A DNA stretch of 64,000 nucleotides, taken from a virus. The DNA is taken from the IMG/VR virus record IMGVR_UViG_3300037424_002358, positions 32,001 through 96,000 of that record. One strand, given 5' to 3'. Shown here piece by piece: positions 1-64,000 of the stretch; positions within the stretch are counted from its first letter, which is position 1, and each line of letters begins with the position of its first letter. The translations under genes were made by a program, and so were the position numbers. The notes beneath the pieces were generated by a model. The model was given only the letters and a program-made list of their open reading frames with translations. It made no database searches and was not told the DNA's origin.

Positions 1-161
1 CCGCAGCCTACGTCGAGCACCGTGTGACAGTTCTGCGGGATCGACAGGAGGGTCTGGATCGCCTGCTGGCCCCACGCGAGGTGACCGCCGTCGGGCGGCT
101 GCGCGTACACATCCTGCGTCAGGCGGTTCAGGTACGAGTCAAACCGGGCGAAGTCGCGCAT
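1..161 (-). CDS. Class I SAM-dependent methyltransferase, 5' part (runs off the window)
   Basis: ATG at 161 overlaps the stop of the LCP gene (TGATG). Translation MRDFARFD...HTVLDVGCG contains SAM-binding motif I. Confidence 0.7.
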   Translation of the reverse strand, partial: MRDFARFDSYLNRLTQDVYAQPPDGGHLAWGQQAIQTLLSIPQNCHTVLDVGC

Positions 162-1159
162 CACGGCTCGCAGGCCTCGCCCGTCTCCAGCAGGCAGGCC
201 GTCCATGTCGGCAGGTCGTGGTTGGAAACCAGGATGCTACCGTAGAGCGGATCGCTGGCAAAGTCGACGTCGTCGAGGGCGAAGCGCAAGAAGCGCATCT
301 CGGCGTCGGGGAGCCGTGGCAACAGGTCCAGGAGGCTGACGACGGTTGCCAAATCGGCGTCCGTCTGGAACAAGTCCTTGCTCGCTACGCCCTTGTACAG
401 GTCGAGCGCCCTGGTCGGATCGTGAGCAATGGCCGCCGGCCATTGGCTCATGGCAGCCTTGACGATCTCCAGCACCCGCCGGTTGCGGTCGAGGTCGCCG
501 CCGTATGCCTTTCGCCCCCGGACGTAGCAGAGCGCCTCCAGCCCGCTGAACTCGTAGGCCGTGCCTGCGTTCCAGACGAGGTCTTCGTCTCGACAGGGGT
601 CCGCGTGCGTTACCTCCGGCGTGATCGTCAGGCCCCCCATCAGGTCGACTAGGCTCATGTACTGGACCATGTCGATGACAGCCATGGGGCCGTTGACGGT
701 CAAGCCAAACGATTCCTCCATCGTCTGCTTTAGGCAGTCGAAGCCGCCGCGATACCATGCCGCGTTGACCCGGTTGTAGCCCCCGTACTCACAGGGCACG
801 TTGACGAAGAGATCGCGCGGGACGGAGAGCAGCGTGACGCGCATCCGACTCGGCCACACGTCGGCGACGACGATGATGAAAGCGTCGCTACGCACGCCGT
901 AGCCCGGAGCCTCCGGCCGGGTTGCGCCGCGGTCCAGGCCCAGCAGCAGTCCGACGGTGCGCTCGCGCGGCTCAGGCGTTGCCGATGGCACCGCCGTCGG
1001 TTCCAGCGTCGCCGTCGCCGGCTCCGGCGCAAGGCCGCGCGGCGCGGCGGTCAGCGTCTCCGCCGACTGAGCGGTCACCGTCTGCATATCGAACGAGGTC
1101 TCCGGCATCGGCACGCAGCCCGACGCCAGGAGCATCATGACAATCGCAATGCGTTTCAT
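161..1159 (-). CDS. LCP (LytR-CpsA-Psr) family glycopolymer transferase, lipoprotein
   Basis: Lipobox LASGC and a Pro/Thr linker, then LCP motifs LLLGLD, RSDAFIIV, LLSVPRDLFV, RVNAAW, ALCYVRGR, DLDRNRR. Confidence 0.9.
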   Translation of the reverse strand: MKRIAIVMMLLASGCVPMPETSFDMQTVTAQSAETLTAAPRGLAPEPATATLEPTAVPSATPEPRERTVGLLLGLDRGATRPEAPGYGVRSDAFIIVVADVWPSRMRVTLLSVPRDLFVNVPCEYGGYNRVNAAWYRGGFDCLKQTMEESFGLTVNGPMAVIDMVQYMSLVDLMGGLTITPEVTHADPCRDEDLVWNAGTAYEFSGLEALCYVRGRKAYGGDLDRNRRVLEIVKAAMSQWPAAIAHDPTRALDLYKGVASKDLFQTDADLATVVSLLDLLPRLPDAEMRFLRFALDDVDFASDPLYGSILVSNHDLPTWTACLLETGEACEP

Positions 1160-1175
1160 ATTCCCTCTCCTCCAA

Positions 1176-2831
1176 CTAGGCTGGATGAAGTTTGTAACCC
1201 GGATTCCAATACCATCCCTCTTGACCTTGCGCCGTCTTCACCTTCCACCAGTCGCCGCCGTCCCCGCCGATGTCGAACGCCTGCAAGCGCTCGTTGGCCG
1301 CTATCCACCGGATGAGCGCCCCTGAAACATTGGGTTCACTTCGCAGGTTTCCACCTACATCGACGATCCACCCGTTGCCGGGGAACAGGGCCGAGAAATA
1401 GGGCGTCGGATTGACGATGTCGCGGCCCATCCACGGCGACCCGTTGCCCTTGTGCTTGAGCGTGATGTGCAGGTGCGCGCCGAAGGAATTGCCCGTGTTG
1501 TCGGCGAGTCCGAGGACCGTGCCCGCCGCGACCGCCTGTCCAACGCTCACCTTCGTGCTCCCAAGTTTCATGTGAGCGTAGACGCTCTCAAACTCATTGC
1601 CGCCTGCGAGGATGTGCTGGAGGCGGACATGGACGCCGTAGGCCCCGCTGCCCGCCGAGGTCTCGACGCGAGCGACCACCCCGTCGGCCATCGCCATGAG
1701 CGGCGTGCCTCCGACCGCGCGTATGTCAATCCCCTCATGACCAGGAAGTCCGAACGGCTTGTAGTTCTGCGGGTTGATGCCGTAGCGTTGCGTCACGATG
1801 GGCGTGCCGGTCACTGGCCAGCGAAGCCGAAGACGATCAGCGGCAGCCGGCAGGTCAATCTCCTCCCGGATGAGGTAGGCCCGCACCTTGTCGCTCTCGA
1901 CGTAGCCGTTGAGGGTGTTTTGACTGATGTGGGCGCGCAGGGCGTCCGATAGCACGACTTTCATGGTTCCACCTCCTGGAATTGGATCGTCGATGGGCGG
2001 GACAGGCTCGGACCAATGGAAATCGGCGAGGGCATCCTTCTCCTCTTCAGTGGCCTGCGCAAGGTCCCAGACGCTCACAGCCACGCAGCCGATCACCTTG
2101 GCCCGCTCGAATAGGGCCAGCAGTTGGGCCTTCGTGGGCCGCCAGATGCGTACCACGCCGGCCGCGTCCTTGTACTTATACGGGTAGGTCGGCGCCACCG
2201 GAAAGTATGGCAGGGGCCGGATGGAGTCGTGTTGGTCGACGCTCGTTTCAAGTTGGATGGCGCCCCCCAGAGGCCGGTTGTCGCGCAGGAAGTAGACCTG
2301 CGGGCACCAGGCATCCATGTGCGGCGCGAAGATAAGGATGGGGTACTCCGGCTGGTGGGTGGTCGGGAAGCGGTATCCGCACAGGCTGTAGTCAATGTCC
2401 GGTGCCAGGTCGTTGATCTCCGATGTGTACTCCTCGGCGTAGTCGGGATGCCTCACGTAGGAGGCCTCGGCGTTGACGACCATGTGTCGGAATCCGTACT
2501 TGCGGCAGGCGGCCACGCCAGCCGCCGCCTCCTTCTTCGGCGTGGACTGGACCGGAACCTTCTTGTCCCAATCGAAGATGATTTTTCGGCCCCATAGCCA
2601 GACCCAGCCGTACGGCTCAATCCCGGCCTCAGTCAGGGCGGCGACCGTCCGCTCCAAGAGGTCGGCATTGGTCGTCGTGCCACTCTCCCACCTCAGCCGA
2701 CATCCGTCCGCGATCTTGATCGTGACGGACGACAACCCAAGCCGCCTGCACTCGGCGACCTGTCTGGCCGGGTCTCCGCCCTGCCAGAGTCGCAACTGCC
2801 ACACCATCGCCGTCTTGCCTTGGGGGATCAT
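1176..2831 (-). CDS. Endolysin: glycoside-hydrolase-like N-terminal domain, M23 peptidase and SH3-like C-terminal domain
   Basis: M23 motifs HEGIDI, YAHM and GAHLH. TIM-barrel-like N-terminus (IKIADG, YGWVW, NAE, PQVY). C-terminal NLRSEP...WWKV...GW. Confidence 0.85.
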   Translation of the reverse strand: MIPQGKTAMVWQLRLWQGGDPARQVAECRRLGLSSVTIKIADGCRLRWESGTTTNADLLERTVAALTEAGIEPYGWVWLWGRKIIFDWDKKVPVQSTPKKEAAAGVAACRKYGFRHMVVNAEASYVRHPDYAEEYTSEINDLAPDIDYSLCGYRFPTTHQPEYPILIFAPHMDAWCPQVYFLRDNRPLGGAIQLETSVDQHDSIRPLPYFPVAPTYPYKYKDAAGVVRIWRPTKAQLLALFERAKVIGCVAVSVWDLAQATEEEKDALADFHWSEPVPPIDDPIPGGGTMKVVLSDALRAHISQNTLNGYVESDKVRAYLIREEIDLPAAADRLRLRWPVTGTPIVTQRYGINPQNYKPFGLPGHEGIDIRAVGGTPLMAMADGVVARVETSAGSGAYGVHVRLQHILAGGNEFESVYAHMKLGSTKVSVGQAVAAGTVLGLADNTGNSFGAHLHITLKHKGNGSPWMGRDIVNPTPYFSALFPGNGWIVDVGGNLRSEPNVSGALIRWIAANERLQAFDIGGDGGDWWKVKTAQGQEGWYWNPGYKLHPA

Positions 2832-3973
2832 TGCTGGCTCTCCTTGATCCTGCGCACCCGGACGGACATGCCCTCACCGACGGGCATGCCATCGTCGGGC
2901 GGTCTCTCCACCCGCGGCTCATAGCCCTCGCGTGTGCGATGCCGTTGGTCACGCTGGCGGGCACGTTGGAGGAGAAGCCACAATTTGTCCATGTTATCGG
3001 AGTCTGACATCCGCTGCGCCGGATACGACTTGAGCCACTCGCGCAACTCTTCAATGTCCATCTCGGGCAGGTCGAGCGCCGCCGGCCCCACGAGGGAGGA
3101 CTGCATCTCACCATCAGGCATGATCGACGTGCGGACGTGCGCCTGGTGGTAACAGAGGATGGCGTGGGGCGTCAAGTCGACATACTCATTTTCGCGCCGA
3201 TAGTTGAGGAGCCAAAAGTCCAACGAGGCGTGCCCCTTGAACGTCGGCATATCCTCCCACAGGTTAGCATCCCGCGGGGCCGAGGCGGCGAACCAGTACG
3301 GAAACTCGCGCCGCGCCTGAATATCGTCAATGCCCAGGCTGGCGAAGTTCTGCCCGTTCCAGATGAAATTGGGTTGCTGATCTATAGCCGTCATATCGCT
3401 GTGCCAGTCGATCCCGTCAAGCGCCAGCGTGATCCTCTCAGAGAGCGGTGCTGGCTTTAGGTTCACCCACGTCGGGCGCCCGAGCATGGAGGCCCGACTA
3501 CTGGATATCTTGTAGCGGTGAATGTCCGGCATGTTGGCCGTATGAGCCAGCGCCAGATATGCCGCGACGTCAGGTTTTGGCATCACCTCCGGCTGCTGTA
3601 TCGCGATAATAGAACCCTGAGCCAGCGGCAGGAGCGCCTTGAGGCCCGTCGTCGGGCAGGCGAGAAACTCGCCGCGTTCCAGGCGGACGGACCTGACCTG
3701 CAAATACGGCTCGAACTGCTCGACCACAGGCACCAGCGGTATGGCGGAGCCATTGTCGCAGATTAGCACCTCGAAATGGCGGTAGGTCTGGCGGGCGTAG
3801 GCTTCAAGCGTCCGCGCGATCTGAGATGCGCGGAAGTCATTGGCGCTCATGAGGATAGACAGCACGGGTTCGCCCTCGAAGCGCGGGGGCAGATCGCCGA
3901 GACGCAACTGCGGGTTAGCCCTGTTGAACTTATCGCGTTCTGGCTGGTAGTTACGGAACTCAATATCGCGCAT
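2828..3973 (-). CDS. Glycosyltransferase family 2
   Basis: LSILMSAN...QTYRHFEVLICDNGS GT-A signature. Confidence 0.8.
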   Translation of the reverse strand: MRDIEFRNYQPERDKFNRANPQLRLGDLPPRFEGEPVLSILMSANDFRASQIARTLEAYARQTYRHFEVLICDNGSAIPLVPVVEQFEPYLQVRSVRLERGEFLACPTTGLKALLPLAQGSIIAIQQPEVMPKPDVAAYLALAHTANMPDIHRYKISSSRASMLGRPTWVNLKPAPLSERITLALDGIDWHSDMTAIDQQPNFIWNGQNFASLGIDDIQARREFPYWFAASAPRDANLWEDMPTFKGHASLDFWLLNYRRENEYVDLTPHAILCYHQAHVRTSIMPDGEMQSSLVGPAALDLPEMDIEELREWLKSYPAQRMSDSDNMDKLWLLLQRARQRDQRHRTREGYEPRVERPPDDGMPVGEGMSVRVRRIKESQQ

Positions 3974-4372
3974 CTACCACCATCTTCTGCTCTTGGTCGC
4001 GTGCATGCCGGTCCCGTAGTTCGTGAGCGTGTCCTGGTAGACGTAGCAGACCAGGAGTTGTTCCGCGATCTCACTCTCATGGCCCCGAGCCTCTTTGGGC
4101 GAGATCATGACCGCGGGCGATCCGCACGTGCACATGGCGAACCAGCGCCCGATCTTGCCCTTCAGCCACTCGGGGTCGAGGAACAGGAAGTGCTCTCCGT
4201 GATAATCCGCGCACTTGACCCTGCGCCAGATGCCGTCCTGATCCTGGAAGAACAGGAACGGTTCCTTCTTGACCACATCCCCCGAGGCGAGGGTGGCTGT
4301 CGTCGGGTCGCCCCGGTGGCGGATGATATTGAACGTCATGTTCCGCCACTTGACGCTCGGGTCTGTCTTCAT
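3974..4372 (-). CDS. Hypothetical protein (Cys/His-containing)
   Basis: Start MKTDPS overlaps the upstream stop (ATGA). CTCG, C and H residues. Confidence 0.6.
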   Translation of the reverse strand: MKTDPSVKWRNMTFNIIRHRGDPTTATLASGDVVKKEPFLFFQDQDGIWRRVKCADYHGEHFLFLDPEWLKGKIGRWFAMCTCGSPAVMISPKEARGHESEIAEQLLVCYVYQDTLTNYGTGMHATKSRRWW

Positions 4373-5493
4373 AGCGACACCACCATGTAGGCCCACACCA
4401 GTTTGGAGATCACGTGCAATCCTTGATCGAGGTAAGCGTTCCGCCTCGGGATTGAGTCGGCGGCGACGGCCCACACCAGTTTGGAGATCACGTGCAATCC
4501 TTGATTGAGGTAAGCGTTCCGCCTCGGGATTGAGTCGGCGGCGAAGTGCACGACGAATTCGAGCATCCCGATTTCGATTCGTCCCGTCGCCAGCGCGACG
4601 GCACCGGCGTGCACGAGACAGTGGGCCGACATCCAGAACCACCACGGCGCGCCACCCTCCTGCACTCTGACGGGGCGTTTGAACTGCCTCATCTTGTCCG
4701 TCTGAAAGACAAAGTCGGCCAGCGCGTGGCCCACCAGTAGCCAGAACAGAACCTCAGCAAAGTCAAGCACCGTGTCGGACCTCGCGATTTCTCTGGGTCC
4801 CACGATCACTTGGTCCGCGCTGGCCAGCGCTCGACGCACGCCTGTCGGCTCGGGCGAGGGCGTGACGGTCGCGGACGGAGCCGCGGTCGGCGTCGAGAAG
4901 GGCAGATTGGCGGGATAGTCGAAAGTGAGCACGTTCCTCTCGAACCACGTCGCCAAGGACATGCCTGGCACGCCGCCCACGTTGCCCTCGACACGCACGT
5001 CCACCCACGGCAGAGTCAGGCCACCGAGGCGCTTCGCCGTTTGGTAATCGACCTCGATAGCGAGCCTCCGCACCAGGATGTATTCGTAGAGGCCCGACCT
5101 CCCCGAGCAGTCGACAACCAGGAGCGGCCCGTACCAGTCCCCGCCCGGAACGCGGACGTAGGCACTCATCCCGATGTCGCCGCAGCCCATGAGCGCCGCG
5201 CCGCCCTTGAAGCCCCCGAGGCCCATCCCTCGGTTGCCGGCGACCCGCTCCATGATGCCGTCGGCGTATGAGGACATCGCCCCGCTGAAATACTGCGGGT
5301 GGCTGAAGCGTGCCGTCTCGTAGGTCACCATCCCCGGCACGCAGTAGCCCTCGAACAGATAGCCATTCTCCTTGATGTCGTCGGCGCAATCGACCGACCA
5401 CGGCACGGACAGCGGAGTGGGCGTGGGCGCGGGCGTGGCCGAAGGCGTCGGCGGCGTCAGGCCGACGATGAGGGACAGGATAAGCGCCAGCAT
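4369..5493 (-). CDS. Secreted RlpA/DPBB-like domain fused to a DUF3307-like membrane domain
   Basis: Signal peptide and Pro/Thr linker; GPLLVVDC...IEVD beta-barrel pattern; C-terminal HALADFVFQT, HCLVH, DQGLH. Confidence 0.55.
   Translation of the reverse strand: MLALILSLIVGLTPPTPSATPAPTPTPLSVPWSVDCADDIKENGYLFEGYCVPGMVTYETARFSHPQYFSGAMSSYADGIMERVAGNRGMGLGGFKGGAALMGCGDIGMSAYVRVPGGDWYGPLLVVDCSGRSGLYEYILVRRLAIEVDYQTAKRLGGLTLPWVDVRVEGNVGGVPGMSLATWFERNVLTFDYPANLPFSTPTAAPSATVTPSPEPTGVRRALASADQVIVGPREIARSDTVLDFAEVLFWLLVGHALADFVFQTDKMRQFKRPVRVQEGGAPWWFWMSAHCLVHAGAVALATGRIEIGMLEFVVHFAADSIPRRNAYLNQGLHVISKLVWAVAADSIPRRNAYLDQGLHVISKLVWAYMVVSL
4390..4544. repeat. Tandem direct repeat, 78-bp period, 2 copies, 1 mismatch
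   Basis: GGCCCACACCAGTTTGGAGATCACG... starts at both 4390 and 4468 and duplicates 26 codons in frame. Confidence 0.95.
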
Positions 5494-5496
5494 CGC

Positions 5497-6177
5497 TCAG
5501 GCTGGGTCCGGGGCTTCGACGGCTAGGCATGCCTCACCCTCGCGCTTCAGGAGGAGGTCGAGGTCCGGGTAGGATAGGTATGCGTGACCGTCCCGCCCCC
5601 ACGACCGGCCCCAACTGTTCTTGATGCGAACCATCCGCGTGATCTCGTTCACACCGTTGGCGACATACGCGTGCCCGCCGACAGTGAAGCCCCGGACGTG
5701 GACCACGCCGAAGATGTCAGGCGTCATCATGCCATCCATCCAGTCCGTCCCCAGGACGACCGGCCCGAAGTGCTTGATCGTGTCAATCACGTCGCGGGCG
5801 CTCCATCCCCAACGGTACTCCATGATGAGTCCGCGGGCCGCGAGGCCCTTCGCACCGCCACGGACCGACGAGCCTTCGTAGTCGGAGCCGGCCCACTCGT
5901 CGTTCTCCTGAGCCAGGTGATAAAGTTCGACGGGGTCCGCCTGTGCGGCGTGCGTGATGGGTCCGTCGCAGAGCCAATGCGACCAGGAGTAACCGACGCA
6001 CATCGGCGTCTCGCCCTGATCGTTCCAGCATCCGCCGTCCCACCAGTAGCGCCAGAGGCGGAAGGGCCGTGGCCTACGTTCGAGCAGCGCACGCATCGTC
6101 CACAGCCGATCTCGGCTGTCCGGTGCCACCCGCCGCCCCATGCCGTACCCCATGGAATCATCGCGTCTGACTCGCAT
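5497..6177 (-). CDS. Papain-like (C1 family) cysteine peptidase
   Basis: DQGETPMCVGY (oxyanion Q, catalytic C), GGHAY (H), KNSWGRSWG (N). Confidence 0.9.
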   Translation of the reverse strand: MRVRRDDSMGYGMGRRVAPDSRDRLWTMRALLERRPRPFRLWRYWWDGGCWNDQGETPMCVGYSWSHWLCDGPITHAAQADPVELYHLAQENDEWAGSDYEGSSVRGGAKGLAARGLIMEYRWGWSARDVIDTIKHFGPVVLGTDWMDGMMTPDIFGVVHVRGFTVGGHAYVANGVNEITRMVRIKNSWGRSWGRDGHAYLSYPDLDLLLKREGEACLAVEAPDPA

Positions 6178-6179
6178 GC

Positions 6180-6419
6180 CTACATCTCCCTCTGGTCAGA
6201 GTGCCTTGCGCGCCGCCGCTCGCGCCGATTCTCATGCCGCCTAATGCTACAGCCCAGGCAACTACAACCCAGGCCGCGCACGCTGGCACGGCGGCCAACA
6301 TCGCGTGGCGTCAGCGGGAACGGAGTCGGCATCATTCGGTTGTACATCTGGAGCAACCGCAGAGCGCGGGACTTCGAGCGCCAGTCGTGATGCCTGCGAA
6401 AGTCCCGCGTGCGATTCAC
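6180..6419 (-). CDS. Small basic hypothetical protein (CSCxxC)
   Basis: Fills the gap between neighbours with a start/stop overlap; GCSCLGCS motif. Confidence 0.55.
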   Translation of the reverse strand: MNRTRDFRRHHDWRSKSRALRLLQMYNRMMPTPFPLTPRDVGRRASVRGLGCSCLGCSIRRHENRRERRRARHSDQREM

Positions 6420-7237
6420 CCCGTATCCTCCAACGGCGTCAGGGCAATGATAAACCGCGCCTGGCGCCAGTAACTCACCTTCGGATTCGACTCCTCGCCG
6501 CCTAGCCGTAGCCCACAGAAGAACAGGGTCAGCACATCCGTCCTCGGCAGGACGGCGAAGCCCGACTCAGGATAGTTGTAGGCGAGGTACTCAATCATGT
6601 CGCCCACATGGGTTGAGAGACGGTCAACCTGATCGGGGGCGATCCGCACCACGGCCACGATCTGCGACCGTGAGGAACGCCTTGCCTGCATCAGCAGGAC
6701 CTCGGTCCCGAGCAACTTGTCCAGGACCGCCTCAGCGTCCCCCACGGTGCGTAGGTAGCCCCTCCCGTCCCTCTCGACGTATTCCTGTAACGGCGAGGCC
6801 GTTTGGTCTAGGCCGGAGTGCAGCCACAGCCCCACCCGGCCTGCGTCATCGAGCCACGCGAGGGCTGTGCCAGCCCCCAGGTCGAAGATTCCGCTACTCA
6901 GGGCATCCGGGGTCCAGATGTGCGGCGTGAACGGCTCCAGCAAGGCTAGGCCGTCGAAGGCCGTGACAATCTGCCCTCCCCCCGACATGTCGAGTCCGTC
7001 GTAGAGCCATGGGTTGGGGATCGGCGTCAGTGTCGGCGCGGCCGCAGTCGCCGGCTGCGGCAGGAACGGCGTGATCGTCGGCGTCGCGCTCGCCTGAAAC
7101 CTCAAGGTCATCTCGACACGCTCAGGTTCCGAGCGCCGTGGACCATAGATGCTCCAGGCGAGCGCGACTAGACCAGCCACCGTCAGGCTGGCCCCCGCGA
7201 TCAACAGGATAGGCGCGATCTCATCGGTGCGCGGCAC
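6416..7237 (-). CDS. Sortase-like transpeptidase
   Basis: N-terminal TM anchor and Pro/Thr linker, then sortase elements in the expected order: LWLHS (His), GTEVLL, VVRIAPDQV, LTLFFC (Cys), RFIIA (Arg). Start uncertain (GTG 7237 or 7291). Confidence 0.7.
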   Translation of the reverse strand: MPRTDEIAPILLIAGASLTVAGLVALAWSIYGPRRSEPERVEMTLRFQASATPTITPFLPQPATAAAPTLTPIPNPWLYDGLDMSGGGQIVTAFDGLALLEPFTPHIWTPDALSSGIFDLGAGTALAWLDDAGRVGLWLHSGLDQTASPLQEYVERDGRGYLRTVGDAEAVLDKLLGTEVLLMQARRSSRSQIVAVVRIAPDQVDRLSTHVGDMIEYLAYNYPESGFAVLPRTDVLTLFFCGLRLGGEESNPKVSYWRQARFIIALTPLEDTG

Positions 7238-7835
7238 GTCCGCGCATACCCCAGAAGCCGACGGCGGCGCCAGCCAGGGTGATAAGCGCACCCACGATCA
7301 TTGCCGTCAGGTCAGCGCCGCCAGTCGGCGGGTGCCTCGGCGGCTTGCGCGTCGGCGTGGGTGTCACGCATTGTCCGTCCACGCAGGGGTCAGCCGTGTC
7401 CGTGGGCGTCACGCATTGGCCCTCACATGGATCGGTCGTGACCGTCGCGGTCGGCGTCTGAGAAGACTCAGACTCCGTCGGCGTTACCGTTGGCGAAGGA
7501 GTCGAAGTCGGCGGTTTCGTCGGCTTCGGAGTCGGCGTCACCTCATGGCGATAGGACCAGTGGCTTAGGTCGCAAGCATCCTCATCGCCAACCTGCTGCT
7601 CGACCTTGTCAAACGACCCGAGCGTCAAGTATCCCTCGCAGCCCTGACTGTTGTCGCTTCCCCCTTTGCCGCAGTATTCAACGGCACCGTTGACCTCCTC
7701 CAAGGGCGGGTCCTGATGCTCAGACCATCCATCCGCCCCATGCGGGCAAACAGTCTCGCCCGTCGCGCCCGCCGTCAATGCCGCGACTAGCAGAACCGCA
7801 AGCGCCAGAACCGTAGCCATCCCTATGCGTTTCAT
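7221..7835 (-). CDS. Secreted Thr/Pro-rich protein with an LPXTG-like sorting signal
   Basis: Signal peptide MKRIGMATVLALAVLL, Cys-containing head, T/P/S stalk, then HPPTGG, a hydrophobic helix and the basic tail RGRAAHR. Confidence 0.75.
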   Translation of the reverse strand: MKRIGMATVLALAVLLVAALTAGATGETVCPHGADGWSEHQDPPLEEVNGAVEYCGKGGSDNSQGCEGYLTLGSFDKVEQQVGDEDACDLSHWSYRHEVTPTPKPTKPPTSTPSPTVTPTESESSQTPTATVTTDPCEGQCVTPTDTADPCVDGQCVTPTPTRKPPRHPPTGGADLTAMIVGALITLAGAAVGFWGMRGRAAHR

Positions 7836-8191
7836 CCTCTCCTCGCTTTCTTGCAGTTGGCGAGCCGATTGTCCTCGGCCCGCATCGATTCCGTTGCCTC
7901 CTGCATGATCGCCGCCTGATAGTCGGCCTGCTCGACCCACCTACCGATCATGTCTGTTACCGCGCTCAGCGTCTCGGGCCTCATCTCGCTGCTCGCCGCC
8001 ATGATGACGGTCTGCAAGTCGCCGATGATGTCCTTCTCCTTCAACACCGAACCCATCAGCCGCCTCGTCGTCCTGACATAGATCGCAAGCCTAGTTTCGA
8101 GCGACCGCATGAACTCCTCAATATCGGCCACTAGGTCTCCGACATCCGGCTTGCGCTTCAAGCCCGCCGGCCAGCCTGCCTCGGCGTTCAC
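7832..8191 (-). CDS. Hypothetical helical protein
   Basis: Coupled to both neighbours by start/stop overlaps. Confidence 0.6.
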   Translation of the reverse strand: MNAEAGWPAGLKRKPDVGDLVADIEEFMRSLETRLAIYVRTTRRLMGSVLKEKDIIGDLQTVIMAASSEMRPETLSAVTDMIGRWVEQADYQAAIMQEATESMRAEDNRLANCKKARRG

Positions 8192-9105
8192 AGGACTCTA
8201 GCCTCCCTCAGCAGTTGATCGACGCGGGCATCCCAGGTGTGCGGGGCGACGGCGAGCCTTGCCCTTTCGCCCAATTCCGATGCCTCCTTCGGGTGGTCCA
8301 GCAGCCATACCACGTTGGCGCAGGCCTCTCCCTCAGTCGTGAACGAAAGGAAGTCGCGGCCCTCCTGGAACATCTCGGCTAGGTCGGGCACGCGGTTGAG
8401 GACGGGCGCGATCCCGAACGCCATGACCTCGAACACGCGTGCCGTTGTATCCTGCATGCTCGACCAGTTCAGCCCCACGCGCGTCGAATGGTAAATCCGC
8501 TTCGCGTCGTCGTAGGCCGGCCCGAGTTCATAGGCGACCTTCTTGCCGAGCCGCCGGAGGTGGTCCACAAGCAGGTTGCGGTTCGGATAATGGAGGCCGA
8601 GTAGCGCCGCATCGTATTCGCGCTCCGCGAACGGGATCGCCGTGGGTGAGTGCCACACCGGGTCGTAGCCGTACGGGAGCCATCGGTCACCGGGCTTGAG
8701 ATAGGGCTTTTGCATCCCGAAGAAGAGGTCGGCCTTCTCGCGGGCCTTCGCGTAGTCGAGCACGTGCGGGTCGGTGCCGACGACGATGTACTTGCAGGAT
8801 GGCCGACCATAGGTCGTCAGCCCGGCGTTGGCCTCAATCCACACGTCGGCCTGCCAGGGCATTGACTTCTCGACGAGCGCGTACATCATCTCCGGCCGCG
8901 GCCCGATGCTCATGGGCAGATCGGGCCGGTGGACGTAGGACATGGGCAAGTGCATGCCCGTCCCGCCGCCCCACGGAATCCAGCGCCCGCTGTAGGGTCC
9001 GGCGGTATACAACTCCACGTCCGAGCGGCGCCGCAGGGCCTCGAAGATGTAGCGCCCCATTGCGACCGGGTACCAGATGGTGGAAAAGCCGACCCGGATC
9101 GTCAT
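8188..9105 (-). CDS. Glycosyltransferase (GT-B, CgeB/Glyco_trans_1_2-like)
   Basis: WLPYGYDP, ARVFEVMAFG, HTWDARV. Confidence 0.8.
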   Translation of the reverse strand: MTIRVGFSTIWYPVAMGRYIFEALRRRSDVELYTAGPYSGRWIPWGGGTGMHLPMSYVHRPDLPMSIGPRPEMMYALVEKSMPWQADVWIEANAGLTTYGRPSCKYIVVGTDPHVLDYAKAREKADLFFGMQKPYLKPGDRWLPYGYDPVWHSPTAIPFAEREYDAALLGLHYPNRNLLVDHLRRLGKKVAYELGPAYDDAKRIYHSTRVGLNWSSMQDTTARVFEVMAFGIAPVLNRVPDLAEMFQEGRDFLSFTTEGEACANVVWLLDHPKEASELGERARLAVAPHTWDARVDQLLREARVL

Positions 9106-9674
9106 GCCTTCACCGCCGCGAAGATGCGCACCGGCTCGGGAAGCGTGATCGGCGTCAGCCCGTAACGATGGACAGTTGGCCCGATCACGTCGTCGTCGAT
9201 CTCCGGCTTCCAGCCCTCGCCGACATCCTGCGGCACTGCGCCGTAGTAGTCGTGCACCGCGATCACGTCGCCGGGCCGCAACACGGGAGCGTAGAACGGG
9301 AACTCCATCGCCTTCTCGCCGTTGTCGCAGTAAATCATGGCCGTCTCCGAGGATCGGTCAACAAATTTGTGCACCCCCCCGCGCATGTCTTCCGTCAGGC
9401 AGTCGCCGGCGACGAACTCGAAGCCCGCATACAGCCGACTGAGTCCGGCGACGGCGTGGCTGATCTGCGGGTTGATCTCGACCGCCATGTACTCGAAGCC
9501 CTTGAAGGCCATGATCGGCGTGACGACCGCCGTCAGCCCGCCCACGTGGACGCCCAACTCGACGAACCGCCGGACGTCGTAGCGGTTGATGAGGTCGAGG
9601 ATCACGCCGACCTCAATCCACGTGTGGCCCACCAGCAGGCCGTAGGGGTCAATCTTGAAACGGTTGAGCGCCAT
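9102..9674 (-). CDS. Class I SAM-dependent methyltransferase-like protein (CmcI/Methyltransf_24-like)
   Basis: FVELGVHVGG, IYCDNG, LRPGDVIAVHDY. Confidence 0.75.
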   Translation of the reverse strand: MALNRFKIDPYGLLVGHTWIEVGVILDLINRYDVRRFVELGVHVGGLTAVVTPIMAFKGFEYMAVEINPQISHAVAGLSRLYAGFEFVAGDCLTEDMRGGVHKFVDRSSETAMIYCDNGEKAMEFPFYAPVLRPGDVIAVHDYYGAVPQDVGEGWKPEIDDDVIGPTVHRYGLTPITLPEPVRIFAAVKA

Positions 9675-9798
9675 CAGAGCCTCTCCCGGTTACACTGTCC
9701 GGGTCGTCGTCCCTGCGCCTCTCGGTCGGGCGACCGCTTTGCCCAGCGACGATGCTGTCTAGCCCCCGACTGTCGTTCTCTTCGCTGTTATTTGGGCA

Positions 9799-9874
9799 TG
9801 GTAGCGGGCGTCGGAGTTGAACCGACATGTGGGGGTTTATGGGACCCGTGAGGTCGCCGTCCCTCCCGCCCGCA
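9799..9874 (-). tRNA. tRNA with CAT anticodon (Met/fMet-like, atypical)
   Basis: 76-nt cloverleaf: acceptor GCGGGC/GCCCGC, D stem GAGG/CCTC, anticodon CAT at positions 34-36, T arm GTCGG-TTCAACT-CCGAC, encoded ACCA end. Confidence 0.85.
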
Positions 9875-9880
9875 TCGCTC

Positions 9881-10072
9881 CTAGAGTTCGGGGATCTTCA
9901 GGACCATGCCGGGCTTGATGATGTAGGGGTTCCCCCCGATCACATCCTTGTTGGCGTCATAGATGCGCTTCCAATGCTCCTGACCGCCGGGACCGTAATA
10001 CTTGAGGGCAATCAACCGGAGCGAGTCGCCAACGAGCACCGTGTGTTCCCTGACCTTCTTGTCCTCGTCCAC
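9881..10072 (-). CDS. LysM domain protein
   Basis: HTVLVGDSLRLIALKYYG...IYDAN...IKPGMVLKIP. Confidence 0.9.
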   Translation of the reverse strand: MDEDKKVREHTVLVGDSLRLIALKYYGPGGQEHWKRIYDANKDVIGGNPYIIKPGMVLKIPEL

Positions 10073-10081
10073 CTTCGCCTC

Positions 10082-10786
10082 CTATGGTCTCTTGGGGGTA
10101 TTCGGGAGTTCCCATTTCTGCGCAAACAGCGCGCGCATGCGGACCGTCTGCTCCATGCGCTCGGGCGTGTAGCCGATCGTTCCGGCGGACGCGTGCAACA
10201 GTTGCAGGCCCGGCATCGGCACGATGGGGATGTTGGCGGCGCGCGCCTTCATCCCCAGATCGACATCTTCGTAGTCGTTCGGCCAGAAGCGCGGGTCGAA
10301 TCTCTGCAACTCGTTCCACACCGCGCCCGGCGCAGCCAGGAAGTAGCCCATCGGGTAGCGGAACGTCACCCCGCCAAAGACATTCCAGCCCGCCGGCCAG
10401 TCCACCATCTTATGGCAGATGAGCGCGCGAGGGGACGCGCGGAACGCCTCATCCAGGGCTGACAGGAAGTCCCCCCCGATCTGCACGTCATCCGAGAGGC
10501 AAATCCAGATGTCGCCCTCGGCCTCGTCCATTGCATGGTTGAACCCCTGACCGAATCCGCGGTTGGGGTCGAGCCGCAATGTCTGCACCGTGAAGCGCGC
10601 CGCCAGGCCGAACGATGCGGCCACCAGCGAGGCCTCGCGGTTGGGGCTACCGTTGTCGCAGACGACGACCTCAAACGACGGATCGTCTCGACCCGCGATG
10701 TAGCCGTCGATCTCCGCGAGGCGTGCTTGGAGCAGATCGGGCTTCGTGTAGGTCAGGATGAGAATACTAAATCTAGGGGCTGGCAC
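10082..10786 (-). CDS. Glycosyltransferase family 2
   Basis: FSILILTY, VVCDNGS, NRGFGQGFN, LSDD, YEDVDL. Confidence 0.9.
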   Translation of the reverse strand: MPAPRFSILILTYTKPDLLQARLAEIDGYIAGRDDPSFEVVVCDNGSPNREASLVAASFGLAARFTVQTLRLDPNRGFGQGFNHAMDEAEGDIWICLSDDVQIGGDFLSALDEAFRASPRALICHKMVDWPAGWNVFGGVTFRYPMGYFLAAPGAVWNELQRFDPRFWPNDYEDVDLGMKARAANIPIVPMPGLQLLHASAGTIGYTPERMEQTVRMRALFAQKWELPNTPKRP

Positions 10787-11600
10787 CTTCGGCCTCCCGC
10801 AGGGCTTTCAGGCCCTCCTGTGGTCCGTAGATCGGCACGTTCATGGCCTTTGCTCGATCTACCAGGAGACCCCCCCGCAGGGGCCGCATGGCTGTTCCCC
10901 ACGGCTTGTCCGTCGGGCGGACGAGCGCGGGGTCGGCGCCAAACGCTTCGGCGATGGCTTGGCACCATGCGAAGCGGCTGATCGTGGCGTCGCCGGCGAC
11001 GTGCAGATGGTGCAGCGACAGGTCAAGTCTACCAGAAAACGCCTCCGCAAGCCACAGCAGGGCCTCCACAAGGTGCGGAATATAGGTCGGCGTCACGAAC
11101 TGGTTGGCAGGCATCTCGACCGGCATGCCGAGTTCCAGTTGGTCACGCGTCCGCCGGACAAAGTCCGAACGCTGTCCCGGCCCATACAGGTCGAGCGTGC
11201 GTATGACGAGGGTCGGCTGACGCACCTGAGCCGCCGCCTCGCCGCCCAACTTCGTCATCCCATAGAAGTTGAGCGGTGACGGCACCGCATCCTCCTGGTA
11301 CGGACCCTCGTTGCCGAAGACGTAGCCCGTGGAAATGTGGAGTAGCAGGCCTCCGAAGGCCCGCCGCACGTTGCCTGGCCCGCGGGTGTTGACAAGCACG
11401 GCCCGCTCCCGGTTCTCGCGTTGCTCGGCTCCATCCACGTCGGAGTAGGCCGCGGCGTTGACAATCGCGTCGAGGCCGATCGGGATTGCCTCACCGAGTT
11501 GGGCTGGGGCTAGCGTGATGTCGGCCACGATGGCTTCGCAGCCTGCGGCTACGAGCGCGCTTCCCAGACGCCCCCGGGGACCCGTGACGCCGATTCGCAC
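10773..11600 (-). CDS. rmlD: dTDP-4-dehydrorhamnose reductase-like SDR
   Basis: VTGPRGRLG, NAAAYSDVDGAE, HISTGYVF, PLNFYGMTK (YxxxK). Start taken at GTG 11600. Confidence 0.8.
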   Translation of the reverse strand: MRIGVTGPRGRLGSALVAAGCEAIVADITLAPAQLGEAIPIGLDAIVNAAAYSDVDGAEQRENRERAVLVNTRGPGNVRRAFGGLLLHISTGYVFGNEGPYQEDAVPSPLNFYGMTKLGGEAAAQVRQPTLVIRTLDLYGPGQRSDFVRRTRDQLELGMPVEMPANQFVTPTYIPHLVEALLWLAEAFSGRLDLSLHHLHVAGDATISRFAWCQAIAEAFGADPALVRPTDKPWGTAMRPLRGGLLVDRAKAMNVPIYGPQEGLKALREAEGASP

Positions 11601-11602
11601 GT

Positions 11603-12232
11603 TCAGATTTCGCGCCCCTCGGCGCGTGCCTGGCGGATGCGCTGCACCCGGATGGAGGCCGGGGGAAGCGGGCGAGGCGCTTCCGGCCCGAAGTCCATGT
11701 CGGACGGCGATGCGACCGTGCGCGGGGCCGAAGGATCGGGTTGGGCGGTCCAGACCGACCCCCCGAGGGGTAGCGTCCATACCTTGCCCATCAGGACGGC
11801 CTTGAAGGCCGTGGGCTCGTTCGGCGCGACGTACACGTCGGCCAGGCTCCCGCCGGGCGGCTCAGGGATCGCTAGGGCGATCATGGCGCCCATGCTGACG
11901 GGTAGCCCGTCGGGGCCGGTGGGCCATGTCCCCTCTCTGATCCAGCCCTCGACGCCGGCGAGCGTGCGGTACAGAAACGGCACGCCGTCCGAACGTGAGG
12001 CCCGCCACACGTCCTCGTTTGTCCATCGGAAGGCCTCGGTGACCTTCTCGGACTTTCGCTTGGGAGGCTCCACCGGGATAGGCGGCAAGAGTTTCAGCGC
12101 CTCGTCGGTCGCCTTGATCGGCTCATCGAGCGCTGGCGGCAGCGGGATGGCGTCCGCGGCTGGCGGCTGATCCGCGGCCGTGACGCCTGGACCCTCAACC
12201 GCCGGTTCCGGCACGTTCGGTTCGTCGGTCAT
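11603..12232 (-). CDS. Hypothetical Pro-rich protein
   Basis: ATG at 12232 overlaps the upstream stop. Confidence 0.55.
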   Translation of the reverse strand: MTDEPNVPEPAVEGPGVTAADQPPAADAIPLPPALDEPIKATDEALKLLPPIPVEPPKRKSEKVTEAFRWTNEDVWRASRSDGVPFLYRTLAGVEGWIREGTWPTGPDGLPVSMGAMIALAIPEPPGGSLADVYVAPNEPTAFKAVLMGKVWTLPLGGSVWTAQPDPSAPRTVASPSDMDFGPEAPRPLPPASIRVQRIRQARAEGREI

Positions 12233-12522
12233 CTGCCTCCTCCATTCGTCCATTGGCGGACGTCGGCCTCGTTCGCGTAGATGATGATACCCGCCTTCTT
12301 GTTGCCGCAACAGCCGCCCACGACGCCCAGGCAACAGGGCACATCTTCTGCCGGAATCCAGGCCAGGGAGATGTTCGCCTTCATGGAGAACACATGCTGG
12401 CGCCGAGCCTTGCCCGGCCCGCATTCTACAATCATCCGCTGCTGGCGCAAGTAGCGCATGGCGACTGCGCCGTCGTCGTTGGAGATCGCGGTCCGGCCGC
12501 GGTTGTCGGGTGGTAGGGTCAA
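12229..12522 (-). CDS. Hypothetical Cys-rich protein
   Basis: CCLGVVGGCCG; overlaps both neighbours. Confidence 0.55.
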   Translation of the reverse strand: MTLPPDNRGRTAISNDDGAVAMRYLRQQRMIVECGPGKARRQHVFSMKANISLAWIPAEDVPCCLGVVGGCCGNKKAGIIIYANEADVRQWTNGGGR

Positions 12523-13829
12523 CGCAGTTCCCTCCAGTTCAGGGCGGCCGATACGTCCGTCGCGCCCGCCCGCGAGCCTACCACAACCGACAGAACGTCG
12601 CTGGGCGTGCCCGTCGGGTGTGACCCGTCAATTTCAAGGGTAAGCGGAACCCGTGAGAGGAAGTCGCGTTCCGCCTGCCCCGGCACCTTCGTCGCCCCGC
12701 CCCCTCCGACGCTCGTGGCCGCCACGAAGCCGCCGGCAATCGTGATGCCCCCCAGGACAGCCGTCGCCGCGATATCGGCCTCCGCCACGCTGTCGGCATG
12801 CACGGGCGAGAAACTCCCGCTGACCAGGACGCCGCCCTGGACGAGTTCCCAATAGACGGCCTGGTCATCCGAGTAGATGTCCACGCTCTCCGGCAGGATG
12901 CGGGCGCGATTGACGGCCCCCTTGAAGGTCGCTCCGGGCCGCACCGACAAGATTGGCCGGCGGTTCGTTACCGGCGTTCCCGTCGGGCCGTTCGTCGCCG
13001 CAAATGGAAATCCCTGCTCGTACTGGAAGCCGCCCTCCGAGATAACGGACGCGCAAATCTGCATCAGCCCGTGCGTCCCCGTCACGCCCCCGCCGCCGCC
13101 GATCTCATAGCGCACGGGCAGGTTGGCAGTCGCCATGTAGGGCCGGACGGCGACGTTGGCGTTGTGGAAGTAGTGCGCGAACCGGATGACGCCGTCGATG
13201 ACGAACCCGACCCGGACCGTGCCCACGCCGAGCCATTCGAGGTCGATGATGAGAATCTGCGTGCGGGTCAGGTCGAGTCCGTGGCCGGAGGGGTTGAACT
13301 TAGCGTCGTCGCTGTTGTCTAGGCGGTCGACGTTCCATGAAGCCTGGGCCACGCGCGTCTCTTGCACAAGCCCCGAAACCGATGACCGAAGGACGAAGTA
13401 GGGTGTCTCACCGTCGATCTCGAAGAAGATGCCGTCGTCGGCGTCGAAGTAGCCGACGCGGCGAGTGACCTCCTGCGTGGTCTTGCCGCCCCGGAAGGTC
13501 ATCAGCGCCATCTGGCTCTTGCCGGGCTGGTAGCGCACGTACTGCCGGCTCTGGCGCACGGCCATGGAATCGAGTCCGCCCGACATCTCCACAGCGGATT
13601 CGGATGATAAATGCTGGATGCTGGCGAGCGAGCCGGAGGTGAACTGCGCCCAGATCAGCGGTTGCGCGTCGTACTCCATCTGGCTGTCGAATAGGGTAAC
13701 AGCGTCGGACACCCGCAGGCGCCCGAAGGCGTCCGAGGCGGCATGACTGTGGTCGCCAGGCGCGAGCGCGACGGCGGGCACCTTCTCGCCGGAGAGCCAT
13801 TGGCCGAGGAGAACATCGTCACCGGGCAT
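12519..13829 (-). CDS. Putative virion protein with a beta-sandwich/lectin-like fold
   Basis: DAFGRLRVS, RYQPGKSQ, EWLGVGTVRVGF pattern typical of phage structural proteins; lies directly after the capsid gene. Confidence 0.6.
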   Translation of the reverse strand: MPGDDVLLGQWLSGEKVPAVALAPGDHSHAASDAFGRLRVSDAVTLFDSQMEYDAQPLIWAQFTSGSLASIQHLSSESAVEMSGGLDSMAVRQSRQYVRYQPGKSQMALMTFRGGKTTQEVTRRVGYFDADDGIFFEIDGETPYFVLRSSVSGLVQETRVAQASWNVDRLDNSDDAKFNPSGHGLDLTRTQILIIDLEWLGVGTVRVGFVIDGVIRFAHYFHNANVAVRPYMATANLPVRYEIGGGGGVTGTHGLMQICASVISEGGFQYEQGFPFAATNGPTGTPVTNRRPILSVRPGATFKGAVNRARILPESVDIYSDDQAVYWELVQGGVLVSGSFSPVHADSVAEADIAATAVLGGITIAGGFVAATSVGGGGATKVPGQAERDFLSRVPLTLEIDGSHPTGTPSDVLSVVVGSRAGATDVSAALNWRELR

Positions 13830-13845
13830 CGCCGTCTCCTAGCGT

Positions 13846-13885
13846 GGAGGGGCAGACGGCTTCTTGGCGAGCCGCCTGCCCCTCC
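13846..13885 (-). terminator. GC-rich stem-loop after the major capsid gene (terminator or mRNA stabiliser)
   Basis: GGAGGGGCAG...CTGCCCCTCC inverted repeat without a clear U tract. Confidence 0.55.
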
Positions 13886-13910
13886 GTTGCGAACTATGGT
13901 GGACAGACTC

Positions 13911-15098
13911 CTAGCCGATGGTCGGGCAGGAGGTCGTGAGCCGGCCCGTGAAGAAGCCGGTGTAGTCGCCGTGAGCGCAGCAGTGCTTGATGATGAGGGC
14001 CGTCCGCGCCCACACCTCGAAGGAGATGGCCGTACAGCCGGGGACTAGGTCCTTCAGCGCCAGCGGGATTGACGTGATCTTGTAGACCAGCGGCGTCCCG
14101 TTGTGCGTCATGCGCATGGCGAACAGGTGCGACTGGAAGAGATTCGCCCCGGCCGCGGTCCGGGTGAAGTTGTTGTCGGCCACGACTGCCAGCCGCCCGA
14201 CGCCGGTGTTGACGAAGCCGGCGAAGTTGAAGCCGGGCACGATCCGGTCACCCGAGTCGAACTGGATGACCTGCGATCCCTGGAAGCCGAGTTGGAAGTA
14301 GCCCGACATCATCTCCTGGACCGCCTGGGGCGCTCCAAAGATGGTCGTCGGCTTGGCGCAGCCCTCGGCCAGCCAGCGGTCGAAGGAGGTCGAGGAGAAC
14401 GAGCCCGACGAAGCCCACTCCGCCTCGTTCGTGCGGAAGTCGCAGTTGGCGACGTTGTCGTCGTACTGCTCGAATCCGTCGAACTCGAGGGCGTTCGCGG
14501 CCGAGTCGCCGAGCGCCAGCAGGCGGTCCCACCCGTTCATCACGAGGGTCATCGCCAGCCGGATTTCCTTCTCCTTCAGGTCGGCGACGCGCTCCTGCTC
14601 GAACGTCGCCGTGGACGATCCGCCCGGCATGCCCTCGCCCGTGGGGACGCCCCCGATCAGGCGGTTGATGCCGTGCCAGTTCGCCCCCGCCACCGCCGCC
14701 GAGTGCATGATGTCGCTGATGGCTAGCGTCTTCTTGGCGCCGATGTTCTTGAGGGTGATGGTCGTGTTGTCCCCGTCGTGGCGGAATTCCTCGGGGCACT
14801 CGCCCGTGGCGAAGGCGATGTAGGCCGAGCCGGACGTGAAAGCCAACTCGTTCAACTCACGCCACATGTGAGCGTTGAGGGCCGTCATCTCCTCGGGAAG
14901 CGCCTGCCACAGCGACACTTCCTCGCACATGGCGATGATCTCCGTCGGATCGAGCGGCTGCGGGTACTGCGCAGCGAAATCCGTCGGGGCCACGTACGGC
15001 TGAGGGAGGATGACGGGGTCGGTCGCGCGGGCGACGAAAGGCTCGGGCATGTAGGCTCCCCTGCCTCCGCTGCCGAGATCGAGTACGGGTGCGGTCAT
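13911..15098 (-). CDS. Probable major capsid protein
   Basis: 395 aa, immediately downstream of the protease/scaffold gene, good RBS, flanked by hairpins; LEFDGF motif common in HK97-fold capsid proteins. Confidence 0.75.
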   Translation of the reverse strand: MTAPVLDLGSGGRGAYMPEPFVARATDPVILPQPYVAPTDFAAQYPQPLDPTEIIAMCEEVSLWQALPEEMTALNAHMWRELNELAFTSGSAYIAFATGECPEEFRHDGDNTTITLKNIGAKKTLAISDIMHSAAVAGANWHGINRLIGGVPTGEGMPGGSSTATFEQERVADLKEKEIRLAMTLVMNGWDRLLALGDSAANALEFDGFEQYDDNVANCDFRTNEAEWASSGSFSSTSFDRWLAEGCAKPTTIFGAPQAVQEMMSGYFQLGFQGSQVIQFDSGDRIVPGFNFAGFVNTGVGRLAVVADNNFTRTAAGANLFQSHLFAMRMTHNGTPLVYKITSIPLALKDLVPGCTAISFEVWARTALIIKHCCAHGDYTGFFTGRLTTSCPTIG

Positions 15099-15150
15099 GT
15101 TCCCTTCTCCTGGATTGGTAATGTCACGTCAAATCGCCAGAGACCTTTAC

Positions 15151-15181
15151 CCGTCCGCCGCGGCTGACAGTCGGCGGACGG
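15151..15181. other. Stem-loop between the scaffold and capsid genes
   Basis: CCGTCCGCCG...CGGCGGACGG, 10-bp stem. Confidence 0.6.
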
Positions 15182-15193
15182 ACAGTCCGGCGT

Positions 15194-17239
15194 CTACTCC
15201 TGCTGGATTCCGACGCTCCGTCGAACCAGTGCCCTGAGCGGCGATACCGGCTTCTGGTTCGGCGCGCCGAGCGTGATAAGGCCTCCGCTGCCTTGCAGTC
15301 CCATCGTGCGCGGGACGAGTTGGACAGCCCGGCGCTGGAGGCCGACGGGTTCGAGCGGCTTGCGCGGCGAGACCCTGGGCGTTGCGTCCCTCGGCCCGGC
15401 GGAGCGCACCGCCATGGCGTTCAGGACCGCCCGGAGTTCCTGCTGCATCGCCGCCTGCGCGGCTGCGATGGGCGCGAACTGGGCCGCGACCTGATCGCTC
15501 ACCTGCCGCGAGATGATTGCGCCAATCTGCTGCGGATCGAGGATGGTCCCGTCCGCCGCCAGCGCGGGGGCTTCCTCTTCCTCCGCCATGGCGCGCATGA
15601 CCACGTCGGCCAGCGCGTCATAGTGCGGCTGGAGGGCACTCCCCCGGTCGGCTGGATTGAGGCTCGCCGCCATCACGGTGTCGTAGGCGGCCTTGAACGC
15701 GGTCAGGGGCGCATCCAACACGTGGGCGGTCGGCTCGGGCGTCGGGGCTACGACTTCGGACTCGGGCTCGGGCGCGGGCGCGGGCGCGACGGGAGTCGGC
15801 TCCGGGGCGGGTTCGGCCGCGGGGGCCGGTGCCGTTTCCACCGGAGGTTCGGTCCTCTCAACTACGTCGGTCACTTGGGCACCTCCCGGTTTGAGCAGCG
15901 GCGCGACCTCTGTGAGAGCGCGCACCGCCATGATGTCCACCGTCTTCTGGAACTCGGACAGGGTGGATCGAATCGACTCGCCGTGCTCATGTCCGGCGAT
16001 GTTCGTGAGGACGGCACCGAGGACGGCCCACGAGTCGGTGTCGAGAAGAACGCCCCTCGACCTCGAGAGGAACGCGTGGGCGTCGGCCAGCGTCTTGGCC
16101 CCGCCCAGGTATCCGCGCGTCTCCATCGTGCCCGTCACCACGGGCTTCTCCTCCCCCATCATCGGCTGCATCATCGCCTCGCCCTCGGCGGGCGCTGACG
16201 GGGGCGTGGCCGCGGCGTCCTCGGCCTTCATGACAATCGCACCTGGGTCGATGGCCCGCTCGGTCAACTTTCGCGCCCGGCGTTCCAACTCCTCGGCCAT
16301 CTCGTCACCCACGATGGAAGCGGCGTCGCCGCGCTTGCTGGTCATGGACCTCTCCTCCAACGCAATCTCGGTGTCGTTGTAGGCGGGCATCCTCGTAAGC
16401 GCTAGGTGCACAAGTTGGCCCGCACGATAATGCTTCTCGCCGACGCCACGCTCGCAAAGGTCGCAATGGTCGACGAGCGAACGGCGCTGGAAGGCACCGT
16501 GTGGGCCGTGATCGTGGCCCCAATCGACGAAGGCAATGGAAATACGCGTGCGCTGCTCGGGCGGGATGCCCGCCTCAATGTCGCGCTTGATCGTCCCGTA
16601 GGCCGCCTCGGCCAGAGGCGTGTCGCGGAAGTAGCCCCGGGCCTTGAAGGTCGACCCGTCGATATACTCCTTCTCCGTGTCGCCGACGATCCCGAAGCCG
16701 TCCATGTCCAGATAGTGGGCCACGCCGAGATAGGGGTGCCCGCCCTTCCAGGATGGCGAGGCAAACAGTTCGGGGGCAGGCTCGTTCTTCTTGATCCGCT
16801 GGATGAAGTCGCGGAAGAGGTCGATAGTCATCCACTCGCCGTACGCATCCCGCTTGACGCCGGACGAGGTGGCGTACCAGCGCTTGCGCCCGTCTTTGTC
16901 GGGCGCGACGCGCGTGATGTACAGGTCGAGGTGGGCAGGCTGAGACATGACCGCGAGCGTCTGGGCGGAGACGGAGGGCTGGCGGCCGTCGGACAGCGCC
17001 GGGGTGAACTCGTCGCAGTAGTCCTCGGGCATGGGCGATATGTCCACCAGCATGCAGATCGGTTCGGTCTGGCCTTCTGTCAGTCCGGCGCCGACGAAGT
17101 AGCGGCAGTCGCCGCATGACAAGCCGGGTATGCCCCCGCCGCGCCGGAAGCCAGCCTCGCCGGGGGTCAACTTCTTCGTGCCGGGTCCGAGCGAAGTCTG
17201 GCCCGTTACGCCATCGCGGAGGGTCAAGGCTTCAGTCAT
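15194..17239 (-). CDS. Prohead protease/scaffold with an N-terminal HiPIP-like 4-Cys domain
   Basis: RDAYGE, GVAHY, RISIAF and HLALTRMPAY match the layout of HK97-type proteases. Acidic, Pro-rich helical C-terminus. CGDC-x14-C-x11-C near the N-terminus. Confidence 0.7.
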   Translation of the reverse strand: MTEALTLRDGVTGQTSLGPGTKKLTPGEAGFRRGGGIPGLSCGDCRYFVGAGLTEGQTEPICMLVDISPMPEDYCDEFTPALSDGRQPSVSAQTLAVMSQPAHLDLYITRVAPDKDGRKRWYATSSGVKRDAYGEWMTIDLFRDFIQRIKKNEPAPELFASPSWKGGHPYLGVAHYLDMDGFGIVGDTEKEYIDGSTFKARGYFRDTPLAEAAYGTIKRDIEAGIPPEQRTRISIAFVDWGHDHGPHGAFQRRSLVDHCDLCERGVGEKHYRAGQLVHLALTRMPAYNDTEIALEERSMTSKRGDAASIVGDEMAEELERRARKLTERAIDPGAIVMKAEDAAATPPSAPAEGEAMMQPMMGEEKPVVTGTMETRGYLGGAKTLADAHAFLSRSRGVLLDTDSWAVLGAVLTNIAGHEHGESIRSTLSEFQKTVDIMAVRALTEVAPLLKPGGAQVTDVVERTEPPVETAPAPAAEPAPEPTPVAPAPAPEPESEVVAPTPEPTAHVLDAPLTAFKAAYDTVMAASLNPADRGSALQPHYDALADVVMRAMAEEEEAPALAADGTILDPQQIGAIISRQVSDQVAAQFAPIAAAQAAMQQELRAVLNAMAVRSAGPRDATPRVSPRKPLEPVGLQRRAVQLVPRTMGLQGSGGLITLGAPNQKPVSPLRALVRRSVGIQQE

Positions 17240-17768
17240 TCTTCCTGTACCACGATCCAGGCGTGGCCTGGAGTTTGGCGATATGCGAGGCAATACCTGC
17301 GGACGTGTAGGGAGATGGCCCGCCCCCTCCGCTGACCCCGCGCACGTGTTCCCGCCACTGAGCGGCGTTCACTTCACTTGTGGGACGGCTGACCAGTTCG
17401 TCCCTAACAGCCTCCACGAAATCGGAGTCGTAGTGCTTGGCGTTCATGGCAATGTGTAGCAGGGCTTCCGTCTCCGCCGTTGAGACGGCATGACCGCCCT
17501 GCTTGCTCGTTCCCCTCGACCAAATCCCCTGAATGTTATTGGCAATCTGAGCCGTCATGCTGAAGTTGCCAGGTCCGCCGACGGGTGTGCCCGCGGGTCC
17601 GCCGCCAGCGTTGCCAGCGCCACCGCCGCCCGGAGCGCTCCCCCCCACCTCGCCAGGGCGCCCCGCGTGGCCGAAATGTCCCGATCCGGGGCCTCCCCGG
17701 ACCACGCCTAGTTCGGGGAGGTCCCGGACCACAAGGTGCAACGGGTGGACGTGCTTGTGGATCGTCAC
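17232..17768 (-). CDS. Hypothetical protein with one GGPGSGHFGH tag
   Basis: VVR-GGPGSGHFGHAGRPGEVGGS at 17637-17699. Confidence 0.7.
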   Translation of the reverse strand: MTIHKHVHPLHLVVRDLPELGVVRGGPGSGHFGHAGRPGEVGGSAPGGGGAGNAGGGPAGTPVGGPGNFSMTAQIANNIQGIWSRGTSKQGGHAVSTAETEALLHIAMNAKHYDSDFVEAVRDELVSRPTSEVNAAQWREHVRGVSGGGGPSPYTSAGIASHIAKLQATPGSWYRKND

Positions 17769-17770
17769 GG

Positions 17771-19006
17771 TCAGATGCGCGGGTCGCCGAAGCGGCGCTC
17801 GCCTTCCGGGATTTGGACGGCGAGCGAGAGTGCCACGCCGCGGGTCATCTCGCGCAGGTTCCAGTCAATTGTGCCGGACCGGCGGACGAGGACGGCCCGC
17901 TGGAGTAGGTAGCCATCGGGCGAGTCGACCCAACGCTGGAAGATGTACTCCTCCGGCCGCGTGGGGTTCGTGATCGCCTGCCAGCCCTCGTCCATGCTCT
18001 TCTCGACCGCCTCCTCGTAGGAGCGCAGGACGGTGCGCTCCTGGACGAGATAGCCGATCGTGCGCTGCTGGAGCGGGCGGGCCATCCACGCGTTGGAGTT
18101 GACGTTGTCGGGCCGGCGGGCGATCCGGTTGGCGAAGCCGCCGTCGAGCATCTTCTGGTCGGCATCGGCCTCGACCTCACGCTGCCGGGCCGCCAGCGAC
18201 TTCTCTTCCTCGCCGCCCCACTCGGGCGACATGTCCTTCATCGCGCCGAGTTGGCGAGCCCGCTTGCGAAGGTGCGCCTTCACCTGGCCGCGCTTCGCCT
18301 CCGGGGCGCGCCCGTAGGACTGGACGCCGTCCATGAGGTCTTCGCGGTCGGCGATGGGGTAAGACCCATCGGGAAGCGCCCAGCCCCTCTTCGCGTACTC
18401 GGCCCGCTTCTCCGGCGAGTAATCCTTGCGGATCACCAGCGGGAGCGACAAGTCGAGGAAATCGTTGCGATGCAGGCGCCGAGCGGTCAAGGATTTCTCC
18501 TCCATCGGCTTCTCCCCCGGCGCTTCTTCCTGCGCCGGCTCCCCCTCTTCCTCCTCGCCCTCCTGACCTCCGGCGATGGCTGCGTCGGCCTGTTCGAGGG
18601 CGCAGCCCACCGGGTCATCCGTCTTCACACACTCACCCAGCAGGGCGGCGGCAAACGCGTCGCGCCACTCCTGCGAATACCTCGGGTCCTGATTGTCGGA
18701 CTCTTCCTCTTCCGGCTCAGCGGCCTCTTCCTCCGGCTCGGCCAGGTTGCTCACGTTCCCGTTCTTTTTCTCTTCGGCTTTCTTCCCCTTGTCGAGCCAC
18801 GGCGGAGGTCCGGCCCGCTTCACCCATTCGCCTTGCTCGTTCTTGCGGTAGTCGTTCTTCACCGCCGACCAGGCAATGGAGGCCGCGCACGCATCCCGGT
18901 CGTCGCGCTTGGCGCAGGTGCCGTCGTAGGCACCCAGGAAGGCCGACCGCCATATCTCGGCGGCGTGGCCTTTCAGCACCGAAGGAACGGTGACCGTCTC
19001 GGGCAT
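17771..19006 (-). CDS. ChaB-domain head-associated protein
   Basis: ChaB pattern HAAEIWRSAFLGAY...AWSAVKNDYRK..GEW, followed by an ALPDGSYPI...YGRA...HLRKRARQLG domain typical of phage head proteins. Confidence 0.7.
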   Translation of the reverse strand: MPETVTVPSVLKGHAAEIWRSAFLGAYDGTCAKRDDRDACAASIAWSAVKNDYRKNEQGEWVKRAGPPPWLDKGKKAEEKKNGNVSNLAEPEEEAAEPEEEESDNQDPRYSQEWRDAFAAALLGECVKTDDPVGCALEQADAAIAGGQEGEEEEGEPAQEEAPGEKPMEEKSLTARRLHRNDFLDLSLPLVIRKDYSPEKRAEYAKRGWALPDGSYPIADREDLMDGVQSYGRAPEAKRGQVKAHLRKRARQLGAMKDMSPEWGGEEEKSLAARQREVEADADQKMLDGGFANRIARRPDNVNSNAWMARPLQQRTIGYLVQERTVLRSYEEAVEKSMDEGWQAITNPTRPEEYIFQRWVDSPDGYLLQRAVLVRRSGTIDWNLREMTRGVALSLAVQIPEGERRFGDPRI

Positions 19007-19072
19007 GGGCCTATTCTCCCTACCGTGATTGTAGACAGAATGCAAGGGGATTGCCCGCACTTTCGCGCCGCC

Positions 19073-19102
19073 AAAAGGAAGGCCCCCGGTGGTCCGGGGG
19101 CC
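19073..19102 (-). terminator. Rho-independent terminator
   Basis: GGCCCCCGG-4 nt-CCGGGGGCC stem followed by TTCCTTTT on the minus strand. Confidence 0.75.
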
Positions 19103-19132
19103 ATGGCTTCGGGCTGGCGGAGGCGTGGCTGG

Positions 19133-19420
19133 CTAGGCGGTCAGTAGCCCGGACTGCCGATGGAAGACGTGTCTGGCCTCGGCGCTGGCTAGGCGGAGCG
19201 TCCCGACGTACTCCCAAGTGTCGAGCGATCCTTCTCCTCCGGGCGCGTCCTCTCCGTCGGCAACGACAGCGAAGACGTGGCTGACCGTCGGCTTGCTGTC
19301 GTCCAGGAGCATCCAGACCGTGAAGAGCGCGGGCGTCCCGTAGAAGCCGACGCAGATGGGCCTCGCCCCCTGAGGCAACTCGAGGACCGGAACGATGGCG
19401 AATGGCTTGATCGTCGTCAT
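19133..19420 (-). CDS. Hypothetical phage protein (paralogue of 51264-51542)
   Basis: LELPQGARPICVG...VWMLLD...YVGT...HVF. Confidence 0.65.
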   Translation of the reverse strand: MTTIKPFAIVPVLELPQGARPICVGFYGTPALFTVWMLLDDSKPTVSHVFAVVADGEDAPGGEGSLDTWEYVGTLRLASAEARHVFHRQSGLLTA

Positions 19421-19860
19421 CGGTTCTCTGGTGTCGAAGGCACCCCGAGGGCGGCGAGCCGACGAAGGAGATTCCAGTGTGAGGAGCAGGAGCACGAATG
19501 GGTGCGCATCTCCTCGGCGGCTAATCCGGGAAGACTCAGGATTTCCCCGTCCTGCTTTTTCCAGGCGGCGCGCCCATTCACGGCGTCCTCAATGTCGGAG
19601 ACAGTCGGATGCTCGTCGCAGTCCGGGCAGTACATGAAATGGTCACCGTGCGGCGCCTTCGTGTTGACGAACGCGTCCGTGTTTAGTCGGAACCTGTGCT
19701 CGTGCGTCTTGGCCTCGGACGCGGCGATGGCGGCACGCATCTTTGCCAGCGCTTCGTTCCATCCGCGGACATAGCCATGCCCATGCTCGTTCAACTCAAT
19801 TCCATCGGTCAGTGGCTCAATATGTCCTAGCGCCACCACCTTGGTATAGGCATCATCCAT
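19417..19860 (-). CDS. Hypothetical protein with ASEAK segment
   Basis: Coupled ORF; CPDC and CSC motifs. Confidence 0.6.
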   Translation of the reverse strand: MDDAYTKVVALGHIEPLTDGIELNEHGHGYVRGWNEALAKMRAAIAASEAKTHEHRFRLNTDAFVNTKAPHGDHFMYCPDCDEHPTVSDIEDAVNGRAAWKKQDGEILSLPGLAAEEMRTHSCSCSSHWNLLRRLAALGVPSTPENR

Positions 19861-20122
19861 GCTTCACCTTCCCTGCGGCGGCGAGTGCGGCTAATTGCTC
19901 TTCAACGTCCATCACAACCAAATGTCGGTCGCCTTTGGTTAGTTGTCTCATGGCAACTTGATACGCCTCCACCTTGGCCTCGGACGCGGTCAGGGCGGGG
20001 ATAGGACAATCTTTGGCATGTGGTTTCTGCCCACACCACTTGCATTGTGCAACCAACGCTCCTCGTGTCGTTCGGTACTCGTTCCAACAGTTCTCCGGCA
20101 CCGTCTTGGCGTCAGTCCCCAT
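19853..20122 (-). CDS. Hypothetical Zn-finger protein with ASEAKVEA segment
   Basis: CKWC...H..DC; start MGTDAK. Confidence 0.6.
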   Translation of the reverse strand: MGTDAKTVPENCWNEYRTTRGALVAQCKWCGQKPHAKDCPIPALTASEAKVEAYQVAMRQLTKGDRHLVVMDVEEQLAALAAAGKVKHG

Positions 20123-20651
20123 CGGGAACCTCCGGGAGTTTCCTCCAGTGATTAGGGCCATTGACTCGATGCTCTCTATCAACATCCGTCTCCTGCGGCG
20201 CGGCGGCGAGGGCGGCGGGTGTCTTGTCGTGCTGCCTACCGTCATAGATGTTGCGATAGCGGCCTACGAAGTAGTTAGCGCATCGGAAGTAGACCTCAAT
20301 TATTCTCGCCCGGAAGCGTGTCCTCTTGCGCTCCACCCTCACTTCCTTCTCCAGCGCCTCCACCTTGGACCGGAGTGCCACGTTCTCGGCCTTGAACTCC
20401 AGGCCCTTGCGTCGATAGAAGTCCGCGAACCCACGATTGCGCCGTGCCTTTCCTTCCAGCGCCTCCACCTTGGCCTCGGACGTAGCGAGGGAGTTCAGGC
20501 GGGCCTCAATACCCGCTTGGTCGAGGTGCTGGTCGGTGCCTTCAAGTCTCGCCTCGGCCTCTGCATGCGCGCCCGAATAGATGCGACAAGTCACGTGCCA
20601 CTTCTGCACCGCCTTGGCGTCAGTCCCCTGCGGGACGCTAGGCGCTGTCAT
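20112..20651 (-). CDS. Hypothetical coiled-coil protein with SEAKVEA segment
   Basis: Coupled ORF. Confidence 0.6.
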   Translation of the reverse strand: MTAPSVPQGTDAKAVQKWHVTCRIYSGAHAEAEARLEGTDQHLDQAGIEARLNSLATSEAKVEALEGKARRNRGFADFYRRKGLEFKAENVALRSKVEALEKEVRVERKRTRFRARIIEVYFRCANYFVGRYRNIYDGRQHDKTPAALAAAPQETDVDREHRVNGPNHWRKLPEVPDGD

Positions 20652-21181
20652 CGGGAATTCTCCTTGGCGTCGGCCATCAGTCGCTCAACAGGGTTCATCC
20701 CCTCTCGACTTTCCATCTTGGGTGCGGCGGCGAGGGTGGCCCCATCGAGAATGTGTACAACATGCTCGACTAGCCACGGCCTCCCCGGAGCATCGGGGTC
20801 GTCCTCCGAAAGAATGGCCGCAATCGCCGCCTCCACCTTGGCCTCGGACGCGGCCAGGGCGGCTACGAGGCGCAGGCGCTTGGCTATCTCGTGGGGAATG
20901 CAGCCGCCGTGACCGCGCGGGCAAATCAAGTTGACTGGCCCACCCGTCAATGACTTTCGCATGTAGACGGTGTTGCAAGTCTCGCACAGCCACTCTTCTT
21001 CGTTGTCGCGTCGCTCCAGCGCCGCCAGCCTGGCCTCGGAGGCGGCGAGGGCGTCAATGGCACGTAGTCCTAGAGGTTCAAACTCAAGTGCTAGATCAGC
21101 GTGGCTCATGGATGGTCTAGGCGTCCCCGCCCATCGCTTGCATTCTTCCAGAACCGTCTTGCTGTCAGGCTTGTCAGTCAT
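20648..21181 (-). CDS. Hypothetical Zn-ribbon protein with ASEAKVEA segment
   Basis: CETC...CPRGH. Confidence 0.6.
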   Translation of the reverse strand: MTDKPDSKTVLEECKRWAGTPRPSMSHADLALEFEPLGLRAIDALAASEARLAALERRDNEEEWLCETCNTVYMRKSLTGGPVNLICPRGHGGCIPHEIAKRLRLVAALAASEAKVEAAIAAILSEDDPDAPGRPWLVEHVVHILDGATLAAAPKMESREGMNPVERLMADAKENSR

Positions 21182-21851
21182 CGTGAGGTTCCTTGCCGAC
21201 GCCTATGCCCGGCGGCTCCACCCTCACTTGAGACCAGTTCGCATTCACGTCTTGCCCCTCCCCGGACGGCTCCGAGGCGGCGTCGTTGTCCTGCCTTTGG
21301 TAGATAGCGTCAACGGCATCGAGAATTTCGACGTTGCCATCGTCGGGAGCCAGAACGATGACGGCCCCCGTTCTCCCATCCTTCTCCTTGAAACGAAGCG
21401 CCATGTGGCCTATGCCCAGGTTGTCATCCGACTTGATGATGCGGTACAACTTTCCCGCCAGTAGAGCCGCCGCCTCAAGACCGCTCCCCTCCAGCGGCTC
21501 CACGTTGGCCTGAGTGGCGGGGTCGACCGAAACCCACATCTGATCGCCGGGTTCAACTTCGATGTGTTCACGCTCTGCCTCGGTGAAGTCTTCGGGGTTG
21601 TAGGTCACCCACTTGATGAGGCCGTGTTTCTCGGCCAGTTCCTCAAAGTCGCCTCCGTCTAGGTTCATCGAACCGTCGAAGCCGAACACCTGCACCATGT
21701 CACGCCAGAAGCCTTCCAGCACCTCCAGCCTAGCCTTCCAGGCGTCGGCGTGGGCGCGCACCAAATTGCCGGTAACGATGCGCCGATGTCGCCAGCCGCG
21801 CAGTATGTCAGCCGCCAGCGCCGTCAGGGTCTCGTGGGTGTATTCAGTCAT
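21174..21851 (-). CDS. Hypothetical protein
   Basis: GGAGG RBS upstream of MTEYTHE. Confidence 0.6.
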   Translation of the reverse strand: MTEYTHETLTALAADILRGWRHRRIVTGNLVRAHADAWKARLEVLEGFWRDMVQVFGFDGSMNLDGGDFEELAEKHGLIKWVTYNPEDFTEAEREHIEVEPGDQMWVSVDPATQANVEPLEGSGLEAAALLAGKLYRIIKSDDNLGIGHMALRFKEKDGRTGAVIVLAPDDGNVEILDAVDAIYQRQDNDAASEPSGEGQDVNANWSQVRVEPPGIGVGKEPHDD

Positions 21852-22056
21852 CGCGAACCTCCTTGGCGAGGGTGGCACCAGCAAGGGTTCTTAGTACCAC
21901 CAGTCTACGCCGCCTGACCCGCTCACATCGGGATGTGCGCGAAAGAAGGCCGCCCAATAATGTCCCTCCCGTACCTCCTCGTGGTATCTCCATGCCAGCC
22001 ATAGGAACAGAAGGGCAAAGCACGCCATCAAGGTGACCATCTAAGCGCCCTCCGGC

Positions 22057-22557
22057 CTAGCGCAGCCCGAACAGGCTGACGCCGATCAGGATGAATAACA
22101 CCGCGGCGACGGCGATTGCGCCGCCCCCCAGCAGCCCGATGACGAACGAGGGCCAGTCCCAGCGGAGCCGCCAGGCGGGTTGGAGGCCCGCGAGGTAGGG
22201 CTGTTCGAGCAGGCGGCCCTTGCGCTTCTTGACACGCTCATCGACGCCGAGTTGCAGGATTTCGACGCTCGACCCATGCTTGCCCGGCTGGCGCCCGACG
22301 ACGCGAACTAGGCCATCCCAGATCAGAGAGTTGACGGCGCTCGAAACGGTCGTGATCTTCACGCCCGTCCCGAACGGATTCTCGCTGAATAGTTCGTAGA
22401 GCGCTTCCCGGGTCGTCGGCTGGAGGTAGGCGATCGCAAGCCGCACGCGCTCCTTGACCTTCAGATCGCGCCCGGACTCGTGCAGTCGCCGCCACGCCTC
22501 CGCGGAGGTTTCCTTATAGGCGGGCGGCGGAGCGCCGAAGAGAAATTGCTGTCTCAC
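22057..22557 (-). CDS. Hypothetical protein with a winged-HTH-like domain and C-terminal TM helix
   Basis: TTREAL...ITTVSSAVNSLIWDGLVRVVG; hydrophobic C-terminus. Confidence 0.55.
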   Translation of the reverse strand: MRQQFLFGAPPPAYKETSAEAWRRLHESGRDLKVKERVRLAIAYLQPTTREALYELFSENPFGTGVKITTVSSAVNSLIWDGLVRVVGRQPGKHGSSVEILQLGVDERVKKRKGRLLEQPYLAGLQPAWRLRWDWPSFVIGLLGGGAIAVAAVLFILIGVSLFGLR

Positions 22558-23078
22558 TTTGCCTCCTTGAGCGTCCACACCCGCATCCACAACGTGTCGC
22601 CCATCAACTGCTGGAGTTCTCGGATCGGAAGGAGCGCATCGTAGCGCACCTGCCAGCACGGGACGGGCGCATTGGGGTTCCAGTAGGGCGAGTCAGGAAC
22701 GACAACCAAGTCCTTCCTGATCCAGCCCCGGATGGCATACCGTGGCATCTCTCCCGAGACCCCAACGTAGGCATCGCACTTCCTGCCAGGGGGACGAATG
22801 GAAAAGCGGTCGCTGTTGCCCAACTTCACGTCAATCAGCCAACCGTGCCCGTTCAAGTCCTGCCCGATGGAACGCAAGAGCATGAAGGACAGGTCCGGCC
22901 ATAGGTTCAGGTACTTGGCGACGGCGAACTCGGCACCGACGCTGTTTATCGCGTTGACCAGCGGATCGCGCCTCGTGACGATCCGGTCCTTGACGTGCGC
23001 CTCGCGATCCTTCTTATCGCGCTGCCGCGCGATATGGGTGGCGATGGAGCGCTCTTCCGGCGTGAGGGGGACAATCAC
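22554..23078 (-). CDS. Hypothetical phage protein, PD-(D/E)XK-like
   Basis: GAEFAVAKYL...QD...IDVK...DAYV...IRGW. Confidence 0.55.
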   Translation of the reverse strand: MIVPLTPEERSIATHIARQRDKKDREAHVKDRIVTRRDPLVNAINSVGAEFAVAKYLNLWPDLSFMLLRSIGQDLNGHGWLIDVKLGNSDRFSIRPPGRKCDAYVGVSGEMPRYAIRGWIRKDLVVVPDSPYWNPNAPVPCWQVRYDALLPIRELQQLMGDTLWMRVWTLKEAK

Positions 23079-23130
23079 GCGGAGGTTCCCCTGTAGGCGG
23101 GGGGAGGAGCACCGAAGAGGAACTGTTGGG

Positions 23131-23793
23131 TCACGCGTTCCGCCAATGGGCTGACTTCAAGCCACGATACTTATTCCGATCACTCATGTATCTTCGGAAC
23201 TCATCGCCTGTCATGTTGCCTTTGACGACGTTGCAATTGGCGCAGGACGCTACCGTATTGTCGGGCTTATCTGACCCCCCACGGCTTGTAGGGATCACGT
23301 GGTCGACATGCCAACCGTCAACAAAGGTCAGCGGCTCATGACAGTACGCGCACTGACCATCGGAACGAGCGTAGCACGTGAGACGCCTAAGAAAGACTCG
23401 CGTATTGTCCACCTGACCGGGCCAGTCCTTAGTCACAATCGTTCGCATCAGGAGGCGTTCTGCACGCGCTTCCGCCTTCCGCTTTTTCTCATGGGCCTCA
23501 CGACGCTCTTGTATGGTTCGTTGGTGGCCACCCCAAAGTCTAGCGACGAGCGCGTCAATATCATCTGCGCTTTGCGCGTATATGAAGAACCAATCGTGGT
23601 AGTTATTTTGGGCCAACGACCACCGGATGAGACGTTCTACTCGGGCAATGGCCCTCGCCGCCACCAACATCCAGTCCTCGGGCAGTTCGGATAGGCGACC
23701 GGGTTCTACGACTACTTCTGTGCGCGGCTCACCATCCTCTATTCTCACGCCGAGTGCGATCCCCGGAAGGATAGCCGTGCTCCATTCGCGCAT
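23131..23793 (-). CDS. HNH endonuclease
   Basis: CAYC...HVDHVIPTSRGGSD...NTVASCANCN..K. Lower GC than flanks and has its own promoter. Confidence 0.9.
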   Translation of the reverse strand: MREWSTAILPGIALGVRIEDGEPRTEVVVEPGRLSELPEDWMLVAARAIARVERLIRWSLAQNNYHDWFFIYAQSADDIDALVARLWGGHQRTIQERREAHEKKRKAEARAERLLMRTIVTKDWPGQVDNTRVFLRRLTCYARSDGQCAYCHEPLTFVDGWHVDHVIPTSRGGSDKPDNTVASCANCNVVKGNMTGDEFRRYMSDRNKYRGLKSAHWRNA

Positions 23794-23800
23794 AATTTGC

Positions 23801-23830
23801 ATTGTACCTTATACGGTACTAGGCTGTCAA
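23801..23830 (-). promoter_or_regulatory. Sigma70-type promoter with a degenerate operator
   Basis: TTGACA-18 nt-TACAAT; TACCGTATAAGGTA at 23805-23818. Confidence 0.75.
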
Positions 23831-23842
23831 GCCCCCGTGGGG

Positions 23843-24565
23843 CTACTCCCCCGCCCACTCCGGTAACGGATTCAGCGGCCCGGCGAACGTGAGCGGATGA
23901 GCCATCGCGGGGATGAAGCCGCTCTCGCGGTAGAAGGTGACCTTGCGATCAACCCGCGCCGGATCATCCCAGGAGTAATGCAGGAGGCACAGTGGGGGGA
24001 GGATGTCCAGCACCCGGTGGCTCAGGTGGACGTCGCCGAGGACGGTGTCGCCGACCCGGAAGTCGTAGGCGGGCGGCTTATCTACCGTCCAGAAGTCCAG
24101 CGGTCCCCGCCACGCCCAAAGGCTCGGCTCCCACCGCTCGTGCGCCGGCTCCGGCTTCGCCATGTGCGGGAAATGCTGGTCGGTCCCCCACAGGTAGAGC
24201 CGCACGGCCAGGGCGAAGTCGGCGTCGGTCCCCTCGAGCAGATCGCGGCCCGCCTCCCGTAGCAGTCGGTTGGGGCGGCAGTCGCAGTCGTCGTACACAA
24301 TCCAGTCGGGGGCAAGTTCGTTGGCGCAGGCGATGAGGTGGTTGGCGTGGCCGGAGTCGTTGTTGCGCCAGAGGCCGTTAGCGAGTTGCACACGCTCGCC
24401 GAATGGACGAAGCAACACGTTGGGGAAGCGCGAGGCAATGGAAATCGTGTCGTCCAGACTCCCCCCGTCCGAGACGATGACCTGGTCGGCCCACCGATAG
24501 GACTCGCAGAACGGGCCGATCCTGCGGGACTCGTCGCGGGTGCGGACGATGACGACGATCTTCAT
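23843..24565 (-). CDS. Glycosyltransferase family 2
   Basis: IVRTRDE, IVSDGGSLDDT, DDCD. Confidence 0.8.
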   Translation of the reverse strand: MKIVVIVRTRDESRRIGPFCESYRWADQVIVSDGGSLDDTISIASRFPNVLLRPFGERVQLANGLWRNNDSGHANHLIACANELAPDWIVYDDCDCRPNRLLREAGRDLLEGTDADFALAVRLYLWGTDQHFPHMAKPEPAHERWEPSLWAWRGPLDFWTVDKPPAYDFRVGDTVLGDVHLSHRVLDILPPLCLLHYSWDDPARVDRKVTFYRESGFIPAMAHPLTFAGPLNPLPEWAGE

Positions 24566-24650
24566 AGGGGAAACGCCTCCCCGCCGCTCGGGCGGTCTGA
24601 TTACCGGCCAAACGTCAAGGGACGGAGCCACGGACGGCGAAGCGCAATGC

Positions 24651-24884
24651 TCACGGCAGGGGCAGGCTCTCCCTGAGCGACTGCGCCGCCCGTAGCAGGC
24701 AGGCGGCGCAGTCGGGGTTGTAGGCGACGAGGTCCCTCAGGAAGTTGGCGGCATCGTCGACCGCCTCGTTGTAGACGAACCGGATGCGCTCCCGGCTCTC
24801 CATCGCGGCCGTCCGCGTCTCCAACACCTGAACGATCATCGCACCGGACGCAACCTTATCTTGAGCGGGAATATGGTCAGCCAT
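24651..24884 (-). CDS. Hypothetical protein
   Basis: GAGG RBS, 77 aa. Confidence 0.5.
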   Translation of the reverse strand: MADHIPAQDKVASGAMIVQVLETRTAAMESRERIRFVYNEAVDDAANFLRDLVAYNPDCAACLLRAAQSLRESLPLP

Positions 24885-24978
24885 CGTTGCCTCGGGGGGA
24901 AAGTTCCAGGGCCGACACGCCGAGCCGGCCCTGGATGGCCTTGGAGGAGAACCACGCCGCCCCCAATTCTACGTCAAA

Positions 24979-25710
24979 TCACCTCGGGCAAGCCAGGCAG
25001 TGCGGGTGCCACGCCCGGCCACCGGGCTGCGCCAGCCGGGCCTGGATCGCGGCGTGGACGCCGTTCCAATGCTCGGCCAGAGGAACCTCGGGGAAGGTCC
25101 CGAGGTTGAAAATCCCGATCATGTCGTCGCAGCAGAGGAGGTACTGCCGCCGGTGGTTGATGATGAGCCGCATTGCCGGCTCGATGCACGGGTGGCCCGC
25201 GTGGGCCTTCGCCAGGGCGACGACGTCGAACTTGGGCGAGAAGTGGGTCGGGATGTGCTCCGACATGGTGATGATCTGCGCCTCGGTATGGTGGAAGAGG
25301 GTGCGCATCCAGGCCGCCCGTTCGCTCTTCATCGGCTCGTCCATGTAGAGCGTGATGATAATCCGGTCGAGGACCGGATCGAGCGCCGCCGCCAGTTCGG
25401 GCGTCAGGTAGTCACCGTTCGTGTTGAAACCGACGCGTTTGAACTTCCCGTGGCGCCGGACCTCGGCCGCGATCTCGACGATCCGCTCGTCCATGAGCGG
25501 CTCGTTGTAGTGTGACAGCCACACGCCGCCCGAGAAGCCCATGCGGACGGCCTGGTCGAGTGCCTCGCCGATCACGTCCACCTCGAGGTAGTGCGGCTCG
25601 AACCACGAGGCCACGGCCTCGCGGTCAGGGATCGAGTTGCGCAGGCAGGTCGGGCAGCGGCGGTTGCACGACGAGACAGTTTCTAGGTCAAGAAATTGGA
25701 ACAGGCTCAC
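24979..25710 (-). CDS. Radical SAM protein with a SPASM/twitch domain
   Basis: CNRRCPTC, YNEPL, FNTNG, C-terminal C...LCCDD...CLAC. Confidence 0.9.
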   Translation of the reverse strand: MSLFQFLDLETVSSCNRRCPTCLRNSIPDREAVASWFEPHYLEVDVIGEALDQAVRMGFSGGVWLSHYNEPLMDERIVEIAAEVRRHGKFKRVGFNTNGDYLTPELAAALDPVLDRIIITLYMDEPMKSERAAWMRTLFHHTEAQIITMSEHIPTHFSPKFDVVALAKAHAGHPCIEPAMRLIINHRRQYLLCCDDMIGIFNLGTFPEVPLAEHWNGVHAAIQARLAQPGGRAWHPHCLACPR

Positions 25711-25918
25711 CGCTCAGCCCGCTTGGCCCGCTTCCGCCGCAGGTAATTGAGCCGGCGGCGGCAGATGCTCCGCCGGTGGTCGCATTCGCCCGTCACGTAG
25801 CATTTGCACTTCGGGCACCAGCGCCAGATCGCGCCGTTCACGTGTTCGCCCCTCCGGGGGTAGCGGTGGATGTGGCCCCAGGGAGCAGCCTCGGAGGCGA
25901 TCCGATAGGAGGTCACGT

Positions 25919-27349
25919 CTAGTTGCCTGGGCCGATCCACCCGGAGGGGACAGCGCCGGGACTGGTCTCCAAGCACACCTGCCCGGCGCAGAAGTAGACA
26001 TCCCGTTCCGGCTGTGCGGCCGGCGTGAACTGATTGATCTTGTCGTCGATGAGGATGTCCCCGTAGACCCCCACGAACATGCCGACCATCTTGATGGGGT
26101 GGCAATCCAGGCCCGGCTCAGTACAGTCCGCGTTCCGTTGGCCGAAGCGCGTGGTGAAGCCATCAGCCGTGATACGTCCGGGTCGCGGGTCGGTATCGAA
26201 GCCGGCTAGGTTGTCCCATGCGCTCGGAATGGTCCCGGCTACCTCGTGGACGTTGGCCGTGCTGTTGTTGTATCGACACTGCGTCGGGTTGTAGTCCACC
26301 CCGCCGTTGTACGAGCAGACAAATGGCCAGGTGAACGGATGGACGAGGTCCCGGCTGTCCAGCACTTGGTATCCGTCCCGCACCCGGAACAGCAGGCGGA
26401 AGATGGACGAGGTCTGCGGTCTGGCCCCTGAGCCGGTCCGCTTCCCCGTTACCGTGCTGTTGACGTTGGCGTTGTGCGACAGGATGAACGGGATATCAGG
26501 ACGGCAGCCTGGAATGCCGGTGTAGGCGCAGTCCGCCGACCAGTAAGGTCCCCTCGGCGTGTCATACGAGGGCAGGAAGGTGTTGGGATAGGGCAGCAAC
26601 GTGCCTTGGTAGGGTGATACTCGTTGGCCGTACTCCTGCAATTGGTTCGTGAACAGGTAGCCGCAGTCGCTTGGGCTGGCCGGGTTACACACCTTCAGGA
26701 GCGCCACGCTGGAATGGATCGACCCCTCGAGTTCCATCCGGGCGTCTCCGAAGTCATGGAACTGGATGGCCGCCGCCTCCACGCAGTAGGTCGCTCCCTC
26801 GAAGCCCGCCTGGCACGGTCCGGGGACATCCAGCACCACGTCCCACTTGAAGCCGCCGTGCTTCATCGTGTTCTCGATGGGACTGGACGGGTTCGTATGT
26901 CCTACGCCCACGCCGCCGATGAGCGCCCGCAGGTCGAAGCCGGGGAAGGCCGCAAGCCTGTCCGCTGTGAACGGGTTGTCGCCGTGCTCATGGTCGTAGT
27001 GGCAGCCGCGCACTCCGTCCCAAAGCGTGTGGAAGATGCTCGTGTCGTGGACGCCGTTCGAGTCCGGGCATAGCGGCGCTCCGGGGTACGCTACCACGCC
27101 CCCCGGGGGCACCGTTGGGACGCCCGCCGTTGGCGATGCGGTCAGCGTGGCGGTCGCCGTCGCCGATACCGCTACGGTCGGCGTAGGGGTTCGTGTGGTC
27201 GTCGGTGTAAGCGTAGTCGTCGTTGGCGTGCGCGTCGTCTTCCCTTTGAGCGTCGCTGTCGGCGTTGGCTTTACTTCGTCTTTGCTGGCCATCAGCGACA
27301 GAACAACCACCACCCCTAACAACGCACCTATCAGCGTCAGTTTTCTCAT
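25919..27349 (-). CDS. Secreted Cys/His-rich protein
   Basis: Signal/TM segment, Thr-rich stalk, GCHYDHEHG and KHGGFK motifs, many Cys. Confidence 0.7.
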   Translation of the reverse strand: MRKLTLIGALLGVVVVLSLMASKDEVKPTPTATLKGKTTRTPTTTTLTPTTTRTPTPTVAVSATATATLTASPTAGVPTVPPGGVVAYPGAPLCPDSNGVHDTSIFHTLWDGVRGCHYDHEHGDNPFTADRLAAFPGFDLRALIGGVGVGHTNPSSPIENTMKHGGFKWDVVLDVPGPCQAGFEGATYCVEAAAIQFHDFGDARMELEGSIHSSVALLKVCNPASPSDCGYLFTNQLQEYGQRVSPYQGTLLPYPNTFLPSYDTPRGPYWSADCAYTGIPGCRPDIPFILSHNANVNSTVTGKRTGSGARPQTSSIFRLLFRVRDGYQVLDSRDLVHPFTWPFVCSYNGGVDYNPTQCRYNNSTANVHEVAGTIPSAWDNLAGFDTDPRPGRITADGFTTRFGQRNADCTEPGLDCHPIKMVGMFVGVYGDILIDDKINQFTPAAQPERDVYFCAGQVCLETSPGAVPSGWIGPGN

Positions 27350-27374
27350 CACATCACCTCGATTGGCCCCTGCG

Positions 27375-28685
27375 TCACGGCAGGATGCCCTCGGCTCGCA
27401 GGAGCGCGTCCGTTTCCTTCCAGAAGGCGTCAATCTCCTCCCGGCTGAGGCCGGACGTGCTGACGAAGGCGCCATGCGGCAGCCCCGGATCACCCCGGAA
27501 GAAGAACTCCTCGGGCACTTCCTGCTCCAACTTGATGTCGTAGTCCTCCATGTGCGTCACGAGTGGCGTGCCAGGGAATGGGATCAGGCGGTCGAAGCCG
27601 GCCCGCTCAGGTCGATGTTTGAGAATCCAGTCGCGGGTGCGCTCCATGCTCTCGCGCGTCTCGCCCGGCAGGCCGAGGATGAAGGACATCTTGAGCGTGA
27701 TCCCGAGTTCCTTGCACCAGCGCAGCACGTCCTCGTCCTGCTCGATGGTCGTGCCCTTGTGGATGTTTGCCTTGATCCGGTTGTCGGCGCTCTCGACGCC
27801 GACGAAGCACTCGATCAGCCCGCCTTCGCGCAAACGCTCCATGTACTCCCGCCCGCCGTACTTGGCGATGATGTCGGAGCGCAGGAAGCAGCGGTAGACT
27901 AGGCCCCCATACTTCCGGTGCAGGTCCAGCAGCGCCAGCGTCCGCGGTCGGTTCAGCGGCATGATGTCGTCGTAGTAGGCTAACCCGGTGAAGCCCATCT
28001 CGACGATCTCGCGTATCTGCTGTTCGACGGAGTCGACGGACTCATAGCGCACGCGGTCGCCCCAGATGACGCCGTGCCGGCCACTCTCACAGAACGCGCA
28101 GGCCATGGGGCATCCGCGAGTCGTGAAGAGCGAGGCCATCCGGTGCTTGAAGCCGACACGGTCAGCCATGTACGAGTGATAAGCGAGGTTCCAGCGGCGG
28201 ATGGGGGGTAGCACCCAGTCCAGATCGCGGCGGAGCATCGGCATGAACAGTCGATCGCCGGACGCCTGTGCCAGTTCGAGGGTCCTGGCGACCGTGTCCG
28301 GGTGGTCGCCCTCGCCAGCGACAACCAGGTCGAAGGGGCGCCCGGAGCCGTCCGCTCCTACGGCCAGCGCAGCCGAGGGGTTCGCCCAGGGGGCGGCACC
28401 ACCGAACACGGTCCGAGACTTGGTCCACCCGTCCATTGCTCGGGCGATCCGCCGCACCTCGAACATCTGCGGCGAGGTGGCCGACAGCCACACCTGGTGG
28501 AAATCCCCGTCTTCCATCGGCAGCCGGTGGCCATCCCACTTCGGACTGGTCAGCGACATGTCGAAGAACTCGACCTCGTGCCCCTGCGCCTCGAGTTGGG
28601 CGGCGATATACCACAGCCCCAGCGGGGGCCAGACCATGGGGTCGGTGAGGAACGTGGACGGGGGGAACAGGAGGGCGACGCGCAT
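27375..28685 (-). CDS. B12-binding radical SAM protein
   Basis: PPLGLWYIAA, GGAAP, TRGCPMACAFC, GVES, FILGLPGET, PFPGTP. Confidence 0.92.
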   Translation of the reverse strand: MRVALLFPPSTFLTDPMVWPPLGLWYIAAQLEAQGHEVEFFDMSLTSPKWDGHRLPMEDGDFHQVWLSATSPQMFEVRRIARAMDGWTKSRTVFGGAAPWANPSAALAVGADGSGRPFDLVVAGEGDHPDTVARTLELAQASGDRLFMPMLRRDLDWVLPPIRRWNLAYHSYMADRVGFKHRMASLFTTRGCPMACAFCESGRHGVIWGDRVRYESVDSVEQQIREIVEMGFTGLAYYDDIMPLNRPRTLALLDLHRKYGGLVYRCFLRSDIIAKYGGREYMERLREGGLIECFVGVESADNRIKANIHKGTTIEQDEDVLRWCKELGITLKMSFILGLPGETRESMERTRDWILKHRPERAGFDRLIPFPGTPLVTHMEDYDIKLEQEVPEEFFFRGDPGLPHGAFVSTSGLSREEIDAFWKETDALLRAEGILP

Positions 28686-28989
28686 TAGTGCGAAGAGTCT
28701 AGCAGAAATTCCGTTGCGCGGAGGCATCTTACGCGCCCGGAATGACCACGGGCCCGTGTGCAATCACAGGCCCGTGCGCGTTCTCGCCCCGTTTGCCTTC
28801 CCGCTAGGGCTTGGTCGAATTCAACGACCACCGTGTAGGACGCCGCTTTCGCCAGCGCGTCGCCCGTGGGGCCGGGGCAGCCGCGAGGAGGCTCCTCAGC
28901 CAGCGAGTCTACCACAAAGGCGCAGGCCCCGACGCGTGGGGAGGTCGGGGCCTGCTATGCGTTCACTCCGCCGGGGGCGGGTGGTGAGC

Positions 28990-29313
28990 CTATTGTACTG
29001 AGTCCTGGGCCACCTGCAAGCGCTTCGCTAGGTCCATGACCACCTGGGCGTCAGCCCGGTTCAGCAGTTGCATGCTTAAGAAGCACGGCATGCCGTTGAT
29101 GCCCCGCGGCCCCGACTTGTCGACGTACTCGAAGATCAGCCCGAGGTCCGACCCTTGCAGTTCCGCGATCTGCGATGGCTTCATGAGCGCGAGCGGCATG
29201 AAGGCCAGCCGGAGATCGTCGGCCCGGCAATGATGGTCGGTGAACAACTTTCCGGCGAGCCAGTCAAGCGCCAGTTGCCGCAGTTCCTCCCGCGTTCGTG
29301 ACGAGATCGACAT
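28990..29313 (-). CDS. Hypothetical phage protein
   Basis: FMPLAL...IFEYVDKSGPRGINGMPCF. Confidence 0.6.
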   Translation of the reverse strand: MSISSRTREELRQLALDWLAGKLFTDHHCRADDLRLAFMPLALMKPSQIAELQGSDLGLIFEYVDKSGPRGINGMPCFLSMQLLNRADAQVVMDLAKRLQVAQDSVQ

Positions 29314-29980
29314 CGGAGCCTTCGCTGGTCGCGGCTTCCCCGACCTGGGGCGCCCCCGCGCTTTCGCTGGACGGCGGTTCTTCGGCAACGGGTACCTCCT
29401 TGCCTTCGTACTTCGGGCGCCATGCTTTGTCGGGCCGATCATAGTGCATCGGCATGATGAGGACGTAGGGACCGCCGTCAACGCCAGAGCAAAGTTCAAT
29501 CGGTGCCCATCCCTCTTCCTGCTCGGCTTCGCCGATGGCCCGCTTCCCATAGAAGCGGAGAAGCACGGCGCTATGTCCCGTCCTCCAACCTTTCGGTGCC
29601 ATCTCAATGAACGCGTTGAGCGCGTCCCGCAGGAAGACGGGGTTGAGCGCGATGATGGCCGACGGTTCGTCGTGGGGGAGGATGGAAGAGAAGTCCGGGA
29701 ACTTCTTGATGTGCTCCTCCTCCTCGAGGATCAGCGGCCCCTTGCTCGTCGGTGGGATGAAGATCGGCCTGACGTAGCGCGCGTCCGGCCACCCGTCGGG
29801 TGCCTCGACCGCCTGTAGGCGGACGCCGTCGCAGGCCACCAGCGCGTCGCCATGGCGGGCGATGACACCTAAGTCGTGCCGGTCCGGCGCGGTGCCCTTC
29901 GCCAGCCAGCGCGCGATCTTCAGGACCTCGGCTGGCGGGTGCCAAATGGTAAAGCGGCGGGGGAACGTGTCATCTTCCAT
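29264..29980 (-). CDS. DNA polymerase III beta-clamp-like domain protein
   Basis: LVACDGVRL, KFPDFSSILP, IALNPVFLRDAL and VLIMPM resemble DnaN segments. Confidence 0.65.
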   Translation of the reverse strand: MEDDTFPRRFTIWHPPAEVLKIARWLAKGTAPDRHDLGVIARHGDALVACDGVRLQAVEAPDGWPDARYVRPIFIPPTSKGPLILEEEEHIKKFPDFSSILPHDEPSAIIALNPVFLRDALNAFIEMAPKGWRTGHSAVLLRFYGKRAIGEAEQEEGWAPIELCSGVDGGPYVLIMPMHYDRPDKAWRPKYEGKEVPVAEEPPSSESAGAPQVGEAATSEGSDVDLVTNAGGTAATGA

Positions 29981-30002
29981 TGATCTGCCTCCGAATGAAG
30001 AT

Positions 30003-30206
30003 TCAGGCTGGCTTCGATGGCTCGGACTCCAAAGTGTAGAAGCGGTAATCCTCCCGTCGCGGCAGGTCAGCATGGGCGAGGAAGAAGTCGCTCACCCGTT
30101 CGACGATCTCGGAGTGCGACGGCAGTCGTTCCTCCCGGAACGAGAACGAGGCTATAGGTTCCCCGTCCTCACGGCAAAGCGTCAGAAGATAATCGCGAGC
30201 GGTCAC
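30003..30206 (-). CDS. Hypothetical protein
   Basis: GGAGG RBS, 67 aa. Confidence 0.55.
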   Translation of the reverse strand: MTARDYLLTLCREDGEPIASFSFREERLPSHSEIVERVSDFFLAHADLPRREDYRFYTLESEPSKPA

Positions 30207-30489
30207 GGTGACCTCCTTCGCCCGGACGGAAGCAGGCCGACGGCTTTGCGGCTCCGTCGGCCTGTTGGCTCCGATTGGAAATGCTATTCGCTAGGTTCCT
30301 CGCTCACCCGCGGCCGAATGACGGCGACCACGTCGCCCTCGTCCGTCGGGATCGGCGGCAAGACGGGGATTTCACGTTCATACGAGCGGTCAGCGCCCTC
30401 GGCCTCTACGACCGCCTGACGCAAGCGCTCCCGAGTTTCATCGGTTACGGGCATGCGGACCTCCCTGTCGCCCGCGGGCGAGCAGGACC

Positions 30490-30518
30490 AGTATATACCG
30501 CCTGCGGTACCATGTCAA
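30490..30518 (-). promoter_or_regulatory. Sigma70-type promoter with a 14-bp palindromic operator
   Basis: TTGACA-17 nt-TATACT; TACCGCCTGCGGTA at 30496-30509. Confidence 0.85.
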
Positions 30519-31342
30519 GGGGTCACGACGGTCATTTTCGCCCGGAAATCTCTGCGGGTCGTGAGCAGGCCAGCCTGGGCTAGTTCTTCCGCCAGCCCCG
30601 CCAGAGCGGCCCGGTGCTGGCCCTCGCCGAAGCCCCACTCGGCGACGGCGGCGACCCGGAGGAAGACGCCGGTATCGGAGCGGCCCCACGTCCAGCCGCT
30701 CACGCCGAGGTCCTGCGCGGCAGCCTCAATGGCGGAGCGCAGGTCGGGCGTCAGCGGCGTCCAGAACTCCAATTCGCTCACGGGTTCGCCCTCGCCCTCG
30801 CCAGCCGCCTCCATGATAAGGACGCTCTCCTGCCCGAACATCTCGGCGGTATCCCGCAGAAGTTCCAGCGCTTCGCCGTCCCCGCGATAGCCGACGACCC
30901 AGGTCGGCTCGTGGGTGACCTCGCCTGTGTCCTGGCGCGTGTAGCCGCCGACGCCCGGAGCCACGGTCACATACGAGACCGTGGAAATCTCCCGTAGCCG
31001 TTCCCCGAAGACTCGCATCTCCTGAAAGACCTGCTTGGCGGGGATGCCTGGCTTAGCGGACGTGATCCCGACGGCCTTCGGCCCCGGCCCGCCTCCGGGC
31101 TGACTGCCCCCCACCTCGCCCGGACGCCCCTCGTGTCCGAAGTGCCCTGATCCAGGGCCACCACGTTCTACGCCGAGAGGCTCCGGGACGATCTCGAACG
31201 GGCCGTCGTCCATCGTGATGAGATGCCCGCCCACCTCGACCGTTTCGCCCTCAGTCAGGCGGACGAACTGCGCGCCGGTCACCTGCGTCCGGCTACCGCT
31301 GTAGCGCTCAGCACCTTCGTAGCGGTCCATGATGAAGCCCAT
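30515..31342 (-). CDS. GGPGSGHFGH-tagged protein with a SAM-lyase/DUF3293-like domain
   Basis: Tag at 31103-31165, then VGITSA...GVGGY...HEPTWVV...AEMFGQESVLI. Translationally coupled (TGATG) to the giant gene. Confidence 0.6.
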   Translation of the reverse strand: MGFIMDRYEGAERYSGSRTQVTGAQFVRLTEGETVEVGGHLITMDDGPFEIVPEPLGVERGGPGSGHFGHEGRPGEVGGSQPGGGPGPKAVGITSAKPGIPAKQVFQEMRVFGERLREISTVSYVTVAPGVGGYTRQDTGEVTHEPTWVVGYRGDGEALELLRDTAEMFGQESVLIMEAAGEGEGEPVSELEFWTPLTPDLRSAIEAAAQDLGVSGWTWGRSDTGVFLRVAAVAEWGFGEGQHRAALAGLAEELAQAGLLTTRRDFRAKMTVVTP

Positions 31343-34300
31343 CAGTTCACCTTCTCGCGGCCGTAGAAGCGCACGACCTCCGGGTGGTCAATGGAAAAGC
31401 GCGTCATGACCTCGTGACCATGATTGGTCTCGGCCCACGACCTGAGACTGCTGTCCGCCGTGACTTGCGGTTGCCACTCGTCGTATACGCTCCGGTCCGC
31501 CGAGCCGTAGGCATCCGCGATCTTTCCGGTGTCCCATCCCGCGCGTCCGGCTGCATTCTCTGCCGGCTGGAAACGGTAGAGCCAGCGATTGCCAGCGTAG
31601 TCCGTCCCGACAGCCCTGATCTCGGCCAGATGATTCTTGCAGGCGAATATGATGTCCTCAGGCGAGAATGCTCTGCCCGATGGATGGGAATGCGTCAGCG
31701 TACTGCCCCTCATGGTCGCCTGCTCTTCGTCAGTCCAAAATATCCCGGCGCCCTTGGGGTCATCCCAGCCCGTGCCGATCTTCTCAATGAGGACTTCGCC
31801 AGAGGCATCCACGGCGTAGGCTTTCTCCGCATCGTCGTGACCACGCGAGTATAGATCACTTTCGGCGGAGCGGATCGCTTCCTGCGCGGCCGATGATGGA
31901 TCAAACTGGACTCCGACGTATTCCCGCTCCTGGTAGGTCTTGAGACCCTCGCCGATCAGCGAGCCGCCGGAACCGACGACTTCCCGCATGCCTCCGCCCC
32001 CTGGCACGCTTCCGCCCACCTGGCCGGGCCGCCCCTCATGTCCGAAATGGCCGGAGCCTGGCCCGCCGCGGATGATCCATTCCTCCGGGTAGTCGGATGG
32101 GTCGTCGACCGATATGATCTCCTCGACGGGGCCGTTGTACGGAACGCGCACGTAGTGAGTTCGGCGGGCAGCCTTGAACTCCACCTCGCCCTGCCGGCGC
32201 TCCACCCTGGCCCGGATCGTCTCCAACATCGCCGACCTGTCCCTGCGGTTGTTCTCGTTCATCTCGGCCATCGGCAAGATGCCCGTCCCGAGGAGGTCGG
32301 ACGCATGGCTGAACCGGAGGAAGTCGTCCCTGCCGTTGAGGTAGGACGAGATCAGGTCGGCCCGGTACTCGTCGTCCCGGCTCGACTCCTTGTACGGTGA
32401 TATGGCGGCCAGCGACACGAGGTAGCGATACTCCCCCTTGGCGAGGCTGTCCGTGAACACGTCGTCGAGTTGCAGGGCGTAGTCGACTAGGTGCCCGACC
32501 TCGTGGCCGAGCGTGTCGTTGTACACGTCGGAGCCGATCGTGCGGGATGCCTCCAGCCATTCGTCGAAGCCGGGAAACTTCCCCGGCACGTGACCTCTGA
32601 CCTTGTCGCCGAAGTCGGGGTTCAACCACAGCATGGCACGGTTGTCGGCCCTGTTGTAGGCTGCCAGCCCCCACACATTCCCCCACACCTCCGCCACCGC
32701 GGCCCTGACCTCGTCGTATTTCTCCGGCGGCGTCGGTTTGAAGTCAATCAACTCTTCCCGCAGGAAGTCGTTGAGGGCGACGGGGTCGTCCGTCAGGCGA
32801 AGCCCGCGTAGCCGCAGGTTCAATTTTCTTTCGGCCCTCTCGACCATTCCCTGGACCGCAGCCGCCGTCTCGGGGTTGCCGAACACGTAGCGGTTGCCGC
32901 CGATCCTGCGCTCCTCCGGTGGGCCTCCGCCTCCGGGTGCGCTCCCGCCAACCTCACCAGGGCGCCCCGCGTGACCAAAGTGACCGGAGCCGGGGCCACC
33001 GCGCATGGTGATGCCGACAGCCTTCTCGAAGGCGCGCAGGCTGTCCCCCCCGATCAACTGGCCCGATGGCGTCATGAACTCGAACTCCGGCGAGATGTCG
33101 CCGGAGAGGACCATGTCGCGGATCGCCCGCCGCTGCGCCGCCGTCTGCGGGGGCCGGCCCTTGAAGGCCAGGATGACATTCACCGGCCCCTCCCGGGCGT
33201 CCTCGTCCACCGCGATGAAGCCCGAGTCGTACATCACCTGGATCACCGTATCCAGGAACACGTCCGGGAGATTGCGCGCCTCGCCCTCGGCATCCTCAAA
33301 CGCCTCCTCCAGTCCCTCTATCGGCTCCTCATCGAGGCCCGCCTTGCGGATGGCATCGGCGAAGGCCGCGTCGTGGTTGCCGAAGCCAGTCTCGAAGACT
33401 CTGCCGTCGGGCGACACGAGCCATCCGTTCATGCTCCGGTGGCCGGGCACGAACGGACTCTCATGCGGCGAGAAGGCGTCGGCGACTGCTCGGCGGAAGT
33501 TATATAGATAGCCCTCGTTCCATTCCTGCGTGATGCCAGCGCCCGCGCCCGGCGCACTTCCGCCGACCTCACCAGGGCGGCCCTCATGTCCGAAGTGGCC
33601 CGAGCCCGGGCCACCTCGCTCTAGGATCTCCAGCGGGATGAAAATACGGCGCGGCCGGAGGCGGCAGACGGCCCGGACGGACAGGCTCTCCTCCTCGAGT
33701 TGCTCACCCGGCCAGAGGATGTCCATGAAGTCGTCCTCGTACTTGTCCCACCATTCGTCGGCCCTGCTCGTTACCAACTCGTTGTAAGAGGTTTCCAGGT
33801 CCCCCCCCGTCCTGTGGCTCAATACCCACGTCGCGAACCACGTGACAAAGTCGTCGCCATAGACGAATGCCGTGGGTCGGACAACTGAGGAAGTTGTGTA
33901 ATCCCCCTCCTCTGGACCCTTGCCTCCGATCTCCTTCCCCTCGGTCCCAAATTCAATATCCCCATTAGGCCCAATCTCCGCGGCGTAGGCCATCCCGCCT
34001 TCCGATCCGGTCCATGCTATCTCGGCATCGCGCACCGCGTCCGGGTCAATGACCGCCACCAGCGCATCCTCGCGCAACTGTTCGAGCGGCGGCCAGATTG
34101 CGCTCCCCTGAGTCCAGTTCCAGTCGCCGCCCCGTGCAATGACACTCTGCGCCATGGCCGCGGTGATTGCGGCCATGGCGGGATCGTCGCTTACCCCGTC
34201 ATGAGCCTCGGGCGAACCCGGTCTCATCTCATCGTCATAGGAGGGATAAGCGTTCGGTCCAGCCAGGTAGGTTAGGGAGTCAGGTTCGCCCATCTGACCC

Positions 34301-37300
34301 GCGGTGCCTTTTCTACCCGTGTAGACGTTCGATACCCAATTGCCCACCTGCGGTAGTAGGCCATGCTCAACGATGCTCTCGAGGTGATCCCGGAGCGTGC
34401 CGTGGAAGAACAGCCTGGGGCCTACCTGATTGGGCTTCAGCGACGCGGGCACTTTGACCGTCCCGCCCGCGCTCGGTGCGCTTCCTCCGACCTCACCGGG
34501 CCGACCCTCGTGCCCGAAGTGACCTGAGCCAGGGCCACCACGGAGGGCGAGACCTGCCCACCACGGTAGCGGCTTCGGCGTCCAGCGGCGCCCGACCAGC
34601 GCACTCGTGAACTCTCTATCGGGCCATCCTGTCACGACGCCGGAGTCGGCGATTGCTCCGAAGGGTCTACCCTCCGGGTTCACGCGCTCCCAAACGACGC
34701 CCTTGTCCGCGTCGGGAACATCCGCCTCCATCGTGTATCGAGCAATCGACGCCAGAACCGAACGCTGGTCGTCCGTCGGTGTGAGGTTCCGATCCCACAT
34801 GATGCCGACGTAGTTTTCCCGACCTGCGCTCCCTCGACTGACACGGATGAACCCGTGGGCAGTGAAGAGTCCCTCGCCTGTCGCGCTCGGCACGCCATGC
34901 GCGATGAGCGTTGCCGACGACCGCTCCATTGCATCCTGCTTCGCCGCCTCAAGGGTCGCAGATGCTACGACGCCGTGGGGCAAGCCATATTCCTCCTGCA
35001 GTCTGTCTATCCAGCCGGATGGGCGGTATGTGTAGGGCCAATCGCTTCCTGGCTCGTTCGTGATGCGCCCGAGGCGGAGCGACCCGTTTGCGGACTCATA
35101 CTCGACAAAGACAGCGGGGTTGTCAGGCGGATAGTCTGGATCGGGCGGGAATGAGTATTGAGCCTTGGTTTCCTCTGGAAGAACGGTCGAGTAGTAGGCC
35201 ACGAGCGCATTCATCGCGGCCTGCTCGTGGCCCTTGCCCTCGACATTGAAGATGGTGCCATCGGGCGCAAGCCAGAACTCCCCGGAGTTGGCTTCCTCGC
35301 GAGTGAGTTTCATGGCTTCCTCCGCGAGGACCTGCTGGAGGCCTTCTATGTCAGCCCGCGAGAACTTGTGTCCCTTGAAGGCGGTGTCATTGAGGCGCGG
35401 GCTGAGATGACTCGCGTACTTCGTCCCCTGCTCCGCAACCCCGCCGCCGCTTGGCGCGCTCCCGCCTACCTCCCCTGGCCGACCCTCATGCCCGAAGTGA
35501 CCACTACCGGGACCGCCGCGCTCCTCAAGGGTCCGCCGGAAGTAATAGCGTCTGCTCTCCTTGAAGCCTGCCGCCTCGTCCCGCGGATCGTTGCCTCTCA
35601 TGCCTACTGCGATGAAGCCGCCCGGTCCGTCAATGAGATAGTCGCTTCCAGTCATCGCGGTCAATGGCGTATAGGAACCCGACGTTATCACGACGCGCTC
35701 TTTCGCTTCGCCGAGAACGCGCCGGGCAATAGCCACTGCCTGCGACTTGCTGTATTCGTTGTAGCGCGATGTGGACCATTGGAGGATGCGTCCGAGTGCT
35801 GCCCCACTCAGGCGAAGCGGATTGGCCTGGCTACCAGGGCCACCTGCGTAGTGCGGGCCATATTCGGCAAGCCTTCCCCCATCGGAAGCAGCATCGCCCG
35901 GTGCGCTCCCGCCAACCTCGCCTAGCCGACCCTCATGCCCGAAGTGGCCGGAGCCTGGCCCGCCGCGGGAAACGATAGATCGCGTGCGCAAGAGCGAGTC
36001 AACGCCCGATCCGTGAGGCCCATGTTCCAGGTCGACCGTTGCGCCTCCCGCCATCGGATGCAGAACGATGTCCCACGCCTCCCATGGGAGAATCTCAATG
36101 AGCCGCGGAATCTTCCCGGCCATCTCTGAGATGCGGCTTGCTTGCTCGTCGGTTATCTTCGCGCCGCCAGTCGACACTCCCTGTGTGCCCGACGTGCTCC
36201 ATCGCACGAGGCCGAGTCCGAGCATGATGCCCTCGTGTGAGAAGTGCGCACCAGGGATGAAACCGCTCGGCTCGACGCCAAAGAATTTCTTGAACCTGTC
36301 CGATAGGACGCCAGGATGCTCAAGAGCCGATTGGGCTGAACGGTCGTGACTCTCTACCTCGACAACCGTTCCATCCCTGAGCAGCCAGTAGTCGCCAAAG
36401 CCTATGTGCGAGGGGGAGACTGTTGGAGGATATACATCTCGGATATGCCCCGCCTCGCGTTCCCTAAAAAGCGCCTCGACCTTGTCCCGGATGGCAGGAA
36501 ACTCGCTGGCGATCTGGCTTTCCTTGAGCGATGGCGCAATACCAGCCATGCTCTCACCGTAGCGGGGCTGTGCCTCTGCCGTCGTCGCCCCGCTACCCGG
36601 CGCACTTCCGCCAACCTCACCAGGGCGACCCTCGTGCCCGAAGTGGCCCGATCCGGGGCCACCGCGCTCAATGACGCTCCTCAGGAGACGTGCGCCCTCA
36701 GGTCCTATCTGGTGTTCGTCGACCACGGACTCGACGCCCGGATTGACGGCCAGGATATCCTTGATAGTGTTCACGACTCGCCGACCCACTTCGGGCGAAG
36801 CCTCAATCCCGAGACCGTTGGGCCACATAGACGTGAGGCGGGCAAAGCCATGCGCGAACATCCAGTCGGACGCCTCGCCGAAACCCATGTCGCCGAGGCC
36901 CGCGTCGGCTATCGAGACGCTTGCCGACTCGTGGTGCAGGGCCGACAGGCTGATGTCGGTCAAGTTGCCGTCGGGCCTGATCCAGAATCGCGCCGCCGTG
37001 CCCTTGAGCCTGACTGCCGTCGGATCAGCGGTGCCGTAGCGGCCAGCCATGGCGTCCGCGACCTTGGCAGCAACTCCGCTCGGCTGCGACCCCCCGATCT
37101 CCCCTAGTCGCCCCTCATGACCGAAGTGCCCGGAGCCGGGACCGCCGCGCTGGGCGTAGCCCGCCGACCCGCCGTGACGCTCCGTGAAGTGCGATGAAAG
37201 AGTTGATAGAATCTGGTCGCCACTCGGCCACCAATCGTTCGGCGAGAGCGTCAGAGTTGCCATGACCTCGTCGGCTGTCGTATTCTCCAGGTCATCGGTG

Positions 37301-39285
37301 AACTCGAAAACTGTATCCCGGCCATCGGACTGTACAGCGGCGTCCATCAGAGTGATGACTGAGTTGCGAAGTGCTGGCGAGATTGGCCGCGGAAGGTCTA
37401 TGCCATAGCCTCGACGGCTTACCCGCATGCCATCGTCTATGGCATGCCAGCCAGTAGGCCATCTGCCGACGCGGGCCAAGCCAGCCGAGACGAGGCGCAT
37501 TTTGTCGTCGACACTTTCCTCCTGCTCGGCTATTGTGCGAGGCCAATGTCCATGAAGGGCAAAGAAGCCCACATCCTCGTGGTTGGCGTTCTGGGCTAGG
37601 TACGTTCCATCCGACCCGATATACGAGGCATCGAGCGGGTCCGATTTGCCGAACTCGTCCTCTATTCTCCCCGTCAAGACTCTTCCTTCCGGTAGCGTCA
37701 TCCCCGGTGCGCTTCCACCCACCTGCCCCGGCCGCCCCTCATGACCGAAGTGCCCGGAGCCGGGACCGCCGCGCAGTTCTAGGCCAGCGACGCGGGCAAG
37801 TTGTTCTGTGTCACCGCCATGAGGCCAACTGGACAAGCCGCGGTTGAAATTGGCCTCGTACTTCACTTCCGTGTCGCGGTTGGCGAGAAGATAATCCGTC
37901 AGCGTACTCCTGGCGGCGCGCGTAAGCGGAGTCCAGAAATCGAGGGCGATCCGACGGTTGTAGACATTGGTCACGCGTACGAAGCCGAGTGCGCGCATGG
38001 CCTGGAGCCAACGCTGTGGATCGCTCTGATCGCCGGATGGCAGATCGGCCTTCTTCAGAGCCTCAGCAGCCGCGTCGGCATGGGTATCTTCTAGGCCGCT
38101 CTCACGTGGACGGATGGAAATCGCGCGTCCGTCTGGAGCAATGTAGCCGTCGAACATGGAACCGGGTTTGACCGTAAACTCGCCATGTCCACGGGCACTC
38201 ACCATTGCATCAGCGACTCGGACGGCCTTTGAGCCGTAGCGTCTCTCTGGCTCGCGCGTGGATGCTCCCCCTCCGGGCGCGCTACCCCCGACCTCACCAG
38301 GGCGCCCCGCGTGGCCGAAGTGGCCCGAACCGGGGCCGCCGCGCATCACCGTCAGCGCCTCGCCGAGCAGGAGAGGACGCCTAGACCCATTCAGGAAGAC
38401 GACCTCGCCGCGTAGCGCCGCCGCGATCTCCGAACGTCCCACGGCGACCCTGTGCCCGTTGCGCTGTCCAGGCCACACGTGCGGCCCGCCCCGCTCGACC
38501 AAGGCCCGGTCACCGGCCATCATCGGCAGGTGCACCGTCCTGACGCTGTCGTACTCGTCGCGGGACACAACCACGCCGCGGGCTGGCAGGTGGAACGGCA
38601 GGACGCCGGGTGCCAGAGCGGTTAGGCCATCCAGGTTGCTGTCAGGTGCCATGTCCGTAAGGAGCGACACATGCGGGATGTATCGGGCCGGGTTGGAAAA
38701 GTCGTTCGCGTCGGGCGTGCAGCCGTTCTCCAACGCGAGCCGGTAGAGGTCGGACTGGAGTCGGACGAGCGCCGGGTCCGGGGCTACGGACAGCGCCAGC
38801 GCGCCGCCCATCTGAATCGGCTCGACCAACTCGACCCTGAACATCAGCGGCAGGCCGAGGTTGTTCCAGATGCGTTCGAGCGCCGTATCCTCGGCCCCGT
38901 CGAGGTAGACGAGACTGCAATGGAAATGGGCCGGGTTGAGCCGGTCGCAGGATATGCCGCGCCGCCTCAACTCGGCCTCATACAGCGCACTCAAGTTCGC
39001 GAGCGTGGGATCGTTCGGGAAAGCGAGGTAGACGAACGCGGCGTGGCCGACCGCCCGCCGCATGATCGGCAGCGCCACCGTCGAGGGGATGAAGGCTACT
39101 CGCCCGAGAGGATCGTCACGCCGAATTTGGTCTGCCACCCCAGCCTGCCTAGATGGAGGCCGAACGAGAGAAGCCATCCGGTTAGAACCTCGCTCACGAC
39201 CGGCACGTAGATCGGTGCCAGAAGGTTCACGCCCATCAGCCAGGCCAGCAGCGGCAAGAGCCAGCAGCCGAGACAGAAGTCGCAC
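31342..39285 (-). CDS. Giant polyvalent protein (2647 aa) of 11 modules separated by 10 conserved tags; includes 2H phosphoesterase, ART-like, zincin and JAB domains
   Basis: Uninterrupted ORF with HCSL/HVSL, FFHGT..GL, HEVGH and HSHPS..FS..D motifs. The true start is probably 100-220 nt downstream of 39285. Confidence 0.85.
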   Translation of the reverse strand: MRLLSRLLALAAAGLADGREPSGTDLRAGRERGSNRMASLVRPPSRQAGVADQIRRDDPLGRVAFIPSTVALPIMRRAVGHAAFVYLAFPNDPTLANLSALYEAELRRRGISCDRLNPAHFHCSLVYLDGAEDTALERIWNNLGLPLMFRVELVEPIQMGGALALSVAPDPALVRLQSDLYRLALENGCTPDANDFSNPARYIPHVSLLTDMAPDSNLDGLTALAPGVLPFHLPARGVVVSRDEYDSVRTVHLPMMAGDRALVERGGPHVWPGQRNGHRVAVGRSEIAAALRGEVVFLNGSRRPLLLGEALTVMRGGPGSGHFGHAGRPGEVGGSAPGGGASTREPERRYGSKAVRVADAMVSARGHGEFTVKPGSMFDGYIAPDGRAISIRPRESGLEDTHADAAAEALKKADLPSGDQSDPQRWLQAMRALGFVRVTNVYNRRIALDFWTPLTRAARSTLTDYLLANRDTEVKYEANFNRGLSSWPHGGDTEQLARVAGLELRGGPGSGHFGHEGRPGQVGGSAPGMTLPEGRVLTGRIEDEFGKSDPLDASYIGSDGTYLAQNANHEDVGFFALHGHWPRTIAEQEESVDDKMRLVSAGLARVGRWPTGWHAIDDGMRVSRRGYGIDLPRPISPALRNSVITLMDAAVQSDGRDTVFEFTDDLENTTADEVMATLTLSPNDWWPSGDQILSTLSSHFTERHGGSAGYAQRGGPGSGHFGHEGRLGEIGGSQPSGVAAKVADAMAGRYGTADPTAVRLKGTAARFWIRPDGNLTDISLSALHHESASVSIADAGLGDMGFGEASDWMFAHGFARLTSMWPNGLGIEASPEVGRRVVNTIKDILAVNPGVESVVDEHQIGPEGARLLRSVIERGGPGSGHFGHEGRPGEVGGSAPGSGATTAEAQPRYGESMAGIAPSLKESQIASEFPAIRDKVEALFREREAGHIRDVYPPTVSPSHIGFGDYWLLRDGTVVEVESHDRSAQSALEHPGVLSDRFKKFFGVEPSGFIPGAHFSHEGIMLGLGLVRWSTSGTQGVSTGGAKITDEQASRISEMAGKIPRLIEILPWEAWDIVLHPMAGGATVDLEHGPHGSGVDSLLRTRSIVSRGGPGSGHFGHEGRLGEVGGSAPGDAASDGGRLAEYGPHYAGGPGSQANPLRLSGAALGRILQWSTSRYNEYSKSQAVAIARRVLGEAKERVVITSGSYTPLTAMTGSDYLIDGPGGFIAVGMRGNDPRDEAAGFKESRRYYFRRTLEERGGPGSGHFGHEGRPGEVGGSAPSGGGVAEQGTKYASHLSPRLNDTAFKGHKFSRADIEGLQQVLAEEAMKLTREEANSGEFWLAPDGTIFNVEGKGHEQAAMNALVAYYSTVLPEETKAQYSFPPDPDYPPDNPAVFVEYESANGSLRLGRITNEPGSDWPYTYRPSGWIDRLQEEYGLPHGVVASATLEAAKQDAMERSSATLIAHGVPSATGEGLFTAHGFIRVSRGSAGRENYVGIMWDRNLTPTDDQRSVLASIARYTMEADVPDADKGVVWERVNPEGRPFGAIADSGVVTGWPDREFTSALVGRRWTPKPLPWWAGLALRGGPGSGHFGHEGRPGEVGGSAPSAGGTVKVPASLKPNQVGPRLFFHGTLRDHLESIVEHGLLPQVGNWVSNVYTGRKGTAGQMGEPDSLTYLAGPNAYPSYDDEMRPGSPEAHDGVSDDPAMAAITAAMAQSVIARGGDWNWTQGSAIWPPLEQLREDALVAVIDPDAVRDAEIAWTGSEGGMAYAAEIGPNGDIEFGTEGKEIGGKGPEEGDYTTSSVVRPTAFVYGDDFVTWFATWVLSHRTGGDLETSYNELVTSRADEWWDKYEDDFMDILWPGEQLEEESLSVRAVCRLRPRRIFIPLEILERGGPGSGHFGHEGRPGEVGGSAPGAGAGITQEWNEGYLYNFRRAVADAFSPHESPFVPGHRSMNGWLVSPDGRVFETGFGNHDAAFADAIRKAGLDEEPIEGLEEAFEDAEGEARNLPDVFLDTVIQVMYDSGFIAVDEDAREGPVNVILAFKGRPPQTAAQRRAIRDMVLSGDISPEFEFMTPSGQLIGGDSLRAFEKAVGITMRGGPGSGHFGHAGRPGEVGGSAPGGGGPPEERRIGGNRYVFGNPETAAAVQGMVERAERKLNLRLRGLRLTDDPVALNDFLREELIDFKPTPPEKYDEVRAAVAEVWGNVWGLAAYNRADNRAMLWLNPDFGDKVRGHVPGKFPGFDEWLEASRTIGSDVYNDTLGHEVGHLVDYALQLDDVFTDSLAKGEYRYLVSLAAISPYKESSRDDEYRADLISSYLNGRDDFLRFSHASDLLGTGILPMAEMNENNRRDRSAMLETIRARVERRQGEVEFKAARRTHYVRVPYNGPVEEIISVDDPSDYPEEWIIRGGPGSGHFGHEGRPGQVGGSVPGGGGMREVVGSGGSLIGEGLKTYQEREYVGVQFDPSSAAQEAIRSAESDLYSRGHDDAEKAYAVDASGEVLIEKIGTGWDDPKGAGIFWTDEEQATMRGSTLTHSHPSGRAFSPEDIIFACKNHLAEIRAVGTDYAGNRWLYRFQPAENAAGRAGWDTGKIADAYGSADRSVYDEWQPQVTADSSLRSWAETNHGHEVMTRFSIDHPEVVRFYGREKVN
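32008..38343 (-). repeat. Ten dispersed 63-nt coding repeats (RGGPGSGHFGHxGRxGxxGGS)
   Basis: Copies at 32008-32070, 32941-33003, 33556-33618, 34480-34542, 35458-35520, 35905-35967, 36604-36666, 37087-37149, 37711-37773 and 38281-38343. Confidence 0.97.
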
Positions 39286-39398
39286 TCGCCCAGTTCAGCC
39301 AGGATCGGGTGCGCGCTCCAGAGCCGCCTCGTCAGGCCGTTCGTCTGGACAATCCAGATCGCGAGCCGGCCCACGACGAGCGCTGCGATCAGGTTCAA
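39096..39398 (-). CDS. Small membrane protein, DUF1360-like
   Basis: ELGECDFCLGCW with hydrophobic segments. Confidence 0.6.
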   Translation of the reverse strand: MNLIAALVVGRLAIWIVQTNGLTRRLWSAHPILAELGECDFCLGCWLLPLLAWLMGVNLLAPIYVPVVSEVLTGWLLSFGLHLGRLGWQTKFGVTILSGE

Positions 39399-39922
39399 CG
39401 CACGAGCACCCACATGACGGATTGCCCGTTCATATCGACGGTCACGACCTCGGTGTTGAACAGCCGATAGCCGTCGGACAGCAAGCCGTCCAGAAGCGCG
39501 TCGGCGTCCTGCGTGGTCAGCGCAGGCGGGATCGCTCCCATATTGCCCCGGATCGTGCGGATGATGTGCCTGATCTCCTTGAAGCCCTGACCCTCATGGC
39601 CCTTCGGCTTTGCGAACAGCCAGGTCATGAAAATCCCGTCCGTCACTACACCCCGCGTCCGGGCCATCAGAATGTCGTACCCGTTCTGAAGGACCTTGGA
39701 GAGTTCGGCGTCAGCCGCATCTGCGGCGACGACCGACTCGCTCCACGGGCCACCACGGGCCGCCACGACGCGGGAGAAGTGGCGGGGTGCCTCGTAGGAG
39801 GCGGGGATGAAGGGGGCCGACCCGTTCAGGCCAGCGGCGCTCTTCTTGGACTCCTTCTGCTTCGAGTCGGTCGTGTCTTTGGCGTCCTTGGTCGCCACAG
39901 CCTGCGTGCTACGCTTGCTCAT
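39395..39922 (-). CDS. Hypothetical protein with an internal duplication
   Basis: ADAELSKVLQNGY...WLFAK and ADALLDGLLSDGY...WVLVR. Confidence 0.65.
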   Translation of the reverse strand: MSKRSTQAVATKDAKDTTDSKQKESKKSAAGLNGSAPFIPASYEAPRHFSRVVAARGGPWSESVVAADAADAELSKVLQNGYDILMARTRGVVTDGIFMTWLFAKPKGHEGQGFKEIRHIIRTIRGNMGAIPPALTTQDADALLDGLLSDGYRLFNTEVVTVDMNGQSVMWVLVR

Positions 39923-39937
39923 GACAACTCCTCTCCT

Positions 39938-42547
39938 CTAGGCGCCGACCCACGGCGCGTATCCCCCGCCCGCCACAAGTGCGTCCAGTTCGCCAGGATT
40001 GAACGCTAGGCCGCAGTGACACACTGTCGGGTGGGCCGGCGGGAATGGGGTTGGCTCGAACACGGTCTCATATAAGGTGTCGATCGGCACGAAGCCGAGC
40101 GCCTCGTTGGACTCGCACAGGGCACAGGGATGCGGGTTGCCCGCCTCCGTGATGCCGCGGGCACCCAGGTGGACCCACGCCTTCTCCTGGAAGCCGCTAC
40201 GGACCATCTGCTCGTGGCGGCCAGCGTTCTCCGCCCACGCGATCTCGTAGTTGACGATGGAGTTCGTCCGCGCCTCGCTCATCTCCTCGAGGCCCGACAG
40301 GATCGACTCCATCGTGCGCGCGGTGAAGCCTTCCATGCCGAGGATTTCTTCGGCGGTCGCCCCGTCGCGCAACGCCTGCGCGATCTCTGGGCTGGAGATC
40401 CCCTGGCGCACGCCGGCGGTGATAATCCGCTTGATGAAGGTCACCGTGCCGGAGTCAATGTTCGTCACCAGATCGCCAGCCCGCCCCTCCAGGAATTCGA
40501 GCACCCTCGGGTCCATCAAGGTGAAAGACAAACCGGGCAGCGTCGGTGCCGACGCCAGCCCCCGCTGGTAGAGTGAGCGGAGGACCGTCAGAGCCATGTC
40601 CTCAATCCCCAATTCGTAGGCTCGCGAGTAGGCTTCCAGGATCGCCTGCCGGTCCCACACGTTGGCCAGTTGCCACCAGGACTCGCCAGCCAGGATCGCT
40701 TCGAGGGCGTCCTGTATCTCGTCGTCGGCCTGGCGCGTGACAAGGGCGTCGAGTTCCGATTCCTGGCCGAAGGTGATGGCGTTCATGTTCGGAAGCCATA
40801 CGCCTTGAATCATGTCATCGTCGAGGGACTTCACGACGGCCTCGACCTGGGGGACCATCCGCCGGGTGGCGACCTCGACGAGTTTCCGCACGCGCGCCTG
40901 GTTGTTCTCCTGCGCCTGGTCCGGCAGGTTCTTCATGCCGGGCAGGATGATCGCCGCCAACTCCTTCTCAATGCTCTTGGCATCCCGCGTCGCCGGGTTC
41001 TCGCCATAGGGCGTGACGCGCGGCACCAGCGACACCTGGACCTCCGCCCCCGCTTCCTCGGCGGCTTTGACAATCTCGCCAAGCGTCGCATCGCGGCGGC
41101 GGAAGAGGGATCGGACACGCCCCACGAGTCCAACGGGCCGTGACTGGTCACCACGACCACCCTGCGACGGAGGGACGTTGTCGGGCGGCTTCGGCCCGGT
41201 CGGCTCAGCGCCCCCCTCCGGCGGAGGCTCCTTGCCGTACTTCGGACCGAGGAGGCTCAGGAGGAACTGTTCGACGGGCCGACCCCCCGCCCCCGCCGGA
41301 GCGGCGATCATCGCGTTGGGGTCGATCTTCGTTTCGAGGATTCCGAGGTTGACAACCTCCTGCCGGCCCTCGGCCGGGGCGAGCATCTGCCCGTTGATGA
41401 GCGCCGCCAAGCCCTGAGCGACGGCGAGCATCGAGCGGCCGCGGGCCACCATCGCCTCGTCGTCGCGCTCGACCCAGATGAACTTGATGACGGGTAGCGG
41501 CACGCGCGGCAGGATGGAGTTGAAGTAGTTGCGCAGGCCCTCCCGCAGGTTGGCGTGGCCGGACCGGCGCGTCTGACGCTCCGCCCGGATCACCCCGGCC
41601 AGCGTCCCGCCGCCCCGAGCCTCCTCCAGGCCGATGTCCGAGATGCGCATGCCATAGCCGCCAGCGAGCACCTGCGCATAGTGCAGCGTCGCCTTGTCGT
41701 AGAGTATTTCGGCGGGTGGCAAGCCGAACGGAATCCACTGGACGGCCTTGTCGTGCTGGTAAAGGACGGGCACCTTCATGGGGTCGATGCCACCGAACAT
41801 CTCTCGCATGCTCGCGAGCCACTCAATGGCGTCGTCCTTCTCCATGTCCATGAGGTCGAGGATGCCCGCCTCGGGTGTGTCCAGTAGCAACTTCCAGTAG
41901 TACATGTCGCCGCGGTAGAGCATCTCGACGGCGAGGTAAACCTTCTCCGGCGGGGCCATGCCCCAACCCTTGCGCCGCAGTTCGGGACGGGGCGAGTAGA
42001 TCATGCGCCGGATGGCGTGTCGCGGGAACGCCACCGCCTTCGCCGGCACGTCGGGCACCATCTGCGCTACCGGGTACTGGTCGTCAAGCGTCGGCCATAG
42101 CGACGCAGCGTCGATGTGTTCGACGGCCAGGACCGGGCCGTCCGCGTCATCGTCCTCAGTGATTACCTCGGCTGCGCCGCCGAAGGGCACGTCGAGATAG
42201 TCCTGCGACACGAGGTCAACGTGGAGGTCGAAGCCGCCGTCAAGATGCTCGAACAGATCGCGGTAGTAGGTGATGGCGCGCGAGATCAGCGGGTTGGTCG
42301 CGTCCTCGGGCCGCACGGGCACGATATCCCACTCGAGGGCCTTGATGCCGTTGATGAGCGTGTCGCGGCATACGGTGGCGAGAGGCTGGTTCCTGACGAA
42401 CTGCCGCCACTGCGCGGCTTGCAGCCATCCTGGGGCACCGTACTGTGGAATGAGGCGCTGGAGGTAGAGGGGTAGTTCGATAGCCCGGCCCGGCGGCGGG
42501 ATGTCGGGCGGCGCGAGCGGCACCGCAAGGGCGTTACGCTTCGGCAT
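39938..42547 (-). CDS. Portal protein fused to a MuF (head morphogenesis) domain
   Basis: Follows the terminase; portal-like N-terminal ~420 aa (GWGMAPPE, YGMRISDIG); C-terminal KAW...CALC..N...PPAHP..CHC MuF signature. Confidence 0.85.
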   Translation of the reverse strand: MPKRNALAVPLAPPDIPPPGRAIELPLYLQRLIPQYGAPGWLQAAQWRQFVRNQPLATVCRDTLINGIKALEWDIVPVRPEDATNPLISRAITYYRDLFEHLDGGFDLHVDLVSQDYLDVPFGGAAEVITEDDDADGPVLAVEHIDAASLWPTLDDQYPVAQMVPDVPAKAVAFPRHAIRRMIYSPRPELRRKGWGMAPPEKVYLAVEMLYRGDMYYWKLLLDTPEAGILDLMDMEKDDAIEWLASMREMFGGIDPMKVPVLYQHDKAVQWIPFGLPPAEILYDKATLHYAQVLAGGYGMRISDIGLEEARGGGTLAGVIRAERQTRRSGHANLREGLRNYFNSILPRVPLPVIKFIWVERDDEAMVARGRSMLAVAQGLAALINGQMLAPAEGRQEVVNLGILETKIDPNAMIAAPAGAGGRPVEQFLLSLLGPKYGKEPPPEGGAEPTGPKPPDNVPPSQGGRGDQSRPVGLVGRVRSLFRRRDATLGEIVKAAEEAGAEVQVSLVPRVTPYGENPATRDAKSIEKELAAIILPGMKNLPDQAQENNQARVRKLVEVATRRMVPQVEAVVKSLDDDMIQGVWLPNMNAITFGQESELDALVTRQADDEIQDALEAILAGESWWQLANVWDRQAILEAYSRAYELGIEDMALTVLRSLYQRGLASAPTLPGLSFTLMDPRVLEFLEGRAGDLVTNIDSGTVTFIKRIITAGVRQGISSPEIAQALRDGATAEEILGMEGFTARTMESILSGLEEMSEARTNSIVNYEIAWAENAGRHEQMVRSGFQEKAWVHLGARGITEAGNPHPCALCESNEALGFVPIDTLYETVFEPTPFPPAHPTVCHCGLAFNPGELDALVAGGGYAPWVGA

Positions 42548-42644
42548 GTGCGCCTCGGGGGCGTGGGAGTAGGTTCAAGGGGTCTGGCAACCTCGCTCTA
42601 TTCTAGGCTATGTGCCGCCCAACCGCCAGCCCTTTCGCGTCGGG

Positions 42645-44252
42645 CTAGACCTTGGCGAACTTTCCCTTGCGCCACCGCCGCTTGAGGGCCGTCAGGCTGT
42701 GGTGGGCGCCGGCGGACGAGTCCACCTGGTCGTCGTGCTCGGCGTTTGGGAATCCTCCGTGCTCGGCCATGTACGCCTTGTTCCACGGACCCCGAAGGAG
42801 GTAGACGTTGCCCGCATTTACCTGCTTGGCCCAGGGGTCGGCGAAGACAAGTTTGTCGCCGGAGTGCGGCATGTCCTCGAAGTCGAAGCCGTCCAGTGAT
42901 CGGGCGTAGTCGGCTGTGAGCAGTTTGCCCGAGGCCCCTGGCTCCCGCTCCATACGAATCTTGACGGGGTGCCCATCGAGGTCGGCCGTCTGCTGGATGA
43001 TGTCGTCGACCTGCTCGGGGTCCAACTGTTCGAGGACCTGGTCGAGGACCCAATAATGGCCCTCCTTGTCCTGCGACAGGAGCGTGCCCGACAGCCGGTC
43101 GGGATCGCGCTTGCCCTTGGCCTTGGCTGTCGCGGCGAGGTCCCAGAAGCGCACGCCGGATTTGATGTCGACCGCATGTCCGTTGACGACCCGGCATACA
43201 TCGACGGGTACCTCATCCGCGTCCTTGATCTCGAACCGCCCAACCTTGAAGAGGAAGCCTTCTGGCCGCGTCGGCCTCTGCTGCCACTCCGCCGCCCACA
43301 CCATCGGCCCCACGATCTCGCGCGTCTCCTCCAGATACTTCTTGGAGTAGCGCGACGGTGCCAGAGGCTCGCCAGGCTCCCGCCCGAGGATGTCGGGGGC
43401 GATGCCGTTCTCCTCGTCCTCTTTCTCGGCCAAGGCTGGGTACCGTAGCACCTTCCAGCGGCCACCCTCCTCGACTGTGCCCTCCTCCGCGAGGACCTGG
43501 CCGGCAAGGTCGTCCTCGTTCCACCGGGTCGTGATGAAAAAGATCGGCGCGCCCTCCCACAGCCGCGGGATGAACGTGCCCTGCCACCACTCCTTCGCCC
43601 GCTGGCGCTTCGTCTCCGACTGTGCGTCCTCCCAGGAGCGGTGCGGGTCGTCCACGACGGCCGCGCCGAACCCGAGTCCGGTGACCGTGCCGCCGACGCC
43701 GGTGGCGTAGACGTAACCTTGAGCGCCCTCAAAGCCCCAATGGTTGGCCCGCCACTTTGCCAGTTCGGGCGAGCGCGTGCCGAACAGGCGCGCGTAGATG
43801 GGGGACATGCTGATCGCGCGGGCGTTGCGGGAGTTCTCAACGGCGCGCTCAGCACCATAGGAGGTGAGGAGGATCGGAAGGTCGGGATGCAGCCCGAGCC
43901 AGAACGGCGGGAGCATCTGCGACACCAGCAGGGACTTCCCGTGCTGCGGGGGCGCTTCGATCATGACGTAGCCGTGGCCCTCGGTCACGACCTTCGTCAG
44001 TTCGCCCGCTAGGTGTTCGTGGAAGAGGTCGGCCTTGTAGGTCGGCATCATCTCCCGGGTGAATGCCAGGAGATCGGTGCGGGCCTTGGTCAGCCGCTTG
44101 ACCTCGGATGCGTTCTCGGCCCCGAAGAGTCGGGAGAATGTCTGCGCCGTCAGCCTGTGGAGTTGTTCGCGGGAGACGAGTCGACCGCGGAGTTCCTCCG
44201 GGTCGAGTCCGAGGGTTTCAGCGATCCGGGGGACGCGGCCGCTCCGATTCAT
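42645..44252 (-). CDS. terL: Terminase large subunit
   Basis: APPQHGKS Walker A, VVDDPH Walker B, TRWNEDDL, WDLAAT, HDDQVDS. Confidence 0.95.
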   Translation of the reverse strand: MNRSGRVPRIAETLGLDPEELRGRLVSREQLHRLTAQTFSRLFGAENASEVKRLTKARTDLLAFTREMMPTYKADLFHEHLAGELTKVVTEGHGYVMIEAPPQHGKSLLVSQMLPPFWLGLHPDLPILLTSYGAERAVENSRNARAISMSPIYARLFGTRSPELAKWRANHWGFEGAQGYVYATGVGGTVTGLGFGAAVVDDPHRSWEDAQSETKRQRAKEWWQGTFIPRLWEGAPIFFITTRWNEDDLAGQVLAEEGTVEEGGRWKVLRYPALAEKEDEENGIAPDILGREPGEPLAPSRYSKKYLEETREIVGPMVWAAEWQQRPTRPEGFLFKVGRFEIKDADEVPVDVCRVVNGHAVDIKSGVRFWDLAATAKAKGKRDPDRLSGTLLSQDKEGHYWVLDQVLEQLDPEQVDDIIQQTADLDGHPVKIRMEREPGASGKLLTADYARSLDGFDFEDMPHSGDKLVFADPWAKQVNAGNVYLLRGPWNKAYMAEHGGFPNAEHDDQVDSSAGAHHSLTALKRRWRKGKFAKV

Positions 44253-44476
44253 GCACGGTCGCCCGCTTCCGCTTGGATGGCGACCTGTTCAATGGCGCAG
44301 GTATCGGCGTGCCGCGGAAATTTGGAGCGGCAGTAGCGGCAACGCCAAATGGCCTTAGCGTGGGAAGTCAGGTGGGGTTCCCAGGTCCAGGCGCGCAGGC
44401 GTTCCAGGGGCGTGCCCGACTGTTCGGCCCGCAGGCTCTCCCTCAGGATGGCCGACTCGCGGTAGAGGTCAGCCAC
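44249..44476 (-). CDS. Small Zn-finger protein
   Basis: CRYC...H..TC. Confidence 0.55.
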   Translation of the reverse strand: MADLYRESAILRESLRAEQSGTPLERLRAWTWEPHLTSHAKAIWRCRYCRSKFPRHADTCAIEQVAIQAEAGDRA

Positions 44477-45620
44477 GGTCGCCGGCTACTTCCGTCCGGC
44501 TGGGGTGACCCAAAACGGCTAACTCGGACTGCAGGCGCGCCATGCTCCAACCCCCGGCCATGGCCATCTCCGCGATTGCGGGGCCAGCCCCATCGACGCT
44601 GAACTTGGCGATGCAGGTCGCCACGGCCTCGACGCCGGGATTGGCAATCTCCCACCTTCGGTCGATGCGCCCTGGCCGGAGGAGGGCGGGGAGGAGGCCG
44701 CTCACGTCGTTCGCGGTCGCGATGAGGATGCGCGCCTCGGAGGCGAGCGCGCTATCAATGGCGTTCAGGAGGCCCGATTGCGTGATCTGCGTGCGCGAGA
44801 GGTCGACCTTCTCAATGTCCTCGACGACGACGATGCTCTGCTCGGGGACGTTGCCGAGCGCGCTCACGAGGTGGGGTTCGGTGAACTCCTTGTCCGTCAG
44901 CGTCAGCGAGTAGATGGACACACCGCAGTGCGCAGCCAGGGCTTGAATGAGCGTCGATTTGCCGTTTCCCGGCGGTCCAGATAGCAGGTAGCCGCGGCGG
45001 TAGGGAAGGCCCCGCTGGCGGTACCAGTCCTTGGCACCGAAGAACCAGTCCGCGTCGTCGAACACCTGCTGCAGGAGTCCGGGCTTGAGGAAGACGGTGC
45101 TGGCTTCCCGCTTCTCTGTGAGCCTGACCAGTTCCCAATAGGCTCGCGAGTTCACGAACACCGCCGTCTTCCCGATCCGCTCACGGTTGGCGCGGTCGAC
45201 AACCTCCTGGATCAGGCCACCTATCAGGCCGCGCTCGGGCCGGAGGATGCGCAGGGTAAGCACGCTGATCTTGCCTGCGATCCCTGCATCCTCCAGGTCG
45301 TGGTTGAGGTAGAAGCGCCGACCCTTGAAGGTGAAGGTGTGCAGGCCGGGTCCGGGCCGCATCACGGCCTCCAGGCCATCCTTGCGGTCATTGGTCGCCA
45401 CCTCGAGCCAGCGCTGCTTCCTGCCCCACTCGCCCTCAGCCAGCCAGATGCCCATCCAGCGGACCATCGTCTGGTCGCGCACCGTCGTCACGACGCCGAA
45501 CCAGCGCCAGATTAGGTCCCAGGCGAGTTGCGGCAGATAGCGCAGGGCGACGCCGCCAGCCGCGACCAGCATGAGCGACAGGCCACCCTGGAAGAATTGG
45601 TTGTCCCCGAGCCACTCCAT
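44469..45620 (-). CDS. BCS1-like AAA ATPase
   Basis: N-terminal TM segment, GLPYRRGYLLSGPPGNGKS, VVEDIE, GLLNAID, ALLRPGRID. Confidence 0.9.
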   Translation of the reverse strand: MEWLGDNQFFQGGLSLMLVAAGGVALRYLPQLAWDLIWRWFGVVTTVRDQTMVRWMGIWLAEGEWGRKQRWLEVATNDRKDGLEAVMRPGPGLHTFTFKGRRFYLNHDLEDAGIAGKISVLTLRILRPERGLIGGLIQEVVDRANRERIGKTAVFVNSRAYWELVRLTEKREASTVFLKPGLLQQVFDDADWFFGAKDWYRQRGLPYRRGYLLSGPPGNGKSTLIQALAAHCGVSIYSLTLTDKEFTEPHLVSALGNVPEQSIVVVEDIEKVDLSRTQITQSGLLNAIDSALASEARILIATANDVSGLLPALLRPGRIDRRWEIANPGVEAVATCIAKFSVDGAGPAIAEMAMAGGWSMARLQSELAVLGHPSRTEVAGDRG

Positions 45621-46498
45621 CAGGCCGCCTTCGAGTCCGCCGGGGGTGCAATGGAAATGGGCATCTGCGAACTATACTCGCGGCTGAAGGCGATCCGGTC
45701 CTCGGGGTTGCGGATGTACTTCATCGTGAGCCTCTGGATGCGAGCCAGGATTTCGAGGACGAAGATGACGGGCACCATACCCTCATTCGACACGATCCAC
45801 TTGCGCTCAGTCTCGTTCAGCCGACGCAGGAGTTCCATGTTGTCGGAGATCACGTCCCACAGCCGCATTTCAATGTTGACGGGTTCGAGCACTTTCTTCA
45901 GTCGGACCGCGAACAGTTGCAGATTGTCGATGGGAACGCTCGCGTCCTTGCCCATGAGCGACTTCATTTGGTAGACCGTGTTCTCCATGCCCTGAAGGAC
46001 CTCGGTAATCTCCTTGTGCGCGCCCGAGTTGTCGTAGCGGTCGACCATGCCGAACAGTTCATCGAGCCGGGCTGATATGATTCCGATCTCCTGGGTGAGG
46101 CTCAGCAGTTCCGGGTCGCCGATGATCCGGTCGTAGGCCGCCGCGATCTGGTGGGCGACGTGGTACTTGCGCTCGTTGCGCTCCTTGGCCTGCTTGGCTG
46201 ACCCTCCGCCGTGGTAGCGGCAGACCATGGTGCCGTAGGCCGCCTTGTTTCGACAGCGGCGTTCCGTGGCACACTCGGGACACTGCCAGGTCTTGTCGCC
46301 GCGCTCGTAGCGATACCCGCAATTCGGGCAGGACTTCCGCCGCGCGATGCAGCGCTGCTCGGATGGGACGGGCTTTGTGTCGAAGAGTTCCTTCGCTTTG
46401 ACCTTCCCCCGGCGGAGCCTGCCGTCGCCGTAGCGCTTCCGCATCGGCTGACGGCCCTTGGCTGGTTTGGCTGGCTTGGTCGGCTTCCGGGTCATCAA
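45620..46498 (-). CDS. Zn-binding HGG-motif protein, candidate terminase small subunit
   Basis: CIARR..CPNC...CPEC...C...CRYHGG followed by a helical region; lies upstream of terL. Confidence 0.55.
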   Translation of the reverse strand: MMTRKPTKPAKPAKGRQPMRKRYGDGRLRRGKVKAKELFDTKPVPSEQRCIARRKSCPNCGYRYERGDKTWQCPECATERRCRNKAAYGTMVCRYHGGGSAKQAKERNERKYHVAHQIAAAYDRIIGDPELLSLTQEIGIISARLDELFGMVDRYDNSGAHKEITEVLQGMENTVYQMKSLMGKDASVPIDNLQLFAVRLKKVLEPVNIEMRLWDVISDNMELLRRLNETERKWIVSNEGMVPVIFVLEILARIQRLTMKYIRNPEDRIAFSREYSSQMPISIAPPADSKAA

Positions 46499-46809
46499 AT
46501 CCTCTTTCCGCCATGCTTGAATGGCCGACCCTCGTTCTCCTTCATCTTCTCCTCGACCAACATCTGGAGGTTGAGGCTGAGTCCGGCCGCGACCTCGACG
46601 GTGCGGATGACGATGTCCGCGAGTTCCTTCCCGAAGCCTTCTAGGTCACGCTCACGGAACACCTCCAACGCCTCCGAGGCCTCGGAATGGATAAGCGCGA
46701 TCTGCGCCGGGATCTCCAGCGTGTGGAGGAAGGCCACCTTGTCCGGCATGGCGAAGCCGTGGGCCGTGCTGTTTTCGAGCGCGCGTTTTCCGAGTTCGTT
46801 TAGGTCCAC
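46495..46809 (-). CDS. MazG-like NTP pyrophosphohydrolase
   Basis: IALIHSEASEALE...ELADIVIR...KM..N..RP.KHG. Confidence 0.88.
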   Translation of the reverse strand: MDLNELGKRALENSTAHGFAMPDKVAFLHTLEIPAQIALIHSEASEALEVFRERDLEGFGKELADIVIRTVEVAAGLSLNLQMLVEEKMKENEGRPFKHGGKRI

Positions 46810-46817
46810 GGAGCCTC

Positions 46818-48374
46818 CTAGAACATCCCCAGGAACGCCGCCAGCCTCGTGCGGGCGATCTCGGCGTACCTCTCGTGCAACTCGACGCCCACAACCTCCT
46901 CCCACTCCGCCTGTTTCGCTGCGATCATCTCGGAGCCCACGCCAGCGAATGGAATGAGAATGCGGCGGGGCGCATACGCGGCAGGCGGAAGCAGAAGTCG
47001 GGCGAGCCAGCGGACGAGGTCGACGGGTTTGACCGTCGGGTGCGGGTTGCGCCGGCAGTTCACCTCGACCTCCTTGCCGTCCATCGTAACGATATGCGTC
47101 TCACTCCAGAGGGGGTCGACGGCGTGGTGCACGCCCGGCTTGTCCTCCGAGAGGCACGGGAAGACTCCGATAAGCCCGCGCTCACGTTCCTCCTGGTCGG
47201 CTTTCTCCTCATATCGGACAACATCGGCATCGGTGATCGCCGCCTCGACCGCCGTGAAGAAGAAGCGGGACACGTGCCCCGAGTCCCCGTATATCGCGTC
47301 CTGCTGGCCCTGCGCCCAGCCCTTGTTGTAGCCGCCGTCCTGCTGGCGCATGACCGGCCCCTGACCGCTGGCGCGCACGCCAGCCTGGTCGTCGAGCCGG
47401 CGGACAGGGCAGTCGGGCACGCAGGCCCAATGCTCCTCGCCCACCTTGACGCACTCCGCCGCGTGCGCCAGCGCGAAGTTCGCAGGCCAGCGGCCCAAAC
47501 GGTTCGTCCGTTTCGCGGACTCCGCCTGCGCATCCCGGAATACGTCGGATGTTCGTCGGCTTATCCCCAGGTCGCTTCCGACGATGCCCCCGCGCTTGGC
47601 GGGATCACTCTGCGGTGCGTGGACCGTTTCCCTGCCGGTGGAGATGCGTCCGCCGTCTATGTTGAGCGCGCCCGCGCCGGTACGCGTGATGTCATCCACC
47701 GGGCGGCCCTCGTAGGGCTTCTGGAACACAATGAGGGGTTCGAGGGCAGGCTTGAGCGCCTGCAGGCCGTAGCGATGATGCTCCCAGGTCTTAGCGAGAT
47801 CGGTGGCGGGTGCCGTGACCGGCTCCGTCCGCTTGACTCCCGTCTGACCCTCATAGGCGTTCTTAGAGAAACTGCCCGCTCCGGTTCCGGCATTATGCCC
47901 GTGATACTCGACCTCCCCGACTACGGGTCTCACCGCACCCGCCTCCCGGTCAATCTGCGTGTCGATCCGGGTGGCCTTCGGGAAGCCTGAACCGTAGAGC
48001 CAGCCGAAGATGGAGGGATGGAGGATGTACCCGGCGTCCTCAATCGCCGCCGCCAGCCGGTGCCAACCTCGGGAGCCGGCGAACGCCATCCCGAACGCGC
48101 CGGGGTGCAGAACCGGCAGGAACGCGGCCCACGTCTCCGGGCGGAAGGCAATGTCCCCGCCGTCCCAGGTCTGGCCCATGAAGCCCGCGGCGTGGCGCTG
48201 GTAGGCACCGACACCGCCGACCGTCGCCTCCGTCCTCGCCGCCTTGGCGAAGCGCTTGACAATCGCCACGAGATGGTACGGCGGATCGCAGAGGAGAGCG
48301 TGGAACGGATCGCCCCGGTAGTCGGCGAGCCATTTCAACACGTCGGCGGTCGCGATCTCAAACGGTGGAGTCAT
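46818..48374 (-). CDS. DNA N6-adenine/N4-cytosine methyltransferase
   Basis: CDPPY, WLYGSGFPK, HPTVKP, PFAGVGS. Confidence 0.92.
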   Translation of the reverse strand: MTPPFEIATADVLKWLADYRGDPFHALLCDPPYHLVAIVKRFAKAARTEATVGGVGAYQRHAAGFMGQTWDGGDIAFRPETWAAFLPVLHPGAFGMAFAGSRGWHRLAAAIEDAGYILHPSIFGWLYGSGFPKATRIDTQIDREAGAVRPVVGEVEYHGHNAGTGAGSFSKNAYEGQTGVKRTEPVTAPATDLAKTWEHHRYGLQALKPALEPLIVFQKPYEGRPVDDITRTGAGALNIDGGRISTGRETVHAPQSDPAKRGGIVGSDLGISRRTSDVFRDAQAESAKRTNRLGRWPANFALAHAAECVKVGEEHWACVPDCPVRRLDDQAGVRASGQGPVMRQQDGGYNKGWAQGQQDAIYGDSGHVSRFFFTAVEAAITDADVVRYEEKADQEERERGLIGVFPCLSEDKPGVHHAVDPLWSETHIVTMDGKEVEVNCRRNPHPTVKPVDLVRWLARLLLPPAAYAPRRILIPFAGVGSEMIAAKQAEWEEVVGVELHERYAEIARTRLAAFLGMF

Positions 48375-48526
48375 CCGTCGTAGCGGAACTGACCGCAACC
48401 TGGACAGCAGCCGTAGGCGCGACCGTCGCCATACGCCAGCGGGTATATCTGCAAGCCATGGAACACGATGCACCATCGGAAACGGAAACGCCGAACGAGA
48501 GCATGGAACGGATCGCCACGGTTCAT
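48371..48526 (-). CDS. Small hypothetical Zn-ribbon protein
   Basis: C...H...CPGC; start/stop overlaps on both sides. Confidence 0.5.
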   Translation of the reverse strand: MNRGDPFHALVRRFRFRWCIVFHGLQIYPLAYGDGRAYGCCPGCGQFRYDG

Positions 48527-49236
48527 CCCGCAATCCTCGCAACGCGGACCGACTGTTTGGGGAAGGGCCATTCCGTGGTCCGCCTGTGGTGCTGGTGGTA
48601 GACGGCGAATCCGGCTGGCAGGGGCGGACGGCCCATCTCGACTTCCACACGGTGAATCCAACTGTCGTTCATGTGCCGCTCCTCCGTCTCCGGGATGAAG
48701 TCCGTCTGGTCCCAGCCGATTCGAGTCTGACCTGTGAACGCGAAATGGTGGCACCAGGACCCGGCGCTTTGGTTCGTCCAGCCCCAGGGCGAGAGAAAGC
48801 CCCAGAACCCCGGCACGGTCTGGAATACGTCGACGTTTGTCCTCCAGGGGTAATCGTCCAGACTATCGGTCAGTTCGCGCGGCAACGCCAGCGCCGTCGC
48901 CGAGAGCCTTGCCGTCCCGTCGTAGGTCGCCACCATCCTCTCTATGGCATTGAGCGGAGGCATGTACTCGGGATGCGTCAGGATGACAAACTCGCCCTGA
49001 CACTTTCGGTATCCGCGGACGTAGGCCATGTTCGAGGCGCGGGGCGGCGCTCCGCCTAGCCGCAGTTTCTCGTAGATGACCTGGCCGCCGGCTAGGTTCT
49101 CGATCTTCTCGTCGGAGCCGTCGTCGAGTAGCAGGACCTCGTAGTCGTCATAGGTCTGCCGACGCAGGAGCCAAAGCGTGCGCTCCAGTAGCGGTCGACG
49201 GCCTTGGAAATAGGGGATCAGCACCGAGACCTTCAC
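48523..49236 (-). CDS. Glycosyltransferase family 2
   Basis: VSVLIPYF, QTYDDYEVLLLDDGS. Confidence 0.85.
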   Translation of the reverse strand: MKVSVLIPYFQGRRPLLERTLWLLRRQTYDDYEVLLLDDGSDEKIENLAGGQVIYEKLRLGGAPPRASNMAYVRGYRKCQGEFVILTHPEYMPPLNAIERMVATYDGTARLSATALALPRELTDSLDDYPWRTNVDVFQTVPGFWGFLSPWGWTNQSAGSWCHHFAFTGQTRIGWDQTDFIPETEERHMNDSWIHRVEVEMGRPPLPAGFAVYHQHHRRTTEWPFPKQSVRVARIAG

Positions 49237-49445
49237 GCGTCCTCCACTCCCTCGGCCTTGATGAACCGGAACGCCTTGGCGCCCTCAATGCACCCTTGGC
49301 GGTCGTTACAGAAGCGCACGTTCTCCTCGAAGGGGACGCCATTGATGGTCCGGTGGTGGGTGATGGCAGAGATGCTCGCGTCAGGTCGCTCCTCCCTGCA
49401 GATGTGGCACGTCCAGGAGATCGTGAGATTGTCGCTATCGCTCAT
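49233..49445 (-). CDS. Small Cys-containing hypothetical protein
   Basis: WTCHIC...RFCNDRQGC. Confidence 0.6.
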   Translation of the reverse strand: MSDSDNLTISWTCHICREERPDASISAITHHRTINGVPFEENVRFCNDRQGCIEGAKAFRFIKAEGVEDA

Positions 49446-49447
49446 GG

Positions 49448-50578
49448 TTAATCCTTGTAGGGGTCATGTTCCCGCGGTCCCGCCATCGCGACGCCGAGCG
49501 GATTGAGGCGGTGGACGATCCTGACGGAGGCGGCATGGTGCGCCAGGACGGCATTGAGCCGCTTGTAGGCCGCGGGTGCCTCATCCACGCCGCCGCCCCG
49601 CAGTTCGACGTGGGCGACCTCGGACCGCATGGCATCCTCGGTGATCGTCCGCTTCGCCTGGCCCCGACTCATCACCCGGCCCGCGCCGTGGACGGTCGAG
49701 TAGAGCGCTTCCTTTGCCTCCGGCCCATCCACGCCCTCGAGGATCACAGCCGTCTCGCCCATAGTCGCGCCGACGAAGCCGCGCTGACCGGGGAACGCTG
49801 GCGTGGCACCCTTGCGGACGACCCACAGCCATATCCCGTCGTGCTGCTCGCGCCATGCGTAGTTGTGGTGGTTGTGGACCTCCTCGACGATCTTAGCGCC
49901 GATGATCCGACCAACTCTCTCGCAGACCCAGTCCCGACCCGCGTACGCGTACACGCCCGCGAGGCGCATCGCCGCCAGGTAGTCAGTCCCGATGATGCTA
50001 CTCACGGGCAGGACCAGCGGCTCGACGTGCATCCCGTCCTTCCCGCCGCCCTCGCGCAGGAAGTGCGTCGCGATCTTGTGGCCGAAGCCCCGCGAGCCGA
50101 AGTGGACGCCGATCCACACCCGGTCGAGTTCGTCGGCGAAGATGTCCACATAGTGGTTGCCGGAGCCGATGGTCCCGAGTTGCTCGCGGGCCATCTGCTT
50201 CAGCGGCGCGACGCCGCGGATCGTCCAGGCCTCATGGTCGAAGAGCGGGTCGTCGACCTGCTCGTTGTTCTTCCGCCCAATCCCGAATGATAACGATCTC
50301 CAGATTTCGTCCATGATCTTGCCGATGTCTGGCCGGATGGCCGACGCGACCACATCCAGGCGGACCGCCTTGTTCCCGCACCCGATGTCGTATCCGACGC
50401 CGGAGGGTGAGACCGCGTCTTCGTAGGCCACGACGCCGCCGATCGGGACGGCGTAGCCGAGATGATGGTCGGCCATCATGGCAACCCTCGCTGCCCTCGC
50501 GCTACAGCGGACGATCTGTTCGAGGGCGCCGGGGTCGACCGGATCACCCCAGACTGGGATGCCGTTGATGATCTTCAC
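49448..50578 (-). CDS. rtcB: RtcB family RNA ligase
   Basis: MADHHLG, GYDIGCG, GTIGSGNHY, HFGSRG, HNHHN, RKGAT, STVHGAGR, DEAPAAYK. Confidence 0.96.
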   Translation of the reverse strand: MKIINGIPVWGDPVDPGALEQIVRCSARAARVAMMADHHLGYAVPIGGVVAYEDAVSPSGVGYDIGCGNKAVRLDVVASAIRPDIGKIMDEIWRSLSFGIGRKNNEQVDDPLFDHEAWTIRGVAPLKQMAREQLGTIGSGNHYVDIFADELDRVWIGVHFGSRGFGHKIATHFLREGGGKDGMHVEPLVLPVSSIIGTDYLAAMRLAGVYAYAGRDWVCERVGRIIGAKIVEEVHNHHNYAWREQHDGIWLWVVRKGATPAFPGQRGFVGATMGETAVILEGVDGPEAKEALYSTVHGAGRVMSRGQAKRTITEDAMRSEVAHVELRGGGVDEAPAAYKRLNAVLAHHAASVRIVHRLNPLGVAMAGPREHDPYKD

Positions 50579-50606
50579 GTCGTGGGTGCCTCCCTATGAT
50601 GGCATA

Positions 50607-50680
50607 CGGCTGGCGGGGCCAGTTCGATTCCCCAACGAAGGTCCCCGGATCGGGACTCTCCGCCCGTAACCCGCCAGCCG
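50607..50680 (-). ncRNA. Candidate structured RNA upstream of rtcB
   Basis: 11-bp terminal stem CGGCTGGCGGG/CCCGCCAGCCG enclosing an internal hairpin. Confidence 0.4.
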
Positions 50681-50689
50681 CGGGCGGAT

Positions 50690-50878
50690 TCAGAATTCCT
50701 CGTCGTCCCGGTACAGCGGAACGACCGCCGGGATGCTACGCTCTCTGGCGACTTCCTCGGGCCAGAGTTCCTCGATCCACACGCACAGCCGCGCCAACTG
50801 GAGCGAAGACAGTATTTCCGCTCTGTCGTGGCGTAACTTCAACTCTCCCCTGTCGTCGAGCCGCTTTTCGAGTCTCAT
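50690..50878 (-). CDS. Hypothetical protein
   Basis: MRLEKRLDD; ATGA overlap. Confidence 0.5.
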   Translation of the reverse strand: MRLEKRLDDRGELKLRHDRAEILSSLQLARLCVWIEELWPEEVARERSIPAVVPLYRDDEEF

Positions 50879-51267
50879 GGCTTCCTCTCCCAGACCTCGA
50901 CCGGCATTCGTAGCCCCCGGTCCCACTCCTGCTTGCGCCGGAAGCGCTTGTGCCGCAGGATGGCCGTCATCGCCAGCAGCGGAGTCGGCACCCGCACAGT
51001 ATAGCCCCGCCCCCACAGATTGTTGAGGAGCGCCGAGAAATGCCCCTGGCCGGGTTGCAGCGACTCGACGTTACAGACGTAGATGACGTGGCCGAAGCGC
51101 CACATCCAACCCGAGAAGTGATCGGTCAGGAAGCCGAGTTCGTCGGCGATGGGGTTGCCTAGCGGCAGATATTCGCCGCCGTATTCGTGGTCCGTTCTAA
51201 GGAATGGCGGCACCGCGCCGTACGGAGACGCGAACCATCCGGGGATCGGTGCGGGCGTCAGGGTCAC
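50875..51267 (-). CDS. Hypothetical protein, GNAT-like
   Basis: IYVCNVESLQPGQGHFSALL resembles the GNAT acetyl-CoA binding motif. Confidence 0.45.
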   Translation of the reverse strand: MTLTPAPIPGWFASPYGAVPPFLRTDHEYGGEYLPLGNPIADELGFLTDHFSGWMWRFGHVIYVCNVESLQPGQGHFSALLNNLWGRGYTVRVPTPLLAMTAILRHKRFRRKQEWDRGLRMPVEVWERKP

Positions 51268-51542
51268 GGCGTGCCCTCCTCCAACACGTGCAGGACCCAG
51301 GTGTCGCGCACTAGGACCGTGCCGAGGTAGCGACACCCCGGAGGGATGGCCTGGCCCGTCCCGATGATAAAGCCAGCCCACGCGACGGTCGGCCTGTCGG
51401 GGTCCACATCCGCCCACAGGCACACGTGTTCCTCTTGTATCCCGACGAACAGCGGCCTCATCCCGGCTGGCACCTGGAGACTTACGGCGCGCGGCAGGCG
51501 GTCGGGTATCCCGCTGAGGGGAAACTTGCAGACCTCCCTCAT
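51264..51542 (-). CDS. Hypothetical phage protein (paralogue of 19133-19420)
   Basis: LQVPAGMRPLFVG...LWADVD...GTG...YLGT...HV. Confidence 0.7.
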   Translation of the reverse strand: MREVCKFPLSGIPDRLPRAVSLQVPAGMRPLFVGIQEEHVCLWADVDPDRPTVAWAGFIIGTGQAIPPGCRYLGTVLVRDTWVLHVLEEGTP

Positions 51543-51919
51543 GGGCGCACGGGGAATGGCAGGAGCCGGGTCGTCATGATCTCCTGCCGCACCTTTGCGA
51601 CAACGGCCATAGCGATCATCTCCCTTTCGTCCAGACTGCCCATAAGAACCTCAGGCGCGAACTCGACATGGACGGCAAGCGTTAGATGCTCAGGCCCTAT
51701 AGGCAAGTCGAAACGAACGCGGGCAAGGTCGCCAGCGAGGAGGGACATTGCCTTCTCCATGCGGCCAATCTCGTCCTGCATCCGCACACGTCCGGCCTGA
51801 CAGCCAGCGAGGTCGCACGCGAGCGCGTCGAACCGCCTCCGGCTGACAAAAGGCAGCACGATACGAGCCGTCCGCTTCGCCTTCCACCTGCGTTGCCGTT
51901 GCCACTTGGCTAGGTCCAT
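51539..51919 (-). CDS. Hypothetical protein
   Basis: GAGGAGGAG RBS. Confidence 0.6.
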   Translation of the reverse strand: MDLAKWQRQRRWKAKRTARIVLPFVSRRRFDALACDLAGCQAGRVRMQDEIGRMEKAMSLLAGDLARVRFDLPIGPEHLTLAVHVEFAPEVLMGSLDEREMIAMAVVAKVRQEIMTTRLLPFPVRP

Positions 51920-51931
51920 GTTCTCCTCCTC

Positions 51932-52255
51932 TCAGTCCACCGGCGCGCCGCACTGACCGCAGGCGCAAAAGCGGGCCGCCCACTGCCCGCAATGCTGGCA
52001 CTTGACGACGGCCTTGGCGCAGTGGTCGCCGTACATCTTGTCCATGATCGCCCCAACGAGGTCCTCAATGGGCGGCTGCTGACCGAGACTATCAGGCTCA
52101 TGAATGGATGCTTGCGCCGGAGTTCCCGAGGCGACAGCCCATTCCCCCTCCAGCATTCGTATCACCTGCGGAGTCATCGGGCTACCGGAGATGAGCGGCG
52201 GGCCCTCGTAGACCCTGATCTCAGGGTAGGGCCAGGAGACGAGTTTGGGTGCCAT
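51932..52255 (-). CDS. Hypothetical protein with a C-terminal Zn ribbon
   Basis: CQHCG...CGQCGAP. Confidence 0.55.
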   Translation of the reverse strand: MAPKLVSWPYPEIRVYEGPPLISGSPMTPQVIRMLEGEWAVASGTPAQASIHEPDSLGQQPPIEDLVGAIMDKMYGDHCAKAVVKCQHCGQWAARFCACGQCGAPVD

Positions 52256-52370
52256 CACGGTGTCCAACGAGCCACCTCCAAAGCGAATATCAGGATCAGC
52301 GAGAAGACCGCGCCGCCGGCGGCGAGGATCAGGACCATCAAAGGCCCGCACCATGGCTTCTGGTCATCGT

Positions 52371-53246
52371 TCATATCCTGCCCCTCTCATCAATCGTGCC
52401 AGCCTCAAGCGCTGCCAGCATGAGGTTCCGGGCACGGCGGATCAGCGCCAGGAGATGCTCGCCCCGCCAGTAAGATGGGAACGAGTCGGGCTTCCTCTCG
52501 TGCACCCGCTCCACAATCTGTCCGAGCAGGTCGGCGACGTGGACGGCCTCGCGCTCGTCGCGGCCGTGGCGCCGAAGCAGGGCGGCGACAAGGTCCCGCC
52601 GCATGCGACTCTGGAAGGTCGTCGTCGGGGGTTTGACAATCCTCAGGCGGTTCGACCACGCGTACATCAGGCCGTCGGCCTCCGGCACCTCGCCCTTCTT
52701 GACCAGTCCTCGGGGGCAGACCCAGATGAATTCGTCGACCACGCTGCGCAATTCTCGGTTCTTCTTGGGATCGGCCATCTCGCGCTTCCAATCGCTCCTG
52801 CTCACCTTGATCTCGTAGGCCGTGACCCTGTACGGGCGGTACAGTCCGAAGGCGACGGCATCGGCGACATCGCCCACGACGGTGAAGTTCACCGCCAGGA
52901 AGGATGCGGGTTCCACATGGCGGCGGCGTAGCAGTCCGACGATCTGCGCAGCGGTCATCGCCGGCTTCTCTGTCGGCGGCGAGACGAAAGCGCGCTCAGG
53001 CAATCTTTCCAGGATGCGCCTTCCCCCCTCCGTGAGCCGGAACTTAGGGGGCGACCACCGGACGGGGTCGGGCGGAACGGCCTCAATCCACTGAGTCGCC
53101 AGAAGAATGCTCATGGACTGCCTCGGCACGAGGCGATACACCGTCTCGTCCGTGCGAAGGCTACACCTCTTCCCGTAGAGGCTGAGGTAGCAGCCCTCAC
53201 CCGCCAACTGCCGAAGCACTCGGGCCTGGAACGGCGTCGGCCTCAT
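52371..53246 (-). CDS. MmcB-like PD-(D/E)XK nuclease
   Basis: ADAVAF...AYEIKVSRSDWKRE...K...P.GLV..E.P...GL. Confidence 0.8.
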   Translation of the reverse strand: MRPTPFQARVLRQLAGEGCYLSLYGKRCSLRTDETVYRLVPRQSMSILLATQWIEAVPPDPVRWSPPKFRLTEGGRRILERLPERAFVSPPTEKPAMTAAQIVGLLRRRHVEPASFLAVNFTVVGDVADAVAFGLYRPYRVTAYEIKVSRSDWKREMADPKKNRELRSVVDEFIWVCPRGLVKKGEVPEADGLMYAWSNRLRIVKPPTTTFQSRMRRDLVAALLRRHGRDEREAVHVADLLGQIVERVHERKPDSFPSYWRGEHLLALIRRARNLMLAALEAGTIDERGRI

Positions 53247-53494
53247 TCGGTCCCGCGCCAGTACCGTAGGATGGCGTCCCCGACCGCATGGGCACCATAG
53301 GCCAGGAAGCCCAGGCCAACCAGAACAAACACCCCGACGAACCACCACATGTACAGGTCGACGTACCTCGCGAGTAGCGGTGCCGTCGGGTAGTCAATTA
53401 TCGGCCCTATAAGGGCGCGGCCGATGATCGACGGCAAGAGAATGATCGGCGCCCCGACTGCGAACGCCATGGCATGCCTCAGGATACGTCTCAT
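53243..53494 (-). CDS. Small membrane protein
   Basis: Two hydrophobic helices; coupled to both neighbours. Confidence 0.6.
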   Translation of the reverse strand: MRRILRHAMAFAVGAPIILLPSIIGRALIGPIIDYPTAPLLARYVDLYMWWFVGVFVLVGLGFLAYGAHAVGDAILRYWRGTE

Positions 53495-55269
53495 CTGAAG
53501 ATCTCCAGGTTCGCCTTCACGAAGCCGCCCTCCTCGACGACGAGGTAGAACGACTTGAGTCGGCCAAGGTAGGTTGAAAACGTCCCTCCAGACCGGGAGA
53601 TTCCAGCCCGCTCACCGAGTTCGCCGCGGGCCATGCCCTTGGGATAGACAGCGATAAGGCTGGCCAGCATCGCCCGTTCACCCTGACGTAGCCGGTTGCG
53701 GCCACCGACCTCCCTCGACCACAACTCTGTCAGTTGCTCCGCGGACTGCGGGATGGAAACCCCGCGGTCCTCCATGTTAAGCGCATCGTGGGTCGCGTAG
53801 AGATAGCCGTCGGCCTCGCCGACGAGGCCCTTGGCCTTCAGGACGCCGAGGTATGTTGAGAATGTCCCGCCCTTGCGGGCGATGCCGGCGAGCATCCCGG
53901 TCTCGGCCCGGCTGAGTGACCGCGGGTGATAGCGCACGAGCGCCTGTAGCATCCGGCGCTCACCGTAACGCAACCCGCGCATATCGTTCGAGGGTTTGGG
54001 CCCGGTGACGCGTGGCACGCTCTTGCCCCCTTCCGATGGCGGTCGCCCCGACGGATCGACCTGCGCGGACTGAATCCCTTTCAACGCCCGGTCCATGCTC
54101 TGCTGCACATCGGATGCGGCGCGGGCGTAGGATTCGGCGCTTGTTGCTAGGTCCTCAGCCACAGACCGAAGGAGCGTCCCGTGCTCCTGGAGTTTGGCCG
54201 CGATATCCTGCGCCCTCTCCTGGCCCTCGTCCAACTTCGCCGCGACGTTGTCATCCAGGATCGGCACGGGCACGCGGACCTGCACCGCCGACGGCTTGGG
54301 CTTCTGAGCCTTGAGGTCGGCGACGAGGCGTTCCAGGTCAGCCACGCGCCGCTTCAACTCCTTCGGGTCCTCAGCCTTCGCCCGCTCGATCGTCTGCGAC
54401 ATCTTGACCTGGAATGCGGCCAGATCGACGTCGGCAAGCGTGGATGCCTTCCGCTGGCTCCTGGCCCCAACCTTGGGCGTCGCACCAGAGTCGAAGGTCC
54501 GCGGCATGTCAATCTGGACACGCTTCATGATCTTGAACGACTCGGGGGACCAGACCCACGCCTCGCCGTCGGCCAGTGAGGGCAGGGAGGCCAGTGCCTC
54601 CTTCTTTAGGTCGTGGAACTCGAACCAGTCCTCGATGACGTGGCGGGCTCGGGGTCCGGTGGTGCGCATGGCGATCATCGTCCCGGTCATCTCGAGGACA
54701 GCCTTGTTGAGGCCCTGCGTCCGGTTGGTAATCATGGTGCAGCCGAGTCCGTTGGCCCGGCCCCGGCGGATCACATCCTCGAAGGCCCGGAACAGCCTCG
54801 CCTTCTCGGCGTAGATGTTCTGCGGGATGTAGTCGTCGGCCTCTTCGAGGAAGAGATGCAGCGGCTCCTCGTTCCGTCGGTACAGCCGCTTGCAGAACTC
54901 CGTCAGAAAGTGGACCTTGTCGGCCTCGGTGGGGAATAGCCAGAGATCGAGGATGCACGACAGGCGCGAGTCGACGATGAGGTCGGCGACGAGCGCACCC
55001 GCGTCACGTTCGAGCGGGATGTCGCCGTGGCGCCCGCCCAGGATGGGAATGGGAATGCCAGGGGCTTTACCGTCCGCCGAGGAGCGGAGGCCGAACCACT
55101 TGCCTACGGGGTCGACGGCGACGAACGGTAGCCCGTTCGCATACATCTGCTCGGCCATCCGCCGGCCCGTCGCCGATTTCCCTGCCCCCCGCATGCCCAC
55201 GATGGCGAACGTGTCCGTCGCCGCATCGAGGGGGAGCGTCAGGCCGTCACCCAGACGCAACCCTTTCAT
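53491..55269 (-). CDS. HerA/DUF87-like ATPase with tandem C-terminal winged-HTH repeats
   Basis: GMRGAGKS, VDPVG, LFLEEAD, RRGR..GLG; two LRxGERxML...GGTFSTYL repeats. Confidence 0.85.
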   Translation of the reverse strand: MKGLRLGDGLTLPLDAATDTFAIVGMRGAGKSATGRRMAEQMYANGLPFVAVDPVGKWFGLRSSADGKAPGIPIPILGGRHGDIPLERDAGALVADLIVDSRLSCILDLWLFPTEADKVHFLTEFCKRLYRRNEEPLHLFLEEADDYIPQNIYAEKARLFRAFEDVIRRGRANGLGCTMITNRTQGLNKAVLEMTGTMIAMRTTGPRARHVIEDWFEFHDLKKEALASLPSLADGEAWVWSPESFKIMKRVQIDMPRTFDSGATPKVGARSQRKASTLADVDLAAFQVKMSQTIERAKAEDPKELKRRVADLERLVADLKAQKPKPSAVQVRVPVPILDDNVAAKLDEGQERAQDIAAKLQEHGTLLRSVAEDLATSAESYARAASDVQQSMDRALKGIQSAQVDPSGRPPSEGGKSVPRVTGPKPSNDMRGLRYGERRMLQALVRYHPRSLSRAETGMLAGIARKGGTFSTYLGVLKAKGLVGEADGYLYATHDALNMEDRGVSIPQSAEQLTELWSREVGGRNRLRQGERAMLASLIAVYPKGMARGELGERAGISRSGGTFSTYLGRLKSFYLVVEEGGFVKANLEIFR

Positions 55270-55478
55270 AGACCTCTCCTCTGTCAGGGGCGAAGCGTGC
55301 TTCGTCCCTATGCGTTTCGGTCGAACACTCGAAGACAGCGCAGGCAGTAGGCCGTGCGGTAGGTCTCATCGAACATGCGATGCCCGACGAGCCAACACGC
55401 CAAGCGTCGTAGCCATCGTCCCCGCGCCCGCTGCGTCCCCCATGCGTCCGTTGCTTTGTATGCCACCCTATCTCCTCC

Positions 55479-55856
55479 CTACTCGATCAAACCTTCCAGG
55501 TCCTTCCGGCGCTGCCAGTCAACGATCCCACCGCCCTCGCGGGACCAGACCTCCAGGACGGCCAGGTCCTCGCAGTTCATGGTATCACCGCCCCTGTCGC
55601 AGTTGTGGCGGGGCGGGTCGCCATAGTGCAACTTCTTGGGATTGCCCATCGTGTGGAAGAAGCCGTCGTCGTGCATCTCTACGTCGAACTTCATCTGGCA
55701 GGACTGGCATTGGATGCGTAGCAGAACCACGATGTGCGCGTAAATGTTCGGGCAGTGCGCCGGCTCGAAGGGGCCGTAGCGGGGCGTGCCGTTCTGGTCG
55801 TACCAGGCCGGTTCCTCGACGATCCGCCCGGTGATGTCCTCATACTGCGCGTTCAT
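55479..55856 (-). CDS. Hypothetical phage protein
   Basis: EPAWYDQNGTPRY, CQSC, YGDPPRH. Confidence 0.65.
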   Translation of the reverse strand: MNAQYEDITGRIVEEPAWYDQNGTPRYGPFEPAHCPNIYAHIVVLLRIQCQSCQMKFDVEMHDDGFFHTMGNPKKLHYGDPPRHNCDRGGDTMNCEDLAVLEVWSREGGGIVDWQRRKDLEGLIE

Positions 55857-56560
55857 TCGCTCGCCTCCGGTGCCGCCCGCTTTCGCCCGAGAGCGCGCCC
55901 CTGATAATGGCGAACGAAGGAGGACAACTTGCGGTCCAACTCGTTGTACTGCGAGTGGAGCACCTCGTACGCGCGCCAGGGTGGCGATGACACGCGGCAC
56001 GCTTGCCGGACCATCGCCCACAACTCCTCAGGCGGCTTTCCGTGCGGGTCGAAGACAACTCCGGCGGCAGCATGGCGGCGCAAATCGCTCTCCATGTCGT
56101 CGTAGCGGGCGTGGAGCGCGGTCATTGCCTCGGTAGCCCTTTGGGACTGGAAGCAGGCCTCCGTCACAGCGGCCCACAATTCCTCGGAGCGGTCCGGGAC
56201 CTCGCCGCTCAGGCTGTTCAGGGCGGGGTTTTGGGCCTGCCCCTCCGTATTGATGATCCGGTCGATCTCGGCCGCAATGAGCGCGCCCGCACGTTCCAGG
56301 TTACGAATCGGAGACTTGGGCTTCCACCACTTGTCGTGCCACGGCCAGAAAGAAGCCTTGGTCACCGCGAAGTCATCTAGGTCGAACGACCCGGCTCCAC
56401 CGCGCAGGCCAAGCAAGGCATGGAGCGCATAGACCACCGCCGCGCTCACAAGCGTGCCTGCTTTGTAGGCCATGTCATGCGCAGGGTGGAAGCCCTCTTC
56501 TCCGATTTGTCGTCTCCGCTCAACGGCAATCCTGTCGGCTCCCGCATTGCTCGTCATCAT
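55853..56560 (-). CDS. Conserved phage hypothetical protein
   Basis: ERRRQI.EEG...HD...WPW...WWKP...LERAGALIAAEIDR. Confidence 0.75.
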   Translation of the reverse strand: MMTSNAGADRIAVERRRQIGEEGFHPAHDMAYKAGTLVSAAVVYALHALLGLRGGAGSFDLDDFAVTKASFWPWHDKWWKPKSPIRNLERAGALIAAEIDRIINTEGQAQNPALNSLSGEVPDRSEELWAAVTEACFQSQRATEAMTALHARYDDMESDLRRHAAAGVVFDPHGKPPEELWAMVRQACRVSSPPWRAYEVLHSQYNELDRKLSSFVRHYQGRALGRKRAAPEASE

Positions 56561-58521
56561 GATCTCCTCTCCTTGTCTGCCGCGTGCACCGCCATAAGTC
56601 TGCGCCCGATCCATTCCGCCACCGGGACCGTGACAGCGTTCCCCAACATCCTATACCGCGCGGAATCGCTGATCTTCTTGCCGTCGGCGCCGTGCGCGGT
56701 CCAGTCGTCCGGGAAGCCTTGTAGCCGCTCACATTCCCGAGGCGTCAGCCGCCGGACGAAGCCTGTCGTCCGGCGCTGCGTGACCTCCGACGCCTGACTC
56801 GGGCCGCCTTCGAGCACGGCGGGGTAACCCTGCCCTGGCTTGCCTCCGCCGGCTGTCATCTGGCGCAGGTAGGGCGTGAGGCGCAGTTCGTGCCGCTGGT
56901 TCTCGCTGACGCCCTGCGGTTCCTCCGGCAGTTCGACGACGCCGGCGACCTGGTTCGACAGTCGGGCGTCGGAGGCTTGTAGCGTCGGGGCCGTCTCATC
57001 GTCCACATCAGCCGACCGACCGTCCACATGGAAGGCGGCGACTGTCCGGCTGCTCGACCTCAGGGGCGGCGGCGTTTCGGTGATCTTGGCGCCATCAGTC
57101 TCACCCATGCGATCCGAGAACGCGCCGATCACGAGGTTCTGGTCGTCCTCGCCGCCGCGTCCGGGGATGCCGACGCCCTCAGAATGCTGGCGCGATCTCA
57201 GCGTGCTCGCCTGCTCATCCGCTGGCTGGACCACGAAGGTGTCCTGGTTCTCGCGCCCTGAGCCGAACTTTGAGCCTACGCCCTGGACAGCGTAGGCGGG
57301 GTCGGGCACGGCGATGATGTGACCAGCGTCGACGCCTTGGTTCGTATGGAAATTCCCGGCGTCGTGGCTCTTCGGCCCCGCGTTGGGGGCGATGGGTCCA
57401 ACGACCTCGGGTGCCACGGCCAGAAGCGGCGCGCCGTCACCCTTGCCGCTCCTGCCAGACTCGGCCTTCAGGGGCGGGACAACTTCGTCGGGCTGCCCGC
57501 GGTCATTCCGGGCGATGCGCGCCTCGAAGACGACGGGCGTGTAGTCGGTGACCCGGTTCATGTGGTCGCCCACGAGCGCCGCGGCCTCACCGTCCCCGAT
57601 GCCGCGTGCGTCGACGACGAATGTTCCCCGGTCGGTCCCGCTCGGCTTGCCGTGTGTGGTGCCTCCAGTCTCGCCGCCCCGAAGCGTGCCAGCCACGCCC
57701 GCGTGCGACTGCGAGTTCAGGGCGAAGGACACGCCGTCCTCGTCGGCGTTCGGATCGCCCTGACCGTTGTCGAAGGCGACGACGGACTCCGGCGGAGCCG
57801 CGGTTGTTTCAACGATAAGCGGCGCGCCCTTGTTCGCGCCAGGATCGTCGCCGCCACCGACGCGGGCAAGGGCGCGAGACACATCGGGCACTACGCCTTC
57901 TCCGCGTGGCGCACCACCGCTTCCAGGGCCGTCAGCAGCGCCGGGGGAAGCGCTCGGCCGCGCTTGGCGGCTCGGCGGAGAATCCCCGCGCAGGCTTTCG
58001 GACTCAAGTAGTACCTCGACGCAACCGTAGTCTCCAAGACTTCCGACAATGAAGACGCGGTCGCGCCTTTGGGGAACTCCGAAGTATTGAGAGTCCAGAA
58101 TCCGCCAGGCAGCGTGATACCCGAGTTCTTCCAGCCCTCGAAGGACGACGGTAAAGTCCCCGCCTTCATTAGAGGAGTGCAGGCCGGGGACGTTTTCGAT
58201 AAGACACCAGCGCGGCCTAACAACTTCAAGAACTCGATGGAACTCGAACCAAAGTCCAGACCGCTCTCCAGCAAGGCCCTCACGTCTTCCGGCGACAGAG
58301 AGGTCCTGGCATGGGAACCCACCGCAAACAAGGTCAACTGGTCCAACGGCATCTCCTTGCAATGTCCGCACGTCCCCATGAATCGGCACGTCGGGCCAGC
58401 GCGCCTTCAGCACGTCCTGGCAGGCGGGGTCTATTTCGACGTGCATCATCGGCTGCATGCCCGCCCGGTCGAGGCCGAGATCGAAGCCGCCGATCCCGGA
58501 GAAGAGGGACAGGTACCTCAC
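56557..58521 (-). CDS. dcm: DNA (cytosine-5) methyltransferase with a long variable region
   Basis: LFSGIGG, GFPCQD, IENV, QRRDRVF, RRLTPRECERLQGFPD, LGNAV. Confidence 0.95.
   Translation of the reverse strand: MRYLSLFSGIGGFDLGLDRAGMQPMMHVEIDPACQDVLKARWPDVPIHGDVRTLQGDAVGPVDLVCGGFPCQDLSVAGRREGLAGERSGLWFEFHRVLEVVRPRWCLIENVPGLHSSNEGGDFTVVLRGLEELGYHAAWRILDSQYFGVPQRRDRVFIVGSLGDYGCVEVLLESESLRGDSPPSRQARPSASPGAADGPGSGGAPRGEGVVPDVSRALARVGGGDDPGANKGAPLIVETTAAPPESVVAFDNGQGDPNADEDGVSFALNSQSHAGVAGTLRGGETGGTTHGKPSGTDRGTFVVDARGIGDGEAAALVGDHMNRVTDYTPVVFEARIARNDRGQPDEVVPPLKAESGRSGKGDGAPLLAVAPEVVGPIAPNAGPKSHDAGNFHTNQGVDAGHIIAVPDPAYAVQGVGSKFGSGRENQDTFVVQPADEQASTLRSRQHSEGVGIPGRGGEDDQNLVIGAFSDRMGETDGAKITETPPPLRSSSRTVAAFHVDGRSADVDDETAPTLQASDARLSNQVAGVVELPEEPQGVSENQRHELRLTPYLRQMTAGGGKPGQGYPAVLEGGPSQASEVTQRRTTGFVRRLTPRECERLQGFPDDWTAHGADGKKISDSARYRMLGNAVTVPVAEWIGRRLMAVHAADKERRS
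57891..58379 (-). CDS. Overprinted alternative-frame ORF inside dcm (M.EcoHK31I beta-polypeptide-like)
   Basis: SLSEVLE...RYYLSPKACAGILRRAAKRGRALP; same strand as dcm, different frame. Confidence 0.6.
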   Translation of the reverse strand: MGTCGHCKEMPLDQLTLFAVGSHARTSLSPEDVRALLESGLDFGSSSIEFLKLLGRAGVLSKTSPACTPLMKAGTLPSSFEGWKNSGITLPGGFWTLNTSEFPKGATASSLSEVLETTVASRYYLSPKACAGILRRAAKRGRALPPALLTALEAVVRHAEKA

Positions 58522-59048
58522 ACCCCCGCCTCGTCCAGCGCTTTGCGCAGGGCCTCCGCTTCGTCGGCGAAGAAGGGTCCCGTATACGGCAGGCCGTGGA
58601 TGTGCGCCATCGTCCAGACTTGCTTCCAGCGCGCATCGCTCTCGACCTCTTGGAGTCGATCCACGAACGCCCGCGCCGCTTCGGTGACGGGCAGGACCTT
58701 CCTGCGGATCTCCAGGAGCACGTCACCGAGGGTCACGGCGGGGAGCAATGTCCCCTCGTCCGCCGGCTGATACGTCATAGCGAAGATGTCGGGCTTGCAA
58801 GGATACAACTCCCCCTTCACGCCCCTGATGATCCAGTCGCCGGAGGTGACGACGAACCATCCTTCACTCGTGTAGATCGCCGGCGCTCGATGGTAGCCGA
58901 TGATGCCATCGTGAGAACCGGCGTCGCCCGAAGCGAGAATAGAGCCGCCTTCGTCAGCCTGAAATACCTCACGGACTTCTGGATGGTCGCCCATCTTGAA
59001 CCATTGGACGGCCTCAATGACGACCGGGCGCTTACGGAATTGCGGCAT
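58518..59048 (-). CDS. Conserved phage hypothetical protein
   Basis: FRKRPVVIEAVQW...GDWIIRGVKGELYPCKPDIF. Confidence 0.8.
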   Translation of the reverse strand: MPQFRKRPVVIEAVQWFKMGDHPEVREVFQADEGGSILASGDAGSHDGIIGYHRAPAIYTSEGWFVVTSGDWIIRGVKGELYPCKPDIFAMTYQPADEGTLLPAVTLGDVLLEIRRKVLPVTEAARAFVDRLQEVESDARWKQVWTMAHIHGLPYTGPFFADEAEALRKALDEAGV

Positions 59049-59054
59049 TTTGCC

Positions 59055-60080
59055 CTACTCCTTGTGCTCCGCGATCTCGTGATCCACCATCCGCCGGACC
59101 ATCTCGTCGAAGCCGACGGTCGGGCGCCAGCCCAACACCCGTTCCGCCTTCTTAGCCGAACCGACCAGCCGATGGATTTCTACGGGGCGCACGAGCGACG
59201 AGTCCTGGCGCACGTGCGGCAGCCAGTCCGTGATGCCGACGTGGTTGAAGGCCCGCTGGACTAAGTCGCCGACCGAATGACTCTCGCCGGTGGCGATGAC
59301 AAAGTCGTCCGGCCTGTCCTGTTGGAGCATCATCCACATGGCCTCAACGTAGTCGGGGGCGTAGCCCCAATCCCGCCGGGGATCGAGGTGGCCGAGCGTG
59401 ATCGTATCAGCATGGCCGAGGACGATCATGGCGACGCCTCGTGCCACCTTGCGGCTCAGGAAGCGCGGACTTCGCCGCTCAGACTCGTGGTTGAAGCAGA
59501 TGCCCGTCGCGACGAACATGCCGTGAGACAGGCGATAGATGCTGGCAAGGTTGTGAGCCGCGACCTTCGACGCGCCGTAGGGGGAGGCAGGGCGCATCGG
59601 GGTTGCCTCATCCTGCGGGGCGGCCACGTTGCCGTACATCTCCGAGGAGGAGGCCTGGTAGATGCGCGCCGGTAGGTTCAACTGTCGCACGGCCTCGAGG
59701 ACGTTCAGGAACCCGTGCACGTTCGTCCGCCATACGGACTCGACCTGGTCCCACGACGAGCCGACGTGCGAGATGGCCGCTAGGTTGTAGATTTCGGGGG
59801 GCCACTCCTCGGCGAGCAAGGCCCGGACGGCCGCCGCGTCCGTGACATCGCAGTTCACGACCTTCAAGCCCTCCATGACGGCGTCGGTCAGGTTCTCGTG
59901 CAGAACGCCGTCGGCGTGCGGCCGCGTCGCACCGACCACCCGGTAGCCCTTCCTAATGAGAAACTCGGCCAGCCAGGACCCGTCCTGCCCGGCCACGCCG
60001 AGGATCAGCGCCCGACGGCCAGCCCCGGAGGCTACCGGGACCACGGCCTCATCCGGCATCGGAAGCAAAGCGGTCATCAT
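59055..60080 (-). CDS. gmd: GDP-mannose 4,6-dehydratase
   Basis: GVAGQDGSWL, NLAAISHV, QASSSEMYG, SPYGASK, FNHES, RDWGYAPDYV. Confidence 0.93.
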   Translation of the reverse strand: MMTALLPMPDEAVVPVASGAGRRALILGVAGQDGSWLAEFLIRKGYRVVGATRPHADGVLHENLTDAVMEGLKVVNCDVTDAAAVRALLAEEWPPEIYNLAAISHVGSSWDQVESVWRTNVHGFLNVLEAVRQLNLPARIYQASSSEMYGNVAAPQDEATPMRPASPYGASKVAAHNLASIYRLSHGMFVATGICFNHESERRSPRFLSRKVARGVAMIVLGHADTITLGHLDPRRDWGYAPDYVEAMWMMLQQDRPDDFVIATGESHSVGDLVQRAFNHVGITDWLPHVRQDSSLVRPVEIHRLVGSAKKAERVLGWRPTVGFDEMVRRMVDHEIAEHKE

Positions 60081-60154
60081 GGGTTGGGCTTCTCCGTGGA
60101 GGAGCGCGGTCGCGCCGCTCAGCCCCTCGACCGGGCCAGCGCGGGAGTCGGTAC

Positions 60155-60184
60155 TAGGCTATCACGTTTCGCCGTGGCGGGCAA
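60155..60184 (-). promoter_or_regulatory. Leftward promoter for the long minus-strand transcript
   Basis: TTGCCC-17 nt-TAGCCT with an extended -10 TG. Confidence 0.5.
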
Positions 60185-60235
60185 GGGCCAGACGCGAGTA
60201 AGGGGGGGTTTCTGGCTATAAGACCCTCCGTTTTC

Positions 60236-60263
60236 TTGACGCCGGTACCGCGAGCGGTATAAT
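60236..60263 (+). promoter_or_regulatory. Sigma70-type promoter with a palindromic operator
   Basis: TTGACG-16 nt-TATAAT; TACCGCGAGCGGTA at 60246-60259. Confidence 0.85.
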
Positions 60264-60270
60264 GGCGAAC

Positions 60271-60678
60271 ATGTACTGGCCCTCGTTCCTTCTTTTCACC
60301 GGCCTGTCCTTTCTCGTCGGCATCGCCGCCGACTACGTGCCCCGTCGGGCCTCCGTCGGCTTCCTGATCCTCCTGTTCATCCCGGCCTCGACTGCGGACC
60401 TCGTGACCTCTCTGGCATGGAGCAACCTGATGGGGCTGTCGTTCGCCGAGTACGAGTCCAACCAGGTTGCTGTAGCCCTCGGCCCGAGCATCCTATTCCT
60501 CCTCACCGTAGGGGGATGTGGCCTCAACTGGTACATGCACCACGCGGCGCGACCCCTTCCAGCGGCGGTTCAGCGGTTGGAACGTGTGTTCTGGACGTCG
60601 ATGTCGGCCCGCTCCGCTCTCCTGTGCGTCTGGAACGCCTACGTCGGCCTATGGAAACTCGGCATTATGTCGCCTTGA
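60271..60678 (+). CDS. Membrane protein (about 4 TM), probably leaderless
   Basis: Hydrophobic; ATG lies 7 nt after the -10 box. Confidence 0.65.
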   Translation: MYWPSFLLFTGLSFLVGIAADYVPRRASVGFLILLFIPASTADLVTSLAWSNLMGLSFAEYESNQVAVALGPSILFLLTVGGCGLNWYMHHAARPLPAAVQRLERVFWTSMSARSALLCVWNAYVGLWKLGIMSP

Positions 60679-60703
60679 CACCTGATACCGCCTGCGGTAC
60701 AAT
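60675..60703 (+). promoter_or_regulatory. Sigma70-type promoter with a palindromic operator
   Basis: TTGACA-17 nt-TACAAT; TACCGCCTGCGGTA at 60686-60699. Confidence 0.9.
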
Positions 60704-60772
60704 GGTGGCTGGAAGGAATGCCAGTAACGTCTCTAGGACGCCTTCGGTCCCAAGGAAAGCCAGGAGGAGAAC

Positions 60773-61252
60773 ATGGACAAGCACAGTTTCGAGTTGCGGT
60801 CCTACAAGCCCTTCCACTCGCCCGACGGCGGCGGCTTCAACGCCACCCTGTTCGTCGACGGCAAGCGCGCCGCCGCCGTGTTCGACGGCGGGTTCGGCGG
60901 TGGCCCGATCCTCAACTTCTTCGACACTTCGCCAGACCTGAACGCCCTGTGCAGACAGGCAGACGCGGCCATCTTCGAGCGAGCCCATGCGGGCGAGGAC
61001 AATATCCTCCCCGATGAATGGCTCGTGGGGGAACTCGTCGAGCGCGCCGAGATCGTCCGCAACGCGAAGCGCGGGATCGTCATCAAGACCTCGGGCGAGT
61101 TTGGTTGCCTCGTCACCCTGCGGCCTCACAAGCCCACCACCCTCGCCGACCTGCAATCGGACAAAATCTGGCGGGCGAAGGCCGAGGCCGAGCACGGCGG
61201 CAAGATCGTCGACCCCGCCGACTACAGCGGCCCCCTCGTGCTGGTGCTCTGA
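60773..61252 (+). CDS. Hypothetical phage protein
   Basis: AGGAGG RBS; FNATLFVDGK...DGGFGG. Confidence 0.75.
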   Translation: MDKHSFELRSYKPFHSPDGGGFNATLFVDGKRAAAVFDGGFGGGPILNFFDTSPDLNALCRQADAAIFERAHAGEDNILPDEWLVGELVERAEIVRNAKRGIVIKTSGEFGCLVTLRPHKPTTLADLQSDKIWRAKAEAEHGGKIVDPADYSGPLVLVL

Positions 61253-61908
61253 TGCACACAGCCGAGGCTATCGCCGAATTCCTGATCGCTGAGGGCGTCC
61301 CCGTCCGCGGCTTTCACGAGGGCGACGACATGCTGGACGGCGAGGTGACGATAAGCGAGGCCGTCCACGTGCAGGTGTCGAGCGACAGCGACGACCTCCC
61401 CATCGTCGGGCGCGAGGCCCCCGACGGCGTCTTCCACTACAGGCGGACGGCCTCGCTGGCGGACCTACCCGACAATATCCTCTTCGCCGAGGCGGAGGCC
61501 ATCCGGCTCCTGGTCGCCCTAGCGGGGTTCATCCAGACCGACACGGGCGGCGGATGCACCGCCTTCATGCACGAGAAGGGCAACGGCCTGCGCTACTCGC
61601 TCCTGACGGACGGTGGAGACCCCATCTACCCCCGCTGGCTGGACAAGCCTGTGCTCGTCGGCTGGTACACGACCGACGGCTACGACATCGGCACTATCGA
61701 ATGCCCCAACGTCAAGGAGGGCATCAAGGCGGCTCTCCTGGACATCCGGGATACCTCAGCCATCCCAACAGCGGAGCAACTCGCCTGCCCACACCCCGCG
61801 GAAGCGCAGGCGGAGGAAGGTCGTGGCAATCGCAGCCTTGTGGCTGGCGAGGTCGACGACGATCTGCGCGAGGTCGCCGTGTGCAAGGCTTGTGGGTGGG
61901 AGCGCTGA
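61252..61908 (+). CDS. Hypothetical protein
   Basis: TGATG coupling; TGGGCTA motif; C-terminal CPH...CKAC. Confidence 0.65.
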   Translation: MHTAEAIAEFLIAEGVPVRGFHEGDDMLDGEVTISEAVHVQVSSDSDDLPIVGREAPDGVFHYRRTASLADLPDNILFAEAEAIRLLVALAGFIQTDTGGGCTAFMHEKGNGLRYSLLTDGGDPIYPRWLDKPVLVGWYTTDGYDIGTIECPNVKEGIKAALLDIRDTSAIPTAEQLACPHPAEAQAEEGRGNRSLVAGEVDDDLREVAVCKACGWER

Positions 61909-61946
61909 GCGCCGCCGACCGATCTACTTTCCATAGGAGACTGACG

Positions 61947-62669
61947 ATGAAACGCATCGCGCTTGCCGTGCTGGCTCTACTGCTTGCTGGCTGTGTGGCA
62001 TCGGGTCCGAACTCGGTGCCGAAGATGATTGAGAAGGCAACAGAGGTTGGGACTGCCCTACCCGCTACGGTAACGCCGAATGTCGTGGTCGAAGTCATCG
62101 ACGGCGATACCGTCATTCTGGCTGATGGGACACACGTACGACTGCTTGGTATGGATGCTCCAGAGAGCGACGCCTGTGGTGGTCAGGAGGCCAGCGACCA
62201 ACTGGCGTCTCTCATGCCGCTGACGGCCAATCTCAACGGCGAGGTCGACAAGTACGACCGCTCGCTCGCGTATCTGGAAACACCGGATGGTCGGGATGCT
62301 GGCTACTTCATGATCCTGACTGGCTACGCCATCGCTCGCTACGACAGCCGAGATGGATATGGCGCTCATCCCAATGAGCATCTCTACATCGAGGCTCAGA
62401 ACCTAGCCGCGGACCATCCAGAAGAAGGTGTGTGGGGGCTGTGCGGTAGCATCGCTACCGTCACTCTCTACCCAACCCCAACTCCTAGAGCGACACAAGT
62501 GGTCATTCCACCGACACGAGTGACCCTTCCACCTACAGCGGCACCGTCCAACGTCTACTACGCCAACTGTTCTGCTGTTCGGGACGCCGGTGCCGCTCCA
62601 CTCTATCAGGGGCAACCCGGCTATCGCAGTGGTCTTGATCGAGACCACGACGGCATCGCTTGCGAGTAG
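61947..62669 (+). CDS. Thermonuclease (SNase) lipoprotein with a C-terminal Excalibur Ca-binding domain
   Basis: Lipobox LAGC; VIDGDT, VRLLGMDAPE, DKYDRSLAY; YANCSAVR..G..P...G.PGYR..LDRDHDGIACE. Confidence 0.9.
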   Translation: MKRIALAVLALLLAGCVASGPNSVPKMIEKATEVGTALPATVTPNVVVEVIDGDTVILADGTHVRLLGMDAPESDACGGQEASDQLASLMPLTANLNGEVDKYDRSLAYLETPDGRDAGYFMILTGYAIARYDSRDGYGAHPNEHLYIEAQNLAADHPEEGVWGLCGSIATVTLYPTPTPRATQVVIPPTRVTLPPTAAPSNVYYANCSAVRDAGAAPLYQGQPGYRSGLDRDHDGIACE

Positions 62670-62673
62670 CGAA

Positions 62674-63102
62674 ATGAAGACGCTCATTGACTACGTCATG
62701 TCCAAGAGCATCCGCGGCGACTGCACGTGCGGCACCTGCTTCGACGCCGCGGAGAAGCCCGCGCAGCCCTCGGGCCACACCGCCAACTTGACCTTCTTCA
62801 AGGTCGCCGCGAAGCCTGAGGCCAGCGCGGACGCCCTGCGCGCGCTGGTCCAGGAGGCTATGCCGAATCTGCTCAATGGCCGTGAGCACTCCTACCTCGA
62901 GATCGGCGTCGAGATCGGTCAGGATGCGGCCCTGCGCCTCATTGGCCTCGGCGGCGTGCTTCGGCTGTGGGACGTTCTTTCGCCCGACACCCTCATGCCG
63001 TTCCTGACCCACGAACAGAAGGTTGCGATTGCTCAGCGCGGACTCGTGGCGCTCCTGGCTGTCCATGCGCAGGAGGATGTCGTCCATGGCGACGACGCTT
63101 GA
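62674..63102 (+). CDS. Hypothetical phage protein
   Basis: RGDCTCGTC...SYLEIG.EIG.QDAAL. Confidence 0.65.
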   Translation: MKTLIDYVMSKSIRGDCTCGTCFDAAEKPAQPSGHTANLTFFKVAAKPEASADALRALVQEAMPNLLNGREHSYLEIGVEIGQDAALRLIGLGGVLRLWDVLSPDTLMPFLTHEQKVAIAQRGLVALLAVHAQEDVVHGDDA

Positions 63103-63316
63103 TCTTCTCCTGACCGCCTCCCTCGCAGACCAGCATCGGCAACTCCGCGGCTTAGTCGGGACCGAGGTGCGATACCGCGGCCGAGCCTACCGGGTGATCG
63201 ACGCGATGGGCGAGGACGACAACTTCGGACTCTTTCTCCAAGAGGCCCACCCCTCGGGCATCCCGACGACGCTGATCGTCTCCGGGGATGACCTGCGGGG
63301 CATCCAACTGCCATGA
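63086..63316 (+). CDS. Hypothetical protein
   Basis: GGAGG RBS before MATTLD. Confidence 0.5.
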   Translation: MATTLDLLLTASLADQHRQLRGLVGTEVRYRGRAYRVIDAMGEDDNFGLFLQEAHPSGIPTTLIVSGDDLRGIQLP

Positions 63317-63519
63317 GACTTCCGGGGACGCCCCTCTTCATCGAACGGGTGCCGGGACGCCCGACTGTCAGCATCAACCTGCACGACCTGTGGGTCGGTG
63401 TCTATTGGAAATACTGGCACACGCTGTTTGCCTCTCCCCATTGGACGCTCGATCTGTACATCTGCCCCTTCCCGGCGGTCCTGGTGGCCCTCCGTATTCA
63501 GAGGGGAGGGGCACCGTGA
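63313..63519 (+). CDS. Hypothetical protein
   Basis: DLWVGVYW...LYICP; ATGA overlap. Confidence 0.55.
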   Translation: MRLPGTPLFIERVPGRPTVSINLHDLWVGVYWKYWHTLFASPHWTLDLYICPFPAVLVALRIQRGGAP

Positions 63520-63680
63520 GACTGCGTAGCCTGCTCGTGGCCCTCGCCAGCGCCGCGTCCGCTGTCATGTGCGTCATCTTCATCGCGGCTTGGCTCCGTA
63601 CCGGCGACGAGACGATGGTTGTGGGGATTGGACCTACATTCCTCATCGCAATCCTGCTGATGGTCGAGGTGAACGCATGA
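63516..63680 (+). CDS. Small two-TM membrane protein
   Basis: GTGA overlap; hydrophobic. Confidence 0.5.
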   Translation: MRLRSLLVALASAASAVMCVIFIAAWLRTGDETMVVGIGPTFLIAILLMVEVNA

Positions 63681-64000
63681 ACAAGGAGAAGCGCTGATGG
63701 CCGGTTTCAAACCTTCCCCCGGCACGGCTGCCAAAGCGCTCGCCAAGCGAGTGCCCGACTTCGTCGGCATGCTCCGCATCGACGGCCTGACTCCAGGCGG
63801 GCGCGGTGGCTGGATGACCAAGAGCAAGTGGTCGCGCTTCTGGCTCGTCCGCGGCGAGGTCTATGCCGTCCGCTCCTCGTTCAGGCGGGCACCGACAAGC
63901 ACGGGCTTCCGCGCGGCCTCCAACGGACCATGCGCGATCTGCGGCGAGTACAACAAGGTGCCGGACCGTAGCCTCGTCTTCGCCCCCGACCCGCGGGCTG

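Follow-up and report, generated by a model that had tools for sequence, protein, structure and literature searches.

A sediment phage encodes a predicted sortase-fold enzyme, missed by current sortase models, beside a putative HPPTG-bearing substrate

The DNA analysed here is a window of 64,000 nucleotides from the genome (111,962 bp) of a phage from sediment; the sequencing runs that contain this DNA are sediment metagenomes, and no RNA runs are listed. A block of cell-envelope genes at window positions 161-11780, with glycosyltransferases, an RmlD-like reductase and an LCP transferase, holds two overlapping genes on the minus strand. The upstream gene (7221..7835) begins with an ATG at 7835 behind GGAGAGG, ends with a stop codon at 7221-7223 and encodes 204 aa. 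The downstream gene (6416..7237, stop at 6416-6418) encodes 273 aa and begins with a GTG at 7237, so that the two reading frames share 17 nt; a longer start at 7291 agrees less well with the N-termini of the homologues P0003 and P0004. The neighbours of the pair are the LCP glycopolymer transferase, encoded 5 kb away, three glycosyltransferases and the RmlD-like reductase, together with an M23/SH3 peptidase (1176-2831) and a papain-like peptidase (5497-6177). A megablast search with window positions 4000-12000 found no match among GenBank phages, and a search for LCP homologues gave no useful taxonomy for the host; a hint from the ESM Atlas, which we regard as a lead only, points to Chloroflexota.

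The 204-aa protein consists, in order, of a putative signal peptide (MKR and a hydrophobic run, residues about 1-25; 7761..7835), a Cys-containing passenger domain (residues 27-101; 7533..7757), a Thr/Pro-rich stalk with two CxxxC-like pairs (residues 102-164; 7344..7532), the motif HPPTG (residues 168-172; 7320..7334), and a hydrophobic segment (residues 176-197) followed by the basic tail RGRAAHR (residues 198-204; together 7224..7310), all on the minus strand. The signal peptide, the Thr/Pro stalk and the tripartite sorting signal with HPPTG that had been read from the letters in the original prediction are all present in the sequence. In the AF2 model, helices at residues 2-25 and 174-201 flank a folded domain (about 30-97) and a disordered stalk (pLDDT about 47-64). 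The complete genome contains 1137 stop-to-stop ORFs with 60 aa or more. A regular expression for xPx[TSA][GASN], then a hydrophobic stretch and then a basic tail, matched only two of them, namely the substrate gene and one Ser/Thr/Pro-rich frame. No NCBIfam model matched the protein at E<=1.

The substrate encoded in a Woesebacteria metagenome-assembled genome has an N-terminal domain that shares 55% identity (E = 1e-23) with the passenger domain, for which there are 15 further homologues. Among the 16 passenger sequences C30, W37, Y54, C55, K57, G59 and LSHWSY (90-95) are invariant; no Pfam family and no PDB fold (E<=0.001) matched the domain. The homologues P0087 and P0090 carry the signals LAETG or LAVTG, and the occurrence of the same passenger with these endings supports the view that HPxTG is an interchangeable sorting signal.

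The 273-aa protein comprises an N-terminal membrane anchor (residues about 8-30; 7148..7216; helix 4-31 in the AF2 model), a Pro/Thr-rich linker (residues about 31-84; 6986..7147) that is poorly conserved and modelled at pLDDT 53-72, and a predicted sortase-fold catalytic domain (residues 85-273; 6419..6985) delimited by its structural alignments (ranges 85..270/273). The predicted membrane anchor and the three motifs named in the original prediction are present in the translated ORF: WLHS (residues 138-141, with the codon of His140 at 6818-6820), LTLFFC (236-241, Cys241 at 6515-6517) and RFIIA (261-265, Arg261 at 6455-6457), on the minus strand, as is the codon of a further conserved residue, Arg198 (6644-6646). 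The charges on either side of the anchor are ambiguous as to topology. An equivalent hydrophobic N-terminus is found in most of the family, with a TAT signal in its place in eight of 64 members, and these export signals and the modelled anchor suggest that the enzyme domain lies outside the cytoplasm.

Sequence models of known families did not detect this enzyme. The Pfam sortase model PF04203 matched none of the 64 family members at E<=0.1 and no place in the whole phage genome, where control models did match. The enzyme was assigned to no named family in Pfam, PHROGs or NCBIfam, and no sortase was found in sequence and profile searches of the PDB. In hhalign comparisons with five canonical sortases, the FCG of the enzyme was aligned on the TLxTC signature, weakly (E = 0.054, probability 1%).

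The predicted structure gave a different result. The enzyme was modelled with a pLDDT of 91.5, and a Foldseek search of the PDB returned 56 matches at E<=0.001; all of those listed were sortases, of classes A-F. In an unbiased VIA-align scan of 48,161 representative PDB chains, 18 reached Z>=5 and all 18 were sortases (Z 6.4-8.4), with the next row at Z 3.8; the match to 5b23_A had Z 8.4, an rmsd of 3.8 and 147 aligned residues. In a second VIA-align comparison all 50 matches listed were sortases, with 5yfk at the top (Z 8.6, rmsd 3.8, 145 aligned). On the scale of VIA-align itself, Z values of 8-8.6 count as middling; the weight of these matches lies in a list made up exclusively of sortases and in the gap in Z before the next fold. 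The sortase beta-barrel on which the original prediction depended is thus what the best Foldseek and VIA-align matches all indicate, and L,D-transpeptidases and other Cys/His enzymes were absent among the matches listed in both searches. No class stood out; the top rows in the second comparison were SrtB (Z 8.4-8.6), SrtE1, SrtA and SrtC were at most 1 Z unit away, and classes A-F tie within that unit. Sortase clusters also made up 28 of 30 feature matches in the ESM Atlas (score 0.91), which we take as a lead only. The viral structures of BFVD gave no match at E<=0.001. The modelled enzyme has a sortase beta-barrel fold.

The enzyme family is represented by 71 cluster representatives at E<=0.001, and conservation was examined in 64 members. 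H140, R198 and C241 are present in all 64 and R261 in 63. The residue before the Cys is F in 55 members, T (giving TC) in five and another residue in four, so that the window enzyme, which has LTLFFCG and not the TLxTC signature, is of the prevailing type. In sortases, the His stands at the end of beta4, the Cys at the end of beta7 and the Arg at the start of beta8. In the AF2 model, H140 follows strand 135-139, C241 closes strand 236-242 and R261 opens strand 260-268, so that the sortase-ordered triad proposed for this protein is upheld both in the order and strand positions of its residues and in their conservation. From this topology and the global superposition, His140, Cys241 and Arg261 probably come together in space. 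The invariance of His and Cys in 64 members indicates catalysis. Besides these, R198, E155 and E248 are invariant, and we know of no sortase counterpart for any of the three. The Cys and Arg are 20 residues apart, a longer spacing than in solved sortases as judged by the aligned ranges.

Related loci were sought with subgroups of the enzyme alignment as queries, two of the alignments (A2 and A3) being too diverse for this use. Scans of IMG/VR with the single enzyme protein and with alignments A6, A10 and A11 found nothing, and that with A1 found one viral contig, L001. In a sample of 301 Patescibacteria genomes, 20 were matched at E<=0.001, and a reading of the match table showed that the catalytic half was matched in only two of them, G001 and G128, the latter having a second match at C1:87734-88273. 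The other 18 matches extended over profile positions up to about 108 only, that is, over the anchor and Pro-rich linker, and were rejected as spurious.

A same-strand gene whose product terminates in a tripartite sorting signal (motif, hydrophobic segment, basic tail) lies upstream of the enzyme homologue in all ten distinct loci that include upstream DNA (the window, L001 (=L003), L002, L004, L005, L006, L007, L012, L013 and L021). It is directly upstream in nine of the ten, and in L001 a gap of 266 nt with a small ORF separates the two genes; in most loci the reading frames of the pair overlap or nearly abut. Since L002 and L004, and likewise L012 and L013, are close relatives, the ten loci represent about eight independent lineages. 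The pairing of enzyme and substrate, for which co-occurrence in related genomes had been suggested as a check, thus recurs in every related locus examined. The pair is also present in cellular Patescibacteria genomes, and inspection of the neighbouring genes there found no phage-family genes beside it. In three loci (L002, L004 and L008) the enzyme gene is followed by an ORF of 75 aa with a long hydrophobic stretch, which we read as two membrane segments.

The motif varies with the enzyme. An alignment of the ten substrates shows that G172 is invariant and that T171 and P169 are each present in nine; the variants of HPPTG are HPGTG, HPDTG, HIGTG, EPPTG, EPATG and EPSLG. The first residue is His in seven loci and Glu in three, and the canonical Leu, or the Asn or Ile of some sortase classes, was not found. 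The phage-type loci have H[P/I]xTG, and three Patescibacteria loci have EPxTG or EPSLG. In a quick tree of the enzymes, all seven H-type pairs fall in a clade of 49 rows and all three E-type pairs in a clade of 22 rows (SH-aLRT 98 for the split). This association corresponds to a single change on the tree and counts as one event.

The original prediction also placed the pair in a late region. The envelope-gene block is indeed co-oriented with structural genes in this phage, but in the viral contig L001 the pair sits amid replication and recombination genes. Because its gene context differs between the two, the pair behaves as a movable cassette.

Compared with the sortases of classes A-F (MEROPS C60, PF04203; for example SrtB of C. 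perfringens, 5b23 and 5yfk, and SrtE1 of S. coelicolor, 5cuw), the enzyme has the same predicted fold, the same His...Cys...Arg order and strand positions, and an N-terminal anchor or export signal. It likewise adjoins a dedicated substrate gene, whose product has xPxTG followed by a hydrophobic segment and then by a basic tail. It differs in that sequence similarity to any sortase model was not detectable, in its signatures (W-x-H-S-G, A-A-V-R-[IV]-P-P, [FT]-C-G-R and Q-A-R-F), and in its longer Cys-Arg loop, with no class clearly nearest. The motif, too, starts with His or Glu instead of Leu, Asn or Ile.

Sortase-substrate pairs have already been reported from phages. The accessible part of an October 2026 preprint (bioRxiv 10.64898/2026.10.24.761521) describes 24 canonical, PF04203-matching, Bacillota-related SrtB enzymes in phages of more than 200 kb from animal guts; the protein encoded immediately upstream has a cell-wall sorting signal of the PXTG type as well as a signal peptide, and the modules are proposed to present phage proteins at the surface of the host. 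The pair described here shares with those modules, as far as that part describes them, a phage sortase and an upstream signal-bearing substrate gene. In contrast to them, its enzyme is invisible to PF04203, its phage is a 112-kb phage of sediment, its motif is HPxTG and its cellular relatives were found in Patescibacteria; what is new, relative to the same part of the preprint, is the divergent enzyme lineage and its motif. In Actinomyces oris, an LCP enzyme and a sortase act on one wall-anchored protein (LcpA-GspA-SrtA; PMC6381275, in the part accessible). The phage resembles this system in encoding an LCP protein near the pair, and an action of that protein on the substrate is a lead only. 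In the literature searched, the one enzyme with HPxTG or EPxTG as its target was an engineered, HPXTG-specific sortase used in the semisynthesis of histone H2B (PMC9126251, likewise in part). The pentapeptide class is the same, but that enzyme was made in the laboratory, whereas here the signal is natural and the enzyme family looks unrelated.

We consider it probable, at roughly 70%, that the two overlapping genes are a self-contained sortase-type anchoring cassette, whose enzyme belongs to an unrecognised sortase-fold family with a motif of its own; this reading draws on the predicted fold, on sequence and on analogy with sortases. It is probably a private system that fastens a protein to the host cell wall, because the pair is found again in other phages as well as in ultra-small bacteria. 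The signal peptide would direct the export of the 204-aa protein, and the C-terminal hydrophobic segment with the basic tail would retain it in the membrane. The N-terminal anchor of the 273-aa enzyme would fix it in that membrane too, and a linker of roughly 50 residues would carry the sortase-fold domain outside the cell. By analogy with sortases, Cys241, aided by His140 and Arg261, would cut HPPTG, most likely between Thr171 and Gly172, and the resulting thioacyl intermediate would pass the protein to an amine acceptor of the envelope, most likely a peptidoglycan precursor, assuming that the host has a suitable one. The small Cys-containing domain would thereby be displayed on its Thr/Pro stalk by the infected cell. 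Such display might serve receptor masking or superinfection exclusion, the purposes suggested in the original prediction. The phage would bring its own enzyme because the motif, in which His or Glu stands where Leu is usual, goes with a separate enzyme family, which is rare in cells.

Several other readings were weighed against this one. It is unlikely that the sortase-fold Cys enzyme acts on its neighbour and joins it to an acceptor other than peptidoglycan, such as a pilus-like polymer, a glycopolymer or lipid, or another protein. Such an acceptor would be consistent with the tie among sortase classes, with the glycopolymer-related neighbours and with the extra invariant residues, but a tripartite signal is the classical arrangement for anchoring to the wall; for a pilus, moreover, the substrate is short, and the genome has a single signal-bearing ORF by our count (the regular expression adding one Ser/Thr/Pro-rich frame), whereas pili usually have several subunits. 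We think it improbable that the enzyme cuts only, removing the C-terminal anchor to release or mature the passenger domain without transpeptidation. For release, the signal peptide alone would suffice, and a retention signal kept together with a dedicated enzyme in about eight lineages fits anchoring better. Nevertheless, sortases that lack an available nucleophile hydrolyse their substrates, and the divergent surroundings of the active site may or may not support the second half-reaction.

That the enzyme is a working sortase whose true targets are host proteins, the neighbouring gene being there by coincidence, is very improbable in view of the adjacency in all ten loci, mostly with overlapping or nearly abutting frames, and of the motif type that tracks the enzyme clade. 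The nearby M23/SH3 and papain-like peptidases, and the 75-aa ORF with two apparent membrane segments in three loci, would suit a lysis apparatus in which both membrane proteins act as holin, antiholin or spanin-like components and the sortase resemblance is just a shared fold. This reading is hardly credible against the invariant His and Cys, the occurrence of the pair in cellular Patescibacteria genomes with no phage-family genes found alongside, and its position amid replication genes in L001. A bolder version of the anchoring cassette, which is speculative and rather doubtful, makes the pair the protein arm of an envelope-rebuilding module: the phage glycosyltransferases, RmlD-like reductase and LCP transferase would assemble a sugar polymer and attach it to the Thr/Pro stalk or to the wall, and a private sortase of a seventh class, with natural HPxTG/EPxTG specificity and orthogonal to the LPxTG enzymes of the host, would fasten the glycoprotein to the wall and give the infected cell a new surface coat.

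If the anchoring cassette is what these genes encode, they represent a further sortase-fold family, one that escapes current annotation models entirely, and the anchoring of surface proteins would be under-counted in uncultivated monoderm lineages and their phages. The family would also provide a natural enzyme for HPxTG/EPxTG, and an orthogonal natural ligase of this kind may interest protein chemists. The idea that phages redecorate their hosts by means of sortase-substrate pairs, which in the accessible text of the preprint cited above rests on the canonical SrtB of gut huge phages, would be extended to an environmental phage and to a different enzyme lineage, in a cassette that adjoins a block of wall-modifying genes.

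The virus record comprises 111,962 bp with direct terminal repeats, and the part studied here (32001–96000) encodes a terminase, a portal-like protein and a virion structural protein; DNA near-identical to the virus was found in sediment metagenome runs. The putative substrate gene runs on the minus strand from 7835 to 7221 and encodes 204 aa, which comprise an MKR-hydrophobic leader, then a domain of 75 residues, a stalk rich in Thr and Pro, the HPPTG motif (residues 168–172), a hydrophobic segment and a C-terminal RGRAAHR tail. The enzyme gene, on the same strand (6416–7237), has a GTG start at 7237, 17 nt within the substrate gene, and encodes 273 aa. The leader, the stalk and the tripartite HPPTG signal are those that the original prediction had ascribed to a gene upstream of a divergent sortase, and the three motifs it named in the enzyme were also located, WLHS at residues 138–141, LTLFFC at 236–241 and RFIIA at 261–265. 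Of 1137 ORFs of 60 aa or more in the six frames of the whole genome, two fit a sorting-signal pattern, one being the substrate gene.

Sequence searches of Pfam, PHROGs, NCBIfam and the PDB gave no match for the enzyme or its 64-member profile, and PF04203, which does match control genomes, found nothing in the phage genome. Exhaustive HMMER searching of 1.84 billion cluster representatives yielded 71 relatives at E ≤ 0.001 (25 of them at E ≤ 1e-30), 64 of which served as the alignment for an AlphaFold2 model (mean pLDDT 91.5; at least 90 in 221 of 273 residues). With this model, Foldseek returned 56 PDB matches at E ≤ 0.001, and among the matches listed all were sortases. When 48,161 representative chains were scanned independently of Foldseek, all 18 chains with Z of at least 5 were sortases (Z 6.4–8.4; best 5b23_A, Z 8.4, rmsd 3.8 Å, 147 residues), and the next row reached only Z 3.8; a second structural comparison gave sortases of classes A to F for 50 of 50 among the matches listed. 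In absolute terms, Z values of this size are middling; the fold is assigned because the list is exclusively of sortases, a gap lies below them and the aligned range takes in the whole domain (residues 85 to 270 or 273). Since classes A to F tie within about 1 Z unit, no class is nearest to the enzyme. In short, the enzyme escapes sequence models yet has a predicted sortase fold, and the beta-barrel on which the original prediction depended is present in the model.

His140, Gly142, Arg198, Cys241 and Gly242 are invariant in the 64-member alignment, in which Arg261 is kept in 63, Glu155 in 62 and Glu248 in 60 members. In the model, His140 comes right after strand 135–139, Cys241 is penultimate in strand 236–242 and Arg261 is second in strand 260–268, which is the arrangement known for sortases. 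Counted from the catalytic cysteine (C232 in 5yfk, C222 in 9j0t and C208 in 7s4o, as numbered in the PDB titles) to where the aligned range ends, the model is 8–12 residues longer than each of these structures, an excess that a single lengthened loop from Cys241 to Arg261 would fit, if only circumstantially. When the family profile was compared with that of five canonical sortases from two Patescibacteria genomes, the AAVRIPP strand and FCG fell on the sortase strand and TLxTC, in a weak alignment (E 0.054, probability 1%). Arg198, a second invariant arginine (64 of 64 members), sits in AAVR[IV]PP. To our knowledge, Arg198 and the near-invariant Glu155 and Glu248 have no counterpart in sortases; they may contribute to specificity for His or Glu at the first motif position. 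TAT signals replace the membrane anchor in eight of the 64 members, and the domain therefore lies outside the cytoplasm.

Related loci were drawn from IMG/VR (L001), metagenome contigs (L002–L011), genome contigs (L012, L013) and sampled Patescibacteria genomes (L021). Over the 3 kb compared, L003 is identical to L001, and L008–L011 were left out of the pairing count because the contigs start within the enzyme gene. A tripartite-signal gene lies upstream of the enzyme gene in all 10 distinct loci with upstream DNA, the window among them, and the co-occurrence proposed as a check has thus been found. In these loci the two frames overlap or almost abut; L001 is the exception, with 266 nt and a small ORF between them. 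The C-terminal motif regions read KPPRHPPTGG in the window, KPPSHPGTGP in L001, KPPRHPPTGP in L002 and L004, EPPEHPPTGP in L005, KPSIHIGTGP in L006, PPEEHPDTGS in L007, GPPDEPPTGP in L012, RPREEPATGP in L013 and PTPIEPSLGG in L021. About eight independent lineages are represented, L002/L004 and L012/L013 being close relatives. A quick maximum-likelihood tree splits the family (SH-aLRT 98) into two clades: one of 49 rows, into which every one of the seven His-type pairs falls, and one of 22 rows, which has the three Glu-type pairs together with the members carrying TAT signals. This match of motif to clade amounts to a single change on the tree, and is consistent with co-evolution rather than a test of it. 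In L002 (5945–6172), L004 (5253–5480) and L008 (367–594), the enzyme gene is directly followed by an ORF of 75 aa whose long hydrophobic stretch we read as two membrane segments; the counterpart position in the window is occupied by a 79-aa Arg-rich ORF (6180–6419), whose start overlaps the enzyme stop (GTGA).

Fold, conserved residues and conserved pairing together suggest, with a probability of about 0.72, that the enzyme processes its neighbour in the manner of a sortase and that the two form a working enzyme-substrate pair; all further steps are by analogy. The substrate would be exported and then retained, Cys241 would attack it at Thr171–Gly172, and the product would be transferred to a wall amine. 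Most of the remaining probability falls to variants of the second half-reaction, with another acceptor or with hydrolysis only.

The passenger domain of the substrate (residues 27–101; 7533–7757, minus strand) shares 55% identity (E 1e-23) with the N-terminal domain of the substrate in L012, and 15 more homologues were found. Its signature, VCPxGxxWSxHQ ... LSHWSY, extends over about 75 residues with two invariant cysteines (C30 and C55); neither a Pfam family nor a PDB fold (E ≤ 0.001) matched it. The substrate model is confident over residues 30–100 only. The domain is N-terminal in proteins whose signal is HPxTG, EPPTG or LAxTG, and it also occurs in some that end in ...EGxxFGxxK. HPPTG signals end P0077 and P0078, HPKTAG ends P0082, and LAETG and LAVTG terminate P0087 and P0090, respectively; P0086, which has only the C-terminal part in common, ends in HPNTGG. 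P0076 and P0080 each combine in one polypeptide the passenger domain, a Thr/Pro linker, a motif reading LPKAG or LPSTG, and a sortase-like domain of canonical type (PF04203 on P0080, 25.8 bits, slightly below the cut-off), so that here the surface module and a sortase are fused. Because its homologues carry HPxTG- and LAxTG-type signals, the passenger is a recurrent surface module attached by sorting signals that can replace one another, and this lends support to HPxTG being such a signal.

The pair lies within a co-oriented block of envelope genes. An LCP (LytR-CpsA-Psr glycopolymer) transferase (161–1159, minus strand; PF03816, E 1.1e-19), an M23 peptidase with SH3 (1176–2831) and a GT2 (2828–3973) lie on one side, and a glycosyltransferase (8188–9105), a methyltransferase-like gene (9102–9674), a LysM gene (9881–10072), a GT2 (10082–10786) and an RmlD-like reductase (10773–11780) on the other; the glycosyltransferases are GT2 and GT1-like, and together these genes form a wall-modifying block around the pair. 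Just downstream, also on the minus strand, are a protein with a secreted N-terminal domain joined to a DUF3307 membrane domain (4369–5493) and a papain-like peptidase (5497–6177; phrog_16701, E 3e-49; Pfam C1 only 17 bits). By eye, a domain like the N-terminal part of the former also occurs in L001 (9703–10944). Neither a sigma-70-like promoter on the minus strand nor an intrinsic terminator was found around the pair, which is probably co-transcribed with its neighbours. The LCP enzyme and the putative wall-anchoring system both suggest a monoderm-type host wall.

In L001, a viral contig, the pair is flanked by replication-initiator and RusA-like genes, and the L004 contig carries ParB-methyltransferase and tape-measure-like genes; because the two genes alone are common to these and the window neighbourhood, the pair moves as a cassette. 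L012 is labelled a Woesebacteria MAG and L013, a 0.6-Mb genome, uncultured Gammaproteobacteria; the latter shares synteny and close sequence similarity with L012, and its label looks doubtful. Both genomes also have three canonical PF04203 sortases, to which the enzyme family is an addition. Among Patescibacteria the family is rare, the catalytic half being matched in two of 301 sampled genomes (by reading of the matches).

In full-text literature, HPXTG, HPPTG, EPXTG and EPPTG were found in two reviews only; in one of these, PMC9126251, HPXTG refers to an HPXTG-specific sortase for engineering histone H2B variants. The enzyme family is not described among the titles listed on phage-encoded or Candidate Phyla Radiation sortases, and one further paper among them mentions sortases in passing only. 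According to a preprint of October 2026 (10.64898/2026.10.24.761521), gut huge phages carry 24 SrtB genes, each with an upstream PXTG substrate. Phage sortase-substrate pairs are therefore already known; the gut enzymes match PF04203, whereas the present pair differs in having an enzyme without such a match, a different motif and a different habitat.

Follow-up and report, generated by a model that had tools for sequence, protein, structure and literature searches.

The DNA analyzed here is a window of 64,000 nucleotides (positions 32,001 to 96,000 of IMG/VR record IMGVR_UViG_3300037424_002358) from an uncultured phage genome of 111,962 bp (~112 kb) that is complete and carries terminal repeats. 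Its head module lies on the minus strand and includes the terminase large subunit gene (42645..44252; phrog_38, E 9e-80; Pfam Terminase_6C). This gene is followed by a portal gene with a C-terminal MuF-like head-morphogenesis domain (39938..42547; phrog_2662 portal, E 4e-12; phrog_2468, E 1e-11), which has no Pfam match and is conserved in seven locus groups. The interval between the portal and the putative cargo genes holds a 175-aa ORF (39395..39922) with no family match and with homologues in six locus groups, where its position is kept. A 105-aa hydrophobic ORF (39096..39413), which has homologues in seven locus groups, overlaps the annotated start of a giant ORF (31342..39285). The giant ORF and two smaller genes (30515..31342 and 17232..17768), all three co-directional on the minus strand, share a 21-residue peptide that we refer to as the tag. 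About 11 kb of unrelated genes (19133-30073), including radical SAM, HNH endonuclease and other genes, separate the second and third tagged genes. A ChaB-domain protein (17771..19060, minus strand; Pfam ChaB, E 4e-9) is conserved directly ahead of the protease and carries the tag itself in two of nine relatives.

The next gene on the minus strand encodes a prohead protease-scaffold fusion of 699 aa (15194..17239). In its AlphaFold model, an N-terminal four-Cys HiPIP-like knuckle precedes a gp21/assemblin fold at approximately residues 105-284 and long C-terminal helices. Foldseek matched the model best with T4 gp21 and herpesvirus proteases, and residues 105-284 aligned with T4 gp21 (5jbl_A) at a VIA Z of 11.1 and an rmsd of 2.8 Å over 137 residues, so that the gene's earlier assignment as a prohead protease, made by a sequence-only reading of the window, is upheld by a T4 gp21-type fold. 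The protease gene is followed, by synteny in five locus groups, by a probable SU10-MCP-like major capsid protein gene (13911..15098, minus strand), whose Atlas feature score of 0.98 to SU10_MCP clusters is a lead only. A virion structural protein is encoded further downstream (12519..13829, minus strand; phrog_1645, E 2e-90). That reading had also placed the tagged genes between the portal/MuF and protease/capsid genes; the gene order agrees, although the ~11 kb of unrelated genes intervene.

The tag, R-GGPGSGHFGH[AE]GR[PL]G[EQ][VI]GGS, is rich in Gly, His, and Arg, and all 12 copies lie on the minus strand within the three head-module genes. Ten copies are located in the giant ORF at 38281..38343, 37711..37773, 37087..37149, 36604..36666, 35905..35967, 35458..35520, 34480..34542, 33556..33618, 32941..33003, and 32008..32070 (tags 1 to 10). 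The remaining two are found in the second (31103-31165) and third (17637-17699) tagged genes. A degenerate DNA pattern for the tag core matched exactly 12 sites, with 0.00 expected from 100 shuffles, and searching all 111,962 bp of the genome with a profile revealed no further copy. Successive tag starts are 149-326 aa apart. The copies share 94% identity as protein and 78% as DNA; 782 of the 904 base differences fall at third codon positions, and 756 codon differences are synonymous versus 78 that are non-synonymous. Selection thus acts, and acts strongly, on the tag peptide and not on the tag DNA. In the AlphaFold model, the tag has a pLDDT of 35-38 and is predicted to be disordered, and hence accessible, with a confident domain beginning about 10 residues downstream; module homologies also end at the tags. 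The copy number, spacing, third-position bias, and domain-boundary position reported by the sequence-only reading were all recovered in these measurements.

Several known motifs were considered for the tag and rejected. It contains GGPGSG but lacks the K[ST] of a Walker-A kinase loop, and the His required for a Ni-assisted S-x-H hydrolysis site is Asn in 53% of tags. An AT-hook type of DNA binding via GRP was dropped because the flanks are acidic in this phage, and 2A-like ribosome skipping has no basis in prokaryotes.

The maximal giant ORF encodes 2647 aa, which comprise 11 modules with the 10 tags between them. The earlier reading took this full length as the protein; the ten tags are indeed in frame, but translation probably starts at Met75 (position 39063), because the conserved 105-aa ORF overlaps the earlier part and because homologues of the giant ORF align only from about residue 50-100. 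Module 0 (38344..39063) is untagged and 2H phosphoesterase-like. Its match to Pfam 2_5_RNA_ligase2 (E 4e-5) is under the cut-off, and homologous modules reach up to E 9e-15, with LigT and Acb1 also matched. This module type is N-terminal in 13 of 13 sources, and in this lineage the first module of the polyproteins, always 2H, carries no tag. Six of the ten tagged cassettes are paralogues of one domain. For the repeated 'PDG' module, no Foldseek match was obtained at E<=0.001, the best VIA Z was 3.3, and Atlas offered no usable match. Module 9 (32071..32940) is a possible zincin peptidase, judged by an HExxH motif spotted by eye, and has no significant family or PDB match. Module 10 (31345..32007) is RadC/JAB-like: its E...HxHP...S..D signature is invariant across nine homologues, its profile matches RadC structure 2qlc (E 0.013), and a version of the module with 70% identity forms a tagged gene of its own (P0186). 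Single-sequence searches gave no significant PDB match for modules 7, 9, and 10, and the resemblance of module 7 to Tpt1/KptA was weak (E 0.4) and was dropped. The earlier estimate of about 11 effectors is overstated, as six of the ten cassettes form one paralogous family without a recognized fold and only the 2H and RadC/JAB-like assignments are supported by sequence.

The two smaller tagged proteins each carry a single cassette. The second tagged gene (275 aa) encodes a 59-aa leader, the tag, and a 195-aa domain; its start overlaps the stop of the giant ORF, and its C-terminal module is the last cassette of a three-tag protein (P0073). The third (178 aa) encodes a 23-aa leader, the tag, and a domain of approximately 130 aa, and it overlaps the start of the protease gene.

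The tag is not a local oddity. Its profile matches 3,599 protein clusters at E<=1e-3, nearly all of them metagenomic, with 1-9 copies per protein. No model in Pfam, PHROGs, or NCBIfam covers it, a text search of 8.4 million papers for tag substrings returned no match, and the motif was not found in the literature on polyvalent proteins, prohead proteases, DUF2213, or ejection-protein polyproteins. No cultured phage was found to carry the tag, and none was detected in Caudoviricetes sp. vir524, Brevundimonas phage MaInes, or Faecalibacterium phage FP_Brigit. When 50,697 records of cultured phages were searched by tblastn with the tag alone, there was no match, but the low-complexity filter probably masks this query and makes the result uninformative. 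The protease and the region spanning the 2H module and first cassette had no match in cultured phages. Patterns specific to the lineage of this phage detected only nine loci in GTDB species genomes, all on MAG contigs. Tag-bearing phages include relatives of Faecalibacterium phages as well as contigs binned with methanogen genomes.

The genomic context of the tag was taken from IMG/VR loci representing 44 related viral locus groups. In these groups, the tags form single-strand, co-directional arrays downstream of terminase and portal, and in 24 of the 44 the tagged genes are preceded, at a distance of 0-5 kb, by a terminase of the type found in the window. Four further genomes that are nearly complete have all of their 8-16 tags within one block of 9-17 kb, and close relatives share the order terminase, portal, tagged genes, ChaB, protease, capsid. 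Tag homologues thus show tight linkage to the genes for terminase, portal, MuF, and protease, whereas an absence of such linkage would have spoken against the sequence-only reading. That reading had also looked to variable domains downstream of the tags, and varied effector-type domains were found there: the tag joins head anchors (portal PF06381/PF04860, MuF, DUF2213, and Peptidase_S78) to ART, NUDIX, Zeta toxin, 2H, GNAT, RadC/JAB, and other domains, and tagged relatives also carry ART-PolyVal, ParBc, and Fic. Approximately 80% of tagged modules have no Pfam match. Together, these observations support a modular cargo system that is linked to the head module. The tags stand ahead of domains and hardly ever at a protein end; leaders ahead of the first tag have a median length of 30 aa, and at least 85 aa follow the last tag in 95% of proteins. 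By analogy, this asymmetric architecture resembles that of N-terminal propeptides. Across all tag lineages, the terminase is the sole detectable protein family, and the portals, proteases, and capsid proteins of these lineages come from different families.

The invariant Arg before GG described for the window holds in this genome and its lineage but is not general, as the residue is K in 38%, R in 26%, and L in 19% of 613 tag instances. Within a genome this residue is fixed (up to 31 of 31 copies) while positions -2 and -3 vary, and it changes with head-module and protease lineage: R occurs with the gp21-like protease, K with S78, D with DUF2213-b, and L or A with DUF2213-a. Such a pattern would be expected of a P1 residue that is matched to its protease, although the match could be due to shared ancestry instead of co-adaptation.

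Identical module types are found both as stand-alone tagged genes and as internal cassettes. A 95%-identical relative has one additional tag-plus-module cassette, and between close relatives tag-plus-domain cassettes are gained or lost whole, exactly at the tags. The modules therefore behave as independent units. In FP_Brigit, a cultured relative, a portal and a NUDIX domain are joined by plain linkers without a tag. Fusions of this kind thus do not depend on the tag, a point against the cut-site reading proposed below. The precise gain and loss of cassettes, the shuffling of modules among genes and genomes, the plain linkers of related fusions, and the Gly-rich, disordered character of the tag would all suit an uncleaved linker or evolutionary joint, acting as a hinge for threading domains one by one through the tail or as a common in-frame recombination junction. 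We nonetheless regard such a role as very unlikely. A hinge needs neither 20 invariant residues nor a lineage-fixed residue before GG, nearly saturated third codon positions leave little DNA homology for recombination, and the bias toward short N-terminal leaders would be left unexplained.

Tentatively, and at a little short of an even chance, we propose that the three tagged genes encode polyvalent cargo carried in the capsid and that the tag is a cut site for the maturation protease, and perhaps also a prohead address. The giant polyvalent protein and the two single-cassette proteins would be made from the head-gene block and enclosed in the capsid, with the tag forming a disordered junction in front of each cargo domain. 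Inside the prohead, the phage's own gp21-type maturation protease would recognize the tag and cut at or beside the residue that precedes GG and varies with lineage (Arg in this phage). Cleavage would turn the polyprotein into approximately 11 separate proteins of 15-35 kDa and would also remove the short leaders of both small tagged proteins. Stand-alone tagged proteins may also be drawn into the prohead when their tag binds the protease/scaffold core, much as with the capsid-targeting sequence (CTS) of T4, which directs proteins, foreign ones included, to the core (PMC9958956). The freed modules (2H, RadC/JAB-like, HExxH, and six copies of one domain) may then exit alongside the DNA and become active in the host at an early stage. 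In relatives where an effector is fused to the portal, the effector would reach the host only if it were cut off. When the protease domain (residues 95-330) was modelled once in complex with the tag peptide, without controls, the score was 0.02, which counts neither for nor against the proposal.

The tag has approximately 20 near-invariant residues across protease families, compared with the 4-8 or so needed per cleavage site, which counts against cleavage alone and fits a binding epitope better than a cut site. It is conceivable, if unlikely, that the tag instead stays uncleaved and serves as a signal for docking or ejection, either by binding a conserved component of the head (the portal, scaffold core, capsid interior, or packaging motor) or by priming tail passage. 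The giant protein would then stay intact, like N4 vRNAP or gp47 of phi24B, a 2811-aa polyvalent virion protein. N4 vRNAP is a polyvalent virion protein that is packaged uncut (PMC5512222), and the occurrence of such proteins in virions (PMC5512222; bioRxiv 10.64898/2026.04.10.717836) counts against cleavage here. Docking would also account for the tag near the N-terminus of stand-alone proteins that have no other anchor, and a terminase is at least detectable in every tag lineage. However, cargo fused to portal, MuF, or protease is already in the head and needs no address, effectors tethered to the portal cannot exit uncut, and ten copies in one protein would be a redundant address. The untagged 2H module at the head of the polyproteins counts against the preferred reading as well, in so far as that reading gives each cargo an address. 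Moreover, no equally conserved partner is evident among portals, proteases, and capsid proteins that differ by family.

Cleavage by something other than the prohead protease appears quite unlikely. The candidates are a peptidase within the cargo, such as the HExxH or JAB-like modules present in the giant protein, a host protease acting after injection, or metal-assisted self-cleavage through the two His residues of the tag. Metallopeptidase domains have been proposed to autoprocess polyvalent proteins (Iyer et al., PMC5512222), and invariance across phage lineages and hosts would suit universal chemistry or a host enzyme. Against this, many tagged arrays contain no recognizable peptidase domain (most of their modules lacking any Pfam match), RadC-type JAB domains are thought to be non-peptidase (PMC5512222), and a disordered 21-mer lacks the fold needed by known self-cleaving sites. 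The residue before GG also follows head-module lineage, as the preferred reading of a prohead cut site would predict.

The giant protein fits best into the class of polyvalent proteins, described from phages and conjugative elements by Iyer, Burroughs, Anand, de Souza, and Aravind in 2017 (PMC5512222) and touched on only loosely by the sequence-only reading. As in that class, it is very large, combines several unrelated effector-type domains on one polypeptide, and is encoded beside portal/MuF genes, with terminase and portal/MuF directly upstream. The shared repertoire in the window or its relatives includes 2H, RadC/JAB, zincin-type HExxH, ART-PolyVal, GNAT, Zeta/kinase, ParB, and NUDIX, and packaging and early injection are predicted for both. 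The giant protein itself has no match to Pfam models of the polyvalent class (LPD families, ART-PolyVal), whereas ART-PolyVal (PF18760) is found in many tag-bearing relatives. Unlike previously described members, one conserved 21-residue motif occupies every domain junction here and also heads single-domain genes of the same block. The terms linker, glycine, spacer, disordered, and interdomain are absent from the 2017 description (PMC5512222), in which "motif" denotes catalytic motifs.

The T4 internal proteins and Alt offer a further parallel, in that the head module contains, beside the cargo genes, the gene for a prohead protease of the gp21 fold. The short N-terminal leaders on the cargo recall the T4 internal proteins, whose CTS is cut by gp21, and the ejection proteins of phiKZ/SPN3US, which are cut by gp175/gp245, and Alt, an ADP-ribosyltransferase, shows that host-directed enzymes can be among such cargo. 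The cut site of T4 gp21 is short (L/I-x-E). In SPN3US, gp245 removes N-terminal propeptides of 20-254 aa from head proteins at a short, logo-defined motif (PMC10052503). Whereas these sites are short and confined to one phage group, the present motif has 21 residues, is common to lineages with differing portal, protease, and capsid families, and splits polyproteins internally up to 10 times, at sites where cleavage is only predicted. The tag also has no sequence similarity to the T4 CTS. Among MuF polymorphic toxins, comparable arrangements occur in relatives as MuF-tag-ART, portal-tag-ART, and portal-tag-NUDIX, and an N-terminal MuF is located on the tagged polypeptide of P0116, P0308, and P0318. 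In the window, by contrast, MuF-like similarity resides in the portal gene and not in the tagged genes, and the cargo has no recognized anchor. The tag was previously undescribed for these MuF/portal-effector families. A purely functional analogy can be drawn with encapsulin cargo-loading peptides, short Gly-rich disordered peptides that mark unrelated enzymes for an HK97-fold shell. Such peptides mostly occur once, at a protein terminus, bind directly to the inside of the shell, and share no sequence similarity with the tag.

A broader proposal, which we consider somewhat unlikely, is that the tag serves as a portable address-and-release signal across lineages. Whatever protein stood behind the tag would then be taken into the prohead and released by the maturation protease, at least four head-module lineages would swap injected effectors as cassettes, and the -1 residue would determine which protease is able to release them. 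As far as sequences and literature indicate, the new element is the widespread 21-residue junction motif, for which neither a family model nor a paper was found, while the polyvalent class itself was already known. Because the -1 residue pairs with protease lineage, the specificity of the proteases is amenable to direct testing. If true, cutting at the tag would account for the handling of giant polyvalent proteins within the capsid, which the 2017 class description left unexplained, and a short, conserved tag active across lineages would offer a practical means of filling phage capsids with proteins of choice. Should the tag prove to be a cut-and-load signal, sequence alone would suffice to list the proteins that thousands of uncultured phages inject, and the tagged modules that belong to no known family would form a catalogue of candidate early effectors and anti-defence proteins.

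Translation of the minus strand places ten copies of R-GGPGSGHFGH[AE]GR[PL]G[EQ][VI]GGS in the giant ORF (31342-39285) and one copy each in the small tagged genes at 30515-31342 and 17232-17768. A degenerate DNA pattern for the tag core recovers exactly the same 12 sites (0.00 expected from shuffles), and the sequence-only reading's count of 12 copies in three genes is thus borne out. The source record is a complete IMG/VR virus of 111,962 bp with terminal repeats, and the remaining part of this genome contains no further copy. Peptide identity among the 12 copies is 94%, against only 78% at the DNA level; third codon positions hold 782 of the 904 base differences, and one Ser alternates between TCN and AGY codons. 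Therefore, as had been proposed, conservation acts on the peptide, and recent duplication of the DNA does not account for the copies.

A profile of the 12 window tags, scored against 1.84 billion representative proteins, gave 3,599 matches at E<=1e-3, 712 at <=1e-10 and 91 at <=1e-30; many matches are proteins of 600-3,000 aa with 3-9 tag copies. The consensus of 613 instances is [KRL]-GG-P-GSG-[NH]-[FH]-G-H-x-GRPG-x-[VR]-GGS, within which GG.GSG..GH.GR.G..GGS is practically invariant. The Arg at the tag start, previously described as invariant, is so in all window copies, but elsewhere K or L can take its place. Tag-bearing proteins originate nearly always from metagenomes, and MAG annotations are the sole names returned. 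No model of the tag exists in Pfam, PHROGs or NCBIfam, a full-text search for tag substrings found no papers, and no cultured phage carrying the tag was found. The 2017 paper on polyvalent proteins leaves a linker or junction motif unmentioned (PMC5512222). Scanning GTDB species genomes with lineage-specific patterns yielded only nine tag loci, all on MAG contigs, some of which are binned with methanogens and Oscillospiraceae. The contigs of two of the nine (L078 and L082) were assigned to methanogen MAGs by binning. Within the cultured/reference set, the closest terminase, at 37% identity, is that of a Methanomicrobiales virus, and the G+C content of the phage is 65%.

In the reading direction of the minus strand, the gene order begins with the terminase large subunit (42645-44252), directly upstream of which lies a BCS1-like AAA+ ATPase (BCS1_N + AAA; 44469-45620, minus strand). 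The terminase is followed by the portal with its MuF-like domain (39938-42547), two small conserved ORFs that are kept in 6-7 locus groups (39096-39922; one of 175 aa, the other of 105 aa, hydrophobic and Cys-containing), and the giant ORF. Because the conserved 105-aa ORF overlaps the earliest codons of the giant ORF at its annotated start, the latter probably begins at Met75 (39063). The 275-aa tagged gene (30515-31342) has its own ATG, overlapping the stop of the giant ORF. Next comes a block of about 11 kb within the head module (19133-30073), for which no counterparts were found in related loci; it encodes a B12-binding radical SAM enzyme (27375-28763), a second radical SAM protein (24979-25710), a glycosyltransferase-like ORF (23843-24631), an HNH endonuclease (23131-23802) and DUF7352 (19133-19495), besides ORFs with no assigned function. 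A ChaB-domain protein, the 178-aa tagged gene (17232-17768), the 699-aa protein (15194-17239), the 395-aa protein (13911-15098) and a phrog_1645 structural protein complete the order, all on the minus strand. In one related locus (L025, 13190-17011), two capsid-family copies flank the phrog_1645 structural gene, one on either side.

The 699-aa protein has no family match. In an AlphaFold model built from 46 sequences, its confident domain (residues 105-284) resembles T4 gp21 (Z 11.1, rmsd 2.8 A, 137 residues) and herpesvirus assemblins (Z 5-6.5), and is followed by long, scaffold-typical helices. Language-model features liken the 395-aa protein to SU10-type major capsid proteins, a likeness that serves as a lead only. 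Given this gp21-type fold and these SU10-type features, the earlier assignment of protease and capsid downstream of the tagged genes stands. The N-terminus of the protease (16991-17188, minus strand) forms a domain of about 65 residues with four invariant or near-invariant Cys, which in the model aligns structurally with high-potential iron-sulfur proteins (3h31, Z 7.1; 1isu, Z 6.7). Such a putative metal- or cluster-binding knuckle would be uncommon for a prohead protease.

The predicted linkage of tag homologues to portal and protease loci was found in other viruses. Among 69 IMG/VR loci (44 non-redundant groups), the 189 tagged ORFs form arrays of adjacent genes with a uniform direction within each locus. 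The untagged gene found most often near them encodes a window-type terminase; in 24 of the 44 groups it lies upstream in the same orientation, with 0-5.3 kb between it and the first tagged ORF. Four other large genomes confine all of their 8-16 tags to one block of 9-17 kb. The order terminase, portal/MuF, 175-aa ORF, 105-aa ORF, tagged genes, ChaB, protease-scaffold and capsid is retained in close relatives. Fusions occur in other lineages, where the tag comes immediately after a portal (PF06381, PF04860), MuF, DUF2213 or Peptidase_S78 domain and leads on to a further domain. For example, a metagenomic portal (L014, 8438-10870), 97% identical over 507 residues to that of the Faecalibacterium phage FP_Brigit, continues through the tag into an ART-like domain. 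The 828-aa FP_Brigit portal (MG711465.1, 12001-14487) carries a C-terminal NUDIX and one further domain, joined by plain low-complexity linkers where L014 has the tag. Fusion to portal, MuF and protease argues that tagged proteins lie inside the head. Since a portal-tethered effector could act in the next host only if cut free, cleavage is the simplest reading of the anchor-tag-effector arrangement.

The tag is disordered in the predicted model (pLDDT 35-38). Across 262 gene-called proteins, the median distance from the protein start to the first tag is 30 residues, and only four of them have <40 residues after the last tag; the layout is thus a leader, a tag and a domain, repeated, with the tag practically never last. 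Cassettes also occur in other settings: the JAB-like module is elsewhere a stand-alone tagged gene (70% identity), and the domain of the 275-aa protein recurs as the last cassette of a 3-tag protein. One tag-bearing relative, P0008, is 95% identical to the window protein (94%-98% in modules 8 and 9, 32071-33618) and holds one extra tag-plus-module cassette (its residues ~448-651) exactly between the equivalents of these modules, a case of cassette turnover at tags. A pure hinge or recombination joint might be expected to show such disorder and turnover, but we consider it improbable that the tag, conserved as a peptide, is nothing else.

Variable domains behind the tag, also anticipated, were found. 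Pfam matches in about 30 of 150 representative modules comprise ADP-ribosyltransferases (PF03496, ART-PolyVal, PF01129), 2H phosphoesterases including Acb1-like ones, topoisomerase IB, GNAT, Zeta toxin and ChaB, besides the anchors portal, MuF and protease. Domain annotations precomputed for 120 tagged proteins extend this list to NUDIX, ParBc, Fic, SprT, PI3/4-kinase, HD and nucleotidyltransferases; this repertoire is that of polyvalent proteins (PMC5512222). In the giant ORF, module 0 is 2H-like and takes the first position in every one of 13 sources. Module 10 resembles RadC/JAB domains and has E..HxHP..S..D as an invariant signature (RadC structure 2qlc, E 0.013), and module 9 shows an HExxH motif and nothing more. 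Modules 1, 3, 4, 5, 6 and 8, six of the ten cassettes (within 33004-38280, minus strand), are distant paralogues of one family with the signature W-x2-PDG ... H ... GF[IV]R, which accounts for 82 of 1,238 tagged modules from 53 sources. This family matches no Pfam or PHROG model, and its confidently predicted fold has no match among solved (PDB) folds (best Z 3.3). Self-cleavage, or cutting by a peptidase of the cargo or the host, seems improbable, even with an HExxH motif among the cargo.

The residue before GG is uniform per source (K pure in 63, R pure in 37 and L in 38 sources; D, N and A are rarer), the positions just upstream are variable, and the residue tracks the head-module lineage. 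R accompanies the window-type portal, gp21-like protease and capsid (7 groups); K, the PF04860 portal and Peptidase_S78; D, PF06381-a, MuF and DUF2213-b (8 groups); and L/A, PF06381-b, DUF2213-a and the DUF6260-type capsid. A P1 residue paired with the protease of its own lineage would be expected to show just this pattern. N-terminal propeptides are cut off by gp21-type proteases in T4 and SPN3US, a parallel to the leader-tag-domain layout (PMC9958956, PMC10052503). We thus tentatively propose that the prohead protease cuts at the tag, which may serve for loading as well. Our confidence is held slightly short of even by three counterpoints: the 20 invariant residues exceed the needs of a protease, the match between residue and protease may simply reflect shared ancestry, and certain polyvalent proteins enter the capsid without being cut. 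An uncleaved docking or ejection signal would accord with uncut packaging, yet would leave the portal-tethered effectors attached, and we regard it as unlikely. Many R-lineage tags have an additional, less strict motif in front of them (x-L-R-R-[IV]-[IV]-x immediately ahead of RGG, or acidic P-E-x-V-E; loci L009, L011, L018, L025, L028, L035 and L049), so the functional unit may extend about 8 residues beyond the 21-mer.

By its architecture and context, the giant protein belongs with the polyvalent proteins described by Iyer et al. (2017), although it matches none of the Pfam models for that class. The closest functional precedent is found in the capsid-targeted, protease-processed internal proteins of T4 and phiKZ, which have no sequence relationship to the tagged proteins, and processing is only proposed here. 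What appears to be new is the conserved 21-residue junction itself, which is common to at least four head-module lineages, is repeated up to 10 times within one protein and is likewise found at the head of single-cassette genes.

Follow-up and report, generated by a model that had tools for sequence, protein, structure and literature searches.

Six of the eleven modules of a phage polyprotein are homologous copies of one domain, which by profile searches and predicted models is real, unnamed and without a recognisable relative among solved structures. Our best reading of these modules is that they are protease-released, injected recognition modules, each with one hypervariable loop; for the domain itself we tentatively favour a non-catalytic recognition role, with a confidence, drawn from sequences and models, that falls a little short of even.

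A polyprotein partitioned by near-identical tags

The polyprotein, P0001, is encoded in the window (the whole stretch of DNA analysed, 64,000 nucleotides) by a reading frame that runs without interruption across 2647 aa; its host replicon is a complete 112-kb phage, and a version of P0001 with a later start is on record as P0002. Ten near-identical Gly/His-rich tags of 22–23 aa (consensus RGGPGSGHFGH-x-GR-x-G-x-x-GGS-x-P) split the chain into 11 modules, M0 to M10 (Table 1). The residue before the tag is Arg in 12 of the 12 tags of the window, two of which belong to separate proteins, and Arg or Lys in 70% of 295 tags outside it. Literature searches with the tag motif, cargo and polyvalent terms found nothing relevant.

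Table 1. Positions of the polyprotein, its tags and modules, and neighbouring genes in the window
Feature	Position	Strand	Details
Polyvalent protein P0001	31342..39285	(-)	2647 aa, 11 modules, 10 tags
M0, 2H phosphoesterase-like lead module, non-member	38341..39285	(-)	PF13563 E 4.4e-5, below Pfam cut-off
Tag 1 (R + GGPGSGHFGH..GGS.P)	38275..38343	(-)	
Copy 1 (M1, aa 359-482)	37840..38211	(-)	YIAPDG/THAD/LGFVRV; E 8.5e-19, independent profile
Tag 2	37705..37773	(-)	
Copy 2 (M2, aa 540-665), weakest member	37291..37668	(-)	YIGSDG/NHED/AGLARV; E 0.018, independent profile
Tag 3	37081..37149	(-)	
Copy 3 (M3, aa 744-866)	36688..37056	(-)	WIRPDG/HHES/HGFARL; E 1.1e-17, independent profile
Tag 4	36598..36666	(-)	
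Copy 4 (M4, aa 948-1066)	36088..36444	(-)	WLLRDG/SHDR/LGLVRW; E 1.1e-5, independent profile
Tag 5	35899..35967	(-)	
M5, unrelated module	35518..35898	(-)	no family match
Tag 6	35452..35520	(-)	
Copy 5 (M6, aa 1314-1539)	34669..35346	(-)	WLAPDG/GHEQ/HGFIRV; half-matches 8.5e-7 and 6e-5, independent profile
Tag 7	34474..34542	(-)	
M7, unrelated	33616..34473	(-)	weak Tpt1/KptA (ADP-ribosyltransferase fold) resemblance
Tag 8	33550..33618	(-)	
Copy 6 (M8, aa 1939-2082), Arg to Ala	33040..33471	(-)	LVSPDG/NHDA/SGFIAV; E 1e-8, independent profile
Tag 9	32935..33003	(-)	
M9, unrelated, candidate zincin peptidase	32068..32934	(-)	HEVGH (HExxH) motif only
Tag 10	32002..32070	(-)	
M10, unrelated, RadC/JAB-like motif	31345..32001	(-)	HSHPSG...S-x-x-D motif only
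Separate tag-bearing protein	30515..31342	(-)	tag 31097-31165; weak S-AdoMet lyase match
Second separate tag-bearing protein	17232..17768	(-)	tag 17631-17699
Portal and MuF-like head-morphogenesis fusion	39938..42547	(-)	phrog_2662 4.3e-12, phrog_2468 9.6e-12
Terminase large subunit	42645..44252	(-)	phrog_38 9.4e-80; PF17289

Gene order on the minus strand is terminase large subunit, portal–MuF fusion, a 175-aa ORF and the polyprotein, with the fusion immediately upstream of the polyprotein region. From this gene setting, the tag on two further proteins, the domains found beside the family in relatives and a family cassette in a virion RNA polymerase (see below), we infer that the six modules sit in a virion-delivered 'polyvalent protein'. 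The chain would be loaded into the procapsid and cut between [RK] and GG ahead of every tag, either by the head protease or through its own HExxH module, and the cleaved pieces would enter the host together with the DNA. A precedent for such loading, cutting and injecting is found in T4, whose internal proteins and Alt carry a capsid-targeting sequence that is cut by the prohead protease gp21. In both systems otherwise unrelated proteins, encoded close to head genes, share a short peptide that follows a fixed residue. The T4 signal, however, is an N-terminal leader removed after Glu, whereas the P0001 tag lies within the chain, where it recurs ten times; it is rich in Gly and His and follows Arg or Lys, and its cleavage is putative.

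A close parallel is with the phage polyvalent proteins described, along with their uncharacterised LPD domains, by Iyer, Burroughs, Anand, de Souza and Aravind in 2017 (PMC5512222), for which processing by a zincin-like peptidase was proposed. P0001 is likewise the very large product of a late gene that adjoins portal/MuF; it too strings together 2H, ART/Tpt1-like, HExxH, JAB-like and uncharacterised domains, the last of which occur both solo and duplicated within proteins in that class as well. Two traits of polyvalent proteins are present in P0001, namely a single chain that combines several unrelated domains with disparate activities and a late/virion gene setting of the kind often linked to MuF. 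It differs in that its modules are bounded by a near-identical tag and in that the same domain occupies 6 of the 11; neither 'linker' nor 'glycine-rich' occurs in the text of PMC5512222.

The five remaining modules are mutually unrelated. Matches of M0 in phmmer searches are modules of proteins carrying PF13563/PF02834; M9 gave no Pfam, NCBIfam or PDB match, and family searches with M10 gave none.

Six copies of one domain family

The six modules in which an earlier note had recognised a shared pattern correspond to tag-to-tag intervals. They share one profile that the other five modules do not, and the motifs quoted for them are all present as written in M1, M2, M3, M4, M6 and M8, including, in M8, an Ala at the position where the other five have Arg. 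An independent profile (38 domains, all from other proteins, with the P0001 rows left out) matches all six and nothing else in P0001, and found nothing in 51 controls (reversed P0001 and 50 shuffles). A jackhmmer search seeded with M3, run over the tag-split modules of 72 similar polyproteins, recovers 6 of 6 modules, M2 included, and 0 of 5 others; once its own rows are in the profile, M2 reaches E 6.6e-13. In M6 an insert of about 70 aa, located in the hypervariable α1–α2 segment, interrupts the domain. Outside the motifs the modules had been described as very divergent, correctly so, since pairwise identity to M3 is only 14–26%.

Direct comparison between modules is weak (best BLASTP E 4.6e-5, several pairs above 0.1), as would be expected had short motifs recurred by chance in unrelated modules. 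That explanation is refuted by the jackhmmer search from M3, the independent profile and the existence of a family with 138 members (E ≤ 1e-3) among 1.84 billion representative proteins; two modules are moreover predicted with the same topology, and we assign chance a practically negligible probability. On these sequence comparisons, the likeness among the six modules is homology.

The family is rare at that count. We collected 442 copies in 148 proteins, with 1 to about 10 copies per protein, most of these proteins being without the tag. Its commonest architecture is a tandem array of 4–10 copies and nothing else (for example, 6 copies in 808 aa, 81% coverage), and solo genes of 104–200 aa occur. 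In relatives, the co-resident domains (ParB, 2H, ART, NUDIX, MuF and portal) are the usual polyvalent-protein set (PMC5512222), and the domain recurs in proteins that seem to be packaged into virions and injected by phages.

Each P0001 copy has a closer relative in another protein than within P0001; M4, for instance, is 60% identical to a domain in P0111, and M8 98.5% identical to one in P0075. The six are therefore not recent duplicates. The proposal that they were expanded as a family holds in that they are paralogues of one unnamed domain with a large, diversified family, but it does not extend to recent duplication; judged by their sequences, the copies look like old, specificity-like subfamilies shuffled as cassettes.

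Several wider searches returned no further relatives or context. P0001 and two array proteins had no tblastn match among 50,697 GenBank phages, no prophage copies were found in 185,579 species genomes, and the ESM Atlas gave no usable match for M3 or M1. A related-locus search with two solo proteins found no loci, and the neighbourhood of a four-copy array (on a 180-kb viral contig) held no informative PHROG match. Cluster look-ups for family proteins returned no informative names, and word-indexed searches with the family alignment profile added nothing.

Predicted fold and conserved residues

The domain spans about 110–120 aa, with its elements in the order helix, strand, β-hairpin, two helices, β-hairpin, helix, strand. 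The earlier note had suggested comparing predicted folds; of the two modules that we modelled, M1 gave a confident AF2 model (pLDDT 85.9, pTM 0.82) and M3 (pLDDT 72) has the same order of secondary-structure elements. Neither has a significant match among solved structures. Foldseek returned nothing at E ≤ 0.001, with best values of 0.05 for the M3 model and 1.4, to gelsolin chains, for the M1 model. Top structural neighbours of both models are gelsolin/ADF-H proteins (actin-binding; Sec23/24 gelsolin-like), which have a similar strand and helix order (70–80 residues, RMSD about 3 Å); their Z of 4.5–4.7 is non-significant, lying below the noise level at which unmatched models typically reach a best Z of 7–8, and they differ in sequence, with 5–13% identity and no common motifs.

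Family searches were equally negative: the six modules have no match in Pfam at E ≤ 1 (LPD1-40 and PBECR1-5 included), in PHROGs at E ≤ 0.01 or in NCBIfam at E ≤ 0.1, and the domain has none among PDB sequences. In a Pfam scan of 26 family members, no Pfam family was matched by more than one member. One array copy gave a sub-threshold Pfam match to the T7 primase N-terminal α+β fold (E 1.3e-4), which lacks fold backing and which we attribute to chance. Acb1, Apyc1, Tad and Acb2 are absent from the PDB sequence and fold search lists, although the domain's function may be analogous. For the domain we now have a signature and boundaries, a profile, the range of copy numbers, the place of a hypervariable loop and a confident model with no solved relative.

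The signature reads W-[ILV]-x-P-[DN]-G ... H-x3-A ... G-[WF]-[IV]-R ... T-x-x-Q. Across the 442 copies, conservation is highest at H40 (97%), G30 (95%), G72 (92%) and R75 (90%), followed by P28 (78%) and W25 (77%). The earlier note had named Asp, His and Arg as conserved; this stands for His and Arg, whereas the Asp, D29, is kept in only 56% of copies (alternatives N 12%, S 8%) and lies in a P-D/N-G β-turn. By sequence, the Asp of the PDG motif is not a third conserved residue of catalytic type. T93 and Q96 co-vary (odds ratio 7, p 9e-15) in the manner of a helix capping box, and the PDG turn, the two Gly, the Trp and the T-x-x-Q box look structural and fold-defining. With the Asp in a turn and T/Q in a cap, only His and Arg are left as candidate functional residues. 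The two are probably close together at one end of the sheet. Mean-field covariation links position 41, adjacent to the His, to R75's cross-strand partner, position 88; this signal is weak, and the method recovers the first hairpin but is otherwise noisy, so we take it as a weak hint only. Copies lacking both His and Arg number 0 of 384, where about 1 is expected, a count without statistical power.

Variability is concentrated in one segment between helices 1 and 2 (model positions 52–67), which ranges from 2 to 72 aa (SD 8.9), against an SD of about 1 for helices and strands; there are two smaller variable loops besides. With a median net charge of −3 and a pI of 5.5, the domain is too mildly acidic to inform ideas of DNA mimicry or DNA binding either way. 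A PD-(D/E)xK nuclease was rejected, the Asp being only 56% conserved and followed by no conserved acidic residue or Lys, with His as the next conserved position.

Recognition, catalysis or assembly

In the recognition role that we favour, a rigid conserved core would carry the hypervariable segment and the two smaller loops, and the partner, from host or phage, would differ from one paralogue to the next; the His and Arg would act either as an anchoring or phosphate-contacting site common to the copies or as a structural clamp. Tandem arrays are seen more often with binding or structural repeats than with enzymes. Even arrays of 7–10 copies keep the His as consistently as the structural glycines, and within an array a catalytic residue tends to be lost from some copies; folding, or a contact common to every copy, therefore fits this retention better than catalysis does. 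The gelsolin/ADF-H domains, the one consistent though non-significant structural resemblance, are protein-binding domains. Against recognition, 97% His and 90% Arg at below 25% identity also fits a minimal active or ligand site, and the tandem arrays may just as well be structural.

Virion-delivered polyvalent proteins make up a large and for the most part unexplored reservoir of counter-defence activities in phages, and about a third of their domains are without known function. One extension of a recognition role, which we hold to be quite unlikely in this specific form, is that the domain is a new protein fold serving as an injectable, diversifiable specificity module whose paralogues bind or, through the His/Arg site, disarm different host defence components or signals; cassette count and type would then be a readout of a phage's counter-defence repertoire. 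Cleaved paralogues may reassemble into hetero-oligomers. If these modules turn out to be binders of specific targets, or a minimal enzyme of a new type, the anti-defence toolbox would gain a new class; as structural beads they would bear on the packing and ejection of large proteins.

The earlier note had proposed an enzymatic or nucleotide-binding site. The domain could be a small metal-independent enzyme or nucleotide-binding or -cleaving module, such as a phosphodiesterase or RNase with the His as general base or acid and the Arg holding a phosphate, its paralogues tuned to different RNAs or defence signals; we consider this unlikely. The His and Arg are indeed the best-conserved polar residues, an aromatic sits two positions before the Arg on the same strand face (G-[WF]-[IV]-R), and position 41 adjoining the His is the one that covaries with the Arg's cross-strand partner. 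Neighbouring and co-resident modules are largely nucleic-acid or nucleotide enzymes (2H, Tpt1-like, ParB, NUDIX, CCA-adding, kinase), and conserved polar residues in LPD domains have been taken as hints of catalysis (PMC5512222). The PBECR RNase domains of the same study offer a parallel, being small, duplicated and shuffled in polyvalent proteins, with conserved residues of His/Arg type, but our domain has no Pfam PBECR match and its fold search retrieved no Barnase/EndoU/RelE-like chain. More broadly, searches by profile, sequence and fold connected the domain to no enzyme or ligand-binding family. Once the turn Asp and the capping T/Q are set aside, two conserved polar residues are left, and one His cannot be both acid and base. 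Arrays of 4–10 copies that all keep the His are unusual for enzymes, and M8, which has no Arg, nevertheless shows 98.5% conservation in a related phage protein. The sequences and models lend no support to an enzymatic role of the domain, nor do they exclude one.

We consider it somewhat unlikely that the domain is a self-associating building block lacking a host target. Arrays, or cleaved paralogues that reassemble, would build an internal capsid body or part of the ejection apparatus; alternatively, small 'beads' would pass through the tail and refold. The dominance of tandem arrays in the family, and a signature kept uniformly in every copy, fit a structural constraint of this kind. Joint folding of M1 and M3 points weakly the same way, with a score of 0.57 against 0.01 for the best control, runs that agree in at least 68% of contacts and partner pLDDT of at least 53. 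Of 80 solved complexes, 58 reached the mark applied, as did 2 of 110 mismatched pairs; scores at or below 0.60, however, include only 7 of the 80 solved complexes and both passing mismatches. Without a prior, the M1–M3 score is rated more often wrong than right. Copies per protein are not fixed (1 to about 10), solo genes exist, and the deep divergence and hypervariable loop are not what a conserved assembly interface predicts.

A further cassette bears on assembly from both sides. The virion RNA polymerase (vRNAP) of G7C-like coliphages (Gamaleyavirus) carries one copy of the domain, as P0001 carries six, between regions that match the N-terminal and polymerase domains of N4 gp50; we found it in pSb-1 with the HMM of 442 copies, an earlier family profile having found nothing on the pSb-1 and Atu_ph07 genomes. 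N4 gp50 itself, which is packaged and ejected and has been described as flexibly linked globular units (PMC13434306), has no detectable copy. The cassette lies where gp50, a 'beads-on-a-string' protein, has a flexible linker, as a building block might. This vRNAP differs from P0001 in having no Gly/His tags and no known modular cutting. Not every member of the genus has the cassette: some Gamaleyaviruses, such as G7C and Bp4, carry it, while close relatives, such as PhAPEC7 and IME11, do without. It is thus dispensable for the ejection machinery there, which speaks against a building block; the same presence and absence among close coliphages makes its role directly testable in E. coli.

Homology of the six modules

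Ten near-identical R-GGPGSGHFGH-x-GR-x-G-x-x-GGS-x-P peptides split the polyprotein ORF into 11 modules (M0–M10), and the six intervals in which the earlier note described an xPDG...H...GxxR pattern coincide with the tag-to-tag units M1, M2, M3, M4, M6 and M8. Every motif quoted there is found as written, including the Arg to Ala change in M8. BLASTP between modules is weak (M1–M3, 4.6e-5; M4–M6, 0.004; others >0.05); we therefore collected 72 other tag-sharing proteins (1455–4633 aa), divided these at each tag to obtain 368 modules and ran jackhmmer from each polyprotein module against this set. The search from M3 converges on 40 modules, including all six named; M0, M5, M7, M9 and M10 are not among them. 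An independent profile, built solely from 38 stretches matched in other proteins, recovers M1 (E = 8.5e-19), M3 (1.1e-17), M8 (1e-8), M4 (1.1e-5), M6 (two matches, 8.5e-7 and 6e-5) and M2 (0.018), the weakest of the six members, and matches neither the reversed sequence nor any of 50 shuffles, confirming a single family. No further copy was found in the whole phage genome.

The six are paralogues, as had been proposed, but the idea of an expansion holds only in that sense, not as a recent local event. Each copy has a closer relative in another protein than within its own chain (among collected database proteins, M8 is 98.5% identical to a domain of P0075 and M4 60% identical to one of P0111), which argues for old subfamilies assembled as cassettes.

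The tag also occurs once each in window ORFs 30515–31342 and 17232–17768, with Arg before both; the preceding residue is Arg in 12/12 window tags, and R (38%), K (32%) or D (20%) before 295 tags elsewhere; V or I occupies the position two residues before that one. Related viral contigs L012, L014, L015, L002 and L008 distribute the tag over four to six consecutive ORFs; the same cargo set thus exists fused and split. In a local iterated search, the tag is present in just 22 of the 130 proteins found with the domain, so the domain is independent of it.

A rare phage domain and its predicted fold

Searching 1.84 billion representative proteins with profile A3 (eight copies) yielded 138 matches at E ≤ 1e-3, of which 20 reach E ≤ 1e-10 and 4 reach E ≤ 1e-30; the family is therefore real but rare. 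Local iteration over all collected proteins gives 442 copies in 148 proteins. These take three forms: solo proteins of 104–200 aa, cassettes within giant multi-domain proteins and, most commonly, tandem arrays in which 2 to about 10 copies are separated by spacers of 20–40 aa. Some proteins are array alone, such as one of 808 aa that holds six copies. Polyprotein relatives also carry ParB, 2H, ART, NUDIX, CCA-adding enzyme, kinase, radical SAM, DUF7178, portal and MuF domains. DUF7178 (PF23802) lies a few hundred residues from new-domain copies in 5/7 large proteins scanned (P0127, P0153, P0176, P0194 and P0204), which may reflect a functional link or merely a shared polyvalent-protein context.

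None of the six modules has a Pfam match at E ≤ 1, nor any PHROGs or NCBIfam match; no curated Pfam model matches the domain in nine further family proteins, and no Pfam family is matched by more than one of 26 individual members. Profiles A3 and A4 match no PDB sequence. AlphaFold2 models were made for two of the six, M1 (26 sequences; pLDDT 85.9, pTM 0.82) and M3 (eight sequences; pLDDT 72), and have an identical element order: helix, strand, hairpin, two helices, hairpin, helix, strand. Foldseek finds no solved neighbour of either at E ≤ 0.001. Exhaustive alignment to 48,161 chains ranks gelsolin/ADF-H domains highest (Z 4.5–4.7; 70–80 residues, rmsd about 3 Å), yet below the tool's typical noise of Z 7–8. 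A search of predicted viral structures places uncharacterised phage proteins at the top (E 2e-3 to 0.15). The domain is a real, previously unnamed phage family without a recognisable solved relative; the novelty lies in this domain and the layout, the kind of system being already known.

Possible roles: recognition, catalysis or self-association

Across the 442 copies, conservation is 95% at G30, 97% at H40, 92% at G72 and 90% at R75, with W25 (77%), P28 (78%), D29 (56%), A44 (64%), T93 (59%) and Q96 (64%) also part of the pattern; T93 and Q96 covary (odds ratio 7, p = 9e-15) in the manner of a helix-capping box. Most signature residues appear fold-defining: the P-D/N-G turn around D29, two glycines, the core Trp and T93/Q96. 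Setting these aside as structural leaves the His and Arg, from which, together with the Asp, the earlier note suggested an enzymatic or nucleotide-binding site. The sole hint that the two are neighbours is a noisy covariation of position 41 with the cross-strand partner of the Arg. Double loss of His and Arg is never seen where about one case is expected, a count with no statistical power.

Such an enzymatic or nucleotide-binding site seems unlikely to us, and we tentatively favour a recognition module, because a rigid core bears one hypervariable loop, subfamilies have diverged deeply, every array copy retains the signature and enzyme-like relatives are absent from the searches. Length varies mostly in the segment between helix 1 and helix 2 (2–72 aa, SD 8.9), where the 70-aa insert of M6 is located; core elements have a length SD of about 1. 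A self-associating structural role is doubtful, with one weak piece of support: a predicted joint fold of M1 with M3 scores 0.57 against 0.01 for the best control. Without a prior, the tool takes scores in this band to be wrong more often than right.

The domain also occurs in cultured phages. One viral structure match, from Shigella phage pSb-1, is 1453 aa long and is also matched by the 442-copy HMM (E = 1.5e-5). Its cassette shows every element of the signature (W-x-x-x-DG, H, G-x-V-R, L-T-x-x-Q) and, as a single sequence, matches back into the family at 2e-4; 20 shuffles give no match. The protein is the middle of three CDS forming an N4-like virion RNA polymerase (phrog_2206), a layout that could be genuine or due to frameshifts in sequencing. 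The cassette directly precedes the polymerase core, roughly at the site of the flexible linker joining N-terminal and polymerase domains in N4 gp50 (PMC13434306). It is present in about 29 G7C-like phages; in other genus members the match is confined to the final 26 residues of the query, and no copy was found in N4 gp50. Thus, within a class of proteins that are known to be packaged and ejected, the family occurs as an optional cassette, and its role is testable in G7C-like coliphages.

Polyprotein setting

The source record is a complete virus (111,962 bp, direct terminal repeats); the window has ~65% GC and nearly all its genes on the minus strand. The polyprotein ORF as listed has a GTG start; the true start is uncertain (39285–39064, −), leaving the modules unaffected, and database copy P0002 (2573 aa) starts 74 codons later.

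Features of the window, with the pSb-1 polymerase in its own coordinates
Feature	Position	Strand	Basis or remark
HNH endonuclease	23131–23802	−	phrog_2118, 1.1e-23
B12-binding radical SAM enzyme	27375–28763	−	PF04055 2.7e-20, PF02310 4.9e-11
Polyprotein ORF	31342–39285	−	2647 codons, no interruption
Module M10	31345–32001	−	HSHPSG...S-x-x-D motif like RadC/JAB
Module M9	32068–32934	−	HEVGH (HExxH) motif
Module M7	33616–34473	−	F-F-H-G-T motif at start; weak RNA 2'-phosphotransferase Tpt1/KptA likeness
175-aa ORF	between portal–MuF fusion and polyprotein	−	
Portal fused to MuF-like head-morphogenesis domain	39938–42547	−	after terminase in minus-strand order
Terminase large subunit	42645–44252	−	phrog_38, 9.4e-80
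BCS1-like AAA ATPase	44469–45620	−	PF00004, PF08740
DNA methyltransferase-like protein, 610 aa	46818–48650	−	phrog_67, 6.4e-18
pSb-1 (L034, KF620435) virion RNA polymerase	2194–12982		three 'hypothetical' CDS, gp101–103, jointly covering phrog_2206

This setting agrees with that of polyvalent proteins, in which disparate domains are joined in a large product of a late gene near MuF; Iyer et al. 2017 (PMC5512222) proposed that such proteins are delivered with the DNA and that zincin-like peptidases process them. Given this likeness and the R/K-biased residue before the tags, the polyprotein would be loaded into the procapsid, cut before each tag and the pieces injected. M9, which has no family match despite its HEVGH motif, is a candidate zincin-type processing peptidase of the kind proposed in that study. 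M7 is, on its sequence, probably an ADP-ribosyltransferase-fold effector, with weak matches to NCBIfam NF002014 (E = 0.0018) and PDB 6e3a (E = 0.4) and close homologues in two further tagged polyproteins. M10 has a His-to-Ser spacing one residue shorter than canonical RadC/JAB and no match in Pfam, NCBIfam or PDB; its homologues are the last module of three other polyproteins. The radical SAM gene lies downstream of the polyprotein, a few genes away, and the giant new-domain proteins P0193 and P0204 also contain radical SAM domains.
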